Shown: piece after piece, positions 1 to 64,000 of the stretch
Layout: every line of letters starts with the position of its first letter
Numbering within the stretch: position 1 is the first letter of the stretch
Assembly: GCA_964187785.1 (NCBI GenBank)
Contig: OZ076409.1
Coordinates: 39,620,001 to 39,684,000, forward strand
Origin: Amphiscolops sp. MND2022
Lineage: Eukaryota
Length of the DNA: 64,000 bases
Reading direction: 5' to 3'
The notes under the pieces: model-generated
What the model was told of the DNA's origin: nothing
What the model saw: only the letters and a program-made list of their open reading frames with translations
Database searches by the model: none
Translations under genes and position numbers: made by a program

Positions 1-1407
1 GTGCCTCAGCTTAGATGCCAACGACTTCGTCTACATGGACGAAAGATTAGTAATCCCCAAGACGCTAAGACCAATCATCATGAGATCACTGCACTACGGG
101 CACCCGGGGCGAGATGCCATGTTGGCAACAATTTCTAATGTGTGGTGGCCAAGACTGCATCGAGAGGTAGTCACAATCGCCAGAGAATGCCCCCAATGCA
201 AAGAATCTGGTTAGAACATAAAAACAATACTTAGCCAAAAACAAATAGGGAAATTGCCTGAAAGTAAAGAATGTAATCAAGAGATAGCAATTGACTTCGC
301 CGGCCCATTCCAAAACGCCATAAACGCAAAAAAGTACCTTTTAGTATCAGTATATCACTTTTCGGGATTGCCGGAAGCAAAGTTTTTAAGAAAGCCAACC
401 ACAGAAAAGGTAATAGAAGTTTTAAAGAACTATATTACAAGGCACGGAATTCCACAGACCATAAGAACGGACCCGGCGACAAATTTCCGAAGTAGGCGAT
501 TTAGGAATTTTGCCAAAAACGACTAATCCGCCACATAGAATGTCCAGAAAGGGACCACCGCGGAAATGGCAAAATAGAGAGACTAAATTCGTTTCGGAAT
601 ATTTCAGATCAACCACAGCCAGCCATCCAACTCAGCGACACAGACTTCGAGTCGGGACAGGACTCAACTATCATGGTACGCGAGAAGACAAGAGGCACAA
701 AGCTTGAGAGGGCCTACAAGAAAAAGAAGGGGGTACTGCTCGAGCAATCGAATCATACCATAAACTTCCTGCCAGCAGGCAGAAATCAGCCAACGATCAT
801 CTCCAAACGCGACGTGGCGAACAACACCAACCAACCATGCTGCTCCCGCGAAGCAACAAAGCAACTAGCGTCACAAAATACAGGCACAGCATTGGCGGGA
901 AACAAGCCATTCACAAGGGAGGACGACAGCAGCTCAGAAGTGGCAACAAGAGATGACCTGCCAATCACCATGAACTTGCCAGAAACATCACGCCCGCTAA
1001 CTCCAACAACAGAACAGCGACGAAAAAAGAAATCAGCACTAGAACAACTAAAGCAAAAAGTAAAGAAAACAAAGGAGGGGAAGAAGATGAAAAGAGCAAA
1101 ACAAAATCAAAAACCAGAACAAATCACAGAAATCGGAAGCGAATCAGAAGAAGAGATGTGGCCACAACAAGAAGCCGAACCCAATATCAAAGAAAAAAAG
1201 CAAGACAATGAAGAAGAAGACAACAGAAGCGAGCAAAACCCAGCAACCATGATAGACACTACCAATCAAAACGAAGTACAACAACTGCCGAACCCACCAC
1301 GCCGAGGAAACAGAAACCGGCCCAAAACCGACTTCTTTGGCAACAACATAATGGTTTCACAAATAACCAAAAGCCCGAGAAGAGAAGAAGAAAACGATGA
1401 AAACTAA
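1..1407 (+). mobile_element. 3' part of a degenerate Ty3/Gypsy (Mag-like) pol: integrase zinc finger and core, then a K/E-rich C-terminal tail
   Basis: Translates to LHYGHPG...WWPRLHREV...C..C, IAIDFAGPF, IRTDPAT, GNGKIERL. Stops, frameshifts and a deletion after IERL; ORFs 254-526 and 673-1407. Confidence 0.9.
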
Positions 1408-1543
1408 ACCTACAAACTACTCTGTAAAATCTACAAACTACTCTTAGGAGAAGAAAAATTTTCAGTTTCGTAAATTGGCAATTGTACAATTTATATTATT
1501 ACACGCCTGTACAATAAATACAAATTTGTGTTAAATCGGGGGA

Positions 1544-1717
1544 TGTGAGAGAGGCTAAGCTATACTCTCGAAACTGACCTCATTCAAATAAGAAAAGTGT
1601 CTAGTTGTTGACAAACATAAATGACAAACACGGTACAGCATCTAGACTTAGGACTTAGTAGAAGTCATCGTCAACAGTAACAGATAGATTGCTTGTTTCT
1701 TATTTTTGTCTCATACA
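1544..1717 (+). mobile_element. 3' LTR of the element at 1-1407
   Basis: Polypurine tract cgggggga directly before TGTGAGAG (1544); probable end ...tcatACA (1717). The same PPT/LTR start pattern occurs in the related element at 22243. Confidence 0.65.
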
Positions 1718-2603
1718 GAATTGAAAAATGTGGTAATTTGTGAATCCAATGGTTTCACATTTCGTTTTCTAATTTGCAATTTTTTTTATTTAAAATTTCA
1801 AGAAGGAAAAGAAACTAGAAACTCTGTTGAATGACAACCTTGAAAACAAATAGAATAATGGTGAATAAAAACAGTCAACATATATCAAAGAGTTCATCCT
1901 CTTTAGGGATAGTTCTAATGCCTTTTAGTGAAGCCATAATCGGTAGTGCATGAGGTCGAAATTTGTTTTCGCAAAACTTTGGAGTTTGCGAATTCTCCCT
2001 CAGAAGTTCAACTGTCGAGACACGGGTCTCGCGCGACTCACTCAGAACATCTACATTGTTAATGTAATCGGGGATGGTTGCGTAGGAGTCACCGGGACAT
2101 TTAATGCTGACGCACGTCAGATATTTTTTGGAGATTGTGGCATCTTGGAGGGTTCCGGTTGGTTGTTTCCTGCCCAGAAGCAATCGCAACTTGCTCATGC
2201 AAAACTGTGGATGAATCTGCAAATTAAAAAGAAAATAAGTTGAACAAGTGAAACACTATGAATTTAAAATGAACAGTTTTTCAAGTCAAATTGTAAAAAC
2301 CTCCTGGACGGCCTTTTCATTAACAATTGTTTTAACTGCGTCGAACAAACGAAACTTGAAAGGACAAGCTCTCTGAATTTTTTCTGTTGCAGTGAGAAGA
2401 AGCAATGCCAGCAGCTCGGGAAGATCAGGGAATTTGTCATCCGCGTAAGTCCTCGAATGGTCAAGGATCATCATCTCCCGTATCATAGGAATGTGTCCAA
2501 GGGCCAAAAAATTGGTCCCCACTGCAATTGAGTCACCTGTAACGATTTGATTGAGGAAAGACAGAATTATTTTTTGGTTCCAATCGTGAGTAAAAAAATT
2601 TTT

Positions 2604-3130
2604 TGGTGGAAACCAGGACAAAACAGTCAGATTTGAATGTTGACGTACCCCCTTTGGTAGTTGTTTTCTTACAGTTTAAGATATGTATATGGTTTCCACG
2701 ACACATGTGTAAAGATATGGTCCTACTTTCCACAGTCGCTTTCGTGGCCATCGAACAGTGAATGCTATTTTGGTGGAATCCAAGACAATATGCTCAAAAT
2801 GGTGGAAACCAGGACAATACAGTCAGATTTAAATATTGACGTACTACCCCCTTTGGTAGTTGTTTTCTTACAGTTTAAGATTAGTATGCGGTTTCCACGA
2901 CACATGTATAAAGATATGGTCTTACTTTCTATAGTCGTTTTGGGACCATTCAAGAACGAGCTCATTCGTTGAGTGCTAATGAAAAAATGGCAATTGATCA
3001 AAATCTGCCACATTTTGATGACAAGACAGTTATGAATAAATGCCATGTTTTCAAAAAATGCCATGCAAAATTGATAGGTGTTTTCGTGAGACTAGGACTT
3101 TTGAGACAAATTTTGTGTTTATTACAAGTC
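2604..3130 (+). repeat. 199-bp repeat array plus associated tail, inside the JmjC intron
   Basis: Unit core gacgtactaccccctttggtagttgttttcttacagtttaag recurs at 199-bp spacing (2661, 2860). Confidence 0.95.
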
Positions 3131-3420
3131 AAGGAGAAAAGTATTCGTTGCTATTACATGTCATGATGGTTGGGACACCGGGGACAAAATATGGGCGGCC
3201 TGGTCGCGTTTACAATGTTCATATTCAGCTTCAAATTGTTCTGATTCACGGTTCAATAGCAATAGCTGAACAAAGAGAAATTGTTGATCTCACTTGTCCG
3301 TAATTAGGATTCTAATTAATTGTTAGCTAGCAATGGAATACTGCCTAGCAAAAACTTGCATAACTTCGAAACCAAATTTTACATTGTATTACTTTGTTAA
3401 AGACTCAGAATTGTTAGACA

Positions 3421-3770
3421 TTGAACAGTGAATGCTATTTTGGTGGAATCCAAGACAATATGCTCAAAATGGTGGAAACCAGGACATTACAGTCAGATTT
3501 AAATATTGACGTACTACCCCCTTTGGTAGTTGTTTTCTTACAGTTTAGGATTAGTATGCGGTTTCCTCGACACATGTATAACGTTATGGTCTTACTTTCC
3601 ACAATCGTTTTAGGACCATTCAAGAACGAACTCATTTGTTAAATGCTTATGAAAAATGGCAGTTGACAGAAATCTGTCATACTTCGATGACAAGACAGTA
3701 ATAAATAAATGCAATTTTTAATAAAATGCCTTGCAAAATTGTTTTCAATGTTTTCGTGAGACAAAGACTT
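3421..3770 (+). repeat. 199-bp repeat unit plus tail; 2604-3770 is largely duplicated at 6233-7590
   Basis: The linker 3130-3420 is near-identical to 6960-7251 (identical ORFs 3040-3303 and 6871-7134). Confidence 0.9.
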
Positions 3771-3781
3771 TTTAAAGCCTG

Positions 3782-4220
3782 GGTAGATCGGTTTTTGCCG
3801 TACGATTTTCATATTGAACAAACACCGGGGAGAACTCTGGGAATAGCTGACTATTTGTCAAGGCATCCTTCCTAATGTGAAGGATCAATCATTCAATCTG
3901 AGGAATTATTCAAAGATTGGTTCACCGTAAAGGTAGTAGACAAGTTCACAAACGAATTAAAACGGACGGTATTGGCGAGAAGAAACGGACCAATCAAATC
4001 GCGAGAGAGTGTAAATCGAACGCGGAAAACATGCAAACGAGTATTGACACTGTAGAGTGAAAAAGAAAGTATTAAGTTGTGGCAAAATTATGCATCGTGC
4101 CAATACCGGAAAAAACGCCAAAATTACAAAAATGAATCCAACACTAGAAAGAGATCGTCAGCTAAATTCGTTCAGAATTAGTCAAGTGTACGTAAAAGCG
4201 AATTACGAAAAAGACCAACT
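3782..4220 (+). mobile_element. Gypsy pol fragment (end of RNase H and linker)
   Basis: VDRFLPYDFHIEQTPGRTLGIADYLSRHP...ELFKDWFTV...SQVYVKANYEKD. Confidence 0.85.
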
Positions 4221-6232
4221 GACACTTCTTTCATAACTCAAAGAGACTAAAGAAGACCATAATACCTTTCGTGAGGACAAAATGAAGGTAGTTGGCAGGC
4301 ATAACTAGCATGTCACTGGGTGTAACATTGAGTCGGATGCATCCTTCTTCCAGTTCATTGATGGCACCAAAGAATGTGGGCCTGAAACATCAAACTAAAT
4401 CAAAACTAGTTTTTATGCACTGTTTCTGGAGTTATTGGTGTCCGTTGTTTCGTTGAAAAAAATTAATTTATAAATTTATAATCAACTCTTATAAAATTCA
4501 AAAACTCTTCGTTAGTTTCAATTAAAAACGCTTACGTTTGGTCATTTTCTGCATCTGACCATTTCTCGAAGATTGCCATATTCTTTTTTGTTGGCTTGAC
4601 CAAGAAAAAAATTTTCTCGCCACGAAGAACAGTATAGCAAACAGAAGTTGCTGAAAAGTCTTGGTGCAAGTTGTGTGCGCTGAGTCCTGCGTAATCAGCA
4701 GATAATATGAAGTGGCACATGAATAAGGCTCGAGGCTAGTCTTCCCAATGAGTTTTTCAACCAGGTGACCAATGGAATTGTCTCTCACCATCTTTGGGAC
4801 TGTGTACAGCTTCTTAAACACAAAAACTTAGTTTAAAAAATGAAAATAGTTGAAAAATGAGGTTATTCTTTCATCAAGTTTCCCAACTCACTTTTGGCTT
4901 CATCCTGATATCAATAACATTCAGTGGATACTTCACGTCATCAGGGCCACATGAATTCAAAACATCTACGAACTCCGGTATGGATAGAGATTGCGTCTGA
5001 AACTAGGAAGTATTCATATCGTTTTATTGGAGAGAGGTAATGAATAATTTTTGTGAAATAATAACCATGGTGAAATGTGAAAAAAATAGATAAAACACTA
5101 CATGAATCCAATATACGAGACATTTTGGTTTTTTAAAAGACAGTATTTTTGCGAAAAGATAATGAAAAACTTACAGTGCCGATCTTTGCCGATTTCACAT
5201 CTAGTTGCTGCTCCGGATCAGTCAAATTTGATGCCATCAGGAGTTGCTGGACTTCACTGGGAAAATGCGCACTCCTGTCAACTTTGGGAAGCTGTATACC
5301 AGGACAATGGTTTGCACCACTTTTCCAAAGCAGAGGTATGCCGTGTTGCAACAGAGAGTCTAAATGCACACTTGGATTCTCCTGAGGGCCCTGCCACTCG
5401 TCGAAAGAAAACCCACATTCCAGAGGAATTCTCTCGCAAAATTCAAAGTACCCTGTGGTACCAAAAGGAGATGGGGGATACTCTGAGAAGGTGACATCAA
5501 CAGGCATTGGAGCTAGGGCTACTTGGCAAGATAGTGATCTTGCGACGTGATTCCGGAGTACGTACTGGTACGCGAACAACTTGCCACAACTCAGACAAAT
5601 ATGGGGACTTTTTTGACGACCTTTTGCAGCTGCTGGAAAACAAACATGTGTAAACATTTTGATTTGGATTTTTTGTTAATCTTCCTCCCAAACCCCCCGC
5701 CCGTTCTTTATATCTTTCCAGATCATAAGTATTCGAGCGAAAAACTCAATAATTTCAGTAAGGCTAAATAACTTACGATATTTGTACATGGAGACTTCTA
5801 TGCCGGCATCAATTTTGGCTTTTTGCTTGACACAGTACTTAGCGTTCTTTTGATGACGCATCCGACTTTTCTTATTAGTGAATAACTGTCCACAATTCTC
5901 ACAGGTCAGTTCTTTTTTCTTCCAGTCCTCATAGGGCATTCCTGGGCACTGCTTCTCATGACGCTGGAGGTTGAACAACCGATCAGTGACGTAATCACAG
6001 GTGCCATTGGTACAAGAAAATAGGTTGGTCGAGCTTTTTTTGTACTTCTTGTATGATGGTGCTTCATTCTGCCTTTCAGTATTTGGCAACAACTGCCCGC
6101 ATTTCTCACACGTCACTGCTTGTGACTGCGATGAGCAAGCCTGATCAGACATCTGGAATATAGGTTTAAAAAAGAAAAACATCATTTGCATTGAATTTTG
6201 TTAAAGTCCTCAAAATGGACAATAAACTCACA

Positions 6233-7590
6233 CTGGTGGAAACCTAGACAAAACAGTCAGATTTGAATATTGACGTACTACCCCCTTTGGTAGTTGTTTT
6301 CTTACAGTTTAAGATATGTATGTGGTTTCCACGACACATGTATACTGATACGGTCCTACTTTCCACAGTCGCTTTCGTGGCCATCGAACAGTGAATGCTA
6401 TTTTGGTGGAATCCAAGACAATATGCTCAAAATGGTGGAAACCAGGACATTACAGTCAGATTTAAATATTGACGTACTACCCCCTTTGGTAGTTGTTTTC
6501 TTACAGTTTAAGATATGTATGTGGTTTCCACGACACATGTATACTGATACGGTCCTACTTTCCACAGTCGCTTTCGTGGCCATCGAACAGTGAATGCTAT
6601 TTTGGTGGAATCCAAGACAATATGCTCAAAATGGTGGAAACCAGGACATTACAGTCAGATTTAAATATTGACGTACTACCCCCTTTGGTAGTTGTTTTCT
6701 TACAGTTTAAGATTAGTATGCGGTTTCCACGACACATGTATAAAGATATGGTCTTACTTTCTATAGTCGTTTTGGGACCATTCAAAAACGAGCTCATTCG
6801 TTGAGTGCTAATGAAAAAATGGCAATTGATCAAAATCTGCCACATTTAATGACAAGACAGTTATGAATAAATGCCATGTTTTCAAAAAATGCCATGCAAA
6901 ATTGATAGGTGTTTTCGTGAGACTAGGACTTTTGAGACAAATTTTGTGTTTATTACAAGTCAAGGAGAAAAGTATTCGTTGCTATTACATGTCATGATGG
7001 TTGGGACACCGGGGACAAAATATGGGCGGCCTGGTCGCGTTTACAATGTTCATATTCAGCTTCAAATTGTTCTGATTCACGGTTCAATAGCAATAGCTGA
7101 ACAAAGAGAAATTGTTGATCTCACTTGTCCGTAATTAGGATTCTAATTAATTGTTAGCTAGCAATGGAATACTGCCTAGCAAAAACTTGCATAACTTCGA
7201 AACCAAATTTTACATTGTATTACTTTGTTAAAGACTCAGAATTGTTAGACATTGAACAGTGAATGCTATTTTGGTGGAATCCAAGACAATATGCTCAAAA
7301 TGGTGGAAACCAGGACATTACAGTCAGATTTAAATATTGACGTACTACCCCCTTTGGTAGTTGTTTTCTTACAGTTTAAGATTAGTATGCGGTTTCCACG
7401 ACACATGTATAACGTTATGGTCTTACTTTCCACAATCGTTTTAGGACCATTCAAGAACTAGCTCATTCGTGAAATGCTTTCGAAAATTGGCAGTTGATAA
7501 AAATCTGCCATATTTTGACAAAAAGACAATTATGAACAAATGTCATTTTACATCAAAATGCCTTGCCAACTTGTTTTCAATGTTTTGTTT
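6233..7590 (+). repeat. 199-bp repeat array (about 3 units, linker, 1 more unit) just upstream of the JmjC gene
   Basis: Units at 6294, 6493 and 6692 (period 199); a further unit from 7252. Confidence 0.95.
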
Positions 7591-8860
7591 TAATTAGACT
7601 AGGACATCGTTAGCCAAATTTACTGGCTCTAGCTCTACTTTTTTGTCCACGAGTATTTGTGCAATATATAATTCATCTTCCTCTCTCTGCGCGTTTCTCG
7701 GTCTACGGTAACTCAAACAATTTAGAGCTTTGCATCGAAAATGACTGTATATGAATAAAATTAATTGATCATCTAAATACAAAAATATATATGAAAAGAA
7801 CAAATCAACAAGTTTCTTCTGTTGAAGCAGTAGTGAAAGAGTGGCTCGAGAGGGCTTATAATTTCTTCTTTGGATTTCTGCTGTACTGGATTTGATTTCA
7901 GGGGTACTGGTTCTGTTTAGAGCTGAGCCCTAAAAGGCTTGACGTGAAGATTATTGTTCGGTCTCCAGATGTCATCGAAAATGATCTCTTCATCATACGT
8001 GTTTTTTTGGGTAACTTCGTACTTTGTTTTCCCGTTGGGGTAGAACACTTGGCAGTAGTAGCAAAACCCAACTTTGCGTGGGGCATGCGACTTTCCAGGT
8101 AATTTGTTAACTCCGTTTTCGCCATTTTGTGAGATGACTTTATCCATTGAAGCAAGAAGCGAAAATGAGTACAGATGTATGAATTGTGGAGAGAGACTGG
8201 GTGCAGAAGAGGGTTTGCGGAGAAACCAAGTACAGATGACCTGGTAAGAGAGGCTGATTGATGGCAGAACAAGAGACTGAATGATGACAAAAAAGAATAG
8301 AGACTGGATCGTTTGAGTTTGTTTGGCAAGAATGAAAGAAATGTAATTGAAAGCCAAATTTTTTGGTTAACCCTTATTGGTTGAAATACTGCTTTGATGT
8401 CAGAATAAAGTTAGATTAAAGTGTTTGGTTCTAATTATTTAATTGTAAATGGCTTTTACCATGCCATCTTTTTCAAAGGTAATTGTATTTCGTCATTAAT
8501 TGCGCAAAATGCCCCCTCCCCAAGCGACCGCAGGGGAAAATAAGACACAAGGTTTAATTCTGACTGTATTGTAGTACGTCAAAATTTAAAATCCATTATG
8601 CCGTCCTATGGTCAAAGAAAAATTTCTCAATGTTTGAATGGCGTTTTCGAATAACATGGCGTTTAATATTATCTAGCTTGTCATCAAAATCTGGCAGATT
8701 TTGATAAACTGCCATTTTCGTAGTATCACATTCAACGAATGAGCTAAAACGACTGTGGAAAGTAAGACCCTAACTTTATACATGTGTCGTGGAAACCGCA
8801 TACATATCCTAAACTTTGAGAAAACAACTACCAAAGGTGGTAGTACGTCAATATTTAAAC
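7252..8860. repeat. Cassette copy 1: 199-bp-family arms in inverted orientation around a ~1-kb core with a decayed small ORF
   Basis: Plus-strand arm 7252-7590 and minus-strand arm ~8560-8860. Core ORF MDKVISQNGENG...FCYYCQV. Copies at 13866-15587 and 18882-20811. Confidence 0.9.
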
Positions 8861-9369
8861 CCTTACCTTGAGTATTGAGAGTTCGGATAGATAAGTATGT
8901 CTCGAGAGCCTTGCACAAAGAGGAATGAAGTAGCAAAAGTGGCAATGAATCAAAATCAAACAAAGTTTCAACAAGAAATGATAAATAAACGAGCAGTTAC
9001 TCAACTACATGTAGGTAGCACAAAATTGCAAATTACGAACTAAACGTGACTTTTCACGGACTATGGTTGACCAAGGAATCAGGAGAGAGAGTAGCGTTCT
9101 CTTTTGACAAGTGTGCATGTAGTTAGAAACTGTTCACGGGTTTGCTTCAAATTATCGAACTATAGCTTACCATAAAAGAATGAGAGTCATCTGACATACT
9201 GGAGGATCAAAACATGATAAATTGTAACCATTCTAACAATTAGTAGTTTAGCATAATCTGCCAAATTTTGATTTTGAGTGACATTTCGTATGACTGCCAT
9301 GTTATTAAAAAAACAATGTAAGATCAGTCAATAATTTTGTGAAACCAGGATCAAACTTTGTGACAATTT

Positions 9370-9757
9370 GTGACCAAAATTATTCAAGATTAATTTCACC
9401 TTTGAATTACTTTTAGCCGAGTTCCGTTGCTAGAAGAAGTCAGAGGGACGAAATATGTCCATAATATCTTTCGTGAGGACAAAAAGGAGGCCTTTTAGAA
9501 TACTAAAATGAAAAAAAAGATTTTTTGATATTTTGGTCCCAATCGTGAGTAAAAAAATTACTCACGATTGGGACCAAACTTATTCACGAATAATTTCACC
9601 TTTGAAATACTTTTTTAGCCGAATTTCGTTGCTAGAAGAAGTCAGAGGGACGAAATATGTCCATAATATCTTTCGTGAGGTCAAAAAGGAGGCCTTTTAG
9701 AATACTAAAATGAAAAAAAGATTTTGTGATATTTTGGTCCCAATCGTGAATAAAAAA
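9370..9757. repeat. Two tandem ~195-bp MITE-like units with inverted ends; a partial third copy at ~21170-21278
   Basis: Perfect 21-bp inverted repeat at the junction (9532-9552 tttggtcccaatcgtgagtaa / 9558-9578 ttactcacgattgggaccaaa); the interiors are near-identical. Confidence 0.75.
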
Positions 9758-9758
9758 A

Positions 9759-10060
9759 TTGGAGGAAACATTCAAAAGGAAAACGGCTCTGCCAATTAGA
9801 GAATCGGACCATACTGTGACAATTCTGCCAAGCCGAGGAAGCCCTGTGGTATTATCCCAAAGAGATATAGCAATCGAGAGAAAAGAGGCGAATAACCCGG
9901 GACCGTCAAAAAGGCAGGGAGTATCGGAAGATGAAAATAGCAGCAGTGAAGAAGAAAAGCCAAAACAAGCCAACTTGCCAAATAGTCAAGAAATGCTAAA
10001 TGAGGCCGAATTGCCAATTGAGGAAGAGGTACTAGAAGGGTCAGAGACGTCAAGTGAGGT
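9759..10060 (+). mobile_element. Gypsy integrase C-terminal tail fragment
   Basis: LEETFKRK...ESDHTVTIL...LSQRDIA is homologous to LERAYKKK...QSNHTINFL...ISKRDVA at 700-820. Confidence 0.75.
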
Positions 10061-10120
10061 TGTTAAAGACAGCTGAGAGGCAGTACTCAAGAAGAAAAGA
10101 AGGGGAGATAACAATGTATT

Positions 10121-13100
10121 ATGAACTGTATCTCGAAGTTAAGGCAACAGCAACTAAACGTATTGTTTTGCATTTCATTCGGCGGATTCCCAAAGCGTCG
10201 AAACGGTCGAAACACACAACCAATACGGAAACAAAAAACCACCGAAACGTGGAAGAAGAAAATATCAAATCGTAATTGTCGCTTTTGCGGTAAACCAAAT
10301 TGGTCAATGGAACATATTTGCCCAGCACGGAGAGCACAGTGTAATAACTGCAAGAAGATGGGTCACTTTGCCAAAGTGTGTAAATCCAAGACCGTCAGCC
10401 GGATACAAAAAGAACCGTCAACGGACAGTGACACCGAATCATGGCCCGAAATTGATCACATCCAATCCGTCAACGGCATAAATCGGATCGACTTCTACAA
10501 AGCGATACTATTGGTCCAAGGACAGCCAATAGAATTTATTATTGACACTGGCTCTCCGGTAACGATAATACCGCCTATAATTAATACAGCGGAATTAAAC
10601 AAAACCACAAAAAAAATACAGAAGTTCATCAATAACCTGTCCAAGAATAACCTGTCCTACAACCGTTGCTAAAACGGAACAGGGTGCACAAACAGTACAG
10701 CGCCAGGTTAACACGGTGGTTAGACAGATTAAGCCACTTCGATGTAAATGTTCAATATACCGCCGGTAAAAACATCCCATTGACGGACTACTTAAGCCGA
10801 CACCCGATCGTAAACACCGATGAAAGCGCAGCGGAGAATAACTTTAACGGTCAAAACGAAACGGAATCCGAAGAAGAGTTCGTAATAAACCAAATACACG
10901 GCTTATTCGATTTCATTCAAACGAACGTAAGCATAAAACGATTCACAGAACGAACAAAGCCGAGACAAAAAATCGACCAATCACAACACGGCACATGTAA
11001 GCGTGAACAAAATAGACAAACTCAATTGCTCGAAACTTCGATACCACTGAACGGTGTTAATCAAATCGCATCCGTGAATTCTTCAAATAGATCAGTAAAG
11101 CCATCCAATATGGACAAAATAAACGGAATTGACATGCACTTCATATTCAAGAAAAGAGGGCATTCACCAGACACCTTCAGACTCTGGACAGAGAGAAAGA
11201 GACTACTGAAACCCGAAAAATTGAGAATCGTGGGAAAAGGGACAGACAACGAAAGACTTCAAGAATACCGACCCTCACAGCAAGTACGAAAAAGAATTGT
11301 TGAATTAAATGTACAAATATACAACAGATTCTTCAGTTTTTGCGATACGCTGGGTACGACGCCACTGAAAGAGTTCCAACAGAACAATTATGAATCGTGG
11401 ATAGCACAATCATCCGACACTGAAAGCCAAACGAGCAATGTCACACAAGAAAAATGTCCCACAAACGCCATCAAAAAGTTTCGGAAACACGAAACAATAA
11501 ACCTAATCCGACTGAAACAAACTGTAAAGACGAACAACCTAGACGACGAACACAATGAGCGGACAGAGGAAACCATCAAGAAAGTCGAAAAAGATTTTGC
11601 ACTTGACTTGCCGATGTTAGTAGAAGAAACGGCGAGAGACACAAAAATCTTGAATGCTATCACTGCCGTCGAAAAGAACCAGATTGAGGGGATCTTTTAT
11701 CCCTATCGGCCACACAGACATCACCTGACAACCCGATTCGGCCTACTCTTCTATAACGACAAGATCGTTATACCCGAAGCAATGAGAAGCACAATCATCG
11801 CCATGCTCCATCAAGGACACCCATCGGCCACAAAGATGGAGCAATTATCCACAGCCTTCTGGTGGCCAGGCCTCTATCGGGAGATAAAGGAAAAAGCGGA
11901 AAACTGTCCCAGCTGCAGGTCGTCAGGTAAGAATTTAACAACGCAATTACCGTCAACGGAGAAAAACTATTTAGAAATTTTGTCCGAACCGAATCAAGAA
12001 ATACAATTGGACTTTGCCGGTCCAATAAAATCAAAGACTCGCGGCGATGTATATATTTTAGTCGCAGTCGACCGTTTTAGCAAATGGCCCACCGCCAAAA
12101 TTTGTAAAAACACCGACACACGGACAGTTTTAAAATTTTTAACGGAATACTGTTCAGATAACGGGACACCACGGAGCGTACGCACCGACAACGGTAGTTG
12201 TTTTAAAAGTAACGAATTCAAAGAATTTTGTAACCAAGAAAATATAAAACGCATTAGATGTACACCGAATCTACATGTAGAAAGAACGATACGGACAATT
12301 AAGTCATTAACTAGAGCTAATATGGCAGACGGCCTAACATTTGAAGAAGGTGTTAAATTGGCAATCAAAACAATTAGACAAACTCCGCATAGTAAGTTGA
12401 ATATGACGCCATTCCAAATGCACTACGGACGTAAGCCACGCACGGCAATAACCAGTCTAATCGGCCGATCAGAATGTCTTCTATCCAATTGGAAAAAGAC
12501 ACTGACCAATTACGTTTCAGCACAACCCACTGAGCTACAGATGTTTACAATCAACGACTCAGAGGGAGAAATGGCAGACTATCTGATTCTTAACGACTGG
12601 AAGAAAAGAAACAGATCGGTAAGCAAGGAATTTAAACAGTACCACTTTTTTGAAAAAGAAAACAAACCAAACGCAATGAAATGCAAATTTAAAACCAACA
12701 AGATACTGACAGCCGTGAATGAAACCAAACACACTATAACAACATCAGACGGAAAAATAATTCATAAAAAATTAGCTTCGAAACCGATAAAATTTCAGCT
12801 GCCGAAAAAGTCAGAGGAAAAGAGGAAACCCACAAACCGCTGTGCCAGATGCGGAAAATTTAGCCAAGGAAAGTACTGCGATACCCACAAACGAGTATAC
12901 GGTACCACCGATGAACCGGGATGCAGCTACACCCTTCCAACAATGCCAGAGAAAAGATCGACCTACGGCGATGTCATAGAAACAAGCAACGGACAAGACA
13001 AATCAACGGAAGAACAGGGACCGCAAGCAAGTAACACTACCGTCACAGCGGAAACACTACGGCCCGAAGAAGAAACCACACCCGAGATACGCACACCGCC

Positions 13101-13371
13101 ACCGTCTACGCCGGTACAATGTAGCACCAGTTACGGCGCACAACCGAAACAACCGGAAGGCGAACAGCAGACGCCAATACGGGCCACTGCGAATACCGAC
13201 GCCACTCCGAAGAAAGGGAAAACAAACCCTAAAAGAGGTAACTTAAAAATAGTAGACAAAAAGGAATTAGAAAACCATAAAACGCAAACAGAGTCACCTG
13301 ACCTTCGTAGATCAAGTAGAATAAAAGGCGCTAAACGAACTGTAAAGTTAGGAGGGGTAGAGTATTTCTAA
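10121..13371 (+). mobile_element. Mag-like Gypsy element: gag knuckles, protease, RT deleted, RNase H end, integrase and long tail
   Basis: CRFCG..HICPA..CNNCKKMGHFAKVC; FIIDTGS; jump at ~10620-10665 to RLTRWLDRL..DYLSRHP; HQGH..C..C; QLDFAGP; RTDNGSCF; VERTIRT. 901-aa ORF at 10666-13371. Confidence 0.92.
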
Positions 13372-13526
13372 TTGGTTAAGTCGTTTAGAGTTCTCCAGCC
13401 CACTACAACGATTCCTGCGACAACCCTTTCCGAAAATCAAAAAGGAAAACCCAACAGCCGATGCCAAAGTCAAGTGGGAACCCACAGAAGCTCAACAATG
13501 GTTTCCCTGATTTACAAAGGGGGGAA

Positions 13527-13866
13527 TGAGAAGTAGACGTCACTAAAAAGATGAACTAATTAGTTCATAGTACCTGCCAATGTCTACGATGAAGAACTTT
13601 ACAGTATGAACATTAGTTGAAGTCGAACTCTATGATACAGATAGTGAATAGTTCATACATTAACGATTGTGTTTGTATTACTTTTAATTCATCTTTCTTA
13701 CCATATCTTCTCCGAGTTAACAGGATAACCAACCGTTCATCCATGTAAAGGTAATTTCTAGTATCGACACTAAACGAGTTAAATTTCTCACGCCAAGGCG
13801 CAGGTAATCTGGAGATTTTGGCTCCTTCCTTGGCTTTTAAAATACATACTGTTACATACTTTTACA
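13527..13866 (+). mobile_element. Probable 3' LTR of the 10121-13371 element
   Basis: PPT aaaggggggaa followed by TG at 13527; the right end is uncertain (ACA at 13856 or 13866). Confidence 0.55.
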
Positions 13867-15587
13867 TATTGACGTACTACCCCCTTTGGTAGTTGTTTTC
13901 GTACAGTTTAAGATATGTATATGGTTTCCACGACACATGTATAATGATATGGTCCTACTTTCCACAGTCGCTTTCGTGGCCATCGAACAGTGAATGCTAT
14001 TTTGGTGGAATCCAAGACAATATGCTCAAAATGGTGGTAACCAGGAAAATACAGTCAGATTTAAATATTGACGTACTACCCCCTTTGGTAGTTGTTTTCT
14101 TACAGTTTAAGATTAGTATGCGGTTTCCACGACACATGTATAACGATATGGTCTTACTTTCCACAATCGTTTTAGGACCATTCAAGAACTAGCTCATTCG
14201 TGAAATGCTTTCGAAAAATGGCAGTTGATAAAAATCTGCCATATTTTGACAAAAAGACAATTATGAACAAATGCCATTTTACATCAAAATGCCTTGCCAA
14301 CTTGTTTTCAATGTTTTGTTTTAATTAGACTAGGACTTCGTTAGCCAAATTTACTGGCTCTAGCTTTACTTTTTTGTCCACGAATATTTGTGCAATATAT
14401 AATTCATCTTCCTCTCTCTGCGCGTTTCTCGGTCTACGGTAACTCAAACAATTTAGAGCTTTGCATCGAAAATGACTGTATATGAATAAAATTAATTGAT
14501 CATCTAAATACAAAAATATATATGAAAAGAACAAATCAACAAGTTTCTTCTGTTGAAGCAGTAGTGAAAGAGTGGCTCGAGAGGGCTTTTAATTTCTTCT
14601 TTGGATTTCTGCTGTACTGGATTTGATTTCAGGGGTACTGGTTGTGTTTAGAGCTGAGCCCTAAAAGGCTTGACGTGAAGATTATTGTTCGGTCTCCAGA
14701 TGTCATCAAAAATGATCTCTTCATCGTACGTGTTTTTTGGGTAACTTCGTACTTTGTTTTCCCGTTGGGGTAGAACACTTGGCAGTAGTAGCAAAACCCA
14801 ACTTTGCGTGGGGCATGCGACTTTCCAGGTAATTTGTTAACTCCGTTTTCGCCATTTTGTGAGATGACTTTATCCATTGAAGCAAGAAGCGAAAATGAGT
14901 ACAGATGTATGAATTGTGGAGAGAGACTGGGTGCAGAAGAGGGTTTGCGGAGAAACCGAGTACAGATGACCTGGTAAGAGAGGCTGATTGATGGCAGAAC
15001 AAGAGACTGAATGATGACACAAAAGAATAGAGACTGGATCGTTTGAGTTTGTTTGGCAAGAATGAAAGAAATGTAATTGAAAGCCAAACTTTTTGGTTAA
15101 CCCTTATTGGTTGAAATACTGCTTTGATGTCAGAATAAAGTTAGATTAAAGTGTTTGGTTCTAATTATTTAATTGTAAATGGCTTTTACCATGCCGTCTT
15201 TTTCAAAGGTAATTGTATTTCGTCATTAATTGCGCAAAATGCCCCCTCCCCAAGCGACCGCAGGGGAAAATAAGACACAAGGTTTAATTCTGACTGTATT
15301 GTAGTACGTCAAAATTTAAAATCCATTATGCCGTCCTATGGTCAAGGAAAAATTTCTCAATGTTTGAATGGCGTTTTCGAATAACATGGCGTTTAATATT
15401 ATCTAGCTTGTCATCAAAATCTGGCAGATTTTGATAAACTGCCATTTTCGTAGTATCACATTCAACGAATGAGCTAAAACGACTGTGGAAAGTAAGACCC
15501 TAACTTTATACATGTGTCGTGGAAACCATATACATATCTTAAACTGTACGAAAACAACTACCAAAGGGGGTAGTACGTCAATATGTA
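13866..15587. repeat. Cassette copy 2 (199-bp arms plus ~1-kb core)
   Basis: Near-identical to 7252-8860; a 1-bp change in the T run near 14731 shifts the core ORF frame. Confidence 0.9.
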
Positions 15588-15667
15588 AATTTTGATATAC
15601 CGTATTAGTGTCATGGAAATTTTGCCTAATTTTGAATGCATCTTTAAAATCAGGGGAGATGTTTAAA

Positions 15668-15982
15668 GGCTGATTACGTACCAAATAACAAGTGCAAATA
15701 ACATAAAAACAAAATTAGTGTCAAATAACATAAAACTGAAATTAGTTTCAGATAACATAAAAATAAAACCGAATACCCGGTTAAATATTCGAAATCAGAA
15801 AATTTTATCTGTAATTTCCACACTTTTTTCAGTGAATCTTTTGAATTGCGAATGCTTTTGACAGCTGAAACTTTCTCCTGAACAATTTTATTTTTATGTT
15901 TAGTAAACCATTTCATTTTTATGTTATTTGAAAGGTATTTTGTTTTCATGTTATTTGCTCTTATGTTATTTGGGAATTCACC
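15668..15982 (+). mobile_element. ~315-bp MITE, copy 1 (GG...CC ends, 7-bp TSD gtttaaa)
   Basis: gtttaaa at 15661-15667 and 15983-15989; imperfect inverted ends with caaataacataa subrepeats; homologous to 25190-25502. Confidence 0.8.
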
Positions 15983-17376
15983 GTTTAAATGTTGGTTCAC
16001 CATAGACGCAGAAGAATTCACAAAAGGGAAAGAACAAACGTTATTGACGAAACGAAACGGACTAATCAAAACGTGTGACAGCTACACAGCACAAAGCGTA
16101 AAGTACATGTACACGTATGTGACGAGAGTGTAAACATTTTGACAATATTAATCAGCGTTCAAAGTTTGACCAAAACGGCAAATTGAATTCTTACGCCAAT
16201 CCGATAGAAATGGATAACTTCAATGAAAGTGACCGAGATTTGAGTTCTTCACGAATTAGCAAAGTATACGTCAGAGCTAATTACGACAAGGACAGAACCT
16301 TACAAAAAATTATCGGACTACTGAAGGAACGCAATGCAACACAAATTTCAAGACTACCCCCTCCATGGCGAGAAAAGTTCAATTCGCTCAGTTTAGACAA
16401 TAATGGGTTATTATACATGGAGGAAAGATTGGTCATTCCAAAAGACATGAGAGATAACATGCTCAGTGCCATACATTTCGGACACGCAGGCAGGGACGCT
16501 ATGCTTTGTGAAGCAGCCGATGTTTGGTGGCCGCGTATCCACCGCGAAATTGTCGAAAAAGCGAAAAATTGCCAGCAATGTAGCCAATCAGGTAAAAATT
16601 TAAAATGTTTACAATCTCAAAATGGGTTTTGGAAATTGACAAATCCGGAAGTACCTAATGCAAAAATCTCACTAGATTTCGCAGGGCTAAAAACAAAAAG
16701 AACAACATACTACCCGTAGTCTCCGTCGATAATAATACTGGATGTCCAGATTCCATGTTCCTACCGGATACAACGGCACACAGGGTAGTCGAATTTCTGA
16801 ATGAGTATATTTCAAAAAACAGAATCCGCGTAGAATTCGAATCGATCCTGGCACTGTGCTCAAAAGTCAGAAATGTAACCAATTTTGTAAGGAGTTTTGC
16901 ATTGAACAAGTAGTGTGCCCGAGACCACCGCGTGAACGGAAAAGTCGAAAGGATGATTAGAAATATAAATGAACCATAACTGGTTGAGAATAGACAAAGA
17001 TACAGTTTTAACAAGGGATAATTTAGGACTGTCCAGGATTTTATTTGCACTAAGAAACCAATAAGGCGCAGATGGGAAATCGGCCTTTGAACGGCATTTG
17101 AACAGAAAACCTAATACAATAAAGAGAGTTATGTTGAAAAATTCATTTCAGAAGCCGACCCGAAAATTGAATTGAGCCCAGCGGACTTCAGCGAAGAAGT
17201 GGATTCGACCATTCTGGTCAGAGAGCGAGTGCGCGGGTCAAACTTAGAAGGCGCCTGCAAAAAGAAGAAAGGGAAAATTATTGGCGAGGCGAGCCCTTCC
17301 ATCTCAATTTTGCCCAAGAAGGGAACGACAGTGATCTATTCGAAGAGGGATGTGGCCCTACAGAGATCCAAACTGA

Positions 17377-18296
17377 CCAAATCGCCACAATCGGACAAAG
17401 AGCCAAAACAAGCAAAAGTGCCAAGTCAAAAGAGGGCAACAATTGTACCAGATCCGTCAAGTAGCGAAGAAATGGGAGCACACGAATGCAGTTGGTGGTT
17501 GGATAACAACGAGCAAAGCGGAAAAGCCGAAGAGCAAGCGGAACATGCACATCGAGAGAACACCGCTATACTTGAGTCTGCGCATGAAGAAACAAAGACA
17601 TCCCCACTAAAGGCGAATGTGGAATGGGAGATCAGCCACAAGAACCCGACAACCCAAAAATCTGCACGCAAGACCAAGAAGCCCAAATCGCCACAATCGG
17701 ACACAAAGCCAAAACAAGCAAAAGTGCCAGGTCAAAAGAGGGCAACGATTGTACCAGATCCGTCAAGTAGCGAAGAAATGGGAGCACCCGGATGCAGTTG
17801 GTGGTTGGATAACAACGAGCAAAGCGGAAAAGCCGAAAAGCAAGCGGAACATGCACATCGAGAGAACACCGCTATACTTGAGTCTGCGCATGAAGAAACA
17901 AACACATCCCCACTAAAGGCGAATGTGGAATGGGAGATCAGCCACAAGAACCCGACAACCCAAAAATCTGCACGCAAGACCAAGAAGCCCAAATCGCCAC
18001 AATCGGACACAAAGCCAAAACAAGCAAAAGTGCCAGGTCAAAAGAGGGCAACGATTGTACCAGATCCGTCAAGTAGCGAAGAAATGGGAGCACCCGGATG
18101 CAGTTGGTGGTTGGATAACAACGAGCAAAGCCGAAAAGCCGAAAAGCAAGCGGAACATGCACATCGAGAGAACACCGCTATACTTGAGTCTGCGCATGAA
18201 GAAACAAAGACATCCCCACTAAAGGCGAATGTGGAATGGGAGATCAGCCACAAGAACCCGACAACCCGTAAATCTGCACGCAAAACCAAGAAGCCC
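17377..18296 (+). repeat. In-frame 306-bp (102-aa) tandem triplication in the Gypsy tail ORF
   Basis: KSPQSD.KPKQAKVP...KSARKTKKP occurs three times in ORF 17172-18359; period 306. Confidence 0.95.
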
Positions 18297-18881
18297 GACT
18301 GGTTGGGCCACAATTTCATGAAGACAATTGATCGAGATGATGTTGCCGAAGAAAAATAGACGAAGAAACCTAAAAACCTGAAACAAACACATTGTTAACG
18401 TACATGTAAACTACAGTGTTATTCTACATACATGTGCAATTTTAGTTGAAGTTATCCTTATGTAGATTGTGTATTACTTTATTGGTCCACTGGTAACCAA
18501 TCAAATCATTTTGCAATGAATGGTTTTGATGTAAATCTAAATTGAGTCTTTTTTCAGTATTCATTACGACTGTTTTTATTTCAAATAAGAACTACGCTGT
18601 CAGTGACTTGAAAATTTGACGCATGTTGAAAATAACATGGGAAAATGTCGGACACGACATTCACCTATGAACAAAGTTCACAGAGATTGGTTGACACTTG
18701 ACAAGACCCACGGCAAGAACGTGGCCTCCATCGGGTCTCAAAAAGGCTAATTTCGCAGTCTCACATCTCCAAAACAACTCGAAATGGTTCAATTTGGTAG
18801 AAACAAATGTTTCTTGACTTTTTGCAAAAAAACAATGGTTTTTGTTTGAAATTTCAACCATCATTGTTGAATGGTCAACTG

Positions 18882-20811
18882 TCAATACAGTCAGATTTAA
18901 TTTGTGACGTACTACCACCCCCTTTGGTAGTTGTTTTCGTACAGTTTAAGATATGTATATGGTTTCCACGACACATGTATAATGATATGGTCCTACTTTC
19001 CACAGTCGCTTTCGTGGCCATCGAACAGTGAATGCTATTTTGGTGGAATCCAGGACAATATGCTCAAGTTGGTGGAAACCAGGACAATACAGTCAGATTT
19101 AAATATTGACGTACTACCCCCTTTGGTAGTTGTTTTCTCACAGTTTAAGATTAGTATGCGGTTTCCACGACACATGTATAAAGTTAGGGTCTTACTTTCC
19201 ACAGTCGTTTTAGCTCATTCGTTGAATGTGATACTACGAAAATGGCAGTTTATCAAAATCTGCCAGATTTTGATGACAAGCTAGATAATATTAAACGCCA
19301 TGTTATTCGAAAACGCCATTCAAACATTGAGAAATTTTTCCTTGACCATAGGACGGCATTATAGATTTTAAATTTTGACGTACTACAATACAGTCAGATT
19401 TAAACCTTGTGTCTTATTTTCCCCTGCGGTCGCTTGGGGAGGGGGCATTTTGCGCAATTAATGACGAAATACAATTACCTTTGAAAAAGACGGCATGGTA
19501 AAAGCCATTTACAATTAAATAATCAGAACCAAACACTTTAATCTAACTTTATTCTGACATCAAAGCAGTATTTCAACCAATAAGGGTTAACCAAAAAGTT
19601 TGGCTTTCAATTACATTTCTTTCATTCTTGCCAAACAAACTCAAACGATCCAGTCTCTATTCTTTTTTGTCATCATTCAGTCTCTTGTTCTGCCATCAAT
19701 CAGCCTCTCTTACCAGGTCACCTGTACTTGGTTTCTCCGCAAACCCTCTTCTGCACCCAGTCTCTCTCCACAATTCATACATCTGTACTCATTTTCGCTT
19801 CTTGCTTCAATGGATAAAGTCATCTCACAAAATGGCGAAAACGGAGTTAACAAATTACCTGGAAAGTCGCATGCCCCACGCAAAGTTGGGTTTTGCTACT
19901 ACTGCCAAGTGTTCTACCCCAACGGGAAAACAAAGTACGAAGTTACCCAAAAAAACACGTACGATGAAGAGATCATTTTCGATGACATCTGGAGACCGAA
20001 CAATAATCTTCACGTCAAGCCTTTTAGGGCTCAGCTATAGTATAGAGTCTAAACACAACCAGTACCCCTGAAATCAAATCCAGTACAGCAGAAATCCAAA
20101 GAAGAAATTATAAGCCCTCTCGAGCCACTCTTTCACTACTGCTTCAACAGAAGAAACTTGTTGATTTGTTCTTTTCATATATATTTTTGTATTTAGATGA
20201 TCAATTAATTTTATTCATATACAGTCATTTTCGATGCAAAGCTCTAAATTGTTTGAGTTACCGTAGACCGAGAAACGCGCAGAGAGAGGAAGATGAATTA
20301 TATATTGCACAAATACTCGTGGACAAAAAAGGAGAGCTAGAGCCAGTAAATTTGGCTAACGATGTCCTAGTCTAATTAAAACAAAACATTGAAAACAAGT
20401 TGGCAAGGCAATTTGATGTAAAATGGCATTTGTTCATAATTGTCTTTTTGTCAAAATATGGCAGATTTTCATCAACTGCCATTTTTCGAAAGCATTTCAC
20501 GAATGAGCTAGTTCTTGAATGGTACTAAAACGACTGTGGAAAGTAGCACCATATCGTTATACATGTGTCGTGGAAACCGCATACTAATCTTAAACTGTAA
20601 GAAAACAACTACCAAAGGGGGTAGTACGTCAATATTTAAATCTGACTGTATTGTCCTGGTTTCCACCAATTTGAGCATATTGTCCTGGATTCCACCAAAA
20701 TAGCATTCACTGTTCGATGGCCACGAAAGCGACTGTGGAAAGTAGGACCATATCATTATACATGTGTCGTGGAAACCATATACATATCTTAAACTGTAAG
20801 AAAACAACTAC
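18882..20811. repeat. Cassette copy 3, inverted relative to copies 1 and 2
   Basis: Core ORFs are now on the plus strand (19600-20040, 20166-20375); 12-bp insertion near 20036. Confidence 0.9.
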
Positions 20812-21110
20812 CTGAATGTCGATGCTGAATGCGTTAAATTTTTCCCTCCAGGGAGGGGGAAGACGGGAAACTACAGTCGCGTTTCGCTCTTTAACAAGCT
20901 TTATTACCTTTTGGATAGTTTTATCCGCTTCGTAATTGGCCTGGACATAGAACCGGCTAATTCTAGAATTTGCCAAATCGTTTCGACACGCCATTAGTTT
21001 GCTTTCTGGTAATTTGGCAACTTGTTCACTTTGACTCAAATTGTGCACAGGCTCGTGAACGGTTAATACTTTCGTATTCAATCTTTTCTCGCTTTCTTGC
21101 ATTCTGATTA
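20812..21110 (-). mobile_element. Gypsy pol linker fragment
   Basis: SRISRFYVQANYEADKTIQKVIKLVKERNATVVSRLPPPWREKFN. Confidence 0.85.
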
Positions 21111-21403
21111 GCTTAGCCCTATTTAACGATCACTTGGAAGAATCAGTATTTTCATTTAAGTGCAAATAACATTGGGACCAAAATTATTCATGATTAATTT
21201 CACCTTTGAAATACTTTTCGTTGCTATGAGAAGTCAGAGGGACGGAATATGTCCATGATATCTTTCGTCCGACAAAAAGCCTGTGTTATAGCTGGCAATG
21301 TTCAGATGAAAACAATGTAGTGCAAGCAATACTGTATTCTAGATTAGACCATGTGGTTAATGGTCTTCGAGATTATTCTTTTGATACAGTTTGTATTTAT
21401 TAA

Positions 21404-22195
21404 TAGAGTTGTAACCGGATTGTATTTTACCGGATTCCGGATACCTGATAATCCGGGCATTTTTCTACCGGATATTAACCGGATACCGGATAACAGGATA
21501 AATTAAATGCAACTTCATTTATTTGTATTATTTGTATTTACGACTGATTTTTTTCAGAAGTAAGATATGGATAAACGCAAGGGAAACATCTGGAATTTTT
21601 TTCGGCGGAGCCCGACCACAAGGCGAAGTGCTTGCAGCCTGGATGTGGACAGAACGTTAAGTCTCTATTCAGCTGACTCCAACATTCCAAAATTAACAAG
21701 TAATCAATGGGTACTTCTTGAGAAACTTATCAAAGTTCTTAAACCCTGTGAACAATTTACGAAGGATGTGTCTGGTGATTGTGCATCCATTTCTTTAGTG
21801 ATCCCGGGCTATAACCTGTTAAGAAACAAGAAAGCCGATTCCCTCTGCTGAAAGCTACTGCAAAAAAATATCTATCAGCGCCACCTGGATCGGTCAGAAG
21901 TGAACGGGTATTCTCCACATGCAGCAACGTTCTATCGCAGAGAAGAAATCGTCTGAAGCCAGAAATGTCTGAGAAATTGGTTTTTTTACATGATAATTTG
22001 GGTTTTGTAAAAAACATAAAATAATTGATTGTATACTTTTGTTCTTTAAAAGACAAATTTATCAATAAAAAATGTTTTTTTTTACTATCCGGTATCCGGC
22101 TATTTTTTTCTTACCGGATACCGGATAACCGGATACCGGATATTCTAAAATTACCCGGATATTCAAACCGGATACCGGATTCCGGTACAACCTTA
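21404..22195 (+). mobile_element. Non-autonomous hAT deletion derivative inserted in the 3' LTR, 8-bp TSD tttattaa
   Basis: TSD at 21396-21403 and 22196-22203; TIRs tagagttgtaaccgga / tccggtacaacctta; ccggata subrepeats; hAT C-terminus AKKYLSAPPGSVRSERVFS..RRNRLKPE..EKLVFL. The empty site is visible in the other LTR (~26250). Confidence 0.92.
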
Positions 22196-22954
22196 TTTAT
22201 TAACAACTTGCAAATTGACATTTTAAATTAACTGCCCTCTCACATCCCTCCGTTTAATGTTAGTGTACAACTTGTAATAAATAATATAAATACTGTACAA
22301 ACTCAAATGTAATTTGCCATGTAATACTTGACAATTAAACACAAATAGGTATTTGAGAATACCGGTAATAATATACGTTTCTGCTTTCGCAGTTTTTTTT
22401 TGTTTTTCCAGTTTCTTGATTTCGTTAGCCCTTGTGCTAAAGATTTCTGGTTTATTCTTTTTGTTCATCGCCTTGGGGCCCGTCGATTTTGGTCACCATG
22501 ACGTTATGGCCAAAGAAGTCTGTTTTCTGGCGGTTTCGTCCTCCTCGTCTACGTTCCTGTACTGTGTCTCGCCATGGTGGCATGTTTGATCGGTCTATTT
22601 CGTTTTTTGTATCGTTCAGGTTGTTTTCTCCTGTATTCTCTTGTTTGATGTGATCTTGTTCTTCTTGTCTCATCTCCTCTTCTTCTTCATCAGATTCAAT
22701 TAAATCGATTACTGGGGGGCTCTCGTTTTCTGGGATCTTTGGGAGTGGTTTGCTTTTCGGTTTCCTTTGTTTTCGCCTGGCTTTTTCCCTCAGCTGTTTT
22801 AAAGCTGACTTCTTTTTCTTTATCTCCACTTTTGTGGTGGTTAGGGGTCTGTTATCTTCGGCGTGTTTTATTGCTATTTCGTCTCCACTCTTCTCCGCTT
22901 GAGCCGCGGTATTGTCCAATGAGCGTGAAGACTCGCTGTGATTGGTTAGTTCTA

Positions 22955-23052
22955 GAGTTGCCTGTTCGCCGGTGTTTGCCAATTCTTCTTGACTTGCCTG
23001 TTTGCCGGTGTTTGCAAATTCTTCTTGACTTGCCAGTTCGCCAGTGTTTGCC
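22955..23052. repeat. 36-bp coding tandem repeat, about 3 copies
   Basis: ttgcctgttcgccggtgtttgccaattcttcttgac variants encoding ANTGxxASQEE. Confidence 0.8.
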
Positions 23053-23059
23053 GCGTCTA

Positions 23060-23642
23060 CAGTAGCGTTCTAAAATATTGTAACTCCAATGCTTAGAATT
23101 GCGAATTTCAAATCCAAATTTCTTGAAAACTGTCACAAACACAAAAAAGTGTCAGCTAGGAAAGTTTCTTAGAATTTTATCTAGTTTACAAAAATGTTTG
23201 TTTGAAATTTTTGTGACAAAAAATACAAAAGTTAGAAATTGCAAATTTTGACAAAGTTTGATCGAATTTGCACTTTTTCTTGATTTTCACAAAGTTGAAA
23301 AAAGATTTTTGAAAAACTTCCAGTCAATGATTTGCCCCCAATGCTCCTGAGGTTGCTGATATGATTTGATTGAAAAACTTTTTCGATTTCAAATGAAAAC
23401 CATCAATTTTCTAAATGCAATTCTTATAGCCTATTGTAATACATAAACTTCAGTGCTCATAGACACAAAATATAGTGTAGTTTTTCTGATTCGGAAAAAA
23501 ATTGTCGATCAAAACAATTCAGCAGGTTCGGGAGATTATAGAATGTCTCCCAATGAAAAAAAATCCAAAAATATTTATTCTAAGTTACTCAATTTTCGAA
23601 AAAAACTCAAATTTCAATAAAAGTTCACTAAAATTGTGTTAG
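23060..23642. mobile_element. 583-bp AT-rich insertion flanked by TA
   Basis: Removing it plus one TA restores QQV-DAANTG in frame between ORFs 23628-24941 and 22452-22982. The left end CAGTAGCGTTCTAAAATATT is Tc1-like; the right end does not match it. Confidence 0.65.
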
Positions 23643-25189
23643 TACTTGTTGTGCTAGTTGTTCTCGTAGTTGATTTAGATGCCTGTCTGCTTCTCGTGAG
23701 CTGCATGGCTGTTCGTTACCTGGCCCCCATTGTCTGTCTGCCTTAGCGATATCTCTTTTAGATATAATTGTTTCTTGGGATTTTCCTGCTGGCAAGAACG
23801 TGATGGTATGTTGTGATTGGTCGAGAAGTGTTCCTTTTCGCTTCTTGTACGCGCTTTCTAGTTTGGTCCCTCGGACCCGCTCCCTGACGAAAATGGTAGA
23901 GTCTTGCCCAGACTCGAAATCAGATGGCGACAGTTTGACTTCTGATGATTCTGAAATAGGAGATTCACGACTTGTTACCAGTTTTTTGACAGTGTTCGGA
24001 TCTATTCCGACGTATTTTTTGTACGGCGACTTGCCATTTCTCGTTGAATACATGCGCAGAGCAAATAGGATTTCGGATAGACCTGAATGGTCCCTTTCCA
24101 GTATGATTTGTTTGTTCGTGCGTAGTCTTTCGTTTATAATGAAGCAGTTTGCGCAAAATGTTTTGAATCGTTTACTGCAAAAAATAGTCGCCGGGTCGGT
24201 CCTAATGCTTTTTGGAATGCCATGTCTCGCTATGTACTTCTTAAGGAACTCAATAACTTTTTCTGTCGTAGGCTTTCTTAAAAATTTAGCCTCTGGCCAC
24301 CCCGACAAGTGATCCACTGAAACTAACAGATATTGTTTTGCTGCGGGTGCGTTTTTAAAAGGACCGGCAAAATCTATTGCGATTTCTTGATTTATCTCAC
24401 TTACCTTTGGTAGTTTTCCGAATTGTTTTTGCGTTAGTAATGGTTTAATGTTCTTACCTGCATTTTGGCATTGTGGACATGATTTTGCTAGATTGACGAC
24501 CTCCCGGTGTAGTCGTGGCCACCACACGTTTGAAACGGTCGCTAACATCGTGTCCCTGCCGGGATGTCCGTAATGTAAAGAACGAATGATAATTTGGCGT
24601 AACGCTTTGGGAATAACTAAACGCTCGTCCATGTATATAAAATCGTTTGGATCGAGGCTCAAACAGCGAAACTTTTCCCTCCAAGGGGTGGGAAGGCGAT
24701 TTATTTTGGTGCTATCGGGCTTCTTGAGGAGAGCCACGATTTTTTGAATGAATTCATCGGTCTCGTATTCTGCGGCGAATGTAAAATTGCCCAACGTTTT
24801 TAGGACTTCGATCTGATTGACACTATAGCACATAGGTACTTTTAGTGGCGGTTGGTTTGCTGCGTGGCGGAATTCCTCGCTCATCATTTCGCTCGATTGT
24901 TCGGCTTCGCTGACTTTTGACGTGTTAAATGATTGTGGCAATTTCGTTGAGTGTTTGTTTATTTATGGCAATTCGTGTTTGTTCGTTTGGCAATTGTCGC
25001 TTGCTTTTGTCGTTTCGCTCTCACTTGATGAATTGTTGCTGCCTTGCCATTGGCTGTCGTTCGCTGCGTGCGGTGCTACTGGCTGTTCTCTCGCGTTTTG
25101 TGTTTGTGACGTATCTGTAACAAATTTATTTTTGGTTATTTCGTTTACAGTAAACCAATTATTCCACCTTTCTTCTGCTTTAATTTTGT

Positions 25190-25502
25190 GGATTACGTAC
25201 CAAATAGCATAAGTGCAAATAACATAAAAACAAAATTAGTGTCAAATAACATAAAAAAGAAATTAGTTTCAAATAACATAAAAATAAAACCGAATACCCG
25301 GTTAAACAATCGAACTCAGAAAATTTTATCTGTAATTTCCACACTTTTTTCAGTGAATCTTTTGATTTGTGAATGCTTTTGACCACTAAAACTTTCTCGT
25401 AAACATATTTGTTTTTATGTTTAGTGAAACCCATTTCATTTTTGTTATTTGAAACTAATTTTGTTTTATGTTATTAGCTCTTATGCTATTTGGGAATTCA
25501 CC
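25190..25502 (+). mobile_element. ~313-bp MITE, copy 2 (GG...CC ends, TSD attttgt)
   Basis: attttgt at 25183-25189 and 25503-25509; homologous to 15668-15982. Confidence 0.8.
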
Positions 25503-26479
25503 ATTTTGTGTATGTTACTTGCGTTTTCGGATGGGTGGCGTGATAAGTAATCTGCGATACCCATTGTTCGACCTGGTGCATGAACTACAGTGAATTGAAA
25601 CGGTAGTAAGCGGTCTACCCACCGCGTTAATCTTGACGAATAAGTTCTATTAGCTCGATTATCGCGTAGGATAGTTGTCAACGCCTTATGATCTGAAACT
25701 ACCTCGAATTCGGTGCCGTATACAAAATTTCTAAAATTATTGGTCGGATTCCAGCTGCTGATACTTTGTATCCCAATTATTCAGTCTGGATACTTTCAGC
25801 ATCCACTGCTTTTTGAAGTTGGAGTGGTACTCGTCTACCTTTCTGTTGAGTGATCTTCGCTCCTACTTTAAATTCGATCTTTATACTGTGGCCGGCAATT
25901 TTTCCTTTACGTGAAAAAATGTTGGGAAACTTTTGCTGAATGCGCTTTAAGTCTGGCGACAATTCAACTTTATTTTCAACTTTACTTTGCCACTACAAAG
26001 ATGTCCCACCATTTTTCCCATTCTAGTTTAGGGGGGGGGCACTGTGCTGATCCCAGTATGGTGGCAATCCCGCCAATGCTGACGGACCGCTGGTTGCTGC
26101 CCTTCCGTTGGAGTCCATAATATCTCGCAGCGCCATGTTGTAGCTGGCAATGTTCAGATGAAAACAATGTAGTGCAAGCAATACTGTATTCTAGATTAGA
26201 CCATGTGGTTAATGGTCTTCGAGATTATTCTTTTGATACAGTTTGTATTTATTAACAACTAGCAAATTGACATTTTAAATTAACTGCTCTTTTTGATTTG
26301 GAGTTCGGTTCGAGGTGCCCTCTCACAGCCTGCCTCTGAAAACTCTAACCAATCGAAACGAATTATTTTATCAAAATTTACCATATTTTAATGTCAGGCC
26401 GAATTTAACTGATTGTCAGAATGTTCAAAAACGGCATTCAATTGAGCAATATTTCCATGACAATAATAGGGTATATTAG

Positions 26480-26935
26480 ATTTTAAATATCGACGTACTA
26501 CCTACCCCCTTTGGTAGTTGTTTTCTTACAGTTTAAGATATGTATATGGTTTCCACGACACATGTATAAAGATATGGTCTTACTTTCCACAGTCGCTTTC
26601 GTGGCCATCGAACAGTGAATGCTATTTTGGTGGAAACCAGGACAAAAGTCAGATTTGAATATTGACGTACTACCTACCCCCTTTGGTAGTTGTTTTCTTA
26701 CAGTTTAAGATATGTATATGGTTTCCACGACACATGTATAAAGATATGGTCTTACTTTCCACAATTGTTTTAGGACCATTCAAAAACAAGCTCATTCGTT
26801 GAATGCTAATAAAAAACTGGCAGTTGATAAACATATGCCATATTTTGATGACAAGACAGTTATAAATAAATGCCACATTTTTAAAATAATGCCATGTAAA
26901 ATTGTTTTCAATCTTTTCGTGTTTTGACGTACTAC
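26480..26935 (+). repeat. 199-bp-family array, 173-bp deletion variant
   Basis: Same core; the spacing between units is 173 bp. Confidence 0.9.
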
Positions 26936-27662
26936 TGATGGAGCAATACTTGTTGGAAGATAGCAGAACTTAGAAACTATACAGGAAAGTGTAAGGCAAC
27001 AGCAACTGAATATCTGAACTTTATCGATGTCTAAAAATGTTGGCAGGTGCTAGTAATTAAAGTTTTCACACATATTCGTTTTGTCTAACACTAAGATTAA
27101 CTTTCAGTGTCAATCTATCACACTCTCCATTTTTTGGACAAAACTTGTTGGGAAACTAATTTCTCATCAATTTAAGTTCACTTATGTTTCAAATGTTATC
27201 GGTATCACAGGTACTCATTTCAAGTTACATGACTTCTCAAAGTGTTCAGGATTTTTTAATGTTTTTCAGTTTCAAGCTCTCTTGGGCTCTCATTCGTTTT
27301 GTTCTACGCCCGCTTTTCCACCATCATCGACATTCATTACGACGTCGATCCCATTTCTAGTGATTTGAATGGTTGATCACCTTTTTGCTTTCTCGCCGTC
27401 TTTGACTGTTGTCGCTCACTCTGTTTACTTTCCACTCTAAGTACATGTACCGAGTACAGCGCACGCGACAATTTCATCAATTTCGTCATTTCCAACGGCG
27501 TTGTTTCTTCTGAAATAGCATTAATTCAAGTAATGGTATTTACCGTAAGCCAATCGTTCCAAGATTTTTCCGCCTTCACTGTGTTTCCTTTTATTTCACT
27601 TGGCCCAAAAAGAAACCACTCATGAGTATCATACCAGCAAATAATTCTAATTCGTTAATTGA

Positions 27663-28319
27663 GTTTTTCGCCTCAAAATCCGTTTAAAAAATCTTGACGC
27701 AAATGACACTGGTTTCCATTCTTGGTTATATTGCTGTTGCAGCGTCGCTTATGATTCTAATTTTCTAATTCGTTTAAAATGTGTCGCAGCGCCATGTTGG
27801 AGCAATACTTGTTGAGTAAAATTGCAAAATTGCGTATTATATTACACAAATATTCGTATTTTCAAGTTTAGTACCAGTTTTGAACAAACTGCCAGATCAT
27901 CACAATCTGCCATTATTTGATGACTTGCTTCATTTTTGGTACCAGTCACGAGTATCTTTATTCGTACTTCTTGGATTTTTTGTGTCAATCCGTTTTTCGC
28001 TTCAAAATCCGTTTAAAAAATCTTGACGCAAATGACACTGGTTTCCATTCTTGGTTATATTGCTGTTGCAGCGTCGCTTATGATTCTAATTTTCTAATTC
28101 GTTTAAAATGTGTCGCAGCGCCATGTTGGAGCAATACTTGTTGAGTAAAATTGCAAAATTGCGTATTATATTACACAAATATTCGTATTTTCAAGTTTAG
28201 TACCAGTTTTGAACAAACTGCCAGATCATCACAATCTGCCATTATTTGATGACTTGCTTCATTTTTGGTACCAGTCACGAGTATCTTTATTCGTACTTCT
28301 TGGATTTTTTGTGTCAATC
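27663..28319. repeat. 329-bp tandem duplication containing an LTR end and PBS (minus strand)
   Basis: Period 329; each unit reads ...tgctccaaCA TGGCGCTGCGAC on the minus strand. Confidence 0.85.
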
Positions 28320-28419
28320 AAAACAATTTCCTTTGATATAAAATTGAATTAATTTAAAATGATTATTCAAAATCAGCGGACCAATCAGAGAGCAGCGGCA
28401 AAAGTGTCATTATAGCAGC

Positions 28420-28574
28420 AGTGTTGGCGTGGAATCCAGGACAAGCACTGTCGTGGAATCCAAGAAACGCTTAACATCAAAGAGAAATTTTGTCCTGGAT
28501 TCCACGACTTTTCTCAATTTTCGTGTCCCGGATTCCACGAAAATCAGCGAAAAGCTTGCCTGTGCACTGTAATG
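28420..28574. mobile_element. Right terminus of a CACTA/CMC-like element
   Basis: Ends gcttgcctgtgcactgtaatg, identical to the right TIR of 47025-47329; gtggaatccaggac subterminal motifs in both orientations. Confidence 0.8.
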
Positions 28575-29230
28575 ATGGGCTACTATTTATGGTTTCTCAT
28601 AATACAAACTGCTCATTTAATTCCTCATCCAAAAGATTCTGGAAGAGAAGAGAGAAGGGGGGGAAAGGACTAAAAGTCCTTTTGTGATCTCGGTGACAGA
28701 CTTTAATCAGAGTATATGTATTGCTTCTGAGATAGCACACTATTAACTCTAATGTTTGCACCGCTTTCCATTCAACTTTGGACTCAGTGTCCGCGCGCCT
28801 TTATTTGGTATACGAATAGCGTCGGTTTGGCGGCATATGGCCTTTGAGTCCTTTAATTTAGAATACAGCACAGGAATGAATGAGCAAGTAAGTGAATAGC
28901 GTGCTGTGATTGGTTGAGAGATTGGAGGTACAGCGCGTTCAGCGAGACAGGCGAGGAAACATTTGAACTCGTTTCCTCTACCTGTACGCCTTGGTGTCCA
29001 ATTTCTCAACTGCTGTGCATATCTATCATAATTTTACATGTATTAATACATCAGATTCAACTTTCAAATGTATATTTTACATGACAATTCCCGAATAATG
29101 ATCACAAAGTGTTTCAAATTTGATAATATAAAAGCTCCAAGTAAAATGTTGTGTATGTAAAATCAATCATAGTAGAATGAGTTTATAGTTCATCTTCTGT
29201 GGCTTTTGGACTGTTAGTCCTTTCTTCAGT

Positions 29231-30040
29231 TTATTGGAAGCGTACCGGGAGAGTACCATAGTTGTATCCGACCGAATACCAGTTGCCATCGCAGGCGGCA
29301 GCCCGCGACACTCCCCCTGGCATAAGCAGAAAAGCGCCAGCGTTCATGCCATCTAAAAACGTTCTCCTCCTTGCCTGAGTCTCTGCTAGAGTCTCTCCTA
29401 CTGTCACCGTTCTGTCCAGGTATTCGTTGACGGTTTCTTCCTGGATTTGTTGTACTGGCTTCCCGCGTATTATGCAGTCCGAGTAACCGACCAAAGAGGA
29501 CGATTCAGCTAAGGCCATATAGATGAAATGACTCGCCACTGCTTCCATTGACGTAGATATAGAGGATGGTGAATTGTCACGAGAGCCACAGAGGTATCGG
29601 GGTCCTCTGTCCTGTTCGGGCGGCGATAGCGGGGTGTCCACTTGTGGCACTAGGTTGCGGCAGATACTTATAGGGTGGTTAGATTTGATCCTGTTGTCTC
29701 GACTCACGGGCCCATTTCCTCTTGCTAGATCGAATTACTTCTCCCTGAAAGTAGGAAAGGGCGGCACATTAGGTCTGGGTGTCACGGGTCTTTTCTGCGT
29801 CGGATTAGCTGAGGTAGACGGAATCAAGATGGGTTCTGCTAGTTGTCTTTCAATACATCTAGCCATGAGCTTAACCTCTTCAATTTCGTCTTCTGACGAT
29901 AAATACAAATCGTCTACGGAGCACGAGCTGAGGACTTCCATCTCTTCCTCAACGCTGGACATATAAATAATTGCGGATTCCCACTCAGCTTTCGCTGCGC
30001 CGATGAAGTCCATCGGGAAAGTCTCAGTGACGTCGGACAT
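29231..30040 (-). pseudogene. Extra sense-strand ORF of the Gypsy element, unknown function, disrupted near 29735
   Basis: Consecutive ORFs 30040-29735 and 29707-29231 with protein-like composition; runs through the PPT and stops inside the LTR. Confidence 0.55.
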
Positions 30041-31336
30041 GGCTCGTTTTTTGAAGATTTTCTTCGCAATCTTGACTAGTTTTCAATTGAGAAACAGCTG
30101 ATTTTCAACAGAGAAATTGATAGAATGGCGGTTTCAGTTTCCGCGGACCGTGAGTCTCTTCGTTTCTCTTTTAGCGGGGTTTTACATTCCCCGGTAAATA
30201 AATTCTCAATAACAAAATTCCGTCGCCTGAGTCCTTTCATCATGCCGCCGAGCAACTTTATAATCGCCGACATCGGCTTTATTGACTATCATCAGCTAGG
30301 TTAACACTTGTAAGTTAGGAGAGTTGCCTCAAGTGTTTATTAACACTCATCAGGTACTTGAGAGTTTCGAGGAGGTGAAGTTATGGCAGTTAGCCACGCC
30401 GTCCACCAATAATGTGATCAGCCAATAGGAATGCAGCAAGATTTCTTCCAAGTCAAAATGGCTCCCCAAGGTCAAAAATCCATATAAGGAATAATATGAA
30501 ATGACCTTGAAAATAAAGTAAAATAGAATAAAATAAGATAAAATCATGAAATAATTTTGTAAAATAACAAAGTTTTCAAAATAAATGGGGAAATGTAGAT
30601 ATCGCTGGCAGACTTTATCCACATAACGCCAAACATTGTAAATAACCGTAAATTTGACACCAAACTGTATAGCCACGAACTCCAATTTTGACATCTTGTC
30701 ACATTGCCGATTCGCCTTTCAATTCTTTATCATTCAATTCTCTCACTTTATTCTTCATCTCTTGTATTATCCAGTATTTAATCATCGTCGTATTTATCCA
30801 TCTTATATTTAGTCGATAGTTAGTTTTGAGTCGCATTTTAATTGTATCTCATAATTCCACAATCTTCTAAGGACTCAGCGTCCATTCGTCCCTGTCCTTG
30901 TGGATTTTCCAGATTTCCTCGGACAATCGACATCCAGTCCCAACTCTGACCGTTATCGATCAAATCCAGCTGTTAGCCTTTCTCCCACGAAACTTCGCCA
31001 ATCAAATCCCAGGAACGTTCTAGTGGCTTTTAACAGTTGCATTTACGACCCAAATTCCTCTGCTGCAGTGAGCTTCCTCTTCAGATTGACACCCCTTTTT
31101 GCAATAGCTGGACTAAATCTGACTCATTCACAATACCAGGTAAGCTGATGTTCTTTTGAATTTGAATAGGAATTAGGTTTGATCAGGGCTCTAATCACTT
31201 TCATAGACTTTCTGTCCACTTAACACAAATGTTCACGAGTGTTCAAACAAATTTACTTCCGGAAGATTTCTTAGCGCGGTAAATGGATTTCAATTCAGGA
31301 AGGTTCCCGCTTGATCTTTTCTCTTTCTATTTAGAC

Positions 31337-34300
31337 ATGTCATCAGAGGACGTAACAGAAAAGAACACCCTACAGCTTCCCAGTACTGCAGAAAATGAAC
31401 AGCCAGCAAATTCAAGTCAGGAGGTAACAGTAGTGAGACAATCCAGCGTCCAAGCAGTCTCTAAGGTAGGTTGCGAAGCACCTACTTCAAGTCCTTCCAC
31501 TGGAGAGAGTGTCAGCAATTATGTTGAACGAAAGCTCCAAGAGATGGGCCAGCAACCGGAGGCGCAAATCCTTCCTCCCTTGGATGCCGAGAAAGAAAGC
31601 TTACCCCAGCTCCAGAAATCCCGAAGACGTCCGTGTCTGACGCCATCATCAAAGCCTTCACCACCGTTGAAAGTTTCCCAGAAGACGGGATGGACGTCGA
31701 CAGGCCTGAAGAAGAAATGAGTGAGACGGGCCGATTCAAACTCAAGGCGGACTTCTTCCAAACTGACACAAGCGAGGTCGAAGATATATATGATAGTGCG
31801 GGAGCTGACACTACGGCTAATAGGCCTACTCTAATTGCCTCAACACTCGTCGATCCTGACGCTTCAGGTCCGGAAGACCTAGGAGGAGGCCAAGTTGATG
31901 ACATCTCCAGTTTGGTAGCGAGAGCGCGCCTTCCCAAGGACACTTCCTCCCTCACCGTACCAGGGCGAGCTTTACTCAAGAAGTACTTTGCCGAAGCCCC
32001 GCCAGTCCGACTCCCACTTGGGCACCGCACCTTAGCCCTTAGTGAGCCCCAAGTCCACACGCTACTGAAAGTTGTGTCAGATGAGGCAGTTGCGTCATCT
32101 CTCCGTACAGTCCAGGCGTTGGTCAGTGATACCCTGAGAGCAGGAGGACGTCTATATAGTAATGGAGTCGTTCCTGGAGGGGCCAGCCAAGCTCGTAGCC
32201 TCTCTGAGAGTTCTGGGGATGATCCAAGTCGGGGGGCTACACCACGGATGGTTACACTAGTGGGGCACTCAGCTCTGATGATGAGTTTTTCGCGAGACAA
32301 GTCAGGCCCCTCTCGGAATCGATCAACAATCAGCCCCCAATACCTGCCCAAACCAGACCAGAAGGGATGGCTCCAAGTCCCGGATTCACTGCTTTAGACT
32401 ACCAGCCTCTATCACAGCTATGCTCAACTCCGGAGGGGCCAAGTCCCTCGAGACCAGCTCGGAAACGGCGACGGCTGGCATGTTCCACCGGCAAGGTCAT
32501 GAAAGAGGCCTACTTAAATGGCATCAAATGGACTAGGACCTTCGTAACAGGCCCACTAGACCCTGAACATAACAGGCATAAGTTTTACTGCCAAATTTGC
32601 AAAACTAACGTTTCGATCTTCTCAAAAGAGGCACGAGAGATCATCAGGCACTACCAGACAGAATCGCATCTTCGCAAGGATCAGCGTTGGCGATTTGAGC
32701 ATCTACGTATCGCTGATAAAATCATTGGTCAACTAAAGCACGAAGTCCGTGGCAAAGACGGACATGTCCTAACTGCTCTTGAATTGGAGAAAGAAAAGCC
32801 ACTGTTTGAGAATGCCGTCTTGGTGGATATCGGGGACAAACACCCGTTCTATGACGATTAGATGGCTGGAATCACCTCTTCGTCGAGCTTCGAAGAGATC
32901 AAGCTTTGCACGCAGATGTCTCTGATTAGGTACTTCGTCCCTCGAGGTGGAGACGTTCTCGTTTTACAATCTTTGTGAAACCAAGTGAGCGTCGCAGCTA
33001 ATCATAAAGAGCCTTTCTTGCCGCTTGACTGGGCGGCAACAACATTGACCGTAAGTATCTGTTCACTTTGGGGTACGGGTTGTTAGGCGTTGCAATTCCT
33101 AGCTCGTTTCAATTTGCTCAGTCTCCTTTTGATTTCAGACTATCTTCCACCAAATCTTCCTCCGTGGCGTGAGCGACCTTGCCCACCATGTGAACAATTC
33201 GGGCAAGTACTCCCTTGAATTTGACCCAGTGGGATTGTACTGCGAGGTCTCTATTCGCTTCTGGAAAGGAGACAATCTGACTACTGTTAAGCTCATGCGC
33301 TACCGACTAGCCAGTGAGCACGCTGCAGGAATGTTGACCGCTGTAACCCGAATCCTTTCTTTCCTGTCTGTGCAGCCGCAGTTGGTCAGCGTATCAAGGT
33401 GTGCTTCTGAACTGATCCCTATACTGGAACAGTCCAATCTTCTGACCAAAGGGATCCACTAGCCTTTCCGGTTCGATGCCTTCTCACTAACCAAGATCAT
33501 GCATCAGAGGTGGGGGAGTGTTATTGGAGGCATAAATTTCTTTTCCCAGCTTCGTTTCTTGGTTACCTTCCTTGATGGGTGTCAGGACCAAGTCTGGGCA
33601 GCACAGTCGCCAGAACTTAGCAAGGTAAAAATAAGGTTATCCCCTGGGAGGTAGTGACTAGGTGGGTGCGATTTTCTGTGTTTTTTATTTAGGCAATTTC
33701 GACATGCAAGCTGGAGATTACATCTATCCCCACAATCTGCTCCGAGCTGCTGGCCGACTGGAAGGCCGTTCGTGACCACATGACCCGTACTGCTCCCACA
33801 CAGGAAAATCAGGGTGTCCGGCATAGGGCCCAGAGCCTCGAGTGGAGCATCATTGGAGACGGATTTTTCCACCTCAAGCTTGAGTTCTTTGGCCGGATTG
33901 TCCGTGATTGTTAGTATTTTTCTCCTTATCCTACTGGTAGCGCTAAGTCCAGATATCTGCAGGTTTTCACATATAGGCAGTTCTTGAATTGGTCTAGAAG
34001 GATTGGAGATCTATGTATCCCCTACTGGTGTAGCTTGAGTAATATTGTTGTTTTGCAGATGTCAAGGGCTTTGAGGGAAGTTTGTCGCGGCGAAGGATTC
34101 CGGCTTCATTACATATCGGGTATTGCGGCAATTCATTCGGAAGCTGTGCTACAGGTCATTGCTCCCCAAACATTCGCCTGATGAGTCGGATTGGTCAGGA
34201 TTGTTTGCCTTGCAAGGACAAACTCTCACACAGCTCTCTAGTTGGGATTTCTTCCACCGACTTAAGTTGAAGGGAGATTTGGACGCAGCCTGCCGAACCC

Positions 34301-35211
34301 GAGCCAAGCAAGAAGTAGACGACCCGGAAAGTGTGCACAAGGATCTTGAGGCAGCAGTCGAGTCAGTCAAGGAGGAGTTCGTCGTCAAAGCACGTAATTA
34401 CCTGGTCTTCCTGCTCGAGCGCTTCCTAGACGACATCAGTTTTAACTCTGACATTGTTAGGGGAATGAGTTGTTTCGACCCTGTGGTCCTTCTGTCAGTC
34501 TCTTATGAGGAAGCAGCCGCCTGTTTTTCAATCCTTTACAACTCTTTTAGTCTTCGTGAGTGGATGGTCATTACTCCTGAGGTCGAGGCTCGGGACGAAT
34601 ATCTTGAGTTTCTGGATTTCTTTCGGAACAAGTATGCAGATTTCCGTGATGCCCCTGAGACCTTCACTAATATGGTTGACTTGCTTTCCCCTATGCCTGA
34701 GCTGCGATCCCGCAAACATCTCTTCTTTCTGTTTCAATTAAGCTGTCTCTGTTTGACATCCCATCTTCCTCCTCTGCCTGCTATCAAGTTTCAAGGAGTG
34801 GACAGTAGTGACCCTCGTTGCCGATTATCCGACGTCATACTTCCTGCCCAGTCCTATCTTTCCCACGTAGCTGGGTCAGTCGCCGTGTGTACCACTGAAG
34901 CCTGTTTGGATAAGTATCGACATCTTGAGTCTAGCTTTGCCGAAGGGAATGTTGCTGGAGATCCCTGGGCTCATGTAGATAGCTTCGGTAAAGTCACCTT
35001 CCAGAAGGCCCTCATTTCTGCACAAAAGGCTCTACAAGAAAAACCACGGGCTACACGTCGGTCTCCAGCTTCATCTGTTTCCAGTGCTGGGGGGCGAACA
35101 CGCATCCGGTCTCCAGATAAAAACAAAAAGGGAGTGAAGTTTGGAGCTACTACTTTCTCTGAAGCGCCTGCTTCCGGTGAAAACTTGTTGCCGGGAAGCT
35201 CTAAAAATTAA
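31337..35211 (+). pseudogene. Antisense spliced cargo gene: BED/TTF-like zinc finger plus hAT-transposase-derived fold, with frameshifts and stops
   Basis: Candidate GT-AG introns ~31140-31333, 33051-33138, 33625-33692 and 33963-34058. Motifs W..D..KFYCQICKTNVSI..IIRHYQTESH; KYSLEFD..VSIRFW..AAGMLTAV; FLLERF..DIVRGMSCFDP. Confidence 0.7.
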
Positions 35212-35448
35212 ATGTACATAGTGTGCATTTGTTTTGTAGTTGAGTGATTTTGTATTTATTATTGTAATTGTGCTTCCGTTACTTGTTGTATAATTTGACG
35301 TTTTTTGTTGTATTTCTAGGCCATCTGGTCTGTTTTGATGTTGTCTTCATTTATATGTATATATAAAGTCAGTAAGGTCCGATGGAAAAAATAGTAAGGG
35401 AGTTTGTCCGTCCGCAGGACTAATCTGGACGTTAATTTACATATCTGA

Positions 35449-38400
35449 CTAGTATCTGTAATTATCAGTAAAGTTGGGGTTAGGGTTAGGTCGAAGATTA
35501 TATTTCCCTTCTCTAGGGCTAGAATTTTCCTCATTTCTTTCATTTTCCGATATTCCGGGCACGGTAATATCTGCGCCTCTATTTGAAGCAATTTCTGTGC
35601 TTTCTAAATCATTAGTGGCGTCATTTTCATCTTCTGCCCTCATAGGCGATTCATTCAGGGAGGACGGTACGTCTCGGTTAGTGGCCGGTCTCGGCCCTAT
35701 TGTATTCTCGTTTGCGTCACTTTCATTATTTTCTGTCTCAATTGGCGTTTCGCTCAGCGGGGACGGTGCATCGTGTGTGGTGGTCGATTTCGGCTGTATC
35801 TCGTTTTCAATGACGTCATTTTCATTCCTTTTGCTGCTGCTACATTCGTCGTTGTTCGCGGTGCTGCTTTCATTTTCGGTGACGTAATAGTCTACTCCGC
35901 CCCTTGCGGCGTCATTCGGTAGGCGCGTGGCCGTGTGCGGCCAATCATCTTTTCTCGGCTCAAACAGCTCGTACTCAAAGTCCGCTTCCCATAAGATGGT
36001 GTATAGGTCATCTTGCGGTATTATTATTGATTCGTCAGGCTGTAATTTCTCTTCCTTGTACTTGTCCTCTAGTGGGGCGTTTGGAACGAATTTTTGGAGC
36101 CTGATACGGTGTAAGATTTGCGTCTTTTTCGTCTTTAAACGACGCACTATATAACTGTTGTTTGGTAACACCTTTTGAATAACAAAGGGACCAGTCCACC
36201 TGAAGTCCCTAAATGGAATTTTAGAGCCTTGAGTATCCGCTTTCGTTTGAAGCACAAAACAGAGGTCCTTTTCTTGTAGTGGAGCCGCTTTGGCCTTTCG
36301 GTCATAGTATTCTTTGTATTTTAAATAAGACTGCATAGTAATCTTTTTCGTCTGGTCAATGAAAATTTGCGTCCTCTGCTGCAGTTCTTCTGCGAATTCG
36401 GTTGTCGGTAGGAAATTTTTATTAGGATTATTTCCTAATTTATGATCAAGGACATTGTAGGGAATTCGGCCGTGAAAAACTTTGCTAGGCTCACAACCAA
36501 TACTAGAGTGATAAGTAGTGTTATAGTTGAGCACAGCTAATGGCAAATATTTGTGCCATTGTCGTCGATATTCCCCTGAGGCCCTTTTCAAATTAGTCTT
36601 CAGAGAGGCATGTGTCCTTTCGAGTTTGCCGATAGTTTGCGGGTGCTTGGTAGTTGCGCATTTTAGTGTTATTCCCAAAATTTCAGTGATTTCCTCTAAG
36701 ATCTTTGATGTAAATGCGGACCCCTTGTCCGTGATGAGGGTTGTCGGTAAATACGAATGTTTCGTCATAATATCAATTATTACCTTGGCTACATTTGCGG
36801 CTGTTGCCTCAATTAGCGGATAGGCAAATAAATATCTTGAGAATACATCTATTGCTGTCATCACTGTTTGGTATCCGCCGCTAGTTGGTAAATTTGGTAG
36901 TAAATCGATTTGCATGGCATCTTCTGGGCCTAGGTCTGATTCGGGCAAATTCAGTAGTTCGGGTGTGATTACCGTGTTGGGGACCCTTTTGTCCTTGGCA
37001 CATGTTTCGCAGCCTTCTACCCATTTTTTGACATGTTTTGCAATTCCGGGGTAGTAATATTTTTGGCGAATTTCCTGTAGCGTTTTAGAAATGCCCGGGT
37101 GGCGATGTGCCGTGCCATGTATTGCTTGTAATAGTTCTTTGAGTAAATGCTTTGACAATAAAATTTGGTGATATTTGACATGTCCGGTTTCGTCGTAGTA
37201 CTGCCGCGTCACTATTTCGTCTTTGAGGACTATTCGCTCGATGTTGTTCAAATAGTATTTGTACCTAATATCCTGTTGAAGGATTTCGCCAGAGTATATT
37301 TCTTTTTGAAGTTTCGCCTTCGGGTCTCGAGACTGTTCAAGAAGTATCTGATTCGTTCTTCACAATTTTTGTGTGAAGTTAGTGATTTCCTCAACCGTAT
37401 TCTCTGATATGGCGTCAATTTGAATTACTGTCTCAGGGACCATGAGTTCTTTTTTGGATTGCAGTTTCCGGTCCCAAATCTGTTGTTCTGTTTCATTGTC
37501 TTCTTCAGTAAAGAAGACTTGTTCTTCTTCAGATACCCCTGCTGATTGGACATTGACCTCGATCGGTCGGGTTTCGACGTCCTCACCTATTTTCAGAACT
37601 AACTTTTCAGTAGGGTCCATTTCCATACGGGACAGTTAGTCCGCTGCTGTGTTGTTTTTGCCTGGAAAGTGAGCTATGACAAAGTTGAATTGAATGACAA
37701 AATCACAAGCATTCCAGAGCGGCGGTGGGATTATTTTCGTCTGGAAAAACCTCGTGACCGATTTGTTATCTGTGAGAATAGTCACGGGTTGAGGGGTTCC
37801 CCAGAAAATATGTCCGAATTCGTTGAATGCGTAACAAATAGCCAGGAATTCCTTTGCATATATCGACATTTTGAGCTGAGAAGGAGTAAAAGTTTTGGAT
37901 CCGTATGCGATTGGTGCATAGGACTTTTTGTCAGAAGTGTATTTTTGATTTGGGTTGTCTTCGGTCAGTATGGCGTAACTGGCTGCCGTAAAACTTGCAT
38001 CGGTCATGAGGACCAGTTGTTTGTTGGGCAGTGGTTGTTTCAGTGCCAGTTGACTGCATCTGTCTAAATCTCTATTGATCTCATTGAATTGTTCAACCAG
38101 CTCTTGAGTGACTAGGACCGTTTCGTCTAGGTTTCGGATACTCTTGGTATATAATTCCTGTAATAGTTGAGGAAACCAAGATAGCGTTGTAGGGCCTTCT
38201 TGGACTTTGGGAATTTTGTCTTTTCCAAGAAGTTAGTAATTCTCTCTTTTTGGGGCCTTACACCTTCAGGTGTAATGGTTCTCGCGAGAAAGTCGATTTC
38301 AGTAGCGCCGAAGTGGCACTTGTGCATGGACAATTTCAATCCTGCTTCTCTGATACATTGGAATGTTGCTTAGATTGACGATGAGTTGGTTAGCGTCTGT

Positions 38401-39950
38401 CGCTGCGACACCGATATCATCTACATATTGAGCACATTGGTCTGCTTTGATAACGCGATCCAGGTATTCCCTCATAAAACTGGAGAAGGCCGACAGGGCT
38501 CGACTGAGTCCTTGGGCCAATCTCCTATATGCAAATGTTCTGCTGGCGAAGTTAAAGTCTAGCATTTCAATGGATTTCTGGTCCGCCATGGGAAGGCAAT
38601 GGTAAGCTTGGGAACAGTCGAGTTTGCAAAAAAGTTTCTTGCCAGCCAAGGTGCTGACTGTGTGGTTGTTACTGACGTAGTCATCCGAAATCAGGTTATT
38701 GATTTTTCTCAAATCCATCAACAGTCTCAGTTTCCCGTTAGGTTTTTTCTGCGCGAATATTGGACTGGCGTACTTTGAGAATGGTAGTGTTGTTATGATC
38801 CCATATTTATTGAGTAACGCCAGTTCGACCAATATGTCCTCTTTGAGGTTGACCGGAGTAGGTAGGCTCTGACTGTAAGCAGGTGACTCGTCCTTTGGGG
38901 TCAGTTTGACCGTAAATTCCTCGTTGACGCCAACGTCAAATCTATGGCGTGCAAAAATATCATGAAATTCTACTAGTAATGTTTCTAGTTGTCTGATCTC
39001 ATGTTGTTGTAACATTGAGTCTTTCCAGTCAAAATTGCTAAGGAATTTTCGACGGGATTCCGCATCGTCATGCGGGTTGAGTTTCTCTAAATTTTGCAGG
39101 CTTCGTAATTCTTTGAGAATTTTTGTTGTATTGGGGTATGGGTCGTTTCATCCCCTGGGTTTTCAGGCGTCGGGAACCAATATTGTTTGTATTGGTCGTT
39201 TTTTCTATTAGCTTTAAGAAGGCTGCTGATATAATAAATAGCGTCTTCTTCGTTTTCATTCAGTAAATGCCATGTGGACATTGGGTCTTTTGGCCTGACA
39301 TGTTTCATCTGTTCGGGAGTCATTACTGAGAAATTTGTGATATGCATCCCTTTTTTGAGTTTATAGGGCTGGTCTGTGAAATTGTTGACGTGTGTCTTCA
39401 TAGCCCCTTCATGTAGTGTGACTATGGCGGCACAAAAGGTTATGTCGCATTCTTCATGCAGAAGATCGCTGGGTTGTAGTATGCCCGTAACTGCATTTTC
39501 TGCGTAGATTTGAGATTGGATAGGTATGACTACATTGTCATTTGGTGGAAGTGTGACATCTTCAGAGTTGAGGATTAGTTCCAATACACTTGAGTATTTG
39601 TGGTCAGCCGTCTTGAGTTGCATCGAGAAGTAGGGAAAATTAAGAAAACCTTGGCGCATGTCCAGGACGGTGTGGTTCCTTTGGAGGAACATCAGTCCGA
39701 TTGTAGGGCTAGACAATTTTTCCATTACAATGAAGATTTCATGAAATTCTATGTCGCCCACTTCGAACTTTAGTTCGACGGTACTCTTCGGGGTTTCTAA
39801 GTCTCCATTTGCGACCATAATTTGGAAAGACGGGGCAGGACCTTCTTTTACTATGGATTGAGGGGCCAATAGGCGTATTTTCCTGAGGTCTGCTTCCGGT
39901 ATTGCACTGGAGTGGGCCCAGTGTCAAATTAGGCCGTCTAGAGGTAATTC
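35449..39950 (-). pseudogene. pol: Gypsy pol (protease-RT-RNase H-integrase), frameshifted
   Basis: DTG protease motif near 39925 (frameshifted); YASPIF, KLDCSQAYH, QYVDD; TDAS, YAKEFLA, TDNK; H..H..C..C, QIDLL, TDKGSAF, LERTH, GPF. Confidence 0.93.
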
Positions 39951-42217
39951 CCCAAAATCCATTGGGAAATAGAGCATTCGTCGTTTAAATTTAAGTCCAA
40001 GGTTTGTTGAGAGGGGAACATATGATGGTTCTCCTTCTTTGGCCACTAAAAGATGTAAGAAAGACGTTTCATCTAAAAGGCTATTAGAAGCATTGTGGTC
40101 TTCCTGTCGGTGTGTGGCGTCTACTTCTGCTATCGTTGCCTCAAAGTTCGGTTGCCAAAGATCAATAAGGGCTCGAGATAGTGTATTGTCTGGTATTGCA
40201 GGATCATCCTCGTCATCTGTTGGAGGATAATCTTCAGTGCGAAACTGTAGGTTACTCTTGTCGTAAATTTCGTCGTCCCAGTACGGATCTTTGCCAAACT
40301 CGGGGTCGTAATACTGAGGGTTATAATCTTCGATAGTTTGTAGGGGTCTGAATTGAATTTCGGAGTCATTGTGATTGCTATTGCGTCGATATAAGTATGG
40401 GTGGTCACTGTGGTTAATATATTGAGTTTCCATGCGGGCGTTGTCCATCTGCTGCTGCCAGACAGTCGATGGCATTCCTGTGGTGTCGTTTTGAGTTTGT
40501 TTATAAATAATGTTTGGTGGGTCAGATATGACATATTGTCCCACTGACATCTGGTTGCAAACTTGGCCTGAAGGTGTAGTTTCAGGGTAAGATGACTTCT
40601 TGGACGATTTCTCATCCCCGGAAGTTTCATCGGCATTATCTTCGGGTCGTGTTTTTTTGGGACGTAAATGTGCCCCAGCTCCTTTCCAGCACCTCTCAGC
40701 AGGGTGATTCGTTTTCTTGCAAGTGGGGCATTCTGGGTATGTTGGACGTTGGGGCTTTTTGCCGTTTTTGTCCGCCAGTTCTTTCTTCTTTTTCAATTTG
40801 GGGCAGCTCTTATAGAAGTGGCCTGTGGCTTTACAATAAGAGCATTGTGCGTCCTTGTTGGTGTTTATTCCGTTAGACAGTAGGTTGTTATTACTAGTGG
40901 ACGCAGAGGCCATTGTGGCCATTGGTAAGTCATCTGAATCTTCCAATGCATTGAGTTCAAGCTCTCTTTCAAGATGAGCTACGATTTCTTCGTATGTATC
41001 GTTCTCCAGGCGGGCCATGTTGACAGATCGTTTGAGTTTTGGAGGCAATTTTGCGTACAATAAGCTGTCAATCATGCTCTTTGCATTTTCACCAAATGCC
41101 TTTTCTGCCCCCTGGTTGAGTTCCTCCAAGAAATCCGGCACTTTCATGGTATTTGTGTCAAAGGTCAACCGATGCCATTTGTGTTTTGCCGTTGCTTGGG
41201 ATTCCGGTTTAACATATTTCCTCCGGAATATGACCAGCACATCCTCAAGTGTTTGAAGGTTGATTGAGTATATGTTCCTGAAGGTCTGCAGGGCCCCTTT
41301 CCTGAGCAAAGAATGAAAATGGTTGATTTTCATTTGCTCTGTCATGGCCGGATGCATTTCGATCATTGTGTGGAACAAGTCCTCAAAAAGTTCAAATTTC
41401 TCGCTTTTCCCATCAAACGTCATTAGTGTGGTTTGGACTGGTCGGATGGTCATTGTTTGTGGTTTATTTTGCAGATTGACCAGGACGTCGGCCAGTCTGT
41501 TCAATGGGTCCTGTGGGGTTGCAGGAACCTCTGGTTCTGGGGCTGGCAGAGTGGTGTCCAAAGAGACATTAAGGTTGGATTGCGGTCTCTCCAGGTTCGG
41601 GATTGAGTGGATTCGTCCGGTCAGAAAATCGGGAATTTGCTGTTGGGTTTCGTTAGCTCCTGTCACCATGTAGTGACCGGTGGCCGTGGTGTCTCTTAAA
41701 TCACCAACAGACCTTGAGTCCTTTTTTGTTATTTTTGATCTCAACCCGGATGGATGTTCCCTATTTTCCTGACTACAAGGGGACATACTGGCCTCAGTGT
41801 CCCTGTTCCCTGAAAAAGACATAGAACTCACAATGTTCTTGAATTTCAAGAAAAGTTCTCTCCGTGATGGCATCACTGATACCCCAATTTATTTGACTAT
41901 GCATCATGGACATCATTGAATCCATCTCTTGTGATAGTCTAAGATTGAATTCATTTGAGAAGGTCTCAAGGGATTGTCTAATGTCATTTTGCCTGGGAGG
42001 TTATTTTCATAGCGAAACTAGCATACTGATTTCCAAAGTGCTCATTCGACTCTACATCTCCCTGTACCGATGATTGTTCAATAGCATCAGCTAATTCTCT
42101 TTCTATGGGGTTGTTAATCCCATTTCCTAGCATCACGTCCATATTTTCTATATCGGACAGCATGTCCACCTCTCTAGATTTTCTAGCTTTTGCTATCTGG
42201 CGTCTGGTAGAAGGCAT
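39950..42217 (-). pseudogene. gag: Gypsy gag with two CCHC knuckles, frameshifted near the N-terminus
   Basis: ATG at 42217 (MPSTRRQ); TFDGKSEKFELFEDLF; CSYCKATGHFYKSC and CPTCKKTNHPAERC. Confidence 0.88.
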
Positions 42218-45200
42218 AAGATTATTGCAAGAGTAAAGAATTTGAATTGGAATCTTTAGGCTTGCAAACAAAATTTTATTCGGTTATTTAACAACGAACT
42301 GACTGTGACTTCTTGTAGGAAAATTTTCTCCCCGGGACCACGAGTCCCGGTTATTTATAATCAACCTAGCATGACGTACATAAAATTGGATGTCATCAGT
42401 CTAATTTTAGCAACAAATATTCTAAAAATAGACACGAGGGACAACGTGTCTTTACAAATATAATAGCGTAATCCTAATAATAGTAACTGCCATGACGTAA
42501 TTGATTTACACACGTTTATACGTATGTAGCAACTACGTTCATGATTGTTCATGTGGCCCTTCAGGCCGTTCAATTGAGTTTCATCAGCAACATTACATGT
42601 AGAGCAATTCATGTTAAATTACATCTAACAGATACGTATAAGGATGGTACATAGACATATGGGCTACTATTTATGGTTTCTCATAATACAAACTGCTCAT
42701 ATAGTTCCTCATCCAGAAGATTCTGGAAGAGAAGAGAGAAGGGGGGAAAAGGACTAAAAGTCCTTTTGTGATCTCGGTGACAGAATTTAATCAGAGTATA
42801 TGTATTGCTTCTGAGATAGCACACTATTAACTCTAATGTTTGCACCGCTTTCCATTCAACTTTGGACTCAGTGTCCGCGCGCCTTTATTTGGTATAAAAA
42901 TAGCGTCGATTTGGCGGCATATGGCCTTTGAGTCCCTTAATTTAGAATACAGCACAGGAATGAATGAGCAAGTAAGTGAATAGCGCGCTGTGATTGGTTG
43001 AGAGATTGGACGTTCAGCGCGTTCAGCGAGACAGGAGAGGAAACATTTGAACTCGTTTCCTCTACCTGTACGCCTTGGTGTCCAATTTCTTAACTGCTGT
43101 GCATATCTATCATAATTTTACATGTATTAATACATCAGATTCAACATTCAAATGTATATTTTACATGACAATTTCCGAATAATTATCACAAAGTGTTTCA
43201 AATTTGATAATATAAAAGCTCCAAGTAAAATGTTGTATATGTAAAATCAATCATAGTAGAATGAGTTTATAGTTCATCTTCTGTGGCTTTTGGACTGTTA
43301 GTCCTTTCTTCAGTTTATTGGAAGCGTACCAGGGAGAGTACCATAGTTGTATCCGACCGAATACCAGTTGCCATCGCAGGCGGCAGCCCGCGACGCATAG
43401 TAGTTTTGAACTTCGCAAGCGTTTTGTACGGCACATTGACCCTGAACACTCTGAGTTTTGAAACTATCACTGGCAAGAGAACTCCGAAAGGTCCATTTGT
43501 TGACCAAAAACGATACCGATAAAGTGAATTAAATTACAACATAATTATTATTATGTAACTTCAAGCAAACGGGATACATGCTAGAGCCGGGACAATGCCT
43601 AGGTTGCTTTGACAAGAGACCATAGTCTTACTACAAGCCTAGACATCAGCTTTTCTCTCAAAAGTGATCTCTTAGGGGGACTTTCCTGACGTCGAGGAGG
43701 CTTCTCATTCTGAGGCGACGTGCCGGCACACTCAGAATCTCTCCCACAAGCAAGTAAAAACGATTCCTGAGGTTCCTGCGACTACTCCCGGGGTACAAAA
43801 AGGCATTTATCTGAAATACATTATATTGGGTCTAAAGGGAGATAAAACAGTAGATCTAGAAGATCACACATCACCAAATACCTGAAAACTGTAACAAAAC
43901 AACAATAATAAGCCGAGATCACATCTAGAGCAGTCGCAGCGAGTTTTGTGTCTCCGGTACAGTTTGTACAAAAACTCCATTCTTCTGATTTCCGGGAATG
44001 CCTGCATTCTCTTCTGAGCTTAAGATGGTACACACTCAAGTTGGACTGTTTTTCACATTCGGAAAAAATATTTTGTCTTTCTCGATGTTTTTTTTCAATC
44101 TTTCTGCTTTCGGATGTTCTCTGCGCGTGTTGGTCGTGTAACGTCTTCTTGACTGATTTTGGGGTGCCTGCCATGTCGGCCATGTCACAATTAGATTTTT
44201 TCAAAAATTTCGAACATGTGCCATCAAACTGGTGGACGTTAAACTGAATCATAATGATTTTTTCATCTTTGTGACAACTATTTTTTTCCTGATGATACTG
44301 TTTGAAAACAACAAAATGAGCCAGCAGTTCAAAAATGAGCTTGAAGTCACGCCACTCTCATCTGTTGAAAACATCCAATATAAACAATAAAAGCAAGCAC
44401 TTCTACTTCCGCTTCATTAAATTTGGAATTTTATTTTCAGGTCGCAGAAAAAGGCGATTATCCTCAAAAATTCGATTCGTCAGTTGAAGTGGCAGTCAAG
44501 AATGTAAAGTGTTTATTGGAAAATGCGCCATATTGCTCAAAACAGGTGAAAAAAAGAAGTTCGAAAATGCTATTTGAGTGTCTGACAAGTGCTTCCGTAC
44601 CTACACGAACGCATAAAAACTTGTGGCAGGTATTTGCCGACACAAAGCATCTATCTCAAATTTTTTTTCAAAATCTGAACATTCGATGCATCGGGTCCAA
44701 CAGCGTCTCTCTGTTTTGCACTATTGTCAGTGCATTTTTTGTAGATTTGGGGCAGAAATTTTGCAAGGGGTTGCTTTCAGAGTATAGTTCCCAGGACAAA
44801 GGTGCTGGTTTTGAGATCAAAATGCCCATCAATTTTGCTAATAGCAAGCGGGGGACAATCGAAGGAAATTACAGGAAACACCTTCCAAAAACGTATATAA
44901 ATGAAGTTATACATACATTGGTATCCAAGCAATCAGCTACAAACATTTGCAAATTTTTCAGTACCTTCACATAATTGCACGCGGGTTTCTATGTGCCGCT
45001 TTGAGAGGCCGTTTTAGATGAGTTCTGAATGAGTTCACCTTCATTTAGTGAACTTTGTTCCTTTTTGAGACATTTGTTCTATGGGTTTGGTCAAAATTCA
45101 ACTTATCGATTGGAAACTATTTTCAACCCTGTGATAAAGTTTTAACAAATTTTTTGATCTGATAATTTCCTGAGCAAGACATTTTCAATGCTATACACCA

Positions 45201-45943
45201 ATATTTCCTCTAAGCTTCAGTAATTGAAAATGCTGGTGTTCTTCAGTGGTTATTCCACCAATCTACGTATATTCTTCAGTATGTTTACGGAGTCAACACT
45301 CACAGCAGCTAGTGGTACTTTCAACAGAAAACGGGAAACGGGTGTTGACTAATCAATAGGTCCTCTTCGAACTTTTTCTGCCTTTGTTGAAATTGCTTGA
45401 ACTTTTTGCATTGCAACAATATTTTTAAAATATTTTTCTAAAACACTTACGGAAACTTTCACAATGAAATATTTCCCTGTTCTATTCGACTTGTATCAAG
45501 CTGCTTGAAAGAAGCATCCTATATTTGGCGGCAGTTTTAGTTCTTGAAGTTATGCAGGTTTCATAATTTTATTTTGAATTAAGTTGCTATCAGTTTCACA
45601 GCTATTGTACTGCTTAATACCTTCAGTCACGTAATAAACTGCGAAATAGCATCGTTTTGCGAGCTATTTGCCAAGCGGTTATCACATCTGATAAGTAGTT
45701 CAGAAAACAACGTGTAGATGCAACGTGATCGTGTCGGCAGCGGAGTATAATTATTTTCAATTTTTGTTGCAATGGTAAGAACTGCAATGTATTCCTAGAA
45801 AACTTACAACATGAAGCTTACTGAACTTTCTAAGATTTATAGACAAGACCTCTGTAAAAGGTTCCTGCAATCTCGACTAAGGTTAGTATTCTATTTTTAA
45901 ATAATTTATCAAGTTCAACAACACGTCAACAAAGAATAACCCA

Positions 45944-48310
45944 TGTTGAGCACTCCCTGTCAATCTGTACAGATCTATGCAGATCCTGAAATATTCTATC
46001 CTCTAATATTCTATTCGAAAATTAACCATACGAATATTGTATTCTAGACTTGTTTTCTGAAATAGCTTCTTTCCATATCAAACGTAAGTAACAAAACATA
46101 AATAGATATAATAAAATTTTATATCAGATATATTTTGTTTGTAAATAACGGCAGGTAATTGTTTTTGACCGAAACTCGGTAGAGATTAAATGTCTAGTCC
46201 GGTATTTGACAGTTGAACCTTATAACATTTCCTCTTCTCTCTCGGGCTTCTTCAGAGTGTGGAGGGTTCGAGTGATGTCATGTCACCCGGGAGAAATTCC
46301 TGCTGTTTCTGCATCAGCTGGGACAGTGGTTGTGGGGTGCCCTTTAAACGACTCCAAATTGGTCCTGTAAGAAAAATGTTTTAGTCACATATAAAAGTTT
46401 CCCTGGTATGGTACACTACCGTATTTATTCGGTTTATTTATGTTTCGATTTGACCGTCTAATTGTAATTGAATTCGCACCCTGCGGTATTTCTCCGTCGG
46501 TGTGTATTTGTAGAAAGTCATTCTCGGGATCAGTCCGGATCGCTTCGAATCGGCCGTCTCTCTCTGACGTGTCATACACTCATCCAGTTTCCTCCGGTAT
46601 CTCTTCTTCTTCATCGTCGTCATTCTCATTGTCTTCCGAATCTGTCTCGGTGCGCTTTTTGTTTTGTACGATTCGGAGTTTCCCGTTGAGCATATCGCGC
46701 AGAATCGCATCCCACTTCCCGTATTTGCCGTCTAGTCCGTCAGCCAGTGACAGTTCTTTGGGGTTATTTCTGCTGATACTGCTGTTCCGATCTCTCTTCG
46801 GTGTCTTTTTCGCTCTGAAACAGGGGCTCCGAAATTTTTCGATGTATTACTTTTCCCGTATCAGTTTTTACGGTATTTTCAGTCCCGCTTATAGCGGTTT
46901 GTATTTTTGATTAAAATTTCCATTCTAGGGATTTCCGGTTGCGTCTTTTGTCAACAAAATTGAAATGATATCTAACCGGTATTTTTTTCTTCGATGATTT
47001 GGTTTCCGAAGACAAATGCCGTTCCATTACAGTTCACAGGCAAGCTATTTTGCTGCTTTTCGTGGAATCCGGGACACGAAAATTGAGAAAAGTCGTGGAA
47101 TCCAGGACAAAAATCCTTACGTTTTTGTGGAATCCGGGACACCGCTGCATGCCGACAGTTCGTACAGCTAAGCATTTGTTACTGGAATCCACGACTAAAT
47201 CCGTGGAATCCGGGACAAATGACGTATTTTGCCAATTTTGCACGGTTAAAGGTATGGTCGTGGATTCCGAGGTATTGAAAGCACAAAATTGTGCTTTGAG
47301 CAAATTTAGCTTGCCTGTGCACTGTAATGTCTTCGGTCTTTGTGCGGACCATTATCATATGATTGGTGATCTCTCCTTCGGCGTCCTTACCGACATATAT
47401 CGGTATTTTTGGCTTGTTATGCGCTAAAGTGGACAAATCTGACCAATCTAATAAGAACGATTTTCCGTTTTTTTATATTTGCTAATTCCGTTCTCGGTTT
47501 TCTCAATCACGTTTCACAATCACGTACGGTGGTGTAATTCAATTGGTGTTTTTTTCAGCCCCGTGTGTATTGTAAATCGCATTACTTTTCATGCTCAGTT
47601 TACGCTTTCGGTTAAGTTATTTCCGTCTTCCATGTTTGCCAACAGTAAACTGTTCATAGTTTGTATTGCTCTTTCTTCTGTACCGTTTCCGGTATGCATT
47701 TGTGGTGGGCAGTATTCAATTTCTTTATTCCGGGATTTACAAAATTCTTTGTATGCGGACGATACAGATGCCCCCCTTTGTCGGATTTTATTTTCTCGGG
47801 GATTCCGTGTAGGTTAAAATGGTTTGTCAGAAAACTTATTCCATCTTTTGTTTCGACTGATTTACAAATTTTCGCAAACCGATCTATTGCTATTAATATT
47901 AGAGATTCTCAGTTTAAATGTTTGTTGTGTAATTTTACCGTAAAATCTATTTGTATTTCTCGTCCCGGTTCAGTTAGTTTTCGAACTTTCCGTGTTGTTT
48001 TTTTTGGAATTTGATATTTAAGGTTCTTGTCTGTGGCGAGGCAAGCAGTACAGTTTTTAATTTTTTGTTCTATATCCTTCCGCATTTCCGGCCACCAGAA
48101 GATTTTTGCATCCGATAACATCTTTGTTATGCCGGAGTGACCGAAATGTGATATGTCGATCAGTCTTCTTCTCAAGTGAATGGGTACGCCGATTTGGTCG
48201 TCCACGAAGACTAGACCCCACCGGATTGATAATTTGTCAAAGACCGATCTATATCCTTCCGGCACCGTATCTCTTTCTTCTCTCCGCATGCTTGCTCGGA
48301 CTATTGTCAT
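45944..48310 (-). mobile_element. Degenerate Gypsy 3' fragment (integrase, tail, probable 3' LTR 46227-45944)
   Basis: HFGHSGITKM..WWPEM..CTAC..IQIDF; tail IRRSNRNINKPNKYG; PPT agagaagaggaaa before TGTTATA at 46227. Confidence 0.8.
47025..47329. mobile_element. 305-bp CACTA/CMC-like MITE
   Basis: 21-bp TIRs CATTACAGT(T/G)CACAGGCAAGC with 1 mismatch; 2-bp TSD tc; multiple gtggaatccgggac motifs. Confidence 0.85.
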
Positions 48311-49974
48311 TTCTGGACTTACAAGTTAGTTGAAGAAGACCAATGCAATACATTGTTTCCCTAGAAGCTCCAGAAGAAATAGTAATGAAAAATCTGTACA
48401 AAAAATGTTTGAACATTTGTAAAGATCTTGCAGATCTGCAGCTCTCCTTACGTGGCAGTGGCACGATCTTTACAAATCCTTAATGAAAAAGTCGTACAGG
48501 TCTGTACAGATTCTGGAGGAAAACTCGACATGGGAAGTTACTGGAAAATGTAAGTACAGTGTTGTTCTAACAGAATGCTACTGTTGCGTAAAAAGTCAAC
48601 TTTCGTTGTTTAATATCTCAAAAAGTATTCGGACACGACAAATTTGTAAAATGTATGTTTCTTCAAAAAACGACGCTCCGCTCAGAGATCAAAAAGAGCC
48701 ACGTTTTGAAATTATTTGCGGAAACATAGCTGAGTGGAAAATCGATTGTGGAAAATAGTTTTCTGAACTGGAAACATCGAAAGAACTTAAATCTTGACAA
48801 AATTTTTTCTTTCAAGAAATCTCATAAATCGGGAAAACTTAGGAGACACACTTTTTTAAATACGCAGAGACGATATTGTCAAAACTGTCACATTTACTGA
48901 GCTAAAGAAAACACAAAGGGATACACATGAAACTCAAAACCAATTTTTTTCTGAATGGAAACATCACAAAACAAAGTTTGTGGAAAAAATCGATTTTTTT
49001 CGAAAGAAAGTCTCAAAATGCCAAAAAAGGAACTTCAAGCTCGCAAAATGCTTTTTACAAGCCAACAATGTCTTCAGAAATAAAGATTTACCCTTTGAGC
49101 GAATCGAACTTTTTTTCGACAAAAAAGTTTCATAGTGGGGAAAAACAGTAGGTCTTTTAAGAAACAGGTATTAGGGAAACTTTCATCAGTCCCACAGGAC
49201 GAAGCAAGAACCGAAGTTGTTACTCTTAAGGCTTTGAGAAGGAATTTCCTTAATAAACAATCTCAAAAAACGTGATATTAATTGCGAAAAAACGTTTCAA
49301 CTTCTTTGATATCAAGAATTTTTTCAAAAAATGTATTTGATAAGTCGCATAGTACCGAAAAATCTAAAGAGCTCCCAATGCTCGCAAAACGCTGTTTCTA
49401 GTAAAAATTGAAGGAGGGCAACTCTGTTGTTTCGGAAACATTCAGAAAAGTCTGGGACATTTAGTCGTTCCTCTGCCTTTGCAGGCATAAAGAAAAAACT
49501 CTACACAAAACGTCTCAGAGTGCGGAAAAATGCGAAAGAGTTGGTTGTAGATCAAAATAACCAAAAAGGGACTCCAAAAAGGGAAAAATTCTCACAATGG
49601 CGAAAAGAACCTGCGAAACCAAACCTTCTGAGTTGTCTAGCAACGACAAAAACATTAAAAACTACGGTACCCAGAAGTGGCACCCTTTGGAAGCACCCGA
49701 GATTGCTTTCTAGTAAGGTAGGAAGGCCTGGAGAAATTCAGTGAAAATGGACCTTCCAGTATGAGGTCCGGAGAAAAAAGTTCACTGTACGAGTCGGGCA
49801 TTTTTTGTTCCACAAAAAGTGCCAACAAAACACCTTCAAATCTATCAAACATACTGATATTATCGGTTTCTAGAATCATTCAGAATGCTGCTAATGGAGG
49901 CTGTTTTCAGAAGTTCAAATCTAATATCTTTATACTTGTATTTTCAAAATTCCGCTTCTAAATTTTGATGTTTT

Positions 49975-50450
49975 TAGTCGGCGCGTTTTCGTTTCAAGGA
50001 AAAATGCCCGACGATAACTGACTTTTTTCAGACCGCATACCTCACACTGATCGTTCCACTTTTTGGAAACATTCCTGAAACCACTTAAGGACAAGTCCGG
50101 CTACGACAAACGTAGTGCAAAGGGTCCCTCCTTTCATTTTTTTTTACTTTTTTTACGTAACCTACAAAACCGGACGAGACTAAAGGGTCCCCCTTTCGAT
50201 TTTTTTTCGGCACTGTGCGACTTTTTTTCGAAAATTTTTCCATGTCCCCAAAGGGTCCCTCGTCGAGGTTTTTGTTATTTTGAAACAGAATGTATGTTAA
50301 TAAATCCAAAAGGATCCCCATTTACATTTTTCTGCACTATGCGAAATTTTTCGAAAGAAAAAAATTTCAAGTTTTTTTTTCCAAAAAAGTGATTTGCGCT
50401 TCTCGAGCCTTAGATATAGCGCCGACTTTAGACGTTCTCGTCTTATTTCC
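49975..50450 (+). repeat. Interspersed repeat rich in GGGTCCC motifs
   Basis: Both ends match 52000-52405 in reverse complement (agtcggcgc...; tatagcgccgac...agacgttc...cttatt). Confidence 0.75.
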
Positions 50451-51999
50451 GTTTTGTATGGTAATTCCAAAGAAAAACAAAAACGGAATAAGCAAAGAGC
50501 ACGAGAAAAACCCAAAAAAAATAGAAAACTGACAATCGAGTCAGAAATATTCTATCAGGCGAATACCAAAATCACAGCATTTTCGCATTGTATTGACCAA
50601 ATATTAACTTGTTTACTGTTTCCTTCAGAATATTGGGTCGATCTTGGAAAACGTTATGTAGGACCGAGAAGAGTCTATCGACTTCCACCTAAGTGCAAGG
50701 AGCGAAAAGACGCAATGAAAAACATTTATGACAAGGTCCTGGTATTTTTCGGGGAGAACCTTTGTGCGGCAGCTGAGTTTTTGTTTGAGATGGTTGCAAG
50801 AGAATTTCGCAAATCTGTCCCATCTAGACAGCACGGGCAGAAGGAAGGGGAGTTTCAATCATTCACCCTTACCGGGTTTTATACGAACATTTTTTTCACA
50901 TGTTGTCCTAGAGAATTCATGTCAGTGTATTTGTCGAAAATTTTAGAGTAGCATAAAATGTTTTTTTTTCATTTTTGAATAAACACCTTACAGAGTGTTT
51001 ATATATAATGCACCGTCAGTTAAGAACATGCAGAAGTGCTGAATGTGGCTCACCGAGTTGACATGGTCAAGGCATTCACAACCAATTCTTTAACCATTTG
51101 CTGACTGGGTGTCGATTCCAAAGTTTCGACATGTTTCAATAAGATTTACCGGCATAACAGTCATCAACAATCACAAATATTTCACTGAATTTTTTTGCAT
51201 TTAGCCGGTCGAGCTAATCATGGTAGTTGGACTCCACATACGTGGTAGCTAAAGTTGAATCACATGGCAAAGCTCGTCCAAACCCAACTGCAAGGAAAAC
51301 GAAGGAATTTTTGCCGGAGTGCTTTCAAGAGTATTTCGGTTTCTATCCAGTATTGTAAGCAGTTGTAAGTTGCAATTGCAGTGTTGTGAAATGTGATTAC
51401 AGTGTGTTACATCTAAACGCAAAACTGCAATGATTGCAGAAAACTTCCAGTCCTCAAAGATTTTCAAAGACCTGCTCTCTAAAGAGCACGCGAAGCTTTG
51501 GAGCTGATGATCGGTGTGATAATGATCTTAACTGACGCAAAGCAATGACTGCAATTGAAATATTTTTGAAAGAAATTGCAACTAAAAACTAAGCGTTGTT
51601 CTAATATTTCTGAGAAATGTGTATTCTGAATGGTGTGACTTGTGATGACGTATTTCTGAAACGCTATATTAGTAATAAAGCATTTCTGAGAAACATGCTA
51701 GTATTATATTAGTCTAATTAGGCGGGAATGGTCAAAAATATGTGGTTTAAGCTCCCGCCTATAATTAGTCTTCCTACTGATCAGCCATTGATATTTGAGA
51801 ATCACCACTTGTCGCGCTCTTTTGGAACACCACTGTAGTTTTTATGTCCTTATATTCACTAAAATAGAATGCGATAGTATTCGATCTAACCATTTGGAGC
51901 TTTGGGCAGAAAAATGCAACAATAGCTATTCCAGTTTTTATATAAACACCTTTTTGACACTTTTCTGGCAATGATTTTTGAAATAGCGTATTAAACGAT

Positions 52000-52405
52000 A
52001 AATAAGAGGGAACGTCTAAAATCGGCGCTATAGCTGAGGCTCAAACAGCGCAAGGTTTTTAAAATTGTAAAAGGGGACCCTTTGAAAATCCAGTTTGCTG
52101 CAAAATATCAAATAACTTGAATGGGGGACCCTTTGGAGACAAAAAATTCTAAAGTCGCACAACGCCGAAAAAAATTCAAAGGGGGACCCTATAATCTCGT
52201 CCGGATTTGTATATTACGTTGAAAAGGGAGTAAATGAAAGGGGGACCCTTTGCGCTAACTTAGATGCGTTTCCGTTTGCCGGTCCAGTAGTTTAGAAGTT
52301 CTGTAAAAAGTGTCCACTACGCATTCATTCTGTTATCTGATGGAAAAGAACGTTCCACTGTAACGGTCGAGCTTTTTTACCTAAAAGGAAAATGCGCCGA
52401 CTAAA
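52000..52405 (-). repeat. Inverted copy of the same interspersed repeat
   Basis: aataagagggaacgtctaaaatcggcgctatag ... ggggaccc repeats ... gaaaatgcgccgact. Confidence 0.75.
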
Positions 52406-54519
52406 AATGAGGTTCGTCCAATGTGACATTATTTCTGATTCATTTGTCTTGCTTATTTCCAAGTTGAGATTTATTGATACTGGTTTCTGGCGTAATTTTT
52501 AATATTGCCCCTTCTTTTGTTATACCGAGCTGTTTGTCACCTATTTCTTGATCCAGGCGCTATACCAGCAAATACCTATCGCAATAAAATGGTGTCTTAT
52601 GAGTTGACATTTCGTAATTCACTACACTTGCTCAATGTCGAAAATATGTCTAAAACTTAGTTGTCAATTTATTTCGTGGGATGAAAAAATTATACAGAAA
52701 GCACTACCGAAAAACACGGGGACCATTTAGTCTCTCTTTTTTTGCGAACGAATTCTTTGGTTGTTTCATTGTTCGACGCAACGGTAGAACGCAAATGAAT
52801 GTCAGTACAAATGGTATTGAAAAAGTTTACCAGTCTGTACTTCCTGTAAAAACAGACACATAAAATAATTTTAGTATTTCATAAAATGAAAAACGAATAT
52901 CAAAGTGGTTTTCTTCAATCACGTCGAAGTGACCAAATACGATCTACGGCGATCTACAATACGCCTAAAATCTAAAGAGGGTCAACCTGTTTCAACGGGT
53001 CCTTCTTTTCATTTTTTGACATTTTTAGTTGCATTAGAAATTTGTGTGTGGCACTGCGACATTTTCTTATTGTTTAATTTCACAAGGTGTTGTAGCTTTG
53101 GTTCTTTTGATGTTTTTAGTTGGAAAATTTTTGAAACCCAAAAGGTCCTCTCTTCTAATCATAACTGTTCTTCAAAAGCAGTTCCTAAGCGACTTGAAGT
53201 ACAGTCCTGTGATGAAAGAATGGAACCCCTAATTGGTAATAATGTTTGGAACACTTCATTTCTCTGCTACAAGAATGTTTGAAACTTCTATGACAAATAT
53301 TGGGGAAATTAGCTCTCAATACCTCTCTATGTAAAATTTGGTTTCTCAACCAAGTTTTCAATTTTTGTCAAATTTACAAACAATTTTGATTAGTTTTTAT
53401 TTGTATACCAGTTCGTCGCTGTCTACTGATTGCACTGTCAAACTTTGAGGCACTTAGCATTTACATGAACTAAGAAAATCGTTATTCTCCACTGAATTAA
53501 TTCCGGTACATGTATAAAGATTGGGTATAGATTTGAGACTTATAGATATGTGATTATCTTTTTACATGTACACTCTAGGGAGCTAAAATTCCCAATTAAA
53601 GGAATGTAAACTAGACAAAAATCCAAGAATTTTTGTTTCTATCATATTTTGGAAAATTTGACGGTTTCTGAGAAATTTTGCAAACTCATTAGGCGTTCCA
53701 AACTTAATTACCAATCAGGTTCCATTCTCTCATCACAGGACTGTACTTATCGCTTTCCTGGCTTTGAGCAAGGCGCCGTTCCGACTACTTGTTGGTTCCC
53801 ATTGACTCTTTCTGATTTTTCAGATCGGCCTGTGGGAGCATTTCTATGAAAACAAGTTTCTTGGCAAATTATATTTATTTTGATTTCCTCCATTTATTAG
53901 GAAATTTTGAATTACCCACACGGATCTAAGACCAGGAACGGTCTAGACGATCTATTGAATCGAACAAATGAATACCTTTGAGTAAAAGAATATTTCGGAA
54001 GAAAATTTAAAAGCCGACATTTATAGAATGTGAGTTTTTCGAGTTCATTTAAAGAGCGGCGGGGGCGGCATCATCGACATCAATAAAACAGCGGATACAT
54101 CGAAGTGGCAATAGTATTGTTCAACAACACTTTCAGTTTTCATCATGATTTAAAGAATTTTCTGAATGAATAATAAACATTTTGGACACTCAGTAACAAA
54201 TGAAGTTTTATGAAGAACGTTATATGAAGGTAATCGTAACCATCAATTTAGTTGATGCACCATTCGAAAAAACCCAAATCCAAAAAGAACAGAAACAAAT
54301 AGAAATTCCACTTCTCCTCGCGGTGTGGCGCGAAAAATAGTTTTGAGCATTTTCTCATCCATAAGGACAGCTAAGTCACATCTCGGGTGGAAAATGATAA
54401 TTATGATAGATGGATAAATCCAGAATAGTTAATAGAAGTTTGGATAGGCTTGCTCGTTGGAACCATCGATGTCCCTTATTTACATTTTACGACTAACGAA
54501 TGCATTTCTGTCATCAATT

Positions 54520-57500
54520 TCAGGAGCGATAGTTGATATTTCGATTGTTTTGGTAGCTGTAGTGCGAGACGTTTGAGTTGACATTGTTATTGTTGTTATA
54601 ATGAGATGATCGAGGACGGAAATTTTGTTGGCGATTCTCGTACTCCGAAAAACTGTCTAGCATTGAAGTTTTGCTGTTATGGGCGAACATGAGTTTCAAC
54701 ATTTCCTTTCCTTGTTCGTAAGGCACTTCCTGCGAGTCACGACTTTGGGTGACAGGCTTTCCTTCGTTTGACTCGATGATAATATGTCGAAATGTTGCAT
54801 TGGGCACGTCTTTGATAAAAATCCATTTCACGTCGAAACGACCTTTCCATTTATCTTGTTGCCACACTCCGGCCTGAGTCGAATAGTCCAAAAATGTTTT
54901 CATCTCTGCCAAACCACAAAAGTGCCCGGACGCGTTAACACTGAAGAACAAATAAACGGGACCTTTGCCCTTCAGACTTTTGAATGCAGCATCCAACTTT
55001 TTGTTGCCATTTTCTGTTGAACACCACACGCTGTACTTGATGGATCGATGAATATCATCTTCTGAATAGGATTTGATAACAAAAAACTTGGCTTCACTGG
55101 GATTGCAGTTGAAGTTCCTCGGGTTGAAGTTGTGTTTCTCTGTCAACTTATCAATAATCGCTTTATCCCTGTCATTGTTCACTCCAGTCTGCTTCACAGA
55201 ACCCTCCTGGTAGTGCACATTAGCATCAGGGTTCTGGATGGTTCTGTTGCCGTATGCACTGCCTCGATAGCCCCCACTTCCTGGTCCGCCACCACTCTGT
55301 GGTCTATACTGGTTTCCGGCAACTGTGAAACCCCCCGTGTTTTGGTGCTGTGGGAAGAATGCTGAATTCAGCTGAACTTGGTTATCGTTGGTTACACTCC
55401 CTTGTCGGTAGTTCGTTCTTCCTGTCATGTTGGTAATGGAATTGTTGCCGAAACCATTATAGTTTTTCTGTTGCTGTGCCTGCTGGTGGTAACTGTGGTT
55501 ATTTTGCTGATGATACTGATAGGGTTTTTTTCGTTGTTCCGGGTTTGTTGGCACACCGCCCATGTTAACATTGGTTGCATCACCACCTGAAGAAACATTA
55601 TTAATCTGCCTCACAGTTGTATCGCGCAAAGAACTTTTCATCTGAGTGAATGTCGCACTGGTGTTTGACTCCCAAGACCCGTTTTCCAAGCCCGCTTCCA
55701 AGCTTGCACACTCATACTGATGCGCGGACATCAGTGGCACTTCATTTCGCTGATATGGAGGAACTGTGCCAACCAAATTTGCAGGACTGTCAAAGAAGTT
55801 GTCATTTTTGGATCCAAGTCTTTGACGACTTGCAACGTTTGCCCATGACTGAGACCCCGAAGATGATTTCGGAGAGGTGTTATGGTCAAAATTGTGGCCA
55901 ATTGACATTCGGTTAACATTGAAGTCAAGGTTGTTTTTTGACATTGCCTGGCTATCAATGCCTTTTCCTTCCAATTGATTAAGCACTGCCATACTGTTCA
56001 AATCGCCGATAAAACGTGTATCGTTTGCTTGCATAGAAAACTTCGGGTCCACATTTCTTGGAACAGGGGCCATGGTTGTAGCACTGCCGTCATTACTGCG
56101 TGGTTGAGCTAAGTTTAGTTGGTTGAAACCATTGGTAACACTTTTGATATCTCCACTGGTCACGGCTGTTTCTGGTGTGCTGATAGGCCCTGTGTTTCCA
56201 TTACCCACGGAAGCGAAATTGTTTGGAAAAGCGGGAATAAAGGAAGCTGCCGGTCCACTCAAGTAAGAATGGGGCACAGCTGTTGGGTTTCCATTCCACT
56301 CAACGGGTGGAAAGGTGAAGGCTGCGTGCGGGATATGCGTGGGGGCGGGTGAAAAGAAATTAGGTGTGAACGGGGTGCCAAGGATAGGCGACTGATTGTA
56401 GACGTCTATTCCGTAAGGAGAATGCTGAGAAGCGTCTGTGAAGTTCTGAAAAATTGGCTGCACTTGTCCGTTAGCAGTGGTACCCCCCGAGTGACTGCTC
56501 CAGAGGGGAGAGTTGGGTGGTATCCCTGTCGCAGCTTCCACTGTTGCCGTGTTCTGAGTCTGTTGCTGCAGAATTCCAGTTGGCATGGGACCCTGAGCCC
56601 AAAAAGGGAGACTGAAGTTGACAAATTGTTCTGAGGGAGGCACCGGCCCACTGTTCACAGCTGGGTGTTGAGCCCCCGCAGCGTTTGTTGAGGTCGATAA
56701 ACCCGAGGACACTCTGCTGTTTGGTTCAGTTTCATAGCTCTAAACACAAAGCCGCTGTGATATAGAAGTGATTAAATTGATGCTGTAGTCAATAAAACTA
56801 CCTGAATTTATTTCAAGAAATTGCGAATAAAATCTATGCACCAGACGCAACAGTTTGCGCATATCGTTAAAAGAAGCTTCGAGAAAAATATAGGAGACAC
56901 AAAATTTCACAAAAAAACCTAACAAATTCATTCTCCAACTGTGAATCATGACTGTGCATTGTTCTAAGGTACTGCATCGATATATAGCCACAAAAATGAA
57001 ATTACTGGATCAAGCATCCAAAAATCGGCGGGGTCTTTTCTTTGTCAAATTTTTCTTTGACATTCTTTGTCAAATTCGTGAAAGGGAAATACATCAAGAG
57101 GGTTTAACTTGCATGCTTCAAACCAAGAGCAACTTATACTTGCACATTACAGGCGAGAAATCCCAAAACTCGAACTATTTCGAACTCAAGGCAACCAAAA
57201 TGTTTTATAGTCTTGAACCTTCCCGGAACGTGTATTCTACCTTCTCTAGGAGTAAACTATTTGGGTTTTACGTTGGGTCGGTCGAGACATGTCTTTGAAA
57301 TCATGCTATTTTCCCGAACTTTTGCCTAAAAAGGATAACCTAAACTAAGCGGAGCGTCTCAAGTAGAAGAGCATTGAAGAGCACAAAACGACGCTCAGTG
57401 TGATACTGAAGAAAAACTACTCACTGTAATGGACGGGCACTTTTTGTCACGAGGAGCGCCCATGAGAAATAGAAAGTTTACCAAAAAAAGTTACACAGCG

Positions 57501-58275
57501 TCGAAAAAACCCAACGGGGGCCAATTCGGAGAAAAACTGTAAATTAGTCCACTTGTCACTCTTCTATCCACTTTCAAGAATTTCTCGAAGTTAAAACGAA
57601 CTATCAAAAATCGGCTGTTCTCGAATCGATCTAAACGTAATGGGCAATAAATGGAGATTCAAATTTAAAAAAGGGAAACTATTTCAAGTGAAGAGCTTCG
57701 GAAAAGTATCAATATTCCAGATGCCTTCATTGCAAAGTTTCGGACCATCATTTTTAGTAATAAAATATTCCAAGTATAATCATCAAGAAAAAATGGTCAA
57801 AAAACAGAAAAATAACTATTTTCAGCTTTTCGTCACGTTGATGTTGGAAAATAACAAAAACGTAGCCTGCTAGATCTAATGCTACTTACGGAAACTTCCT
57901 GCTCAGTTGTAAAGAAGGATTTCAAAGTCGACATACTCGCTTACTTTTCGATCAAGTGCTTATTTGTACTAAACTCACATGGACGTTAGAAGGGCTATTT
58001 ATAGTGCCACTGGCACCACCACTTTCAACAGCGGAGGTCGAAGAGGTTTCTCGATGATGTTGTAGAGATTGGGGCACGACACTTGTGTTAGTGGCATCGG
58101 GGACGGTCGAAGGGAAATCAGGTTGAGCTTGTTGTTGAACGCCACCGATACTTACTCCTGTGTTGTTATTTCCTCCTGTACCCCCCGTCGCCACCGCCTC
58201 TGAAGCATCCTCCATGCCCGTGTTAGACTGGCCAGCTCCTCGCACTGCAAGCAGGTTATCAACACTTGCTGCCAT
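54520..58275 (-). CDS. YTHDF: YTH domain family (YTHDF-type) m6A reader, 2 coding exons, ~838 aa
   Basis: Exons 58275-57979 (donor gtgagt) and 56739-54520 (acceptor tttag), phase 0. YTH domain KFFVIKSYSEDDIHRSIKYSVWCST..VYLFFSVNASGHFCG..W..DKW..VTQSRDSQEV after a P/Q/N-rich region. Confidence 0.95.
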
Positions 58276-60581
58276 TCTCAAGCCTGAAGACACCAAAAAG
58301 GTAAACAATGGTAAACACATCATCATTATTTTTACAATTATTAACCCAACACATTCTCATTCCTTCTGTAATTGACGTCACCGCTCACAAGCCACAAGGG
58401 TTGTTATTACTCTAATTGTTTCTCCAGCTCCTATTAACCAACGAAGTAAGACAAGATGACGTCAGACAATCAGAGTCCTAACTTGCAAATTTAAATACCA
58501 AAACACGAGGGAAAAGAAGCAAGTACACGGTAGTTTTTATCAATTTAAATGTGCACCATTTTGACTCAGCCGTTGCTATTGAAGATTACATGAAACAATT
58601 TCGTTAAGCAATTGACCGTGGGAGTGTCACCAGGAACAGAGACGCATTAAAATAGGGGAAAAAGATGAACTTATTTGACACCCAAAAGTTTTTCAGGGGA
58701 ACATTAATCTACCTTAAGGCACGTGGAGCATAGCTGAAAGGAAAAACCTATGGAAGAAATATCATATCGATTTCAGGAAGACGTCGTAGAAGTTAGTTCT
58801 TAATTCCTATAGCTTTCGCCCAAAACAACGGGAATAATTCTGAATTGGAACGGATCAACTAAACACGTTCGCTTGGAAAAATTATTAGGAAAAATCTCGA
58901 CATTATAAACGCTCGCTATCGAATTTATACTGAAATCAATTATCAGCTTTTCGGTCTAGAAACTAGCTGTGTTGGATAATACTTTGCATGTCTGTGGAAT
59001 TGTCAAAAAGTCTAGATAATTCGCGCCAATATTAAAATCGCATTATCATAAAAATAAGTGCCGCATTCGTTCTTCGAAATCAACCTACTGTCAACGATTT
59101 TGGCCTGAATTACCATTTCCCCTCAAAATTGAAACCAACTAGTTTTTTTTCGGTAAATTGGAATTCAGCCGCAAATGCATACACAGCAACAATCACAGCC
59201 GCTTCCACTTTTCAGTGCACAGAAAATGACACCAAATTATTACGTAATATCCAACTGAAAACACTTAGCTGCGTGATCTATCCATTTTGCGTTGATCTAT
59301 CCATTTAGCAAGGAAGGCGAGTTCTTTGTTCACAAAACTACGAAAACTCGAGACGAAGCAAAACTCGACATTGAATCAAACGGATTTTGGGATTTTCGTT
59401 CTTGGCGTCAAAAACAGAAACACGCTTGCCGAGACGTGTTTTAAAAATATCAACTAAGCTAACGAATTTCATAAAACTCGGAAGAAATACGAGTCTAGAA
59501 TCGTTGGAGATCAGTTCCAACTATTACGTCTTCGTATGTCCAAGTGGGGCTGTACTATAAGCCAATAAAGTAATAACCCGACTTGCAGTGAGAATCGACG
59601 AAAAAGGTACAAAAAATTTTCCAGAGATGAGCTACAAAATTACTGAGATTCGTTTTGCACTTCTCACGTTCCCTGTCTAAGAGGCTGGATCGACACAGAG
59701 CCAACGAGTCATTGAAGTCATAGTACACGAATAAGGAAAGTCTTGAGCATGACAAACCTTGGGGTGCAACAGCATATAATCAAAACAGTCTTTACATCAA
59801 AAGAATTGTGGTACGATGACATAATAAATAAAAATTTCTCTAATGTTTCCCTGTGATATTTTAGGAACCGTTACTGACACTGCAAGGAAGCTCTTTTGAG
59901 ATTTTTCCAATACACCTGTTGAATTACAACACCATCGACATATCTTTAGTTTCATATGAGAAATTCGAAGTTTAAACTGGTTTGATTTTCAAACCACTCG
60001 TGAAACAAAAACATGAAGTTGATTAATCTAAATTCAGCTTTCTGTAAAGAATACGAGGGGTAACTCCATCTAATCATCACACAGGACATAATCGTCAGCG
60101 ATAAATTTTATTACAAAAACAGACTCTTTAGAGATGACCAGGGTTGAAACTATACATTTATTCATCCCTCCTCTCCCGGCACCAATTATAACTAAGATAC
60201 TAGTTATATACTCTGGTTCTTCGCATAAACAATATTGCACTTTGTTACTAGAATTTTACTGCATAGAACGGAAAGTGGATCAATGGTGAGACCACTCAAC
60301 GTAAATGCTCAAAACATTGCACAAAAATTTGGCCATTAAATGGGAACTTGATTATGAATTTTGTGAAACTGCTAAAATCACATGGATGGACATGAATTCA
60401 TAGAATGCAGCACCTTGTTTTTCAGAACAATTCAAAAATTTTCAAAGGAAGTTTCCAAAAATTGAAGTTATACTGGAGATGTAGTGCTTAATCAAATAAT
60501 GAATAAAAGAACATTAAATGTCCTGAAAGTTACATGCTAAGTGCTCTACTGACTAAATAGACTAAAACTACTAGAAAAAAT

Positions 60582-61433
60582 TCAGCCTTTCTTTTCCAAA
60601 TCGACAGAATTCATCGAAACTTTATTGTACCCTGGCTGAAGCTTCGAATAACCTTTGACGTTGCGCACGGGCGTTTGGCTGCCATAAGACATGTCTGCCG
60701 TTTCCATGTTCTCGAAATTGAGTTTGTCATAGCCATCCTGTCTGAATGAAGATGAGCAACTAGGCCCTCCTTCTGCATACGGCGGAGGATGTCGAGTATA
60801 ACTAGCTATTTGAGAGCTACCATCGACAGAGCAGGACTCGTAAGCAGGGGGCTGGTCTTTATCATCAATGCATTCGTACAGAGATTCGCCATTTTCGTTC
60901 GAAGGAACTGTGTAAATATTGTTATTATGGGTGGTATTCGTATTCCGAAAACTTTCAGGGTCATGTTCCATATCTTCCAAATAAATTCGTCTCCGTTTTT
61001 CGCGTAGATATAGAAAAGTTGGAATAATGATACCCACCAATATCAATAACGATATCAAAATGGCGGCAACGATGAAAACGAAGCTCAGTACACTGCTGTT
61101 ATGGTAGTCCTTGTCATAGACACATCTGTCACCAATTTGCTTGTACCCTTCACAACAGACAGTGGCTTTCCTGGTAATCGGTCCATCAACTTTTTTGAGT
61201 TTCGTCGCGTACTTGTCTCGATATCGTGTGCAGCGGAAAAGTTCTTTAGGATCAAAGCAAGGCTGTGAATACTTTTCTTTCATCAATACCTTCTCGGCAA
61301 CAATTTGAGTCGAATCATCCTGAATGTACCCTTCGCAAGTGTGATCACCGATAGGTGTTATATACTCCGCTGCAGTCTCAATCAATGTTGAGACTAATGA
61401 AAGTAAGAGAAAGAAAATTGCGCGATGAATCAT
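60582..61433 (-). CDS. Single-pass membrane protein: signal peptide, EMI-like domain, TM helix, tyrosine-motif-rich tail (283 aa, intronless)
   Basis: MIHRAIFFLLLSLVS; GDHTC..YSQPC..CTRYR..CCEGY..GDRC; hydrophobic helix VLSFVFIVAAILISLLILVGIIIPTFLYL followed by REKRRR; PPAY, PPPY, YECI, YDKL, YSKL. Confidence 0.8.
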   Translation of the reverse strand: MIHRAIFFLLLSLVSTLIETAAEYITPIGDHTCEGYIQDDSTQIVAEKVLMKEKYSQPCFDPKELFRCTRYRDKYATKLKKVDGPITRKATVCCEGYKQIGDRCVYDKDYHNSSVLSFVFIVAAILISLLILVGIIIPTFLYLREKRRRIYLEDMEHDPESFRNTNTTHNNNIYTVPSNENGESLYECIDDKDQPPAYESCSVDGSSQIASYTRHPPPYAEGGPSCSSSFRQDGYDKLNFENMETADMSYGSQTPVRNVKGYSKLQPGYNKVSMNSVDLEKKG

Positions 61434-61959
61434 TTTGAATTTTACATCAAAATTTGCCACACAACTTCAAACATGATGTTCCTAAAAAGAAATACCAATG
61501 GATTGCGATCAAAACGGAAAAAAATCCCCGAATCCCAAGTCTCAAAACTTCTCTCAGCCGCAACAATATAGTTTAGGTGACGCCGTAGTCTAATTGATCA
61601 GCAAAACGAAAAGTATTCAGGTATGTCAGACAAAAGTAAAACAACACTAAAAGACACCCTATCCCTCTATCAGTAAGGACACTAAAGACGTACAGGTCTT
61701 GCTGACTCCTAGCAGAAAACAAATATCTAATTAGTTTCATATCAGAACTACAAAATGCAAGAAGTGGATGAGAAACAACGATCACGAAGTTTTTTATTGC
61801 TCCGTGTGGAGCGTGCTCTACTGTCCATTGAAAAAATTGGAAGATTCATATGATTCTGATTTGATGTTGGGGATTTTCGACAGCGTCGAAGTAATTCTTT
61901 CCCACTATTGAAATCGAATTTCTTACTCGTATTTACAATACATGTTGGGATCATGCAGT

Positions 61960-62080
61960 AAGGCCCTGGTCTCTGTCAGGAATAGTGTTCACCAGGAAAC
62001 CCAACAAAAACAGGTATGACGACTGCTCCAGCTATAGACTGTTATCCATTGCTAGTCATATTGGCAAGCTTTTTGAGCGT
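61960..62080 (+). mobile_element. Short non-LTR (LINE) ORF2 fragment
   Basis: VFTRKPNKNRYDDCSSYRLLSIASHIGKLFER matches the KP.K....SYRPISL.S..GK..ER motif before the RT core. Confidence 0.75.
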
Positions 62081-64000
62081 TTTTTCCCTCTATCAGATAT
62101 CATGGATCTTCGTCATCAATCGAGTGCCATGTGTATCATGTTGGGGGAAGACACACACCCGTGGTCTGCAACTAACGTAGGGAACCCCACACTAGCCACT
62201 ATCCCAGTAACAAAAATACCAACCAACAAACTACTCATACCAGCCACTATCCCAGTCGACTGGTAGAAGAAGAAATCAATTAACCTTCGGGATGTGGCAG
62301 TACAAATGAATCCAGAACAAAGTGAATAGTACAAGACGCCCGCTAAGCACCGGGATATTTTCCCTCCCTTTTCGCCTTCACCAACTGAGCCATAGCTGTT
62401 TTGGGAGGGGGAATAGGGTCTAAAGAATTAGATTTTACCTTTAGTGATTTTAGATCTTATTCCCGTCCTGAAATTTTAGATCTTATTCTCCTTAGATCTT
62501 ATTCCCATTTTTACTTTAGATACTATTCCCTACTCTCAGTAGGGAACTGCAACTGACCAGCTGTCCTTGACTATTTAGTTACTTGGCAGTAATTTGGCAG
62601 AATTTGAAAAAAACGCAACACAGATGATGATTTTCCTCCCCCATTTTAAAATGAGAGGTCGGAAAATAATAAATAGAATTTGACACAGAAGAAAGGCAGG
62701 TGAGGATTGCAGGGTTATAAGAATTTATCGATGCTTGCAATAAAGGGGTGGCTGTAAATAGGTCGAATTTTTCTGGTCGAAAGGAGAGGTCGAACCTTTT
62801 AATCGAATTGCAGGGATCGAATGGAATGCGGTCGAATTTAATCGTATTTGTTGTATGGCTCGGTCGCTTCGCTCCCTTCGCCAAGTAGCAACATTGAGGC
62901 ATGGCAATATGGCACGTCGCTCCGCTCCGCTTCGCTCCTGCATTCAGGGCACTAGGGGTATGTGAACATATCTGACTACGTTATAAAAATTTCGATCCGA
63001 GTTGTTTCGATCTCATTCAAAAATTAGGTATGTCGACCTGAGGACTAACTCTGATTTTCGATCCCGTTCCTTCGAACGGTGGGGTATTTTTGGATCAAAT
63101 TTTTGTGTGAGCGAAAAGCGAGATCGAAGGTTTTGAGATCGATTTTTTCCGGTTTTGCTAGGTTTTTGCTCCTGTAAAGTGTTTAAAAGCGTTTAAAATT
63201 ATTTAGGTAGTTTTCCCCACCTAATATGGGATCATATACGGTGTATGCACGCTCGCCCTCACCGTCGCAAAGACCAGCTCCCACTACGATCGCTTCGCGA
63301 TCTCCGTTCCCGCTAGGTCTTTGCTCCTGTTCGACCTCGCTTAGCAAGATGGGAACATAAGCGGCCCCGAGGGGCCGCGGGGCATTAGAGGAAATGGGGG
63401 GCATATCCGACGGCCAAAAACATTGTTATTTGAAAACGCTAGGTATTTGAAAACATGGATTCGATCTCATTTTCTTTGACCATTTTACTTCGATCCCAGT
63501 GACAGATTGCATTTTCGCGCAAATTCATTCGATCCAAACGCCCACCGCCCCTTCGAACTATTTCCGCCCACCCGCAATAAAGCCAGCCAACGCGTTTATA
63601 GCATGCTTGTTTTCCCAATTTAGCAAACCAACTAGCGTTTCGTTAATGTTTTGATTTTGAAGCTCCTTAATGAAACTCCTTCGGTTCTTGGCATGAGACA
63701 CAGGAAAATAAGAAATGTGCAGTATCATCGACAACTCTACAATAAGGACAAATATCGGTTTTGCTCTTTTTACTTCTGAATAATACTTCGCGTACTTCAA
63801 AGTCATTCATTAGAACACGTTGCGTTTTGACAGAAACTTTCCTAGGTTATGGTGCAAGCATTTTCATGATGCTGTTTCTTACTTTAGGCCCTGAGGAATT
63901 TGAGTACATTAGAGCTTGCTTTATTTCTCTTTGCGATAAGTGCCTGCAATACTCATCCACCTCCTTCCTAAAAGTACTGACTGAGGATTGTCTAGCATAT

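What the first reader, a model, noticed from the sequence alone, without database searches (positions are those of the whole stretch)
1..28574. The left half may be one giant CACTA-like transposon (>28 kb) inserted in an LTR and carrying the demethylase
Seen: an unpaired CACTA-type TIR ends at 28574, exactly where the big Gypsy 3' LTR is cut (...ctgtaatg|atgggctac, versus intact gacatatgggctac at 42654). No partner TIR is found to the left in the window. The same TIR bounds a MITE with a 2-bp TSD at 47025-47329, and its subterminal motif is scattered through the 199-bp arrays from 2.6 to 26.9 kb. Inference: the JmjC gene, the cassettes and the nested retroelements are the interior of a single element whose left end lies upstream of the window.
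Basis: inference. Interest (0 to 1): 0.78.

Follow-up and report, generated by a model that had tools for sequence, protein, structure and literature searches.

The report
Transposon family carrying a histone demethylase
A histone-demethylase-like gene that animals normally have once occurs here in dozens of close copies, among repeats that share the end motif of a cut-and-paste transposon, so it likely rides in that transposon and would help it escape silencing.

Summary
An unpaired CATTA-type terminal repeat ends at 28574, flush against a cut Gypsy 3' LTR. The same end bounds a 305-bp MITE with a TC/TC duplication. Its subterminal motif lies in the 199-bp arrays (20 sites left of 28574, none in 28575-47024).

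New here: the JmjC gene is a six- or seven-exon, zinc-finger plus KDM7/PHF8-like gene with one 1-base break. Its exons are listed on 44 other contigs, and one exon product is identical on 10. Eleven of 27 contigs with the array-flanked cassette also carry it (0.3-4.9 expected). One other copy has the array inside the same intron. So gene, arrays and cassette travel together and share the terminal repeat's motif.

Not shown: the partner end, the target duplication, any transposase, and a direct end-to-JmjC link in another copy. About half of the 28.6 kb is nested Gypsy debris, so 'giant' is partly later inflation.

Best reading (0.6): a damaged copy of a large CMC-type element carrying its own demethylase; an anti-silencing role is inferred, not tested.

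The parts
28554..28574 (-). Unpaired terminal inverted repeat (CATTA...), last base flush with the cut LTR
   Evidence: junction without microhomology
28164..28553 (-). Subterminal region: four motif copies (28429, 28453 on +; 28491, 28524 on -); only 28488-28574 is shared with the MITE; 28208-28253 resembles the tail of the array blocks
   Evidence: E 0.0017; pieces of contigs from other runs lie on 28164-28357 and 28473-28575
28575..29310 (-). 3' LTR of the host Gypsy element, cut at the terminal repeat
   Evidence: 97.4% to 42659-43395, polypurine tract adjacent
42659..43395 (-). Matching part of the intact 5' LTR; it continues left of 42659, exact end not fixed (one candidate near 42492)
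47025..47329 (+). 305-bp MITE with the same terminal repeats, TC/TC target duplication and 4 motif copies
1875..6152 (-). Zinc-finger plus KDM7/PHF8-like JmjC gene. Exons 6152-5777, 5632-5175, 5002-4892, 4812-4536, 4381-4266, 2536-2286, and a probable seventh exon 2216-1875. Five GT-AG introns; one base short in exon 4 just before the HxD motif
   Evidence: zinc-finger hits below Pfam cut-offs; exon 7 inferred from a weak donor only
2603..4225 (+). Insert in intron 5: array blocks (2604-3754 is a 96% copy of 6433-7586) and a Gypsy scrap (3775-4225)
   Evidence: array at this intron also in protein P0112 from another contig
6218..7620 (+). 199-bp array blocks directly upstream of the JmjC start
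7250..8859 (.). Cassette copy 1: about 950-bp core between inverted array arms; short ORF 8147-7920 of no known family
13861..15639 (.). Cassette copy 2 with array arms
18881..20813 (.). Cassette copy 3, inverted, with array arms
26367..26921 (+). Array block nearest the terminus
21284..26327 (-). Nested, internally deleted Gypsy element with an LTR pair and a 5-bp target duplication
21404..22195 (+). Small hAT element with an 8-bp duplication inside that LTR; the only transposase match in the left half, unrelated to the CATTA end
   Evidence: (PF05699, E 2e-15)
1..1700 (+). Gypsy 3' fragment and LTR abutting the 3' end of the JmjC gene
   Evidence: 71% to the integrase region at 24148-24659; polypurine tract read from sequence
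9770..13860 (+). Gypsy gag scrap, integrase ORF and LTR
16000..18360 (+). Gypsy integrase fragment with three 306-bp repeats
26932..27814 (-). Probable LTR-retroelement remnant (primer-site-like motif near 27790), overlapping the 329-bp tandem duplication 27663-28319
   Evidence: read from sequence; inference

Best explanation
The left half is likely one damaged copy of a large cut-and-paste transposon of the CMC (CACTA-like) type whose right end sits at 28574 inside a Gypsy LTR and whose fixed cargo likely includes the multi-copy zinc-finger JmjC gene, which is predicted to remove silencing histone marks from the element. Shown: the end, the sharp cut, the 2-bp duplication of the family's MITE, the shared motif, the near-intact gene, its many close copies and its co-occurrence with the cassette. 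Inferred: (1) a transposase made elsewhere binds the motif in the ends and moved the unit into the LTR, leaving an AT duplication and the partner end upstream of the window; (2) the moving unit was smaller than 28 kb and grew by nested Gypsy and hAT insertions and cassette duplication; (3) intact copies make a protein whose zinc fingers would bring a KDM7/PHF8-type demethylase to the motif-rich arrays. KDM7/PHF8 act on H3K9me1/2, H3K27me2 and H4K20me1 (recalled, not from a call). This copy is one base short before the metal-binding motif and would depend on sister copies.
For: End and junction. CA..TG ends with 2-5 bp duplications mark the CMCT clade (PMC12730594, passages). Motif in the array unit, 0 of 3000 shuffles. 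All array-family hits lie in 2603-28280, none beyond 28574, with one at 28208-28253. The terminus has its own interior beyond the 88 bp shared with the MITE; pieces of contigs from runs X2, X3 and X4 lie on 28164-28357 and 28473-28575, and one piece in X3/X4 ends at 28575 (X3 and X4 may be one data set). JmjC identity: best solved matches PHF8 and KDM7A (E 7.5e-11 and 7e-10; profile E 8e-14). Copy number: 44 member sequences in 5 clusters for the exon-2 query (the largest cluster mixes exon-1 and exon-2 ORFs), 29 and 29 members for exons 1 and 6, one exon-6 product identical on 10 contigs. Three annelids have at most one kdm7 gene (PMC12153100, passage). Linkage: 11 of 27 cassette contigs are among 44 JmjC contigs, three only 45-55 kb long; 0.3-4.9 expected, P at most 0.003. 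One such contig has three cassette ORFs plus a JmjC ORF, as here. P0112 reads from the 199-bp unit into exon 6 on another contig. Between two subfamilies exon 1 differs at 11 of 125 residues, the translated intron at 6 of 25 (Fisher p 0.04).
Against: The partner end, the duplication and the rest of the LTR were not seen. No CMC transposase among 40 ORFs scanned, 21 of them from the left half. No record links the terminal repeat itself to JmjC in another copy. 16 of 27 cassette contigs have no listed JmjC ORF (lists are cut at 15 per cluster). The co-occurrence test assumes random placement; clustering in one heterochromatic domain would also give overlap, and haplotype or assembly duplicates could inflate copy counts. 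Most Gypsy pieces and all three cassettes lack target duplications, so deletions have reshuffled the region. P0099 and P0103 lack the array at the intron junction. The zinc-finger hits are below Pfam's cut-offs. The selection signal is one marginal test on protein ORFs. No expression or activity data.
Confidence: 0.6

Rival explanations
1. Same family, several elements. The 28574 end belongs to a medium-sized element whose other end is lost; its transposase deleted the flanking DNA up to a point in the LTR (adjacent deletion). The JmjC-array unit and the cassettes are sibling non-autonomous elements that piled up nearby.
For: Adjacent deletion gives the same flush junction (established behaviour of cut-and-paste elements, recalled). 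The cassettes have their own inverted arms and occur on many contigs with no listed JmjC. The array unit carries the first 9 bases of the terminal repeat in 4 copies and a one-base variant in 7 more, which could be old ends. A retro remnant separates the terminus from the nearest array.
Against: No second end with more than 10 matching bases lies in 1-28574. None of the 9-base matches has the AT flank or a partner duplication. Three-cassette plus JmjC layout recurs on another contig.
Confidence: 0.22
2. The JmjC gene and arrays spread by another route, a Helitron/Helentron-type rolling-circle element or segmental duplication in a repeat-rich domain. The terminal repeat at 28574 is a neighbour whose motif seeded the arrays long ago.
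For: Arrays, inverted arms and missing target duplications fit rolling-circle elements (recalled). Domain clustering would explain shared contigs. Tandem arrays can be captured by CACTA elements rather than made by them (PMC8978399, passage).
Against: No Rep or helicase match among the 40 ORFs. The unit has two 14-of-15 matches to the motif in paired spacing like the terminus. Array-tail sequence lies inside the subterminal region.
Confidence: 0.12
3. 28420-28574 is a truncated MITE beside an ordinary deletion, and the left half is unrelated repeat debris around a resident gene.
For: The first 88 bp are 95% identical to the MITE's left end. The partner end was not seen.
Against: Inward of 28488 the sequence is not MITE but holds two more motifs and array-tail sequence. 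The junction falls exactly on the terminal base. The gene is not a single resident gene.
Confidence: 0.03

Closest known systems
CMCT-clade elements with TET/JBP cargo, especially PlavakaB (Kojima 2025, PMC12730594; passages read)
   Same: CA..TG ends and a 2-bp duplication (PlavakaB: CATCA..TGATG, 2 or 3 bp; here CATTA..TAATG, 2 bp); a 2-oxoglutarate dioxygenase as cargo, read as anti-silencing
   Different: Those are fungal, carry a DNA-modifying TET/JBP and have an identified transposase. Here the host appears to be an animal, the cargo is a histone JmjC with zinc fingers, and no transposase is known. The paper has no occurrence of 'JmjC'.
Arabidopsis VANDAL elements and VANC proteins (Hosaka 2017, PMC5735166; abstract and outline read)
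   Same: Element-encoded protein beside tandem repeats in the element's non-coding DNA; the working model proposed here
   Different: VANC removes DNA methylation; VANDALs are Mutator-like and VANC is not a JmjC enzyme (both recalled). Binding and de-silencing are shown there and untested here.
Long CACTA/EnSpm elements with cargo (16-20 kb in Chondrus, PMC6431247; 16.5 kb with a 171-bp array in Chenopodium, PMC8978399; passages read)
   Same: Subterminal direct and inverted motifs, internal tandem arrays, extra genes
   Different: Those have 3-bp duplications (plants), their own transposase and gene fragments; here a whole intron-bearing chromatin gene, and a span of at least 26.7 kb from the terminus to the gene's 3' end
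KDM7A/PHF8/PHF2 histone demethylases
   Same: JmjC core with HxD and the conserved lysine
   Different: No PHD finger found; C2H2-like fingers instead (weak hits); dozens of copies rather than one; exon 6 and 7 products match no solved chain or atlas cluster

Membership tests
CMC/CMCT (EnSpm/CACTA, Mirage, Chapaev, Plavaka) | 5'-CA..TG-3' termini | tested here: met
   CATTA...TAATG on the MITE and at 28574; criterion from PMC12730594
CMC/CMCT (EnSpm/CACTA, Mirage, Chapaev, Plavaka) | 2-5 bp target duplication | tested here: met
   TC/TC at the MITE; one site only, and not testable for the large element
CMC/CMCT (EnSpm/CACTA, Mirage, Chapaev, Plavaka) | Subterminal direct and inverted motifs | tested here: met
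   Four motifs in both orientations within 150 bp of 28574
CMC/CMCT (EnSpm/CACTA, Mirage, Chapaev, Plavaka) | DDE transposase with C(2)C and H(3-4)H motifs | tested here: inconclusive
   None among 40 ORFs; the element runs off the window and no genome is held
Plant-type CACTA in the strict sense | CACTA/G end and 3-bp duplication | tested here: not met
   End is CATTA, duplication 2 bp
One complete transposon copy | Paired ends with matching duplication, flanks joining into the empty site | not testable with these tools
   No partner in the window; upstream DNA not available
KDM7/PHF8 demethylases | JmjC core with iron ligands H-x-D...H and the 2-oxoglutarate lysine | tested here: met
   HxD and lysine align to PHF8. 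The distal His in exon 5 is placed by recall and a weak cupin match (E 1.5). In this copy the HxD lies just behind the 1-base break
KDM7/PHF8 demethylases | N-terminal PHD finger | tested here: not met
   Exons 1-2 give only C2H2-type hits below cut-off
KDM7/PHF8 demethylases | Demethylase activity on histone peptides | not testable with these tools
   Needs an assay
Helitron/Helentron | Rep-helicase gene or rolling-circle ends | tested here: inconclusive
   No Pfam match among 40 ORFs; ends of the JmjC unit not defined

The most novel reading that the evidence does not exclude
A recently active animal CMC-type transposon family encodes its own sequence-targeted histone demethylase: zinc fingers replace the PHD finger of KDM7/PHF8 and read the element's tandem arrays, erasing H3K9/H3K27 methylation on itself and opening a refuge into which Gypsy elements keep inserting. 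This would be an animal, histone-level counterpart of VANC and of the fungal TET-bearing transposons.
Probability: 0.3. Interest if true: 0.88.

Novelty: new variant of a known kind. Interest (0 to 1): 0.7.

Why it matters
Transposon-encoded anti-silencing is described for DNA methylation in plants (VANC) and proposed for fungi (TET/JBP). My six searches of the open-access library listed no animal DNA transposon with a JmjC demethylase; subscription papers and Repbase were not searched. A young, multi-copy, mostly intact zinc-finger JmjC gene tied to a defined repeat motif gives an enzyme, a candidate target and many copies to compare, so the claim that an animal transposon edits its own chromatin can be tested directly. 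It would also offer a natural sequence-directed demethylase.

Tried and rejected
No genome is held, so the upstream test could not be run. The terminal repeat as an exact pattern found 0 matches in metagenome, viral and prokaryote contigs. The JmjC alignment found no confirmed locus in metagenome or viral contigs (68 and 10 pattern hits, 0 confirmed).

Sequencing runs for 4260-6200: 4 rows, each with a share of 0.09-0.10, no RNA holder listed. I did not lay them on the JmjC gene, so these shares are no evidence. Laid on 27992-29400: X1 gave 6 records, none on the terminus; X2, X3 and X4 gave no cover on 28603-29260, so the LTR junction could not be tested; none of the 30 listed pieces (313 not shown) bridges 28357-28473; summed depth is no copy number and was not used. 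One X2 contig joins 28358 back to 28164; at 82% likeness in a metagenome this is only a lead.

The ORF 27057-27365, meant to link the terminus to JmjC contigs, gave 3 weak repetitive hits and turned out to lie in a probable retro remnant. Seven of nine window ORFs looked up exactly were absent from the collection, among them both exon-4 frames and the two near the terminus; this does not tell whether the 1-base break is real or an assembly error. The cassette query was in a frame that is probably not coding; its hits serve only as DNA fingerprints. Atlas searches for the cassette ORF and exon 7 gave no usable hit. Two short contigs (3045 and 2730 bases) and the window's probable own contig were left out of the overlap test. 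The 9-base matches to the terminal repeat inside the arrays were rejected as the partner end. I guessed from recall that the host is an acoel flatworm and searched papers on that guess; no call supports it, and the host stays unidentified. No supplements were read.
Full report
Observation. The 21-base end occurs three times in the window, allowing 5 mismatches: at 28554-28574 facing left, and at both ends of a 305-bp MITE (47025-47329) flanked by TC/TC. The base after 28574 starts a 736-bp match to 42659-43395 (2.58% substitutions), with no shared bases across the junction. The polypurine tract beside 29310 and the minus-strand pol ORFs make this the 3' LTR. The missing LTR part is not in the window. 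The end reads CATTA, so it fits the CA..TG, 2-5 bp duplication rule of the CMCT clade (PMC12730594, passages) but not plant CACTA in the strict sense.

Not a truncated MITE. Only 28488-28574 matches the MITE (95% over 88 bp, left end). Further in there are two more motifs in the opposite orientation and, at 28208-28253, a stretch like the tail of the array blocks (E 0.0017). Contigs of three public runs (133, 101 and 100 records laid; two runs may be one data set) have pieces on 28164-28357 and 28473-28575 with 82-93% of letters alike, and one piece ends at 28575. This shows that the interior exists elsewhere; it does not show it joined to the terminus in one record.

Motif and arrays. The 15-base motif has 20 sites in 1-28574, none in 28575-47024, 4 in the MITE and none beyond. 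One 199-bp unit holds two sites with one mismatch; 0 of 3000 shuffles held one. A profile of ten array blocks hits only between 2603 and 28280. The arrays are thus kin of the terminal repeat family and stop where the terminus stops.

The gene. On the minus strand, 6152 to about 1875, six exons join through five GT-AG introns and stay open until exon 4, which is one base short. The core matches PHF8 and KDM7A best (16 solved sequences listed, 14 of them KDM7 or KDM2 type; profile search). Exons 1-2 give weak C2H2 hits and no PHD finger. Intron 5 is 1,729 bases because it holds a 96% copy of the upstream array block and a Gypsy scrap.

Copies. Exon 2 as query returned 5 clusters with 44 members at 85-97%; 28 were listed, and they map to exons 1 or 2 at 69-99%. 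Exact look-up of exons 1 and 6 gave two more clusters of 29 members, 15 listed each; one exon-6 product is identical on 10 contigs. The window's own two ORFs sit on a 101,413-base contig, probably its source. A more distant set (21 sequences; 20 on 19 long contigs, one on a short contig) is 73-79% identical in the core, lacks intron 3, keeps HxD in all 21, and shares no contig length with the first 26 JmjC or 26 cassette contigs. It may come from a related species. All counts are lower bounds on listing but could be inflated by haplotypes or repeated assemblies.

Linkage. Using contig length as a fingerprint, 44 other contigs carry JmjC ORFs and 27 carry cassette ORFs; 11 are shared, three of them only 45,587-55,002 bases long. 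Random placement predicts 0.31-2.88 (44 loci) or 0.56-4.9 (80 loci) for genomes of 1 Gb to 100 Mb; the largest P is 0.003. Contig 329868 has three cassette ORFs and a JmjC ORF. P0112, from another contig, reads from the 199-bp unit into exon 6, so the array in intron 5 is shared; P0099 and P0103 lack it at that point. Sixteen cassette contigs have no listed JmjC. Clustering in one chromosomal domain would break the null model.

Size and order of events. By my boundaries the left half holds about 14.0 kb of Gypsy-derived DNA, 0.8 kb hAT, 4.5 kb array blocks, 2.9 kb cassette cores and 1.9 kb JmjC exons. The host LTR pair differs by 2.58%, the cassettes by 1.7-1.9%, the intron duplication by 3.4%, the terminus and MITE by 3.5%. 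If rates are equal, the intron duplication predates the arrival in the LTR, while the cassette copies could be later. The unit that moved may have been well under 28 kb.

How it likely works. A CMC-type transposase supplied from elsewhere recognises the ends and the motif and moves the unit; here it landed in a Gypsy LTR. Intact copies would make a roughly 640-residue protein (with the probable exon 7) with zinc fingers in place of the PHD finger. KDM7/PHF8 enzymes remove repressive marks (recalled). The parallel is VANC, whose targets often form tandem repeats (PMC5735166, abstract), and fungal CMCT elements with TET/JBP. Exon 1 differs less than the adjoining intron between subfamilies (11 of 125 against 6 of 25, p 0.04), a weak hint of selection. 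Mobility as one unit, expression, activity and targeting are all inferred.

Rivals. Adjacent deletion by a smaller element with sibling elements nearby (0.22) gives the same junction and cannot be excluded without upstream DNA. Spread by a rolling-circle element or segmental duplication (0.12) explains shared contigs but not the paired motifs as well. A truncated MITE (0.03) does not fit.

Earlier notes of this scan describe JmjC cargo in mushroom Plavaka elements and a broken KDM4-like fragment in a foldback element of another animal. I did not check them; they show the theme recurs and are no support for this locus.

Verdict. The firm new result is a young, multi-copy, near-intact zinc-finger KDM7-like gene physically tied to repeats of a CA..TG transposon family. 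New variant of a known kind; interest 0.7.

Noticed in passing
window 31283-35211 (+): Inside the big Gypsy element, opposite to gag-pol, long ORFs with a CxxC...H zinc-finger-like stretch (32223-32858). No Pfam match above cut-off and no solved match for 34075-35208; looks hAT-transposase-derived by recall only.
   Followed up: partly
window 9368-9760 and 21172-21279: The 202-bp tandem unit resembles both ends of JmjC intron 5 and the end of exon 5 (80-94% to 4235-4288 and 2569-2600): probably scraps of another JmjC copy without the intron insert.
   Followed up: partly
window 2815-20653, array units: The first 9 bases of the terminal repeat (or a one-base variant) recur 11 times in arrays and cassette arms, mostly right after the subterminal motif; the unit may be an amplified old terminus.
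   Followed up: partly
window 8147-7920 (-) and two copies: 76-residue ORF with a CYYC motif in the cassette core; no Pfam or atlas match.
   Followed up: partly
window 50113-52257: Long imperfect inverted repeats (74% over 220 bp, 80% over 79 bp) around a 215-residue ORF of no family: a separate foldback-like element.
   Followed up: no
window 57420-57431 (-): A lone 10-base match to the terminal repeat, with a weaker possible partner near 57146; no clear duplication.
   Followed up: no
window 54523-56739 (-) and 60585-61466 (-): Ordinary host genes: a YTH-domain protein (PF04146, E 4e-48) and an EMI-domain membrane protein (PF07546).
   Followed up: no
proteins P0001-P0021: A second amplified JmjC subfamily lacking intron 3, on 19 long contigs; 13 members have H-R-D rather than H-Q-D.
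   Followed up: partly
window 15672-15986 and 25191-25506: A 90% identical 315-bp piece with 27-bp repeats shared by two Gypsy fragments.
   Followed up: no

Follow-up and report, generated by a model that had tools for sequence, protein, structure and literature searches.

A KDM2/KDM7-type JmjC gene carried by a large cut-and-paste transposon in Amphiscolops sp.

Results

The JmjC gene is fixed cargo of a 47-kb mobile element

The JmjC gene at positions 1875..6152 (minus strand) of the window, the whole 64,000-nucleotide stretch of Amphiscolops sp. DNA analysed here, is fixed cargo of a multi-copy cut-and-paste element with terminal inverted repeats (TIRs). The original prediction had placed the gene inside a transposon nest and suggested that it might be transposon-borne. 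Repeats do surround it, but they are more than a nest: the gene is cargo of one 47-kb element, and the link to transposition proved stronger than proposed, the gene being a fixed and selected part of a TIR transposon. Our data demonstrate the mobility of this element as one unit, its gene content, purifying selection, and intact metal and cofactor ligands.

The element spans window positions -18517..28574 (47,092 bp), starting 18,517 bases before the window and occupying its positions 1..28574. Its right TIR (28554..28574, minus strand), which has 21 bp and reads CATTACAGTGCACAGGCAAGC inwards, is directly followed by an AT target duplication (28575-28576), and the rest of the LTR hit by the insertion occupies 28575..29309 (plus strand). 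The partner LTR (41968-43394) is uninterrupted and represents the empty site, with AT present once. Exact matches to the 21-bp TIR numbered 423+436, compared with 0+0 for the control, the target duplication was 2 bp at 18 of the 19 sites tested, and the element ends are CAT..ATG. These TIRs, the 2-bp duplication and the DDE fold of the transposase described below rule out a Helitron or Polinton-like carrier.

Copy number and flanks, which the original prediction had proposed to check, revealed dispersed near-identical copies in unrelated surroundings. Specifically, copies on C1, C8 and C10 had 47-48 kb in common at 99.5% identity, with unrelated flanks, and 29 of the best 30 JmjC matches had a listed transposase match 15-17 kb downstream on the same strand (compared by eye). 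This is a large, recently spreading DNA element. Its 47-kb form copies along several broken LTR-retrotransposon pieces as passive filler, and compact forms of 17.8 kb and 18.5 kb also keep the JmjC gene.

A seven-exon gene with one lost base in the window copy

The seven exons and GT-AG junctions that had been predicted were present as claimed, with all six introns (79-1729 nt) reading GT..AG. Joined as assembled, the exons of the window copy give 1910 nt with a stop at codon 431, while the same exons of sister copies give 1911 nt, open for 636 codons, in three of the four tested; the fourth was left out of the frame result because two anchors had no match.

All exons lie on the minus strand. 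Exon 1 (5777..6152) carries the start codon, a CxxC remnant and C2HC fingers A and B; since an AG acceptor lies directly upstream of the start codon, a further 5' exon is possible. Exon 2 (5175..5632), with C2HC finger C and the stretch leading into the JmjC domain, had at least 151 matches in the genome at 47-100% identity (150 of 803 candidates scored). The N-terminal part of the JmjC core is encoded by exon 3 (4892..4996), and exon 4 (4536..4812) supplies the Fe ligands His 4666-4664 and Asp 4660-4658 as well as the 2-oxoglutarate Lys at 4615-4613. The distal Fe ligand, His 4284-4282, is in exon 5 (4266..4381), which is 79% identical to its counterparts in subfamilies F51 and F52. Intron 5 (2537..4265, minus strand, 1729 nt) is packed with the element's 199-bp repeat array; subfamily F51 lacks it, exons 5 and 6 forming one frame there. 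The JmjC core finishes in exon 6 (2301..2536), which also encodes a helical part that by eye is like the JHD region, although it has no Pfam match, and exon 7 (1875..2216) encodes the C-terminal tail and stop codon.

A one-base deletion near 4672 had been reported for this copy. A base is indeed missing, but it is a G at 4667, where every one of 29 sister loci has one more base; genome-wide, the form lacking it is seen a single time, compared with 74 copies of the adjoining 23-mer. The loss, which is either a mutation or an assembly slip, shifts the frame at the HxD motif of the window copy. The ligands predicted within LHQD...YLHFV are there, but the intact motif is HTTWHQDF (WHQD), not NLHQD or LHQD. 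The suspicion that this copy also has a shifted first finger was not borne out, since 30 of 30 loci read alike, which rules out copy-specific damage. Because of this identity, and because alignments of the JmjC protein to distant subfamilies begin at residue 45, the 'first finger' is a remnant common to the family.

The JmjC domain is of the KDM2/KDM7 type and follows C2HC fingers

All 14 matches at E<=1 between the intact sister exon 4 and PDB belonged to the KDM2/KDM7 group (PHF8, 7e-13; KDM7A, 4e-12; PHF2, 4e-9; KDM2A, 1e-7), and the JmjC domain of subfamily G likewise matched KDM2/KDM7 in 14 of 14 cases. The Pfam JmjC profile gave no match in the window's own exon frames, a weak one on the half-domain of sister exon 4 (E 0.018) and a clear one (E 1e-9) where a distant subfamily supplied nearly the whole domain. 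In intact copies WHQD, GEK and LHFV provide the Fe(II) triad HxD...H and the 2-oxoglutarate Lys, the latter as originally predicted. Of the 11 copies examined, ten have the HxD motif and Lys, the exception being the HxD of the window copy, shifted by the deletion; the distal His was likewise found in 10 of 11. The element gene shares with KDM7 (PHF8, KDM7A, PHF2) and KDM2 the triad, the preceding Thr, a TSV motif and the cofactor Lys. We predict that the protein acts as a lysine demethylase dependent on Fe(II) and 2-oxoglutarate, with KDM7-like specificity.

In contrast to KDM7 and KDM2, the element gene has three leading C2HC fingers and no PHD, CXXC or F-box by Pfam, and it is multi-copy and mobile, with a separate host orthologue. 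Exons 1-2 gave no Pfam match to a PHD finger, only C2H2/C2HC-type ones, and exons 6-7 none to CXXC, PHD, F-box or LRR after the JmjC domain, the frame ending at codon 636. Thus PDB and Pfam together bear out the prediction of a KDM2/KDM7-type JmjC without PHD or CXXC. Of the three to four C2H2/C2HC-like fingers predicted, three are complete, and they are C2HC rather than C2H2, with the ligand spacing C-x2/4-C-x12-H-x3/6-C. Their Pfam matches fall under the curated cut-offs (zf-C2H2, E 2e-4). Fingers A and B are conserved in distant subfamilies, while the finger region of subfamily G does not align with that of the window's subfamily. Fingers of the C2HC type may have protein or RNA as their target instead of DNA.

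The gene is under purifying selection and distinct from its host orthologue

Compared with subfamily F91, the JmjC gene differs at 57/414 synonymous and 55/1482 non-synonymous sites (Fisher p 3e-12), a dN/dS of 0.25 that comes from a single unsaturated pair and is close to the transposase value of 0.285. Against subfamilies F51, F52 and F56 dS was saturated, with dN of 0.34-0.41. All four genes of the element recur in subfamilies with saturated synonymous sites, and each of the six subfamilies examined has retained both the SET and the JmjC gene.

A single-copy, syntenic host orthologue had been named as the case against mobile cargo. Instead, the host orthologue is a separate PHD-JmjC gene located elsewhere, about 35-49% identical over the HxD exon; a genome search with PF17811 (Jumonji helical domain) gave one match among five candidates, this host gene. 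In a tree of 24 rows and 91 columns, which used 15 of 62 short-protein matches, the host exon clustered with two canonical KDM2/7 sequences (96/89) and away from the rows of the transposon; its branches are long and the host KDM6 row is misplaced, so neither a donor nor an order of events can be read from it. The 62 short homologous proteins were mostly of the same transposon type and none was named, and no longer homologues appeared among 61 and 482 candidates in two sets, which is weak evidence.

A conserved module stands between the genes of the element

Upstream of the gene, at 6218..7586, lie tandem 199-bp units with a conserved module of ~60 bp, whose core is GGTTTCCACG...AAAGATATGGTC. 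Further arrays are found at about 2585-3750, 8630-8860, 13860-14300, 15360-15590, 18880-19350, 20350-20810 and 26480-26900. The module stands between the element's genes and retains 76-85% identity over about 60 bp between dS-saturated subfamilies. On C1, 53 of 68 matches to the module pattern were within 30 kb of a listed JmjC match. The module was absent from 222 kb of flanks and from a 30-kb host region. Nor was it found in seven short derivatives or in subfamily G, which has other repeated words than the window's subfamily. A module-related word, GTGGA, also fills the subterminal repeats, and the transposase or another element protein could be what binds the module.

A RAG1-fold transposase, a SET gene and gene X complete the element

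The element is an autonomous cut-and-paste transposon with four core genes, encoding a transposase, the JmjC protein, a SETD8-like protein and a possible Tudor-type protein. The other three lie off-window, in loci L031/L032.

The transposase gene (about -8979..-13099, minus strand) encodes a DDE enzyme of RAG1/Transib fold, matching RAG1 at E 3e-7. Its alignment-based model reached a pLDDT of 89.6, compared with 35 for a single-sequence fold, and superposed on RAG1 with Z 20.0 (rmsd 3.6 over 381 residues, about 11% identity), ahead of Transib (18.2), the P element (12.3) and Hermes (8.8). Invariant residues in an alignment of 13 sequences (A2) include D268, D338, H341, H555, E558 and E561, while the catalytic part has no Pfam family match. 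Unlike RAG1 and Transib, the enzyme has an extra BRCT-like C-terminal tail, and subfamily G gave a BRCT_2 match (E 3e-6) that clears the Pfam cut-off. Transib elements have a 5-bp target duplication and CAC termini, so the 2-bp duplication and CAT termini rule out a true Transib. The element has the 5'-CA..TG-3' ends and a duplication within the 2-5 bp of the CMCT clade (as defined in the available text of PMC12730594), whereas the clade motifs C(2)C and H(3-4)H are not conserved in the 13 aligned transposases. A Transib preprint (10.64898/2026.08.26.747230) deals, in its available part, with Drosophila elements.

Many of the near-identical copies have a transposase frame that is open throughout, at about 1175 aa. 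The search for relatives returned 336, of which ten were looked up and one was named ('hypothetical protein'), and none of 26 candidates from viral contigs proved to be a relative of the transposase. Of 14 metagenome loci with the transposase, 1.1-7.4 kb long, three carry gene X beside it and none carries JmjC or SET.

The SET gene (about -4368..-8095, minus strand) has a SET domain above the Pfam cut-off, behind a region resembling the tyrosine-recombinase fold. The best 14 of its 23 PDB matches were to SETD8 and weak (E 7e-6 to 8e-5), followed by KMT2A (2e-3). In 10 of the 10 copies in which the motif was found, a Phe occupies the position changed in SETD8 Y334F, a mutation that permits dimethylation. 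The best-matching chain, 3F9W, is that mutant (PMC3529403, available text). In subfamily G, NY replaces the NH motif of the SET domain. Gene X (about -3858..-1080, plus strand) has no Pfam match; its Tudor/Agenet look-alikes, with scores of 0.82-0.87 (under 0.9), make a Tudor-type barrel protein possible.

Discussion

From its gene content, the element seems equipped to rewrite the surrounding chromatin by itself, and self-targeted anti-silencing, an idea already raised in the original prediction and one that we consider marginally probable, is the best mechanism. Here the C2HC fingers, in place of the PHD finger of the host KDM7, would bind the ~60-bp module, and the JmjC protein would clear the promoters of the element of H3K9me1/2, H3K27me2 or H4K20me1, keeping it transcribed. 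The system would then be an animal counterpart of plant VANDAL/VANC in which the enzyme itself is transposon-encoded. CpG observed/expected was 0.89-0.95 both within the element and beyond its ends; little sign of DNA methylation is therefore preserved, and we infer that histone marks are the likelier silencing route. As a separate observation on DNA methylation, a genome search with PF00145 gave five matches among 11 candidates.

Several points weigh against this mechanism. The usual transposon mark is H3K9me3. In the available text of PMC11417953, PHF8 erases H3K9me1/2, H3K27me2 and H4K20me1 and refuses trimethylated substrates; therefore a KDM7-type enzyme could not remove H3K9me3. Moreover, mammalian cells that lose PHF8 activate retrotransposons by a demethylase-independent route (PMC10349869, available text), and a plain eraser model does not explain why a SETD8-like writer of a PHF8-erased mark is present in the same element. 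The other possible targets of C2HC fingers, their Pfam scores under the cut-offs, the other possible binders of the module and the single unsaturated pair behind dN/dS also count against it.

The main rival, which we regard as unlikely, is that the cassette manages chromatin at transposition breaks, steering donor repair or insertion-site choice like a private 53BP1 axis. The SET protein would lay H4K20 methylation, the Tudor-type protein would read it, the BRCT tail would read damage phospho-marks and the JmjC protein would reset marks nearby. The ranking of SETD8 (E 7e-6) before KMT2A, the Phe in all ten copies, the BRCT_2 match of subfamily G and the Tudor/Agenet look-alikes of gene X fit this account, as does 53BP1, which both binds H4K20me2 and favours end joining (PMC3597678, available text). 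However, the Tudor scores are a lead only, gene X lacks a Pfam match, subfamily G has NY in the SET motif, and the account leaves unexplained the zinc fingers and the inter-gene module, which short mobile derivatives lack.

More doubtful is a self-regulating switch, made up of writer and eraser, by which the element would be limited or timed (being open, say, in germ-line cells but shut in others), or an action of the two on non-histone targets such as the transposase. Writer-like and eraser-like enzymes with potentially the same mark do occur together in all six subfamilies examined, and close copies number only tens (74) despite the many open transposase frames, but chromatin enzymes known from transposons are read as counter-silencing (PMC12730594, available text). 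Finally, passive capture of a host fragment (Pack-MULE-like) or segmental duplication, leaving the gene functionless for the element, is a very improbable and largely refuted reading: the 47-kb form does carry broken LTR-retrotransposon filler, but TIRs, target duplications and unrelated flanks are incompatible with segmental duplication, purifying selection accompanies retention across dS-saturated subfamilies including the compact forms, and the host PHD-JmjC gene is separate and divergent.

To our knowledge VANC, the plant parallel drawn above, is not a JmjC enzyme. Available text on Arabidopsis VANDAL elements (MuDR) describes VANC proteins that bind tandem repeats in the non-coding parts of their own element (PMC10398659), and an element-encoded chromatin factor is thus combined with short motifs in non-coding tandem repeats, as here; the present element differs in its RAG1-like-fold transposase, its animal host and the putative nature of module binding. 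Complete TIR elements with chromatin-modifying cargo include fungal carriers of TET/JBP and oomycete carriers of SET in HarbingerS and MuDR (PMC12730594, available text), whereas the cargo here is a histone-demethylase-type JmjC, a SETD8-like SET and a possible reader; 'JmjC' has no occurrence in the available main text of that paper. Our literature coverage, which excluded Repbase Reports, subscription journals and supplements, yielded no JmjC-bearing animal DNA transposon, and a Repbase entry may exist. Plant REF6/ELF6 join JmjC to classical-type zinc fingers; like Rph1/Gis1, they belong to the host, fall in another JmjC subfamily and carry their C2H2 fingers at the C-terminal end, whereas the element protein has N-terminal C2HC fingers and a KDM2/7-type domain. 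The joining of JmjC to classical-type fingers in yeast Rph1/Gis1 is described in PMC4085034 (available text).

It is quite possible, though short of probable, that the element represents an undescribed RAG1-fold animal lineage with an ancient conserved chromatin kit: a DNA-targeted C2HC-JmjC eraser, a SETD8-like writer predicted to dimethylate, a Tudor-type reader, a BRCT-tailed transposase and its own docking module, with each subfamily setting the histone state of its copies. The transposase itself broadens the range of RAG1-fold enzymes, with its 2-bp duplications and BRCT tail. The finding bears on how animal DNA transposons escape chromatin silencing. The papers cited name VANC of plants, TET/JBP of fungi and SET of oomycetes as element-encoded chromatin factors. 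The element offers a testable animal case: its young, near-identical copies number in the tens, its genes are intact, and it has both a candidate enzyme and a candidate binding module that varies from one subfamily to another. If the fingers bind the module, the protein would be a natural sequence-targeted histone demethylase, and if the chromatin-kit reading is true, an animal transposon would encode a sequence-specific histone-demethylase defence against silencing.

The JmjC gene is carried by a multicopy transposon

When the 1.07-Gb genome, in which the window is G000:C1:39620001-39684000, was searched with exon 2 of the JmjC gene, at least 151 matches were obtained at 47-100% identity, with 150 of the 803 candidates scored. 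Four close copies had 30-47 kb in common with the window at 99.5% identity, and homology broke off abruptly at window positions -18517 (before the window start) and 28574, where a perfect 21-bp inverted repeat lies; this repeat has 859 exact matches in the genome, versus 0 for the control. A 2-bp target duplication flanked 11 of 12 fetched pairs and, besides these, 7 of 7 longer copies; three further fetched stretches, with same-direction repeats, lay outside these counts. The element was inserted into one LTR of a retrotransposon (window 35449-43394 and 28575-29309; LTRs 97.4-98.4% identical; broken-up frames for RT, integrase, a gag-like and a weakly dUTPase-like (E 0.017) product), and the empty site is visible in the partner LTR. 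The gene is thus transposon-borne, as originally suggested; the case named against this, a single-copy host orthologue, does not hold, since the copies are many and the host PHD-JmjC gene is separate, on C4.

Compact forms measure 17.8 kb (subfamily F51) and 18.5 kb (subfamily G), the 47-kb form being enlarged by retrotransposon debris and repeats, and short derivatives of 139-1245 bp have the same ends. One non-autonomous derivative of ~305 bp lies at window 47025-47329, with a mismatch in one of its terminal repeats. Within the element, a 1.6-kb unit occurs three times (window 7250-8859, 13981-15589 and 19098-20719; two direct, one inverted), 97-99% identical and edged by 199-bp repeats, with no Pfam match for its frames. 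A retrotransposon-like tail holds a 306-bp tandem repeat (17115-18359, plus strand), and the N-terminal part of the transposase (L031:9500-10000, an off-window locus of the element) has a coding tandem repeat of 30 bp; the copy numbers of both appear to differ among sister elements. Outside the element, a 739-aa frame (54520-56739, minus strand) bearing a YTH domain at its C terminus (Pfam E 4e-48), by its layout presumably YTHDF-like, is probably a host gene, and a 294-aa frame (60582-61466, minus strand), signal-like at its start and containing an EMI domain (E 2e-5) plus a hydrophobic stretch, is probably a host membrane protein.

The gene encodes a KDM2/KDM7-type JmjC protein

The predicted gene is present as seven minus-strand exons with six GT-AG introns, but as assembled its reading frame is disrupted within exon 4 of the window copy. 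A base is indeed missing there relative to 29 of 29 sister loci, whose motif reads HTTWHQDF, although at position 4667 and not at ~4672 as proposed; the one-base-short form occurs once in the genome, versus 74 copies of the adjoining 23-mer. The window copy's transposase is also one G short in a G-run (G present in four of four sisters), giving a frame of 983 aa versus 1162-1175 aa in sisters. Both losses look like homopolymer assembly slips, the alternative being real mutations. The JmjC frame was open over 636 codons in three of four sisters tested; the fourth gave no reading.

Exon 4 of an intact sister matched structures of the KDM2/KDM7 group exclusively (14/14; top PHF8, E 7e-13), in agreement with the class originally predicted. 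The ligand positions (His 4666, Asp 4660, Lys 4615 and His 4284) were found again in subfamilies F91, F51, F52 and G, while the one copy fetched of F56 has lost the exon bearing the distal His. Of the three to four C2H2/C2HC-like fingers proposed, three are conserved, all with Cys as last ligand (C2HC); the supposedly shifted first finger is an N-terminal CxxC without in-frame His, common to all 30 close loci.

The host's own PHD-JmjC-JHD-type gene on C4 has many introns and the sole JHD match in the genome, and shares ~35-49% identity with transposon-type sequences across the HxD exon. Host genes that we take, from their motifs, to be of KDM4/5/6/7 type are also present; together with the spliceosomal introns and the EMI-domain gene, they suggest that the host is an animal. 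A near-identical gene pair on C4 and C2 (L091 and L092), presumably JMJD4-like from its motif, suggests a recent duplication. Another multicopy JmjC-matching family, with frames of 206 aa (E 8e-4; 11 or more copies, e.g. G000 C1:26460262), is possibly a further subfamily of this transposon. DNA-methylase family matches were found for 5 of 11 candidates (among them G000:C10:27908085, C5:32152052, C1674:4484 and C265:5335), and CpG depletion was slight in sampled regions of this genome.

The transposase has a RAG1-like predicted fold

Across copies the transposase frame spans 983-1175 aa; its catalytic part gave no Pfam match, and 336 relatives were found in 1.84 billion proteins searched. The structure predicted from a 97-sequence alignment (pLDDT 89.6) matched RAG1 (E 3e-7; Z 20.0 at rmsd 3.6 over 381 residues), followed by HzTransib (Z 18.2), with P element (12.3) and Hermes (8.8) far lower. 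The motifs DIWGD, SGD, DxxH and ExxEKSNH are conserved, and we take them, by analogy with RAG1, to be the DDE core. The tail is BRCT-like, passing the Pfam cut-off in subfamily G only. The enzyme works like one of the CMCT clade but is missing the C(2)C and H(3-4)H motifs that belong to the clade definition (PMC12730594), and we therefore assign it neither to CMCT nor to Transib.

Four genes travel together under selection

JmjC, transposase, SET and gene X formed a full set in all six subfamilies examined (one copy each of F91, F56, F52 and F51, two of G and five of the window's own). Against F91, dN/dS was 0.25 for JmjC, 0.285 for transposase, 0.30 for SET and 0.35 for gene X, all below 1 (p<=4e-6), the SET and X values taking in some frame that may be intronic; dS was saturated between the window's subfamily and subfamilies other than F91. 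The SET gene passed Pfam, with SETD8 as nearest, weak match, and the exon preceding it has integrase-fold look-alikes at 0.88-0.90, a lead only, and resembles at 0.95 an unnamed cluster drawn mainly from molluscs. The Tudor/Agenet look-alikes of gene X score under the 0.9 threshold. Since 3 of 14 short metagenome contigs have gene X next to a transposase of this type, the lineage appears to extend beyond this genome; none of them showed JmjC, though at their length this is not decisive. A short RING-like frame within the element, downstream of the transposase (L031:5297-5587, minus strand; Pfam E 8e-4, far under cut-off) was not seen as a coding match in distant subfamilies.

A ~60-bp module is restricted to the element

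Inside the 199-bp repeats, in introns and intergenic stretches of the element, lies a ~60-bp module that the window's subfamily shares with F51, F52 and F56 at 76-85% identity. No copy of it turned up in 222 kb of flanks, a 30-kb host region, subfamily G or seven short derivatives. These derivatives moved without it, so the module is not required in cis for transposition. A 32-letter pattern of it had 815 genome matches (control 0); of the 68 on C1, judged by eye, 53 lay no more than 30 kb from a listed JmjC match, 12 in two further clusters and 3 were isolated. We infer that the module is a candidate protein-binding site.

Proposed role of the cassette

The four-gene unit is mobile and under selection, with the KDM7-like active site intact in most copies. 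The reading that we narrowly favour is that the three C2HC fingers stand in for a PHD finger and would dock the JmjC enzyme on the module, where it could remove the marks described for PHF8, namely H3K9me1/2, H3K27me2 or H4K20me1 (PMC11417953). The outcome would resemble that of VANC, reached by other means (PMC10398659). Against this eraser model, PHF8 is described in the same text as unable to remove trimethyl marks, retrotransposons are activated on PHF8 loss in mammalian cells (PMC10349869), and a writer, SET, is encoded alongside the eraser. The main rival, which we consider unlikely, is break-repair control through an H4K20me-Tudor-BRCT axis (PMC3597678); in its favour, the element's SET has Phe at the SETD8 Y334 position. 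A self-limiting switch seems slightly less probable still, and passive carriage of the JmjC gene is very improbable.

Chromatin enzymes within transposons are already known, examples being VANC, fungal TET/JBP and oomycete SET (PMC12730594). In literature searched outside Repbase, a JmjC gene was not found in any DNA transposon of an animal. What is new here is that the host is an animal, that eraser, writer and reader occur as a set, that the RAG1-fold transposase fits no placed group and that the module is confined to the element.

What the first reader, a model, noticed from the sequence alone, without database searches (positions are those of the whole stretch)
31337..35211. Gypsy retrotransposon carrying an antisense, intron-containing, apparently dead hAT-transposase derivative
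Seen: between pol and the 3' LTR is a convergent plus-strand gene with four candidate introns and no TIRs or TSD evident around it. It has a BED/TTF-like finger, an hAT-like first strand (YSLEFD) and a C-terminal helical region. The positions where the second Asp, CxxH and the S...ERxFS Glu are expected look replaced (LVSVSRCASE; LCLTSHLPPLP). Known: introns antisense to the genomic RNA survive reverse transcription. Inference: a DNA-transposase scaffold domesticated by a retroelement, perhaps as a DNA-binding, targeting or anti-silencing accessory protein.
Basis: partly seen in the sequence, partly recalled or inferred. Interest (0 to 1): 0.8.

Follow-up and report, generated by a model that had tools for sequence, protein, structure and literature searches.

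The report
Retrotransposon carries swappable dead-transposase gene
A large family of Gypsy retrotransposons carries a conserved, backwards-facing gene with predicted introns, likely derived from a cut-and-paste (hAT) transposase that has likely lost its cutting site, and near-identical elements carry very different versions of it, which suggests that one kind of mobile element has tamed another as a swappable helper.

Summary
The feature is real and family-wide. The window holds a decayed Gypsy element (minus strand). Between integrase and the 3' LTR lies a plus-strand gene of about 1,180 codons, with three predicted coding introns and one in the 5' UTR. It is not a nested hAT. All 63 informative gene-selected copies lie antisense to Gypsy pol (64 fetched, one ends at an assembly gap), and 20 of 20 integrase-selected relatives carry it. 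No terminal inverted repeats were found, and 30 of 51 elements have 5-bp LTR target duplications. Exon edges placed by protein similarity fall on GT..AG; dN/dS is 0.02-0.29. hAT ancestry is likely but rests on weak fold matches: two exon models both retrieve Hermes, in order (Z 6.5 and 4.8), while sequence profiles find nothing. The CCHH finger is near-invariant; the DDE and CxxH residues are not kept at their inferred places. New here: the 4.5-kb cassette is exchanged between backbones 97-98% identical (18 types among 57 copies), and a second accessory gene overlaps the polypurine tract. Most likely role: a nuclear DNA-binding activator or anti-silencer of the family (untested; no RNA data).

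The parts
41669..43394 (-). 5' LTR of the Gypsy element (about 1.73 kb)
   Evidence: 97.4% to the 3' LTR over 736 nt; matches an undeleted relative's LTR; no clean target duplication in this copy, but perfect 5-bp duplications in 30 of 51 elements
41658..41668 (-). primer-binding site (starts TGG on the minus strand, next to the 5' LTR)
35449..41888 (-). gag and pol (protease, dUTPase, RT, RNase H, integrase), broken in this copy
   Evidence: Pfam hits; order PR-RT-RH-INT is the Gypsy order
31140..31334 (+). predicted 5' UTR intron of the antisense gene, holding conserved motifs (31181-31189, 31255-31265, 31296-31302)
   Evidence: donor and acceptor seen in alignment; acceptor-plus-ATG context in 44 of 51, motifs in 37-47 of 51; no RNA evidence
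31337..33050 (+). coding exon 1: acidic S/T/P-rich region with one conserved block, basic NLS-like run, C-x2-C-x16-H-x5-H finger (32589-32669), then a helical region; broken here by two frame changes and two stops
33051..33138 (+). predicted intron 1 (phase 0)
   Evidence: GT..AG in 47 of 51 and 19 of 20 copies
33139..33624 (+). coding exon 2: predicted RNase H-like half domain lacking the hAT catalytic residues at their inferred places; stop at 33460 in this copy
33625..33692 (+). predicted intron 2 (phase 0)
   Evidence: GT..AG in 47 of 50 and 17 of 19
33693..33909 (+). coding exon 3; split by a further intron in other subfamilies, continuous here
   Evidence: intron absent in 31 of 51 copies, present in 20; present in all 20
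33910..34058 (+). predicted intron 3 (phase 1)
   Evidence: GT..AG in 45 of 50 and 18 of 19
34059..35211 (+). coding exon 4: mostly helical; aligns weakly with the Hermes insertion domain and C-terminal part; frame change near 34070 in this copy
35210..35232 (+). conserved hairpin right behind the stop codon
   Evidence: alignment of 12 copies; TGTACA(T/A)A in 47 of 51; fold z -2.9 for 35200-35290
29231..30040 (-). second accessory ORF (about 275 aa, sense), whose end runs through the polypurine tract into the 3' LTR; stop at 29737 in this copy
   Evidence: dN/dS 0.08-0.16; no Pfam family
30100..31139 (.). intergenic stretch between the two divergent accessory genes; predicted promoter region and left crossover zone
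   Evidence: conserved blocks in 42-63 of 85 loci, 8 of which do not cover this region; identity drops here in swapped pairs
29311..29321 (-). polypurine tract
28568..29310 (-). 3' LTR with an internal deletion of about 1 kb

Best explanation
This is a conserved antisense gene of a Gypsy retrotransposon family, predicted to be spliced and likely descended from a hAT-type transposase whose cutting residues are likely lost, and it most likely acts as a nuclear DNA-binding activator or anti-silencer of the family. Shown: fixed place, orientation, kept splice signals, purifying selection, exchange of the cassette between backbones. Inferred steps: (1) an internal promoter between the two accessory genes transcribes the integrated element antisense; (2) the mRNA is spliced, while the introns persist because they face backwards in the genomic RNA that is reverse-transcribed; (3) the protein enters the nucleus by its basic run, binds a motif shared across the family with its finger, and recruits host machinery through the acidic N-terminus, with the dead transposase body as scaffold; (4) template switching at the conserved flanks moves whole alleles between backbones.
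For: Position: pol lies downstream on the opposite strand in 49 of 50 gene-selected places (the 50th has an assembly gap) and 14 of 14 of the most distant clade; 20 of 20 integrase-selected relatives carry the gene. Splicing: edges placed by protein similarity, blind to GT/AG, hit GT..AG in 71 of 77 junctions of an independent set (background 0.4%) and 158 of 170 in the first set, which includes the three probe copies. Intron interiors are 52-69% identical where exons stay 44-96% at protein level. One intron is cleanly missing in one clade, as copying from spliced mRNA would give. Selection: dN/dS 0.02-0.29 for pairs with pS under 0.65. Fold: the exon-2 model has helix, three strands, helix, strand, helix, with Hermes ranked first of 48,161 chains (Z 6.5, rmsd 3.1, 103 aligned, 1-110 on 153-264); the exon-4 model has Hermes fifth, with the longest alignment (Z 4.8, rmsd 8.0, 169 aligned, 12-299 on 378-607); the two ranges are in order. 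ESM Atlas: hAT-type clusters at 0.90, weak. Finger C, C, H, H kept in 39-40 of 40 copies. Hermes BED binds subterminal repeats (PMC10368747, passages) and VANC is a TE-encoded anti-silencer (PMC6719617, passages). The finger is the best-kept part and alleles move freely among identical LTRs, which fits one shared target.
Against: No RNA, binding or expression data. Both Hermes matches are under Z 8, tied with integrases, Argonaute or helical bundles; Foldseek gave no E <= 0.001 and did not list Hermes for exon 4. HMM and HH comparisons with 99 hAT proteins and 44 hAT loci of this genome gave nothing above reversed controls. Pfam BED, TTF and hAT models do not match. The catalytic register is inferred, not read from a residue-level superposition; a Glu two places before the expected Asp (41 of 43) and a later His (39 of 43) are conserved, so some chemistry is not excluded. 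Nothing here separates activation from integration targeting.
Confidence: 0.5

Rival explanations
1. Same origin, but the protein tethers the integration complex to chromatin or helps nuclear import of the element's DNA, rather than controlling transcription.
For: Finger, basic run and transposase-like body suit DNA-end or target binding. A review proposes such accessory roles for plant antisense ORFs (PMC7264820, passages).
Against: A long acidic S/T/P-rich N-terminus looks more like an activation region (inference). The target duplications show no obvious shared sequence; insertion preference was not tested genome-wide.
Confidence: 0.2
2. The cassette is a specificity locus in conflict: alleles escape host silencing or exclude rival elements, and swapping is selected.
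For: 18 cassette types on 14 backbone groups; 120 of 199 pairs with backbone at least 90% identical have cassettes under 70% identical (57 of 71 loci, pairs not independent). pol pS is 0.04-0.10 where the cassette is saturated. The AU test rejects one backbone group as a cassette clade (p 0.004; 28 rows).
Against: No dN/dS above 1 in any part. LTR plus sense ORF and other parts also recombine, and some crossovers fall inside the cassette, so neutral template switching could explain it.
Confidence: 0.15
3. The gene is a real accessory gene but not hAT-derived: another RNase H-fold protein with a C2H2 finger.
For: No sequence-level link to hAT; integrases, Argonaute and Pelota tie with Hermes for exon 2.
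Against: Only Hermes appears near the top for both independent models, with ranges in order and about the right spacing, and the finger precedes them as BED does in hAT (PMC10368747, passages).
Confidence: 0.12
4. A simple nested or site-specific hAT insertion, or decaying passenger DNA.
For: The cassette has fairly sharp edges in swapped pairs, and the genome holds true hAT elements.
Against: No terminal inverted repeats; no empty site in 20 of 20 integrase-selected relatives; no free-standing copy among 64 gene-selected places; strong purifying selection without catalytic residues.
Confidence: 0.03

Closest known systems
Plant antisense additional ORFs between pol and 3' LTR (Retand/TRP28, Grande gene23, RIRE2)
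   Same: Gypsy elements, same place and orientation, present in most copies, proposed nuclear regulators; Grande gene23 has its own upstream promoter (PMC11963269, PMC7264820, passages)
   Different: No TRP28 match here (Pfam scans); about 1,180 codons with 3-4 predicted coding introns (the word intron does not occur in either paper's main text); origin traceable to a transposase-like fold, whereas those origins are called mostly unknown; alleles exchanged between backbones
hAT transposases (Hermes; PDB 8EDG, 4D1Q)
   Same: Order of finger, helical region, RNase H-like half, helical insertion, C-terminal part; ordered weak fold matches
   Different: DDE and CxxH not kept at inferred places, no terminal repeats or 8-bp duplications, about 370 extra N-terminal residues, moves only as Gypsy cargo
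Host-domesticated transposases (Kat1, PMC4763223, passages; ZBED-type and ALP1-type factors, recalled)
   Same: Transposase scaffold kept under selection for a new job
   Different: The new owner is a multi-copy retrotransposon, not the host; Kat1 keeps its catalytic motif
VANC anti-silencing proteins of VANDAL transposons
   Same: TE-encoded accessory protein proposed to act on its own family's DNA (PMC6719617, passages)
   Different: No homology was tested or found; VANC is family-specific in a DNA transposon; function here untested
Captured ORF3s of bdelloid LTR elements
   Same: Animal LTR elements with dUTPase between PR and RT and varied extra ORFs shared among elements (PMC5408684, passages)
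   Different: Those are env-, GDSL- or DEDDy-type ORFs; the passages seen describe none as antisense or intron-bearing

Membership tests
Ty3/Gypsy LTR retrotransposon | PR-RT-RH-INT order behind gag | tested here: met
Ty3/Gypsy LTR retrotransposon | TG..CA LTRs, PBS, PPT, 4-6 bp target duplication | tested here: met
   5-bp duplication in 30 of 51 elements, not clean in the window copy
hAT DNA transposon (mobile element) | terminal inverted repeats and 8-bp target duplication | tested here: not met
   no inverted ends in 10 copies; no empty site to define a duplication
hAT transposase (active) | D, D, E triad (Hermes D180, D248, E572; PMC2533014 passages) | tested here: not met
   first site E35/T8 of 43; one acidic residue in 43 copies across positions 82-90; third site variable in 40. 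Register inferred ranges and by eye
hAT transposase (active) | CxxH motif (H268; PMC4763223 passages) | tested here: not met
   no CxxH in residues 107-122 of exon 2; a lone His122 in 39 of 43
hAT-derived protein (ancestry) | RNase H-like core split by a helical insertion | tested here: inconclusive
   Hermes first (Z 6.5) and fifth (Z 4.8), in order, but under Z 8 and tied; profiles blank
hAT-derived protein (ancestry) | N-terminal BED finger (CCHH or CCHC) | tested here: inconclusive
   C-x2-C-x16-H-x5-H with upstream Trp near-invariant; Pfam zf-BED not matched
antisense accessory ORF of LTR elements | [quoted passage not shown] | tested here: met
antisense accessory ORF of LTR elements | transcribed (and here spliced) from its own promoter | not testable with these tools
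   splice signals conserved; no RNA run could be laid
Retand TRP28 ORFs | Transposase_28 (PF04195) domain | tested here: not met
   no PF04195 match
VANC-like anti-silencer | sequence-specific binding and de-silencing of own family | not testable with these tools
   needs experiments

The most novel reading that the evidence does not exclude
A retrotransposon lineage has domesticated a DNA-transposon enzyme as a spliced antisense regulator and keeps it as a library of deeply diverged, interchangeable alleles. These are shuffled between backbones under selection, as a specificity module in conflict with host silencing or with sibling elements.
Probability: 0.25. Interest if true: 0.9.

Novelty: new variant of a known kind. 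Interest (0 to 1): 0.74.

Why it matters
Antisense extra genes in LTR elements are known from plants, but their origin and function are described as mostly unknown (PMC7264820). Here one has a traceable likely source, a class II transposase, and a multi-intron structure that survives because it faces backwards. Many near-identical young copies and at least 18 cassette types sit on shared backbones. That is a natural experiment: the effect of an accessory allele on expression, silencing, target choice and copy number can be read with the backbone held nearly constant. It would also show transposase domestication by another mobile element rather than by the host.

Tried and rejected
RNA: no RNA holder was listed; this is no evidence on expression. 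Sequence links to hAT: Pfam, PDB profiles, hmmsearch on hAT loci of this genome and hhalign on 99 hAT proteins of one clade with reversed controls (72) were all blank. A motif scan for another hAT clade gave one degraded hit. Foldseek on exon 4 gave nothing; P-element and RAG-type transposases were not listed, which does not exclude them. The full search of protein representatives never ran, so the range outside this kind of genome is open; the word-based searches returned only unnamed ENA proteins. A second ESM Atlas look (exon 2) was not available. Homodimer prediction for the finger region gave no verdict. Rfam: nothing in 28500-43500. Earlier scan notes: none. Frame changes in exon 1 were considered as introns and rejected. 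Rate differences as the cause of cassette/backbone mismatch were rejected because synonymous sites are saturated in the cassette but not in pol. Ten paper searches listed no report of a hAT-derived antisense gene in a Gypsy element; three of them returned no paper. The library lacks most subscription journals and Repbase, and supplements were not read. Structures were predicted exon by exon from unbroken natural copies, so packing of the whole protein is untested.

Full report
Element. The window region 28568-43394 is a decayed Gypsy element on the minus strand: gag, protease, dUTPase, RT, RNase H, integrase, with LTRs 97.4% alike over 736 nt, PBS and PPT. The 3' LTR has lost about 1 kb; relatives have LTRs of 1.5-1.75 kb, and 30 of 51 elements examined have a perfect 5-bp target duplication. 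Between integrase and the 3' LTR lie two extra genes, back to back: the plus-strand gene of the finding and a 275-codon sense ORF that runs through the PPT into the LTR.

Family. Searches of the own genome gave 40 scored DNA matches of 94 candidates and 120 scored protein matches of 7,042 candidates; these are lower bounds. Of 50 places chosen by the gene, 49 have Gypsy pol downstream on the opposite strand; the other ends at an assembly gap. Fourteen more from the most distant clade found (exon 4 33-34% identical to the reference copy) all do too. The converse test chose 20 relatives by the integrase end alone: all 20 carry the gene at the same place and strand. No inverted ends were seen in 10 copies. 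A nested hAT is therefore rejected.

Gene model. Exon edges were placed by ungapped protein probes without looking at the dinucleotides; junctions were counted if both probes scored and the gap was 50-250 nt. GT..AG was found at 47 of 51, 47 of 50, 19 of 19 and 45 of 50 junctions in the first set, which includes the three probe copies, and at 19 of 20, 17 of 19, 17 of 19 and 18 of 19 in the independent set; chance is 0.4%. Intron lengths vary (61-173 nt) and their interiors diverge. The window lineage has three coding introns; a fourth is present in 20 of 51 and all 20 integrase-selected copies, and cleanly absent in one clade of the cassette tree, best read as one loss through a spliced mRNA (inference; midpoint root). 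A 5' UTR intron is predicted at 31140-31334. Unbroken copies give about 1,180 codons. The window copy itself is broken by stops and frame changes. No RNA could be laid, so splicing is predicted, not seen.

Selection. Pairwise dN/dS is 0.02-0.29 in all parts for pairs with pS under 0.65; near-saturated pairs give unreliable values up to 0.51; pol gives 0.02-0.10 and the sense ORF 0.08-0.16. The finger region is the best kept.

Ancestry. Sequence and profile searches find no hAT link. An ESM Atlas look gave hAT-type clusters at 0.90 with few shared features, a weak lead. The exon-2 model (pLDDT 69, 30 sequences) has an RNase H-like layout. Foldseek lists Argonaute, integrases, RT RNase H and Hermes, none at E <= 0.001, with Hermes 8SJD having the highest query TM-score listed, 0.42. 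The wide aligner ranks Hermes first, tied with integrases (Z 6.5, rmsd 3.1, 103 aligned, residues 1-110 on 153-264). The exon-4 model (pLDDT 71) gives nothing in Foldseek, but Hermes fifth with the longest alignment (Z 4.8, rmsd 8.0, 169 aligned, 12-299 on 378-607). Each match alone is within the range of common folds; their agreement, order and spacing (246 residues here against 225 in Hermes), behind a CCHH finger, put hAT ancestry at about 0.75 (my estimate).

Catalysis. With the register inferred from these ranges and from by-eye comparison with hAT motifs (P0140), the first Asp position holds Glu in 35 and Thr in 8 of 43 unbroken copies; the window's Asp is unrepresentative. The second Asp region is Ser-Gly-Cys, there is no CxxH, and the Glu position is variable. 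A neighbouring Glu and a later His are conserved, so residual chemistry is not excluded. Hermes residue roles are from PMC2533014 and PMC4763223 (passages).

Cassette exchange. L023, L069, L089 and L091 are 96-98% identical in LTRs, sense ORF and gag-pol, but mostly 30-75% across a 4.5-kb stretch holding just this gene; pol pS is 0.04-0.10 while cassette pS is about 0.8. Among 57 of 71 loci (14 dropped for a missing anchor or weak junction), 18 cassette types fall on 14 backbone groups; 120 of 199 pairs with backbones at least 90% alike have cassettes under 70% alike, and 10 of 82 pairs with cassettes at least 90% alike have backbones under 85% (pairs are not independent and the sample was chosen by similarity). 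An AU test on 28 rows rejects one backbone group as a cassette clade (p 0.004). The window's own close backbones carry other types. Other modules recombine too, so selection for swapping is not shown.

Mechanism. I favour a nuclear DNA-binding activator or anti-silencer (0.5): acidic S/T/P-rich N-terminus, basic run, near-invariant finger and a transposase-like scaffold; hAT BED fingers bind short repeats of their own element (PMC10368747, passages) and VANC is a precedent for TE-encoded anti-silencing (PMC6719617, passages). Free movement of alleles among identical LTRs suggests a shared target; the conserved intergenic and UTR-intron motifs are candidates. Rivals: integration tethering (0.2), selected specificity locus (0.15), non-hAT origin (0.12), nested element (0.03).

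Known context. Antisense ORFs at this place are common in plant Gypsy elements (PMC11963269, PMC7264820; passages), and bdelloid LTR elements capture varied ORF3s (PMC5408684; passages). Other papers were seen only as search listings. My ten searches listed no hAT-derived, intron-bearing, exchanged antisense gene; the library is incomplete. Verdict: real, a new variant of a known kind, interest 0.74.

Noticed in passing
window 29231-30040 (-): Second accessory ORF, about 275 aa, acidic N-terminus and conserved Cys motifs near the end; its last codons encode the polypurine tract and enter the 3' LTR (an arrangement like HIV nef, recalled). dN/dS 0.08-0.16, no Pfam family.
   Followed up: partly
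window 39087-39923 (-); L024:5434-9999: dUTPase domain between protease and RT, just over the Pfam cut-off in an unbroken copy; described as rare in retrotransposons (PMC5408684).
   Followed up: partly
window 31181-31302: Motifs inside the predicted 5' UTR intron are kept across subfamilies whose introns otherwise diverge; they hold GGAA cores like ETS sites (label recalled). The 11-mer at 31255 is in 60 of 85 loci, 8 of which do not cover this region.
   Followed up: partly
window 35210-35232: Conserved hairpin right after the stop codon, holding TGTACATA, which resembles a Pumilio element or UGUA polyadenylation signal (labels recalled).
   Followed up: partly
window about 31930-32150 (exon 1): A conserved block of about 65 residues inside the otherwise variable N-terminal region, in 59 database proteins; not folded.
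   Followed up: no
window 54520-56739 (-): 739-codon ORF ending in a YTH domain (E 4e-48), probably a large exon of a host m6A-reader gene.
   Followed up: no
window 10651-13371 (+), 23628-24962 (-), 505-1407 (+): Pieces of another LTR-element family; two have integrase domains, only 23% like this element's pol. No accessory-gene match elsewhere in the window.
   Followed up: partly
window 21636-22000 (+): Fragment of a true hAT transposase with the ERVFS motif, repeated elsewhere in the genome.
   Followed up: partly
window 2585-26900: Dispersed 199-nt repeat family and kilobase direct and inverted duplications; 306-nt tandem units in an ORF at 17115-18359; a 329-nt tandem duplication at about 27663-28320 beside the LTR.
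   Followed up: no
window 60582-61466 (-): ORF with an EMI domain.
   Followed up: no
L015-L016, L057-L058, L099-L100: Elements of the family lie nested in or head-on against each other.
   Followed up: no
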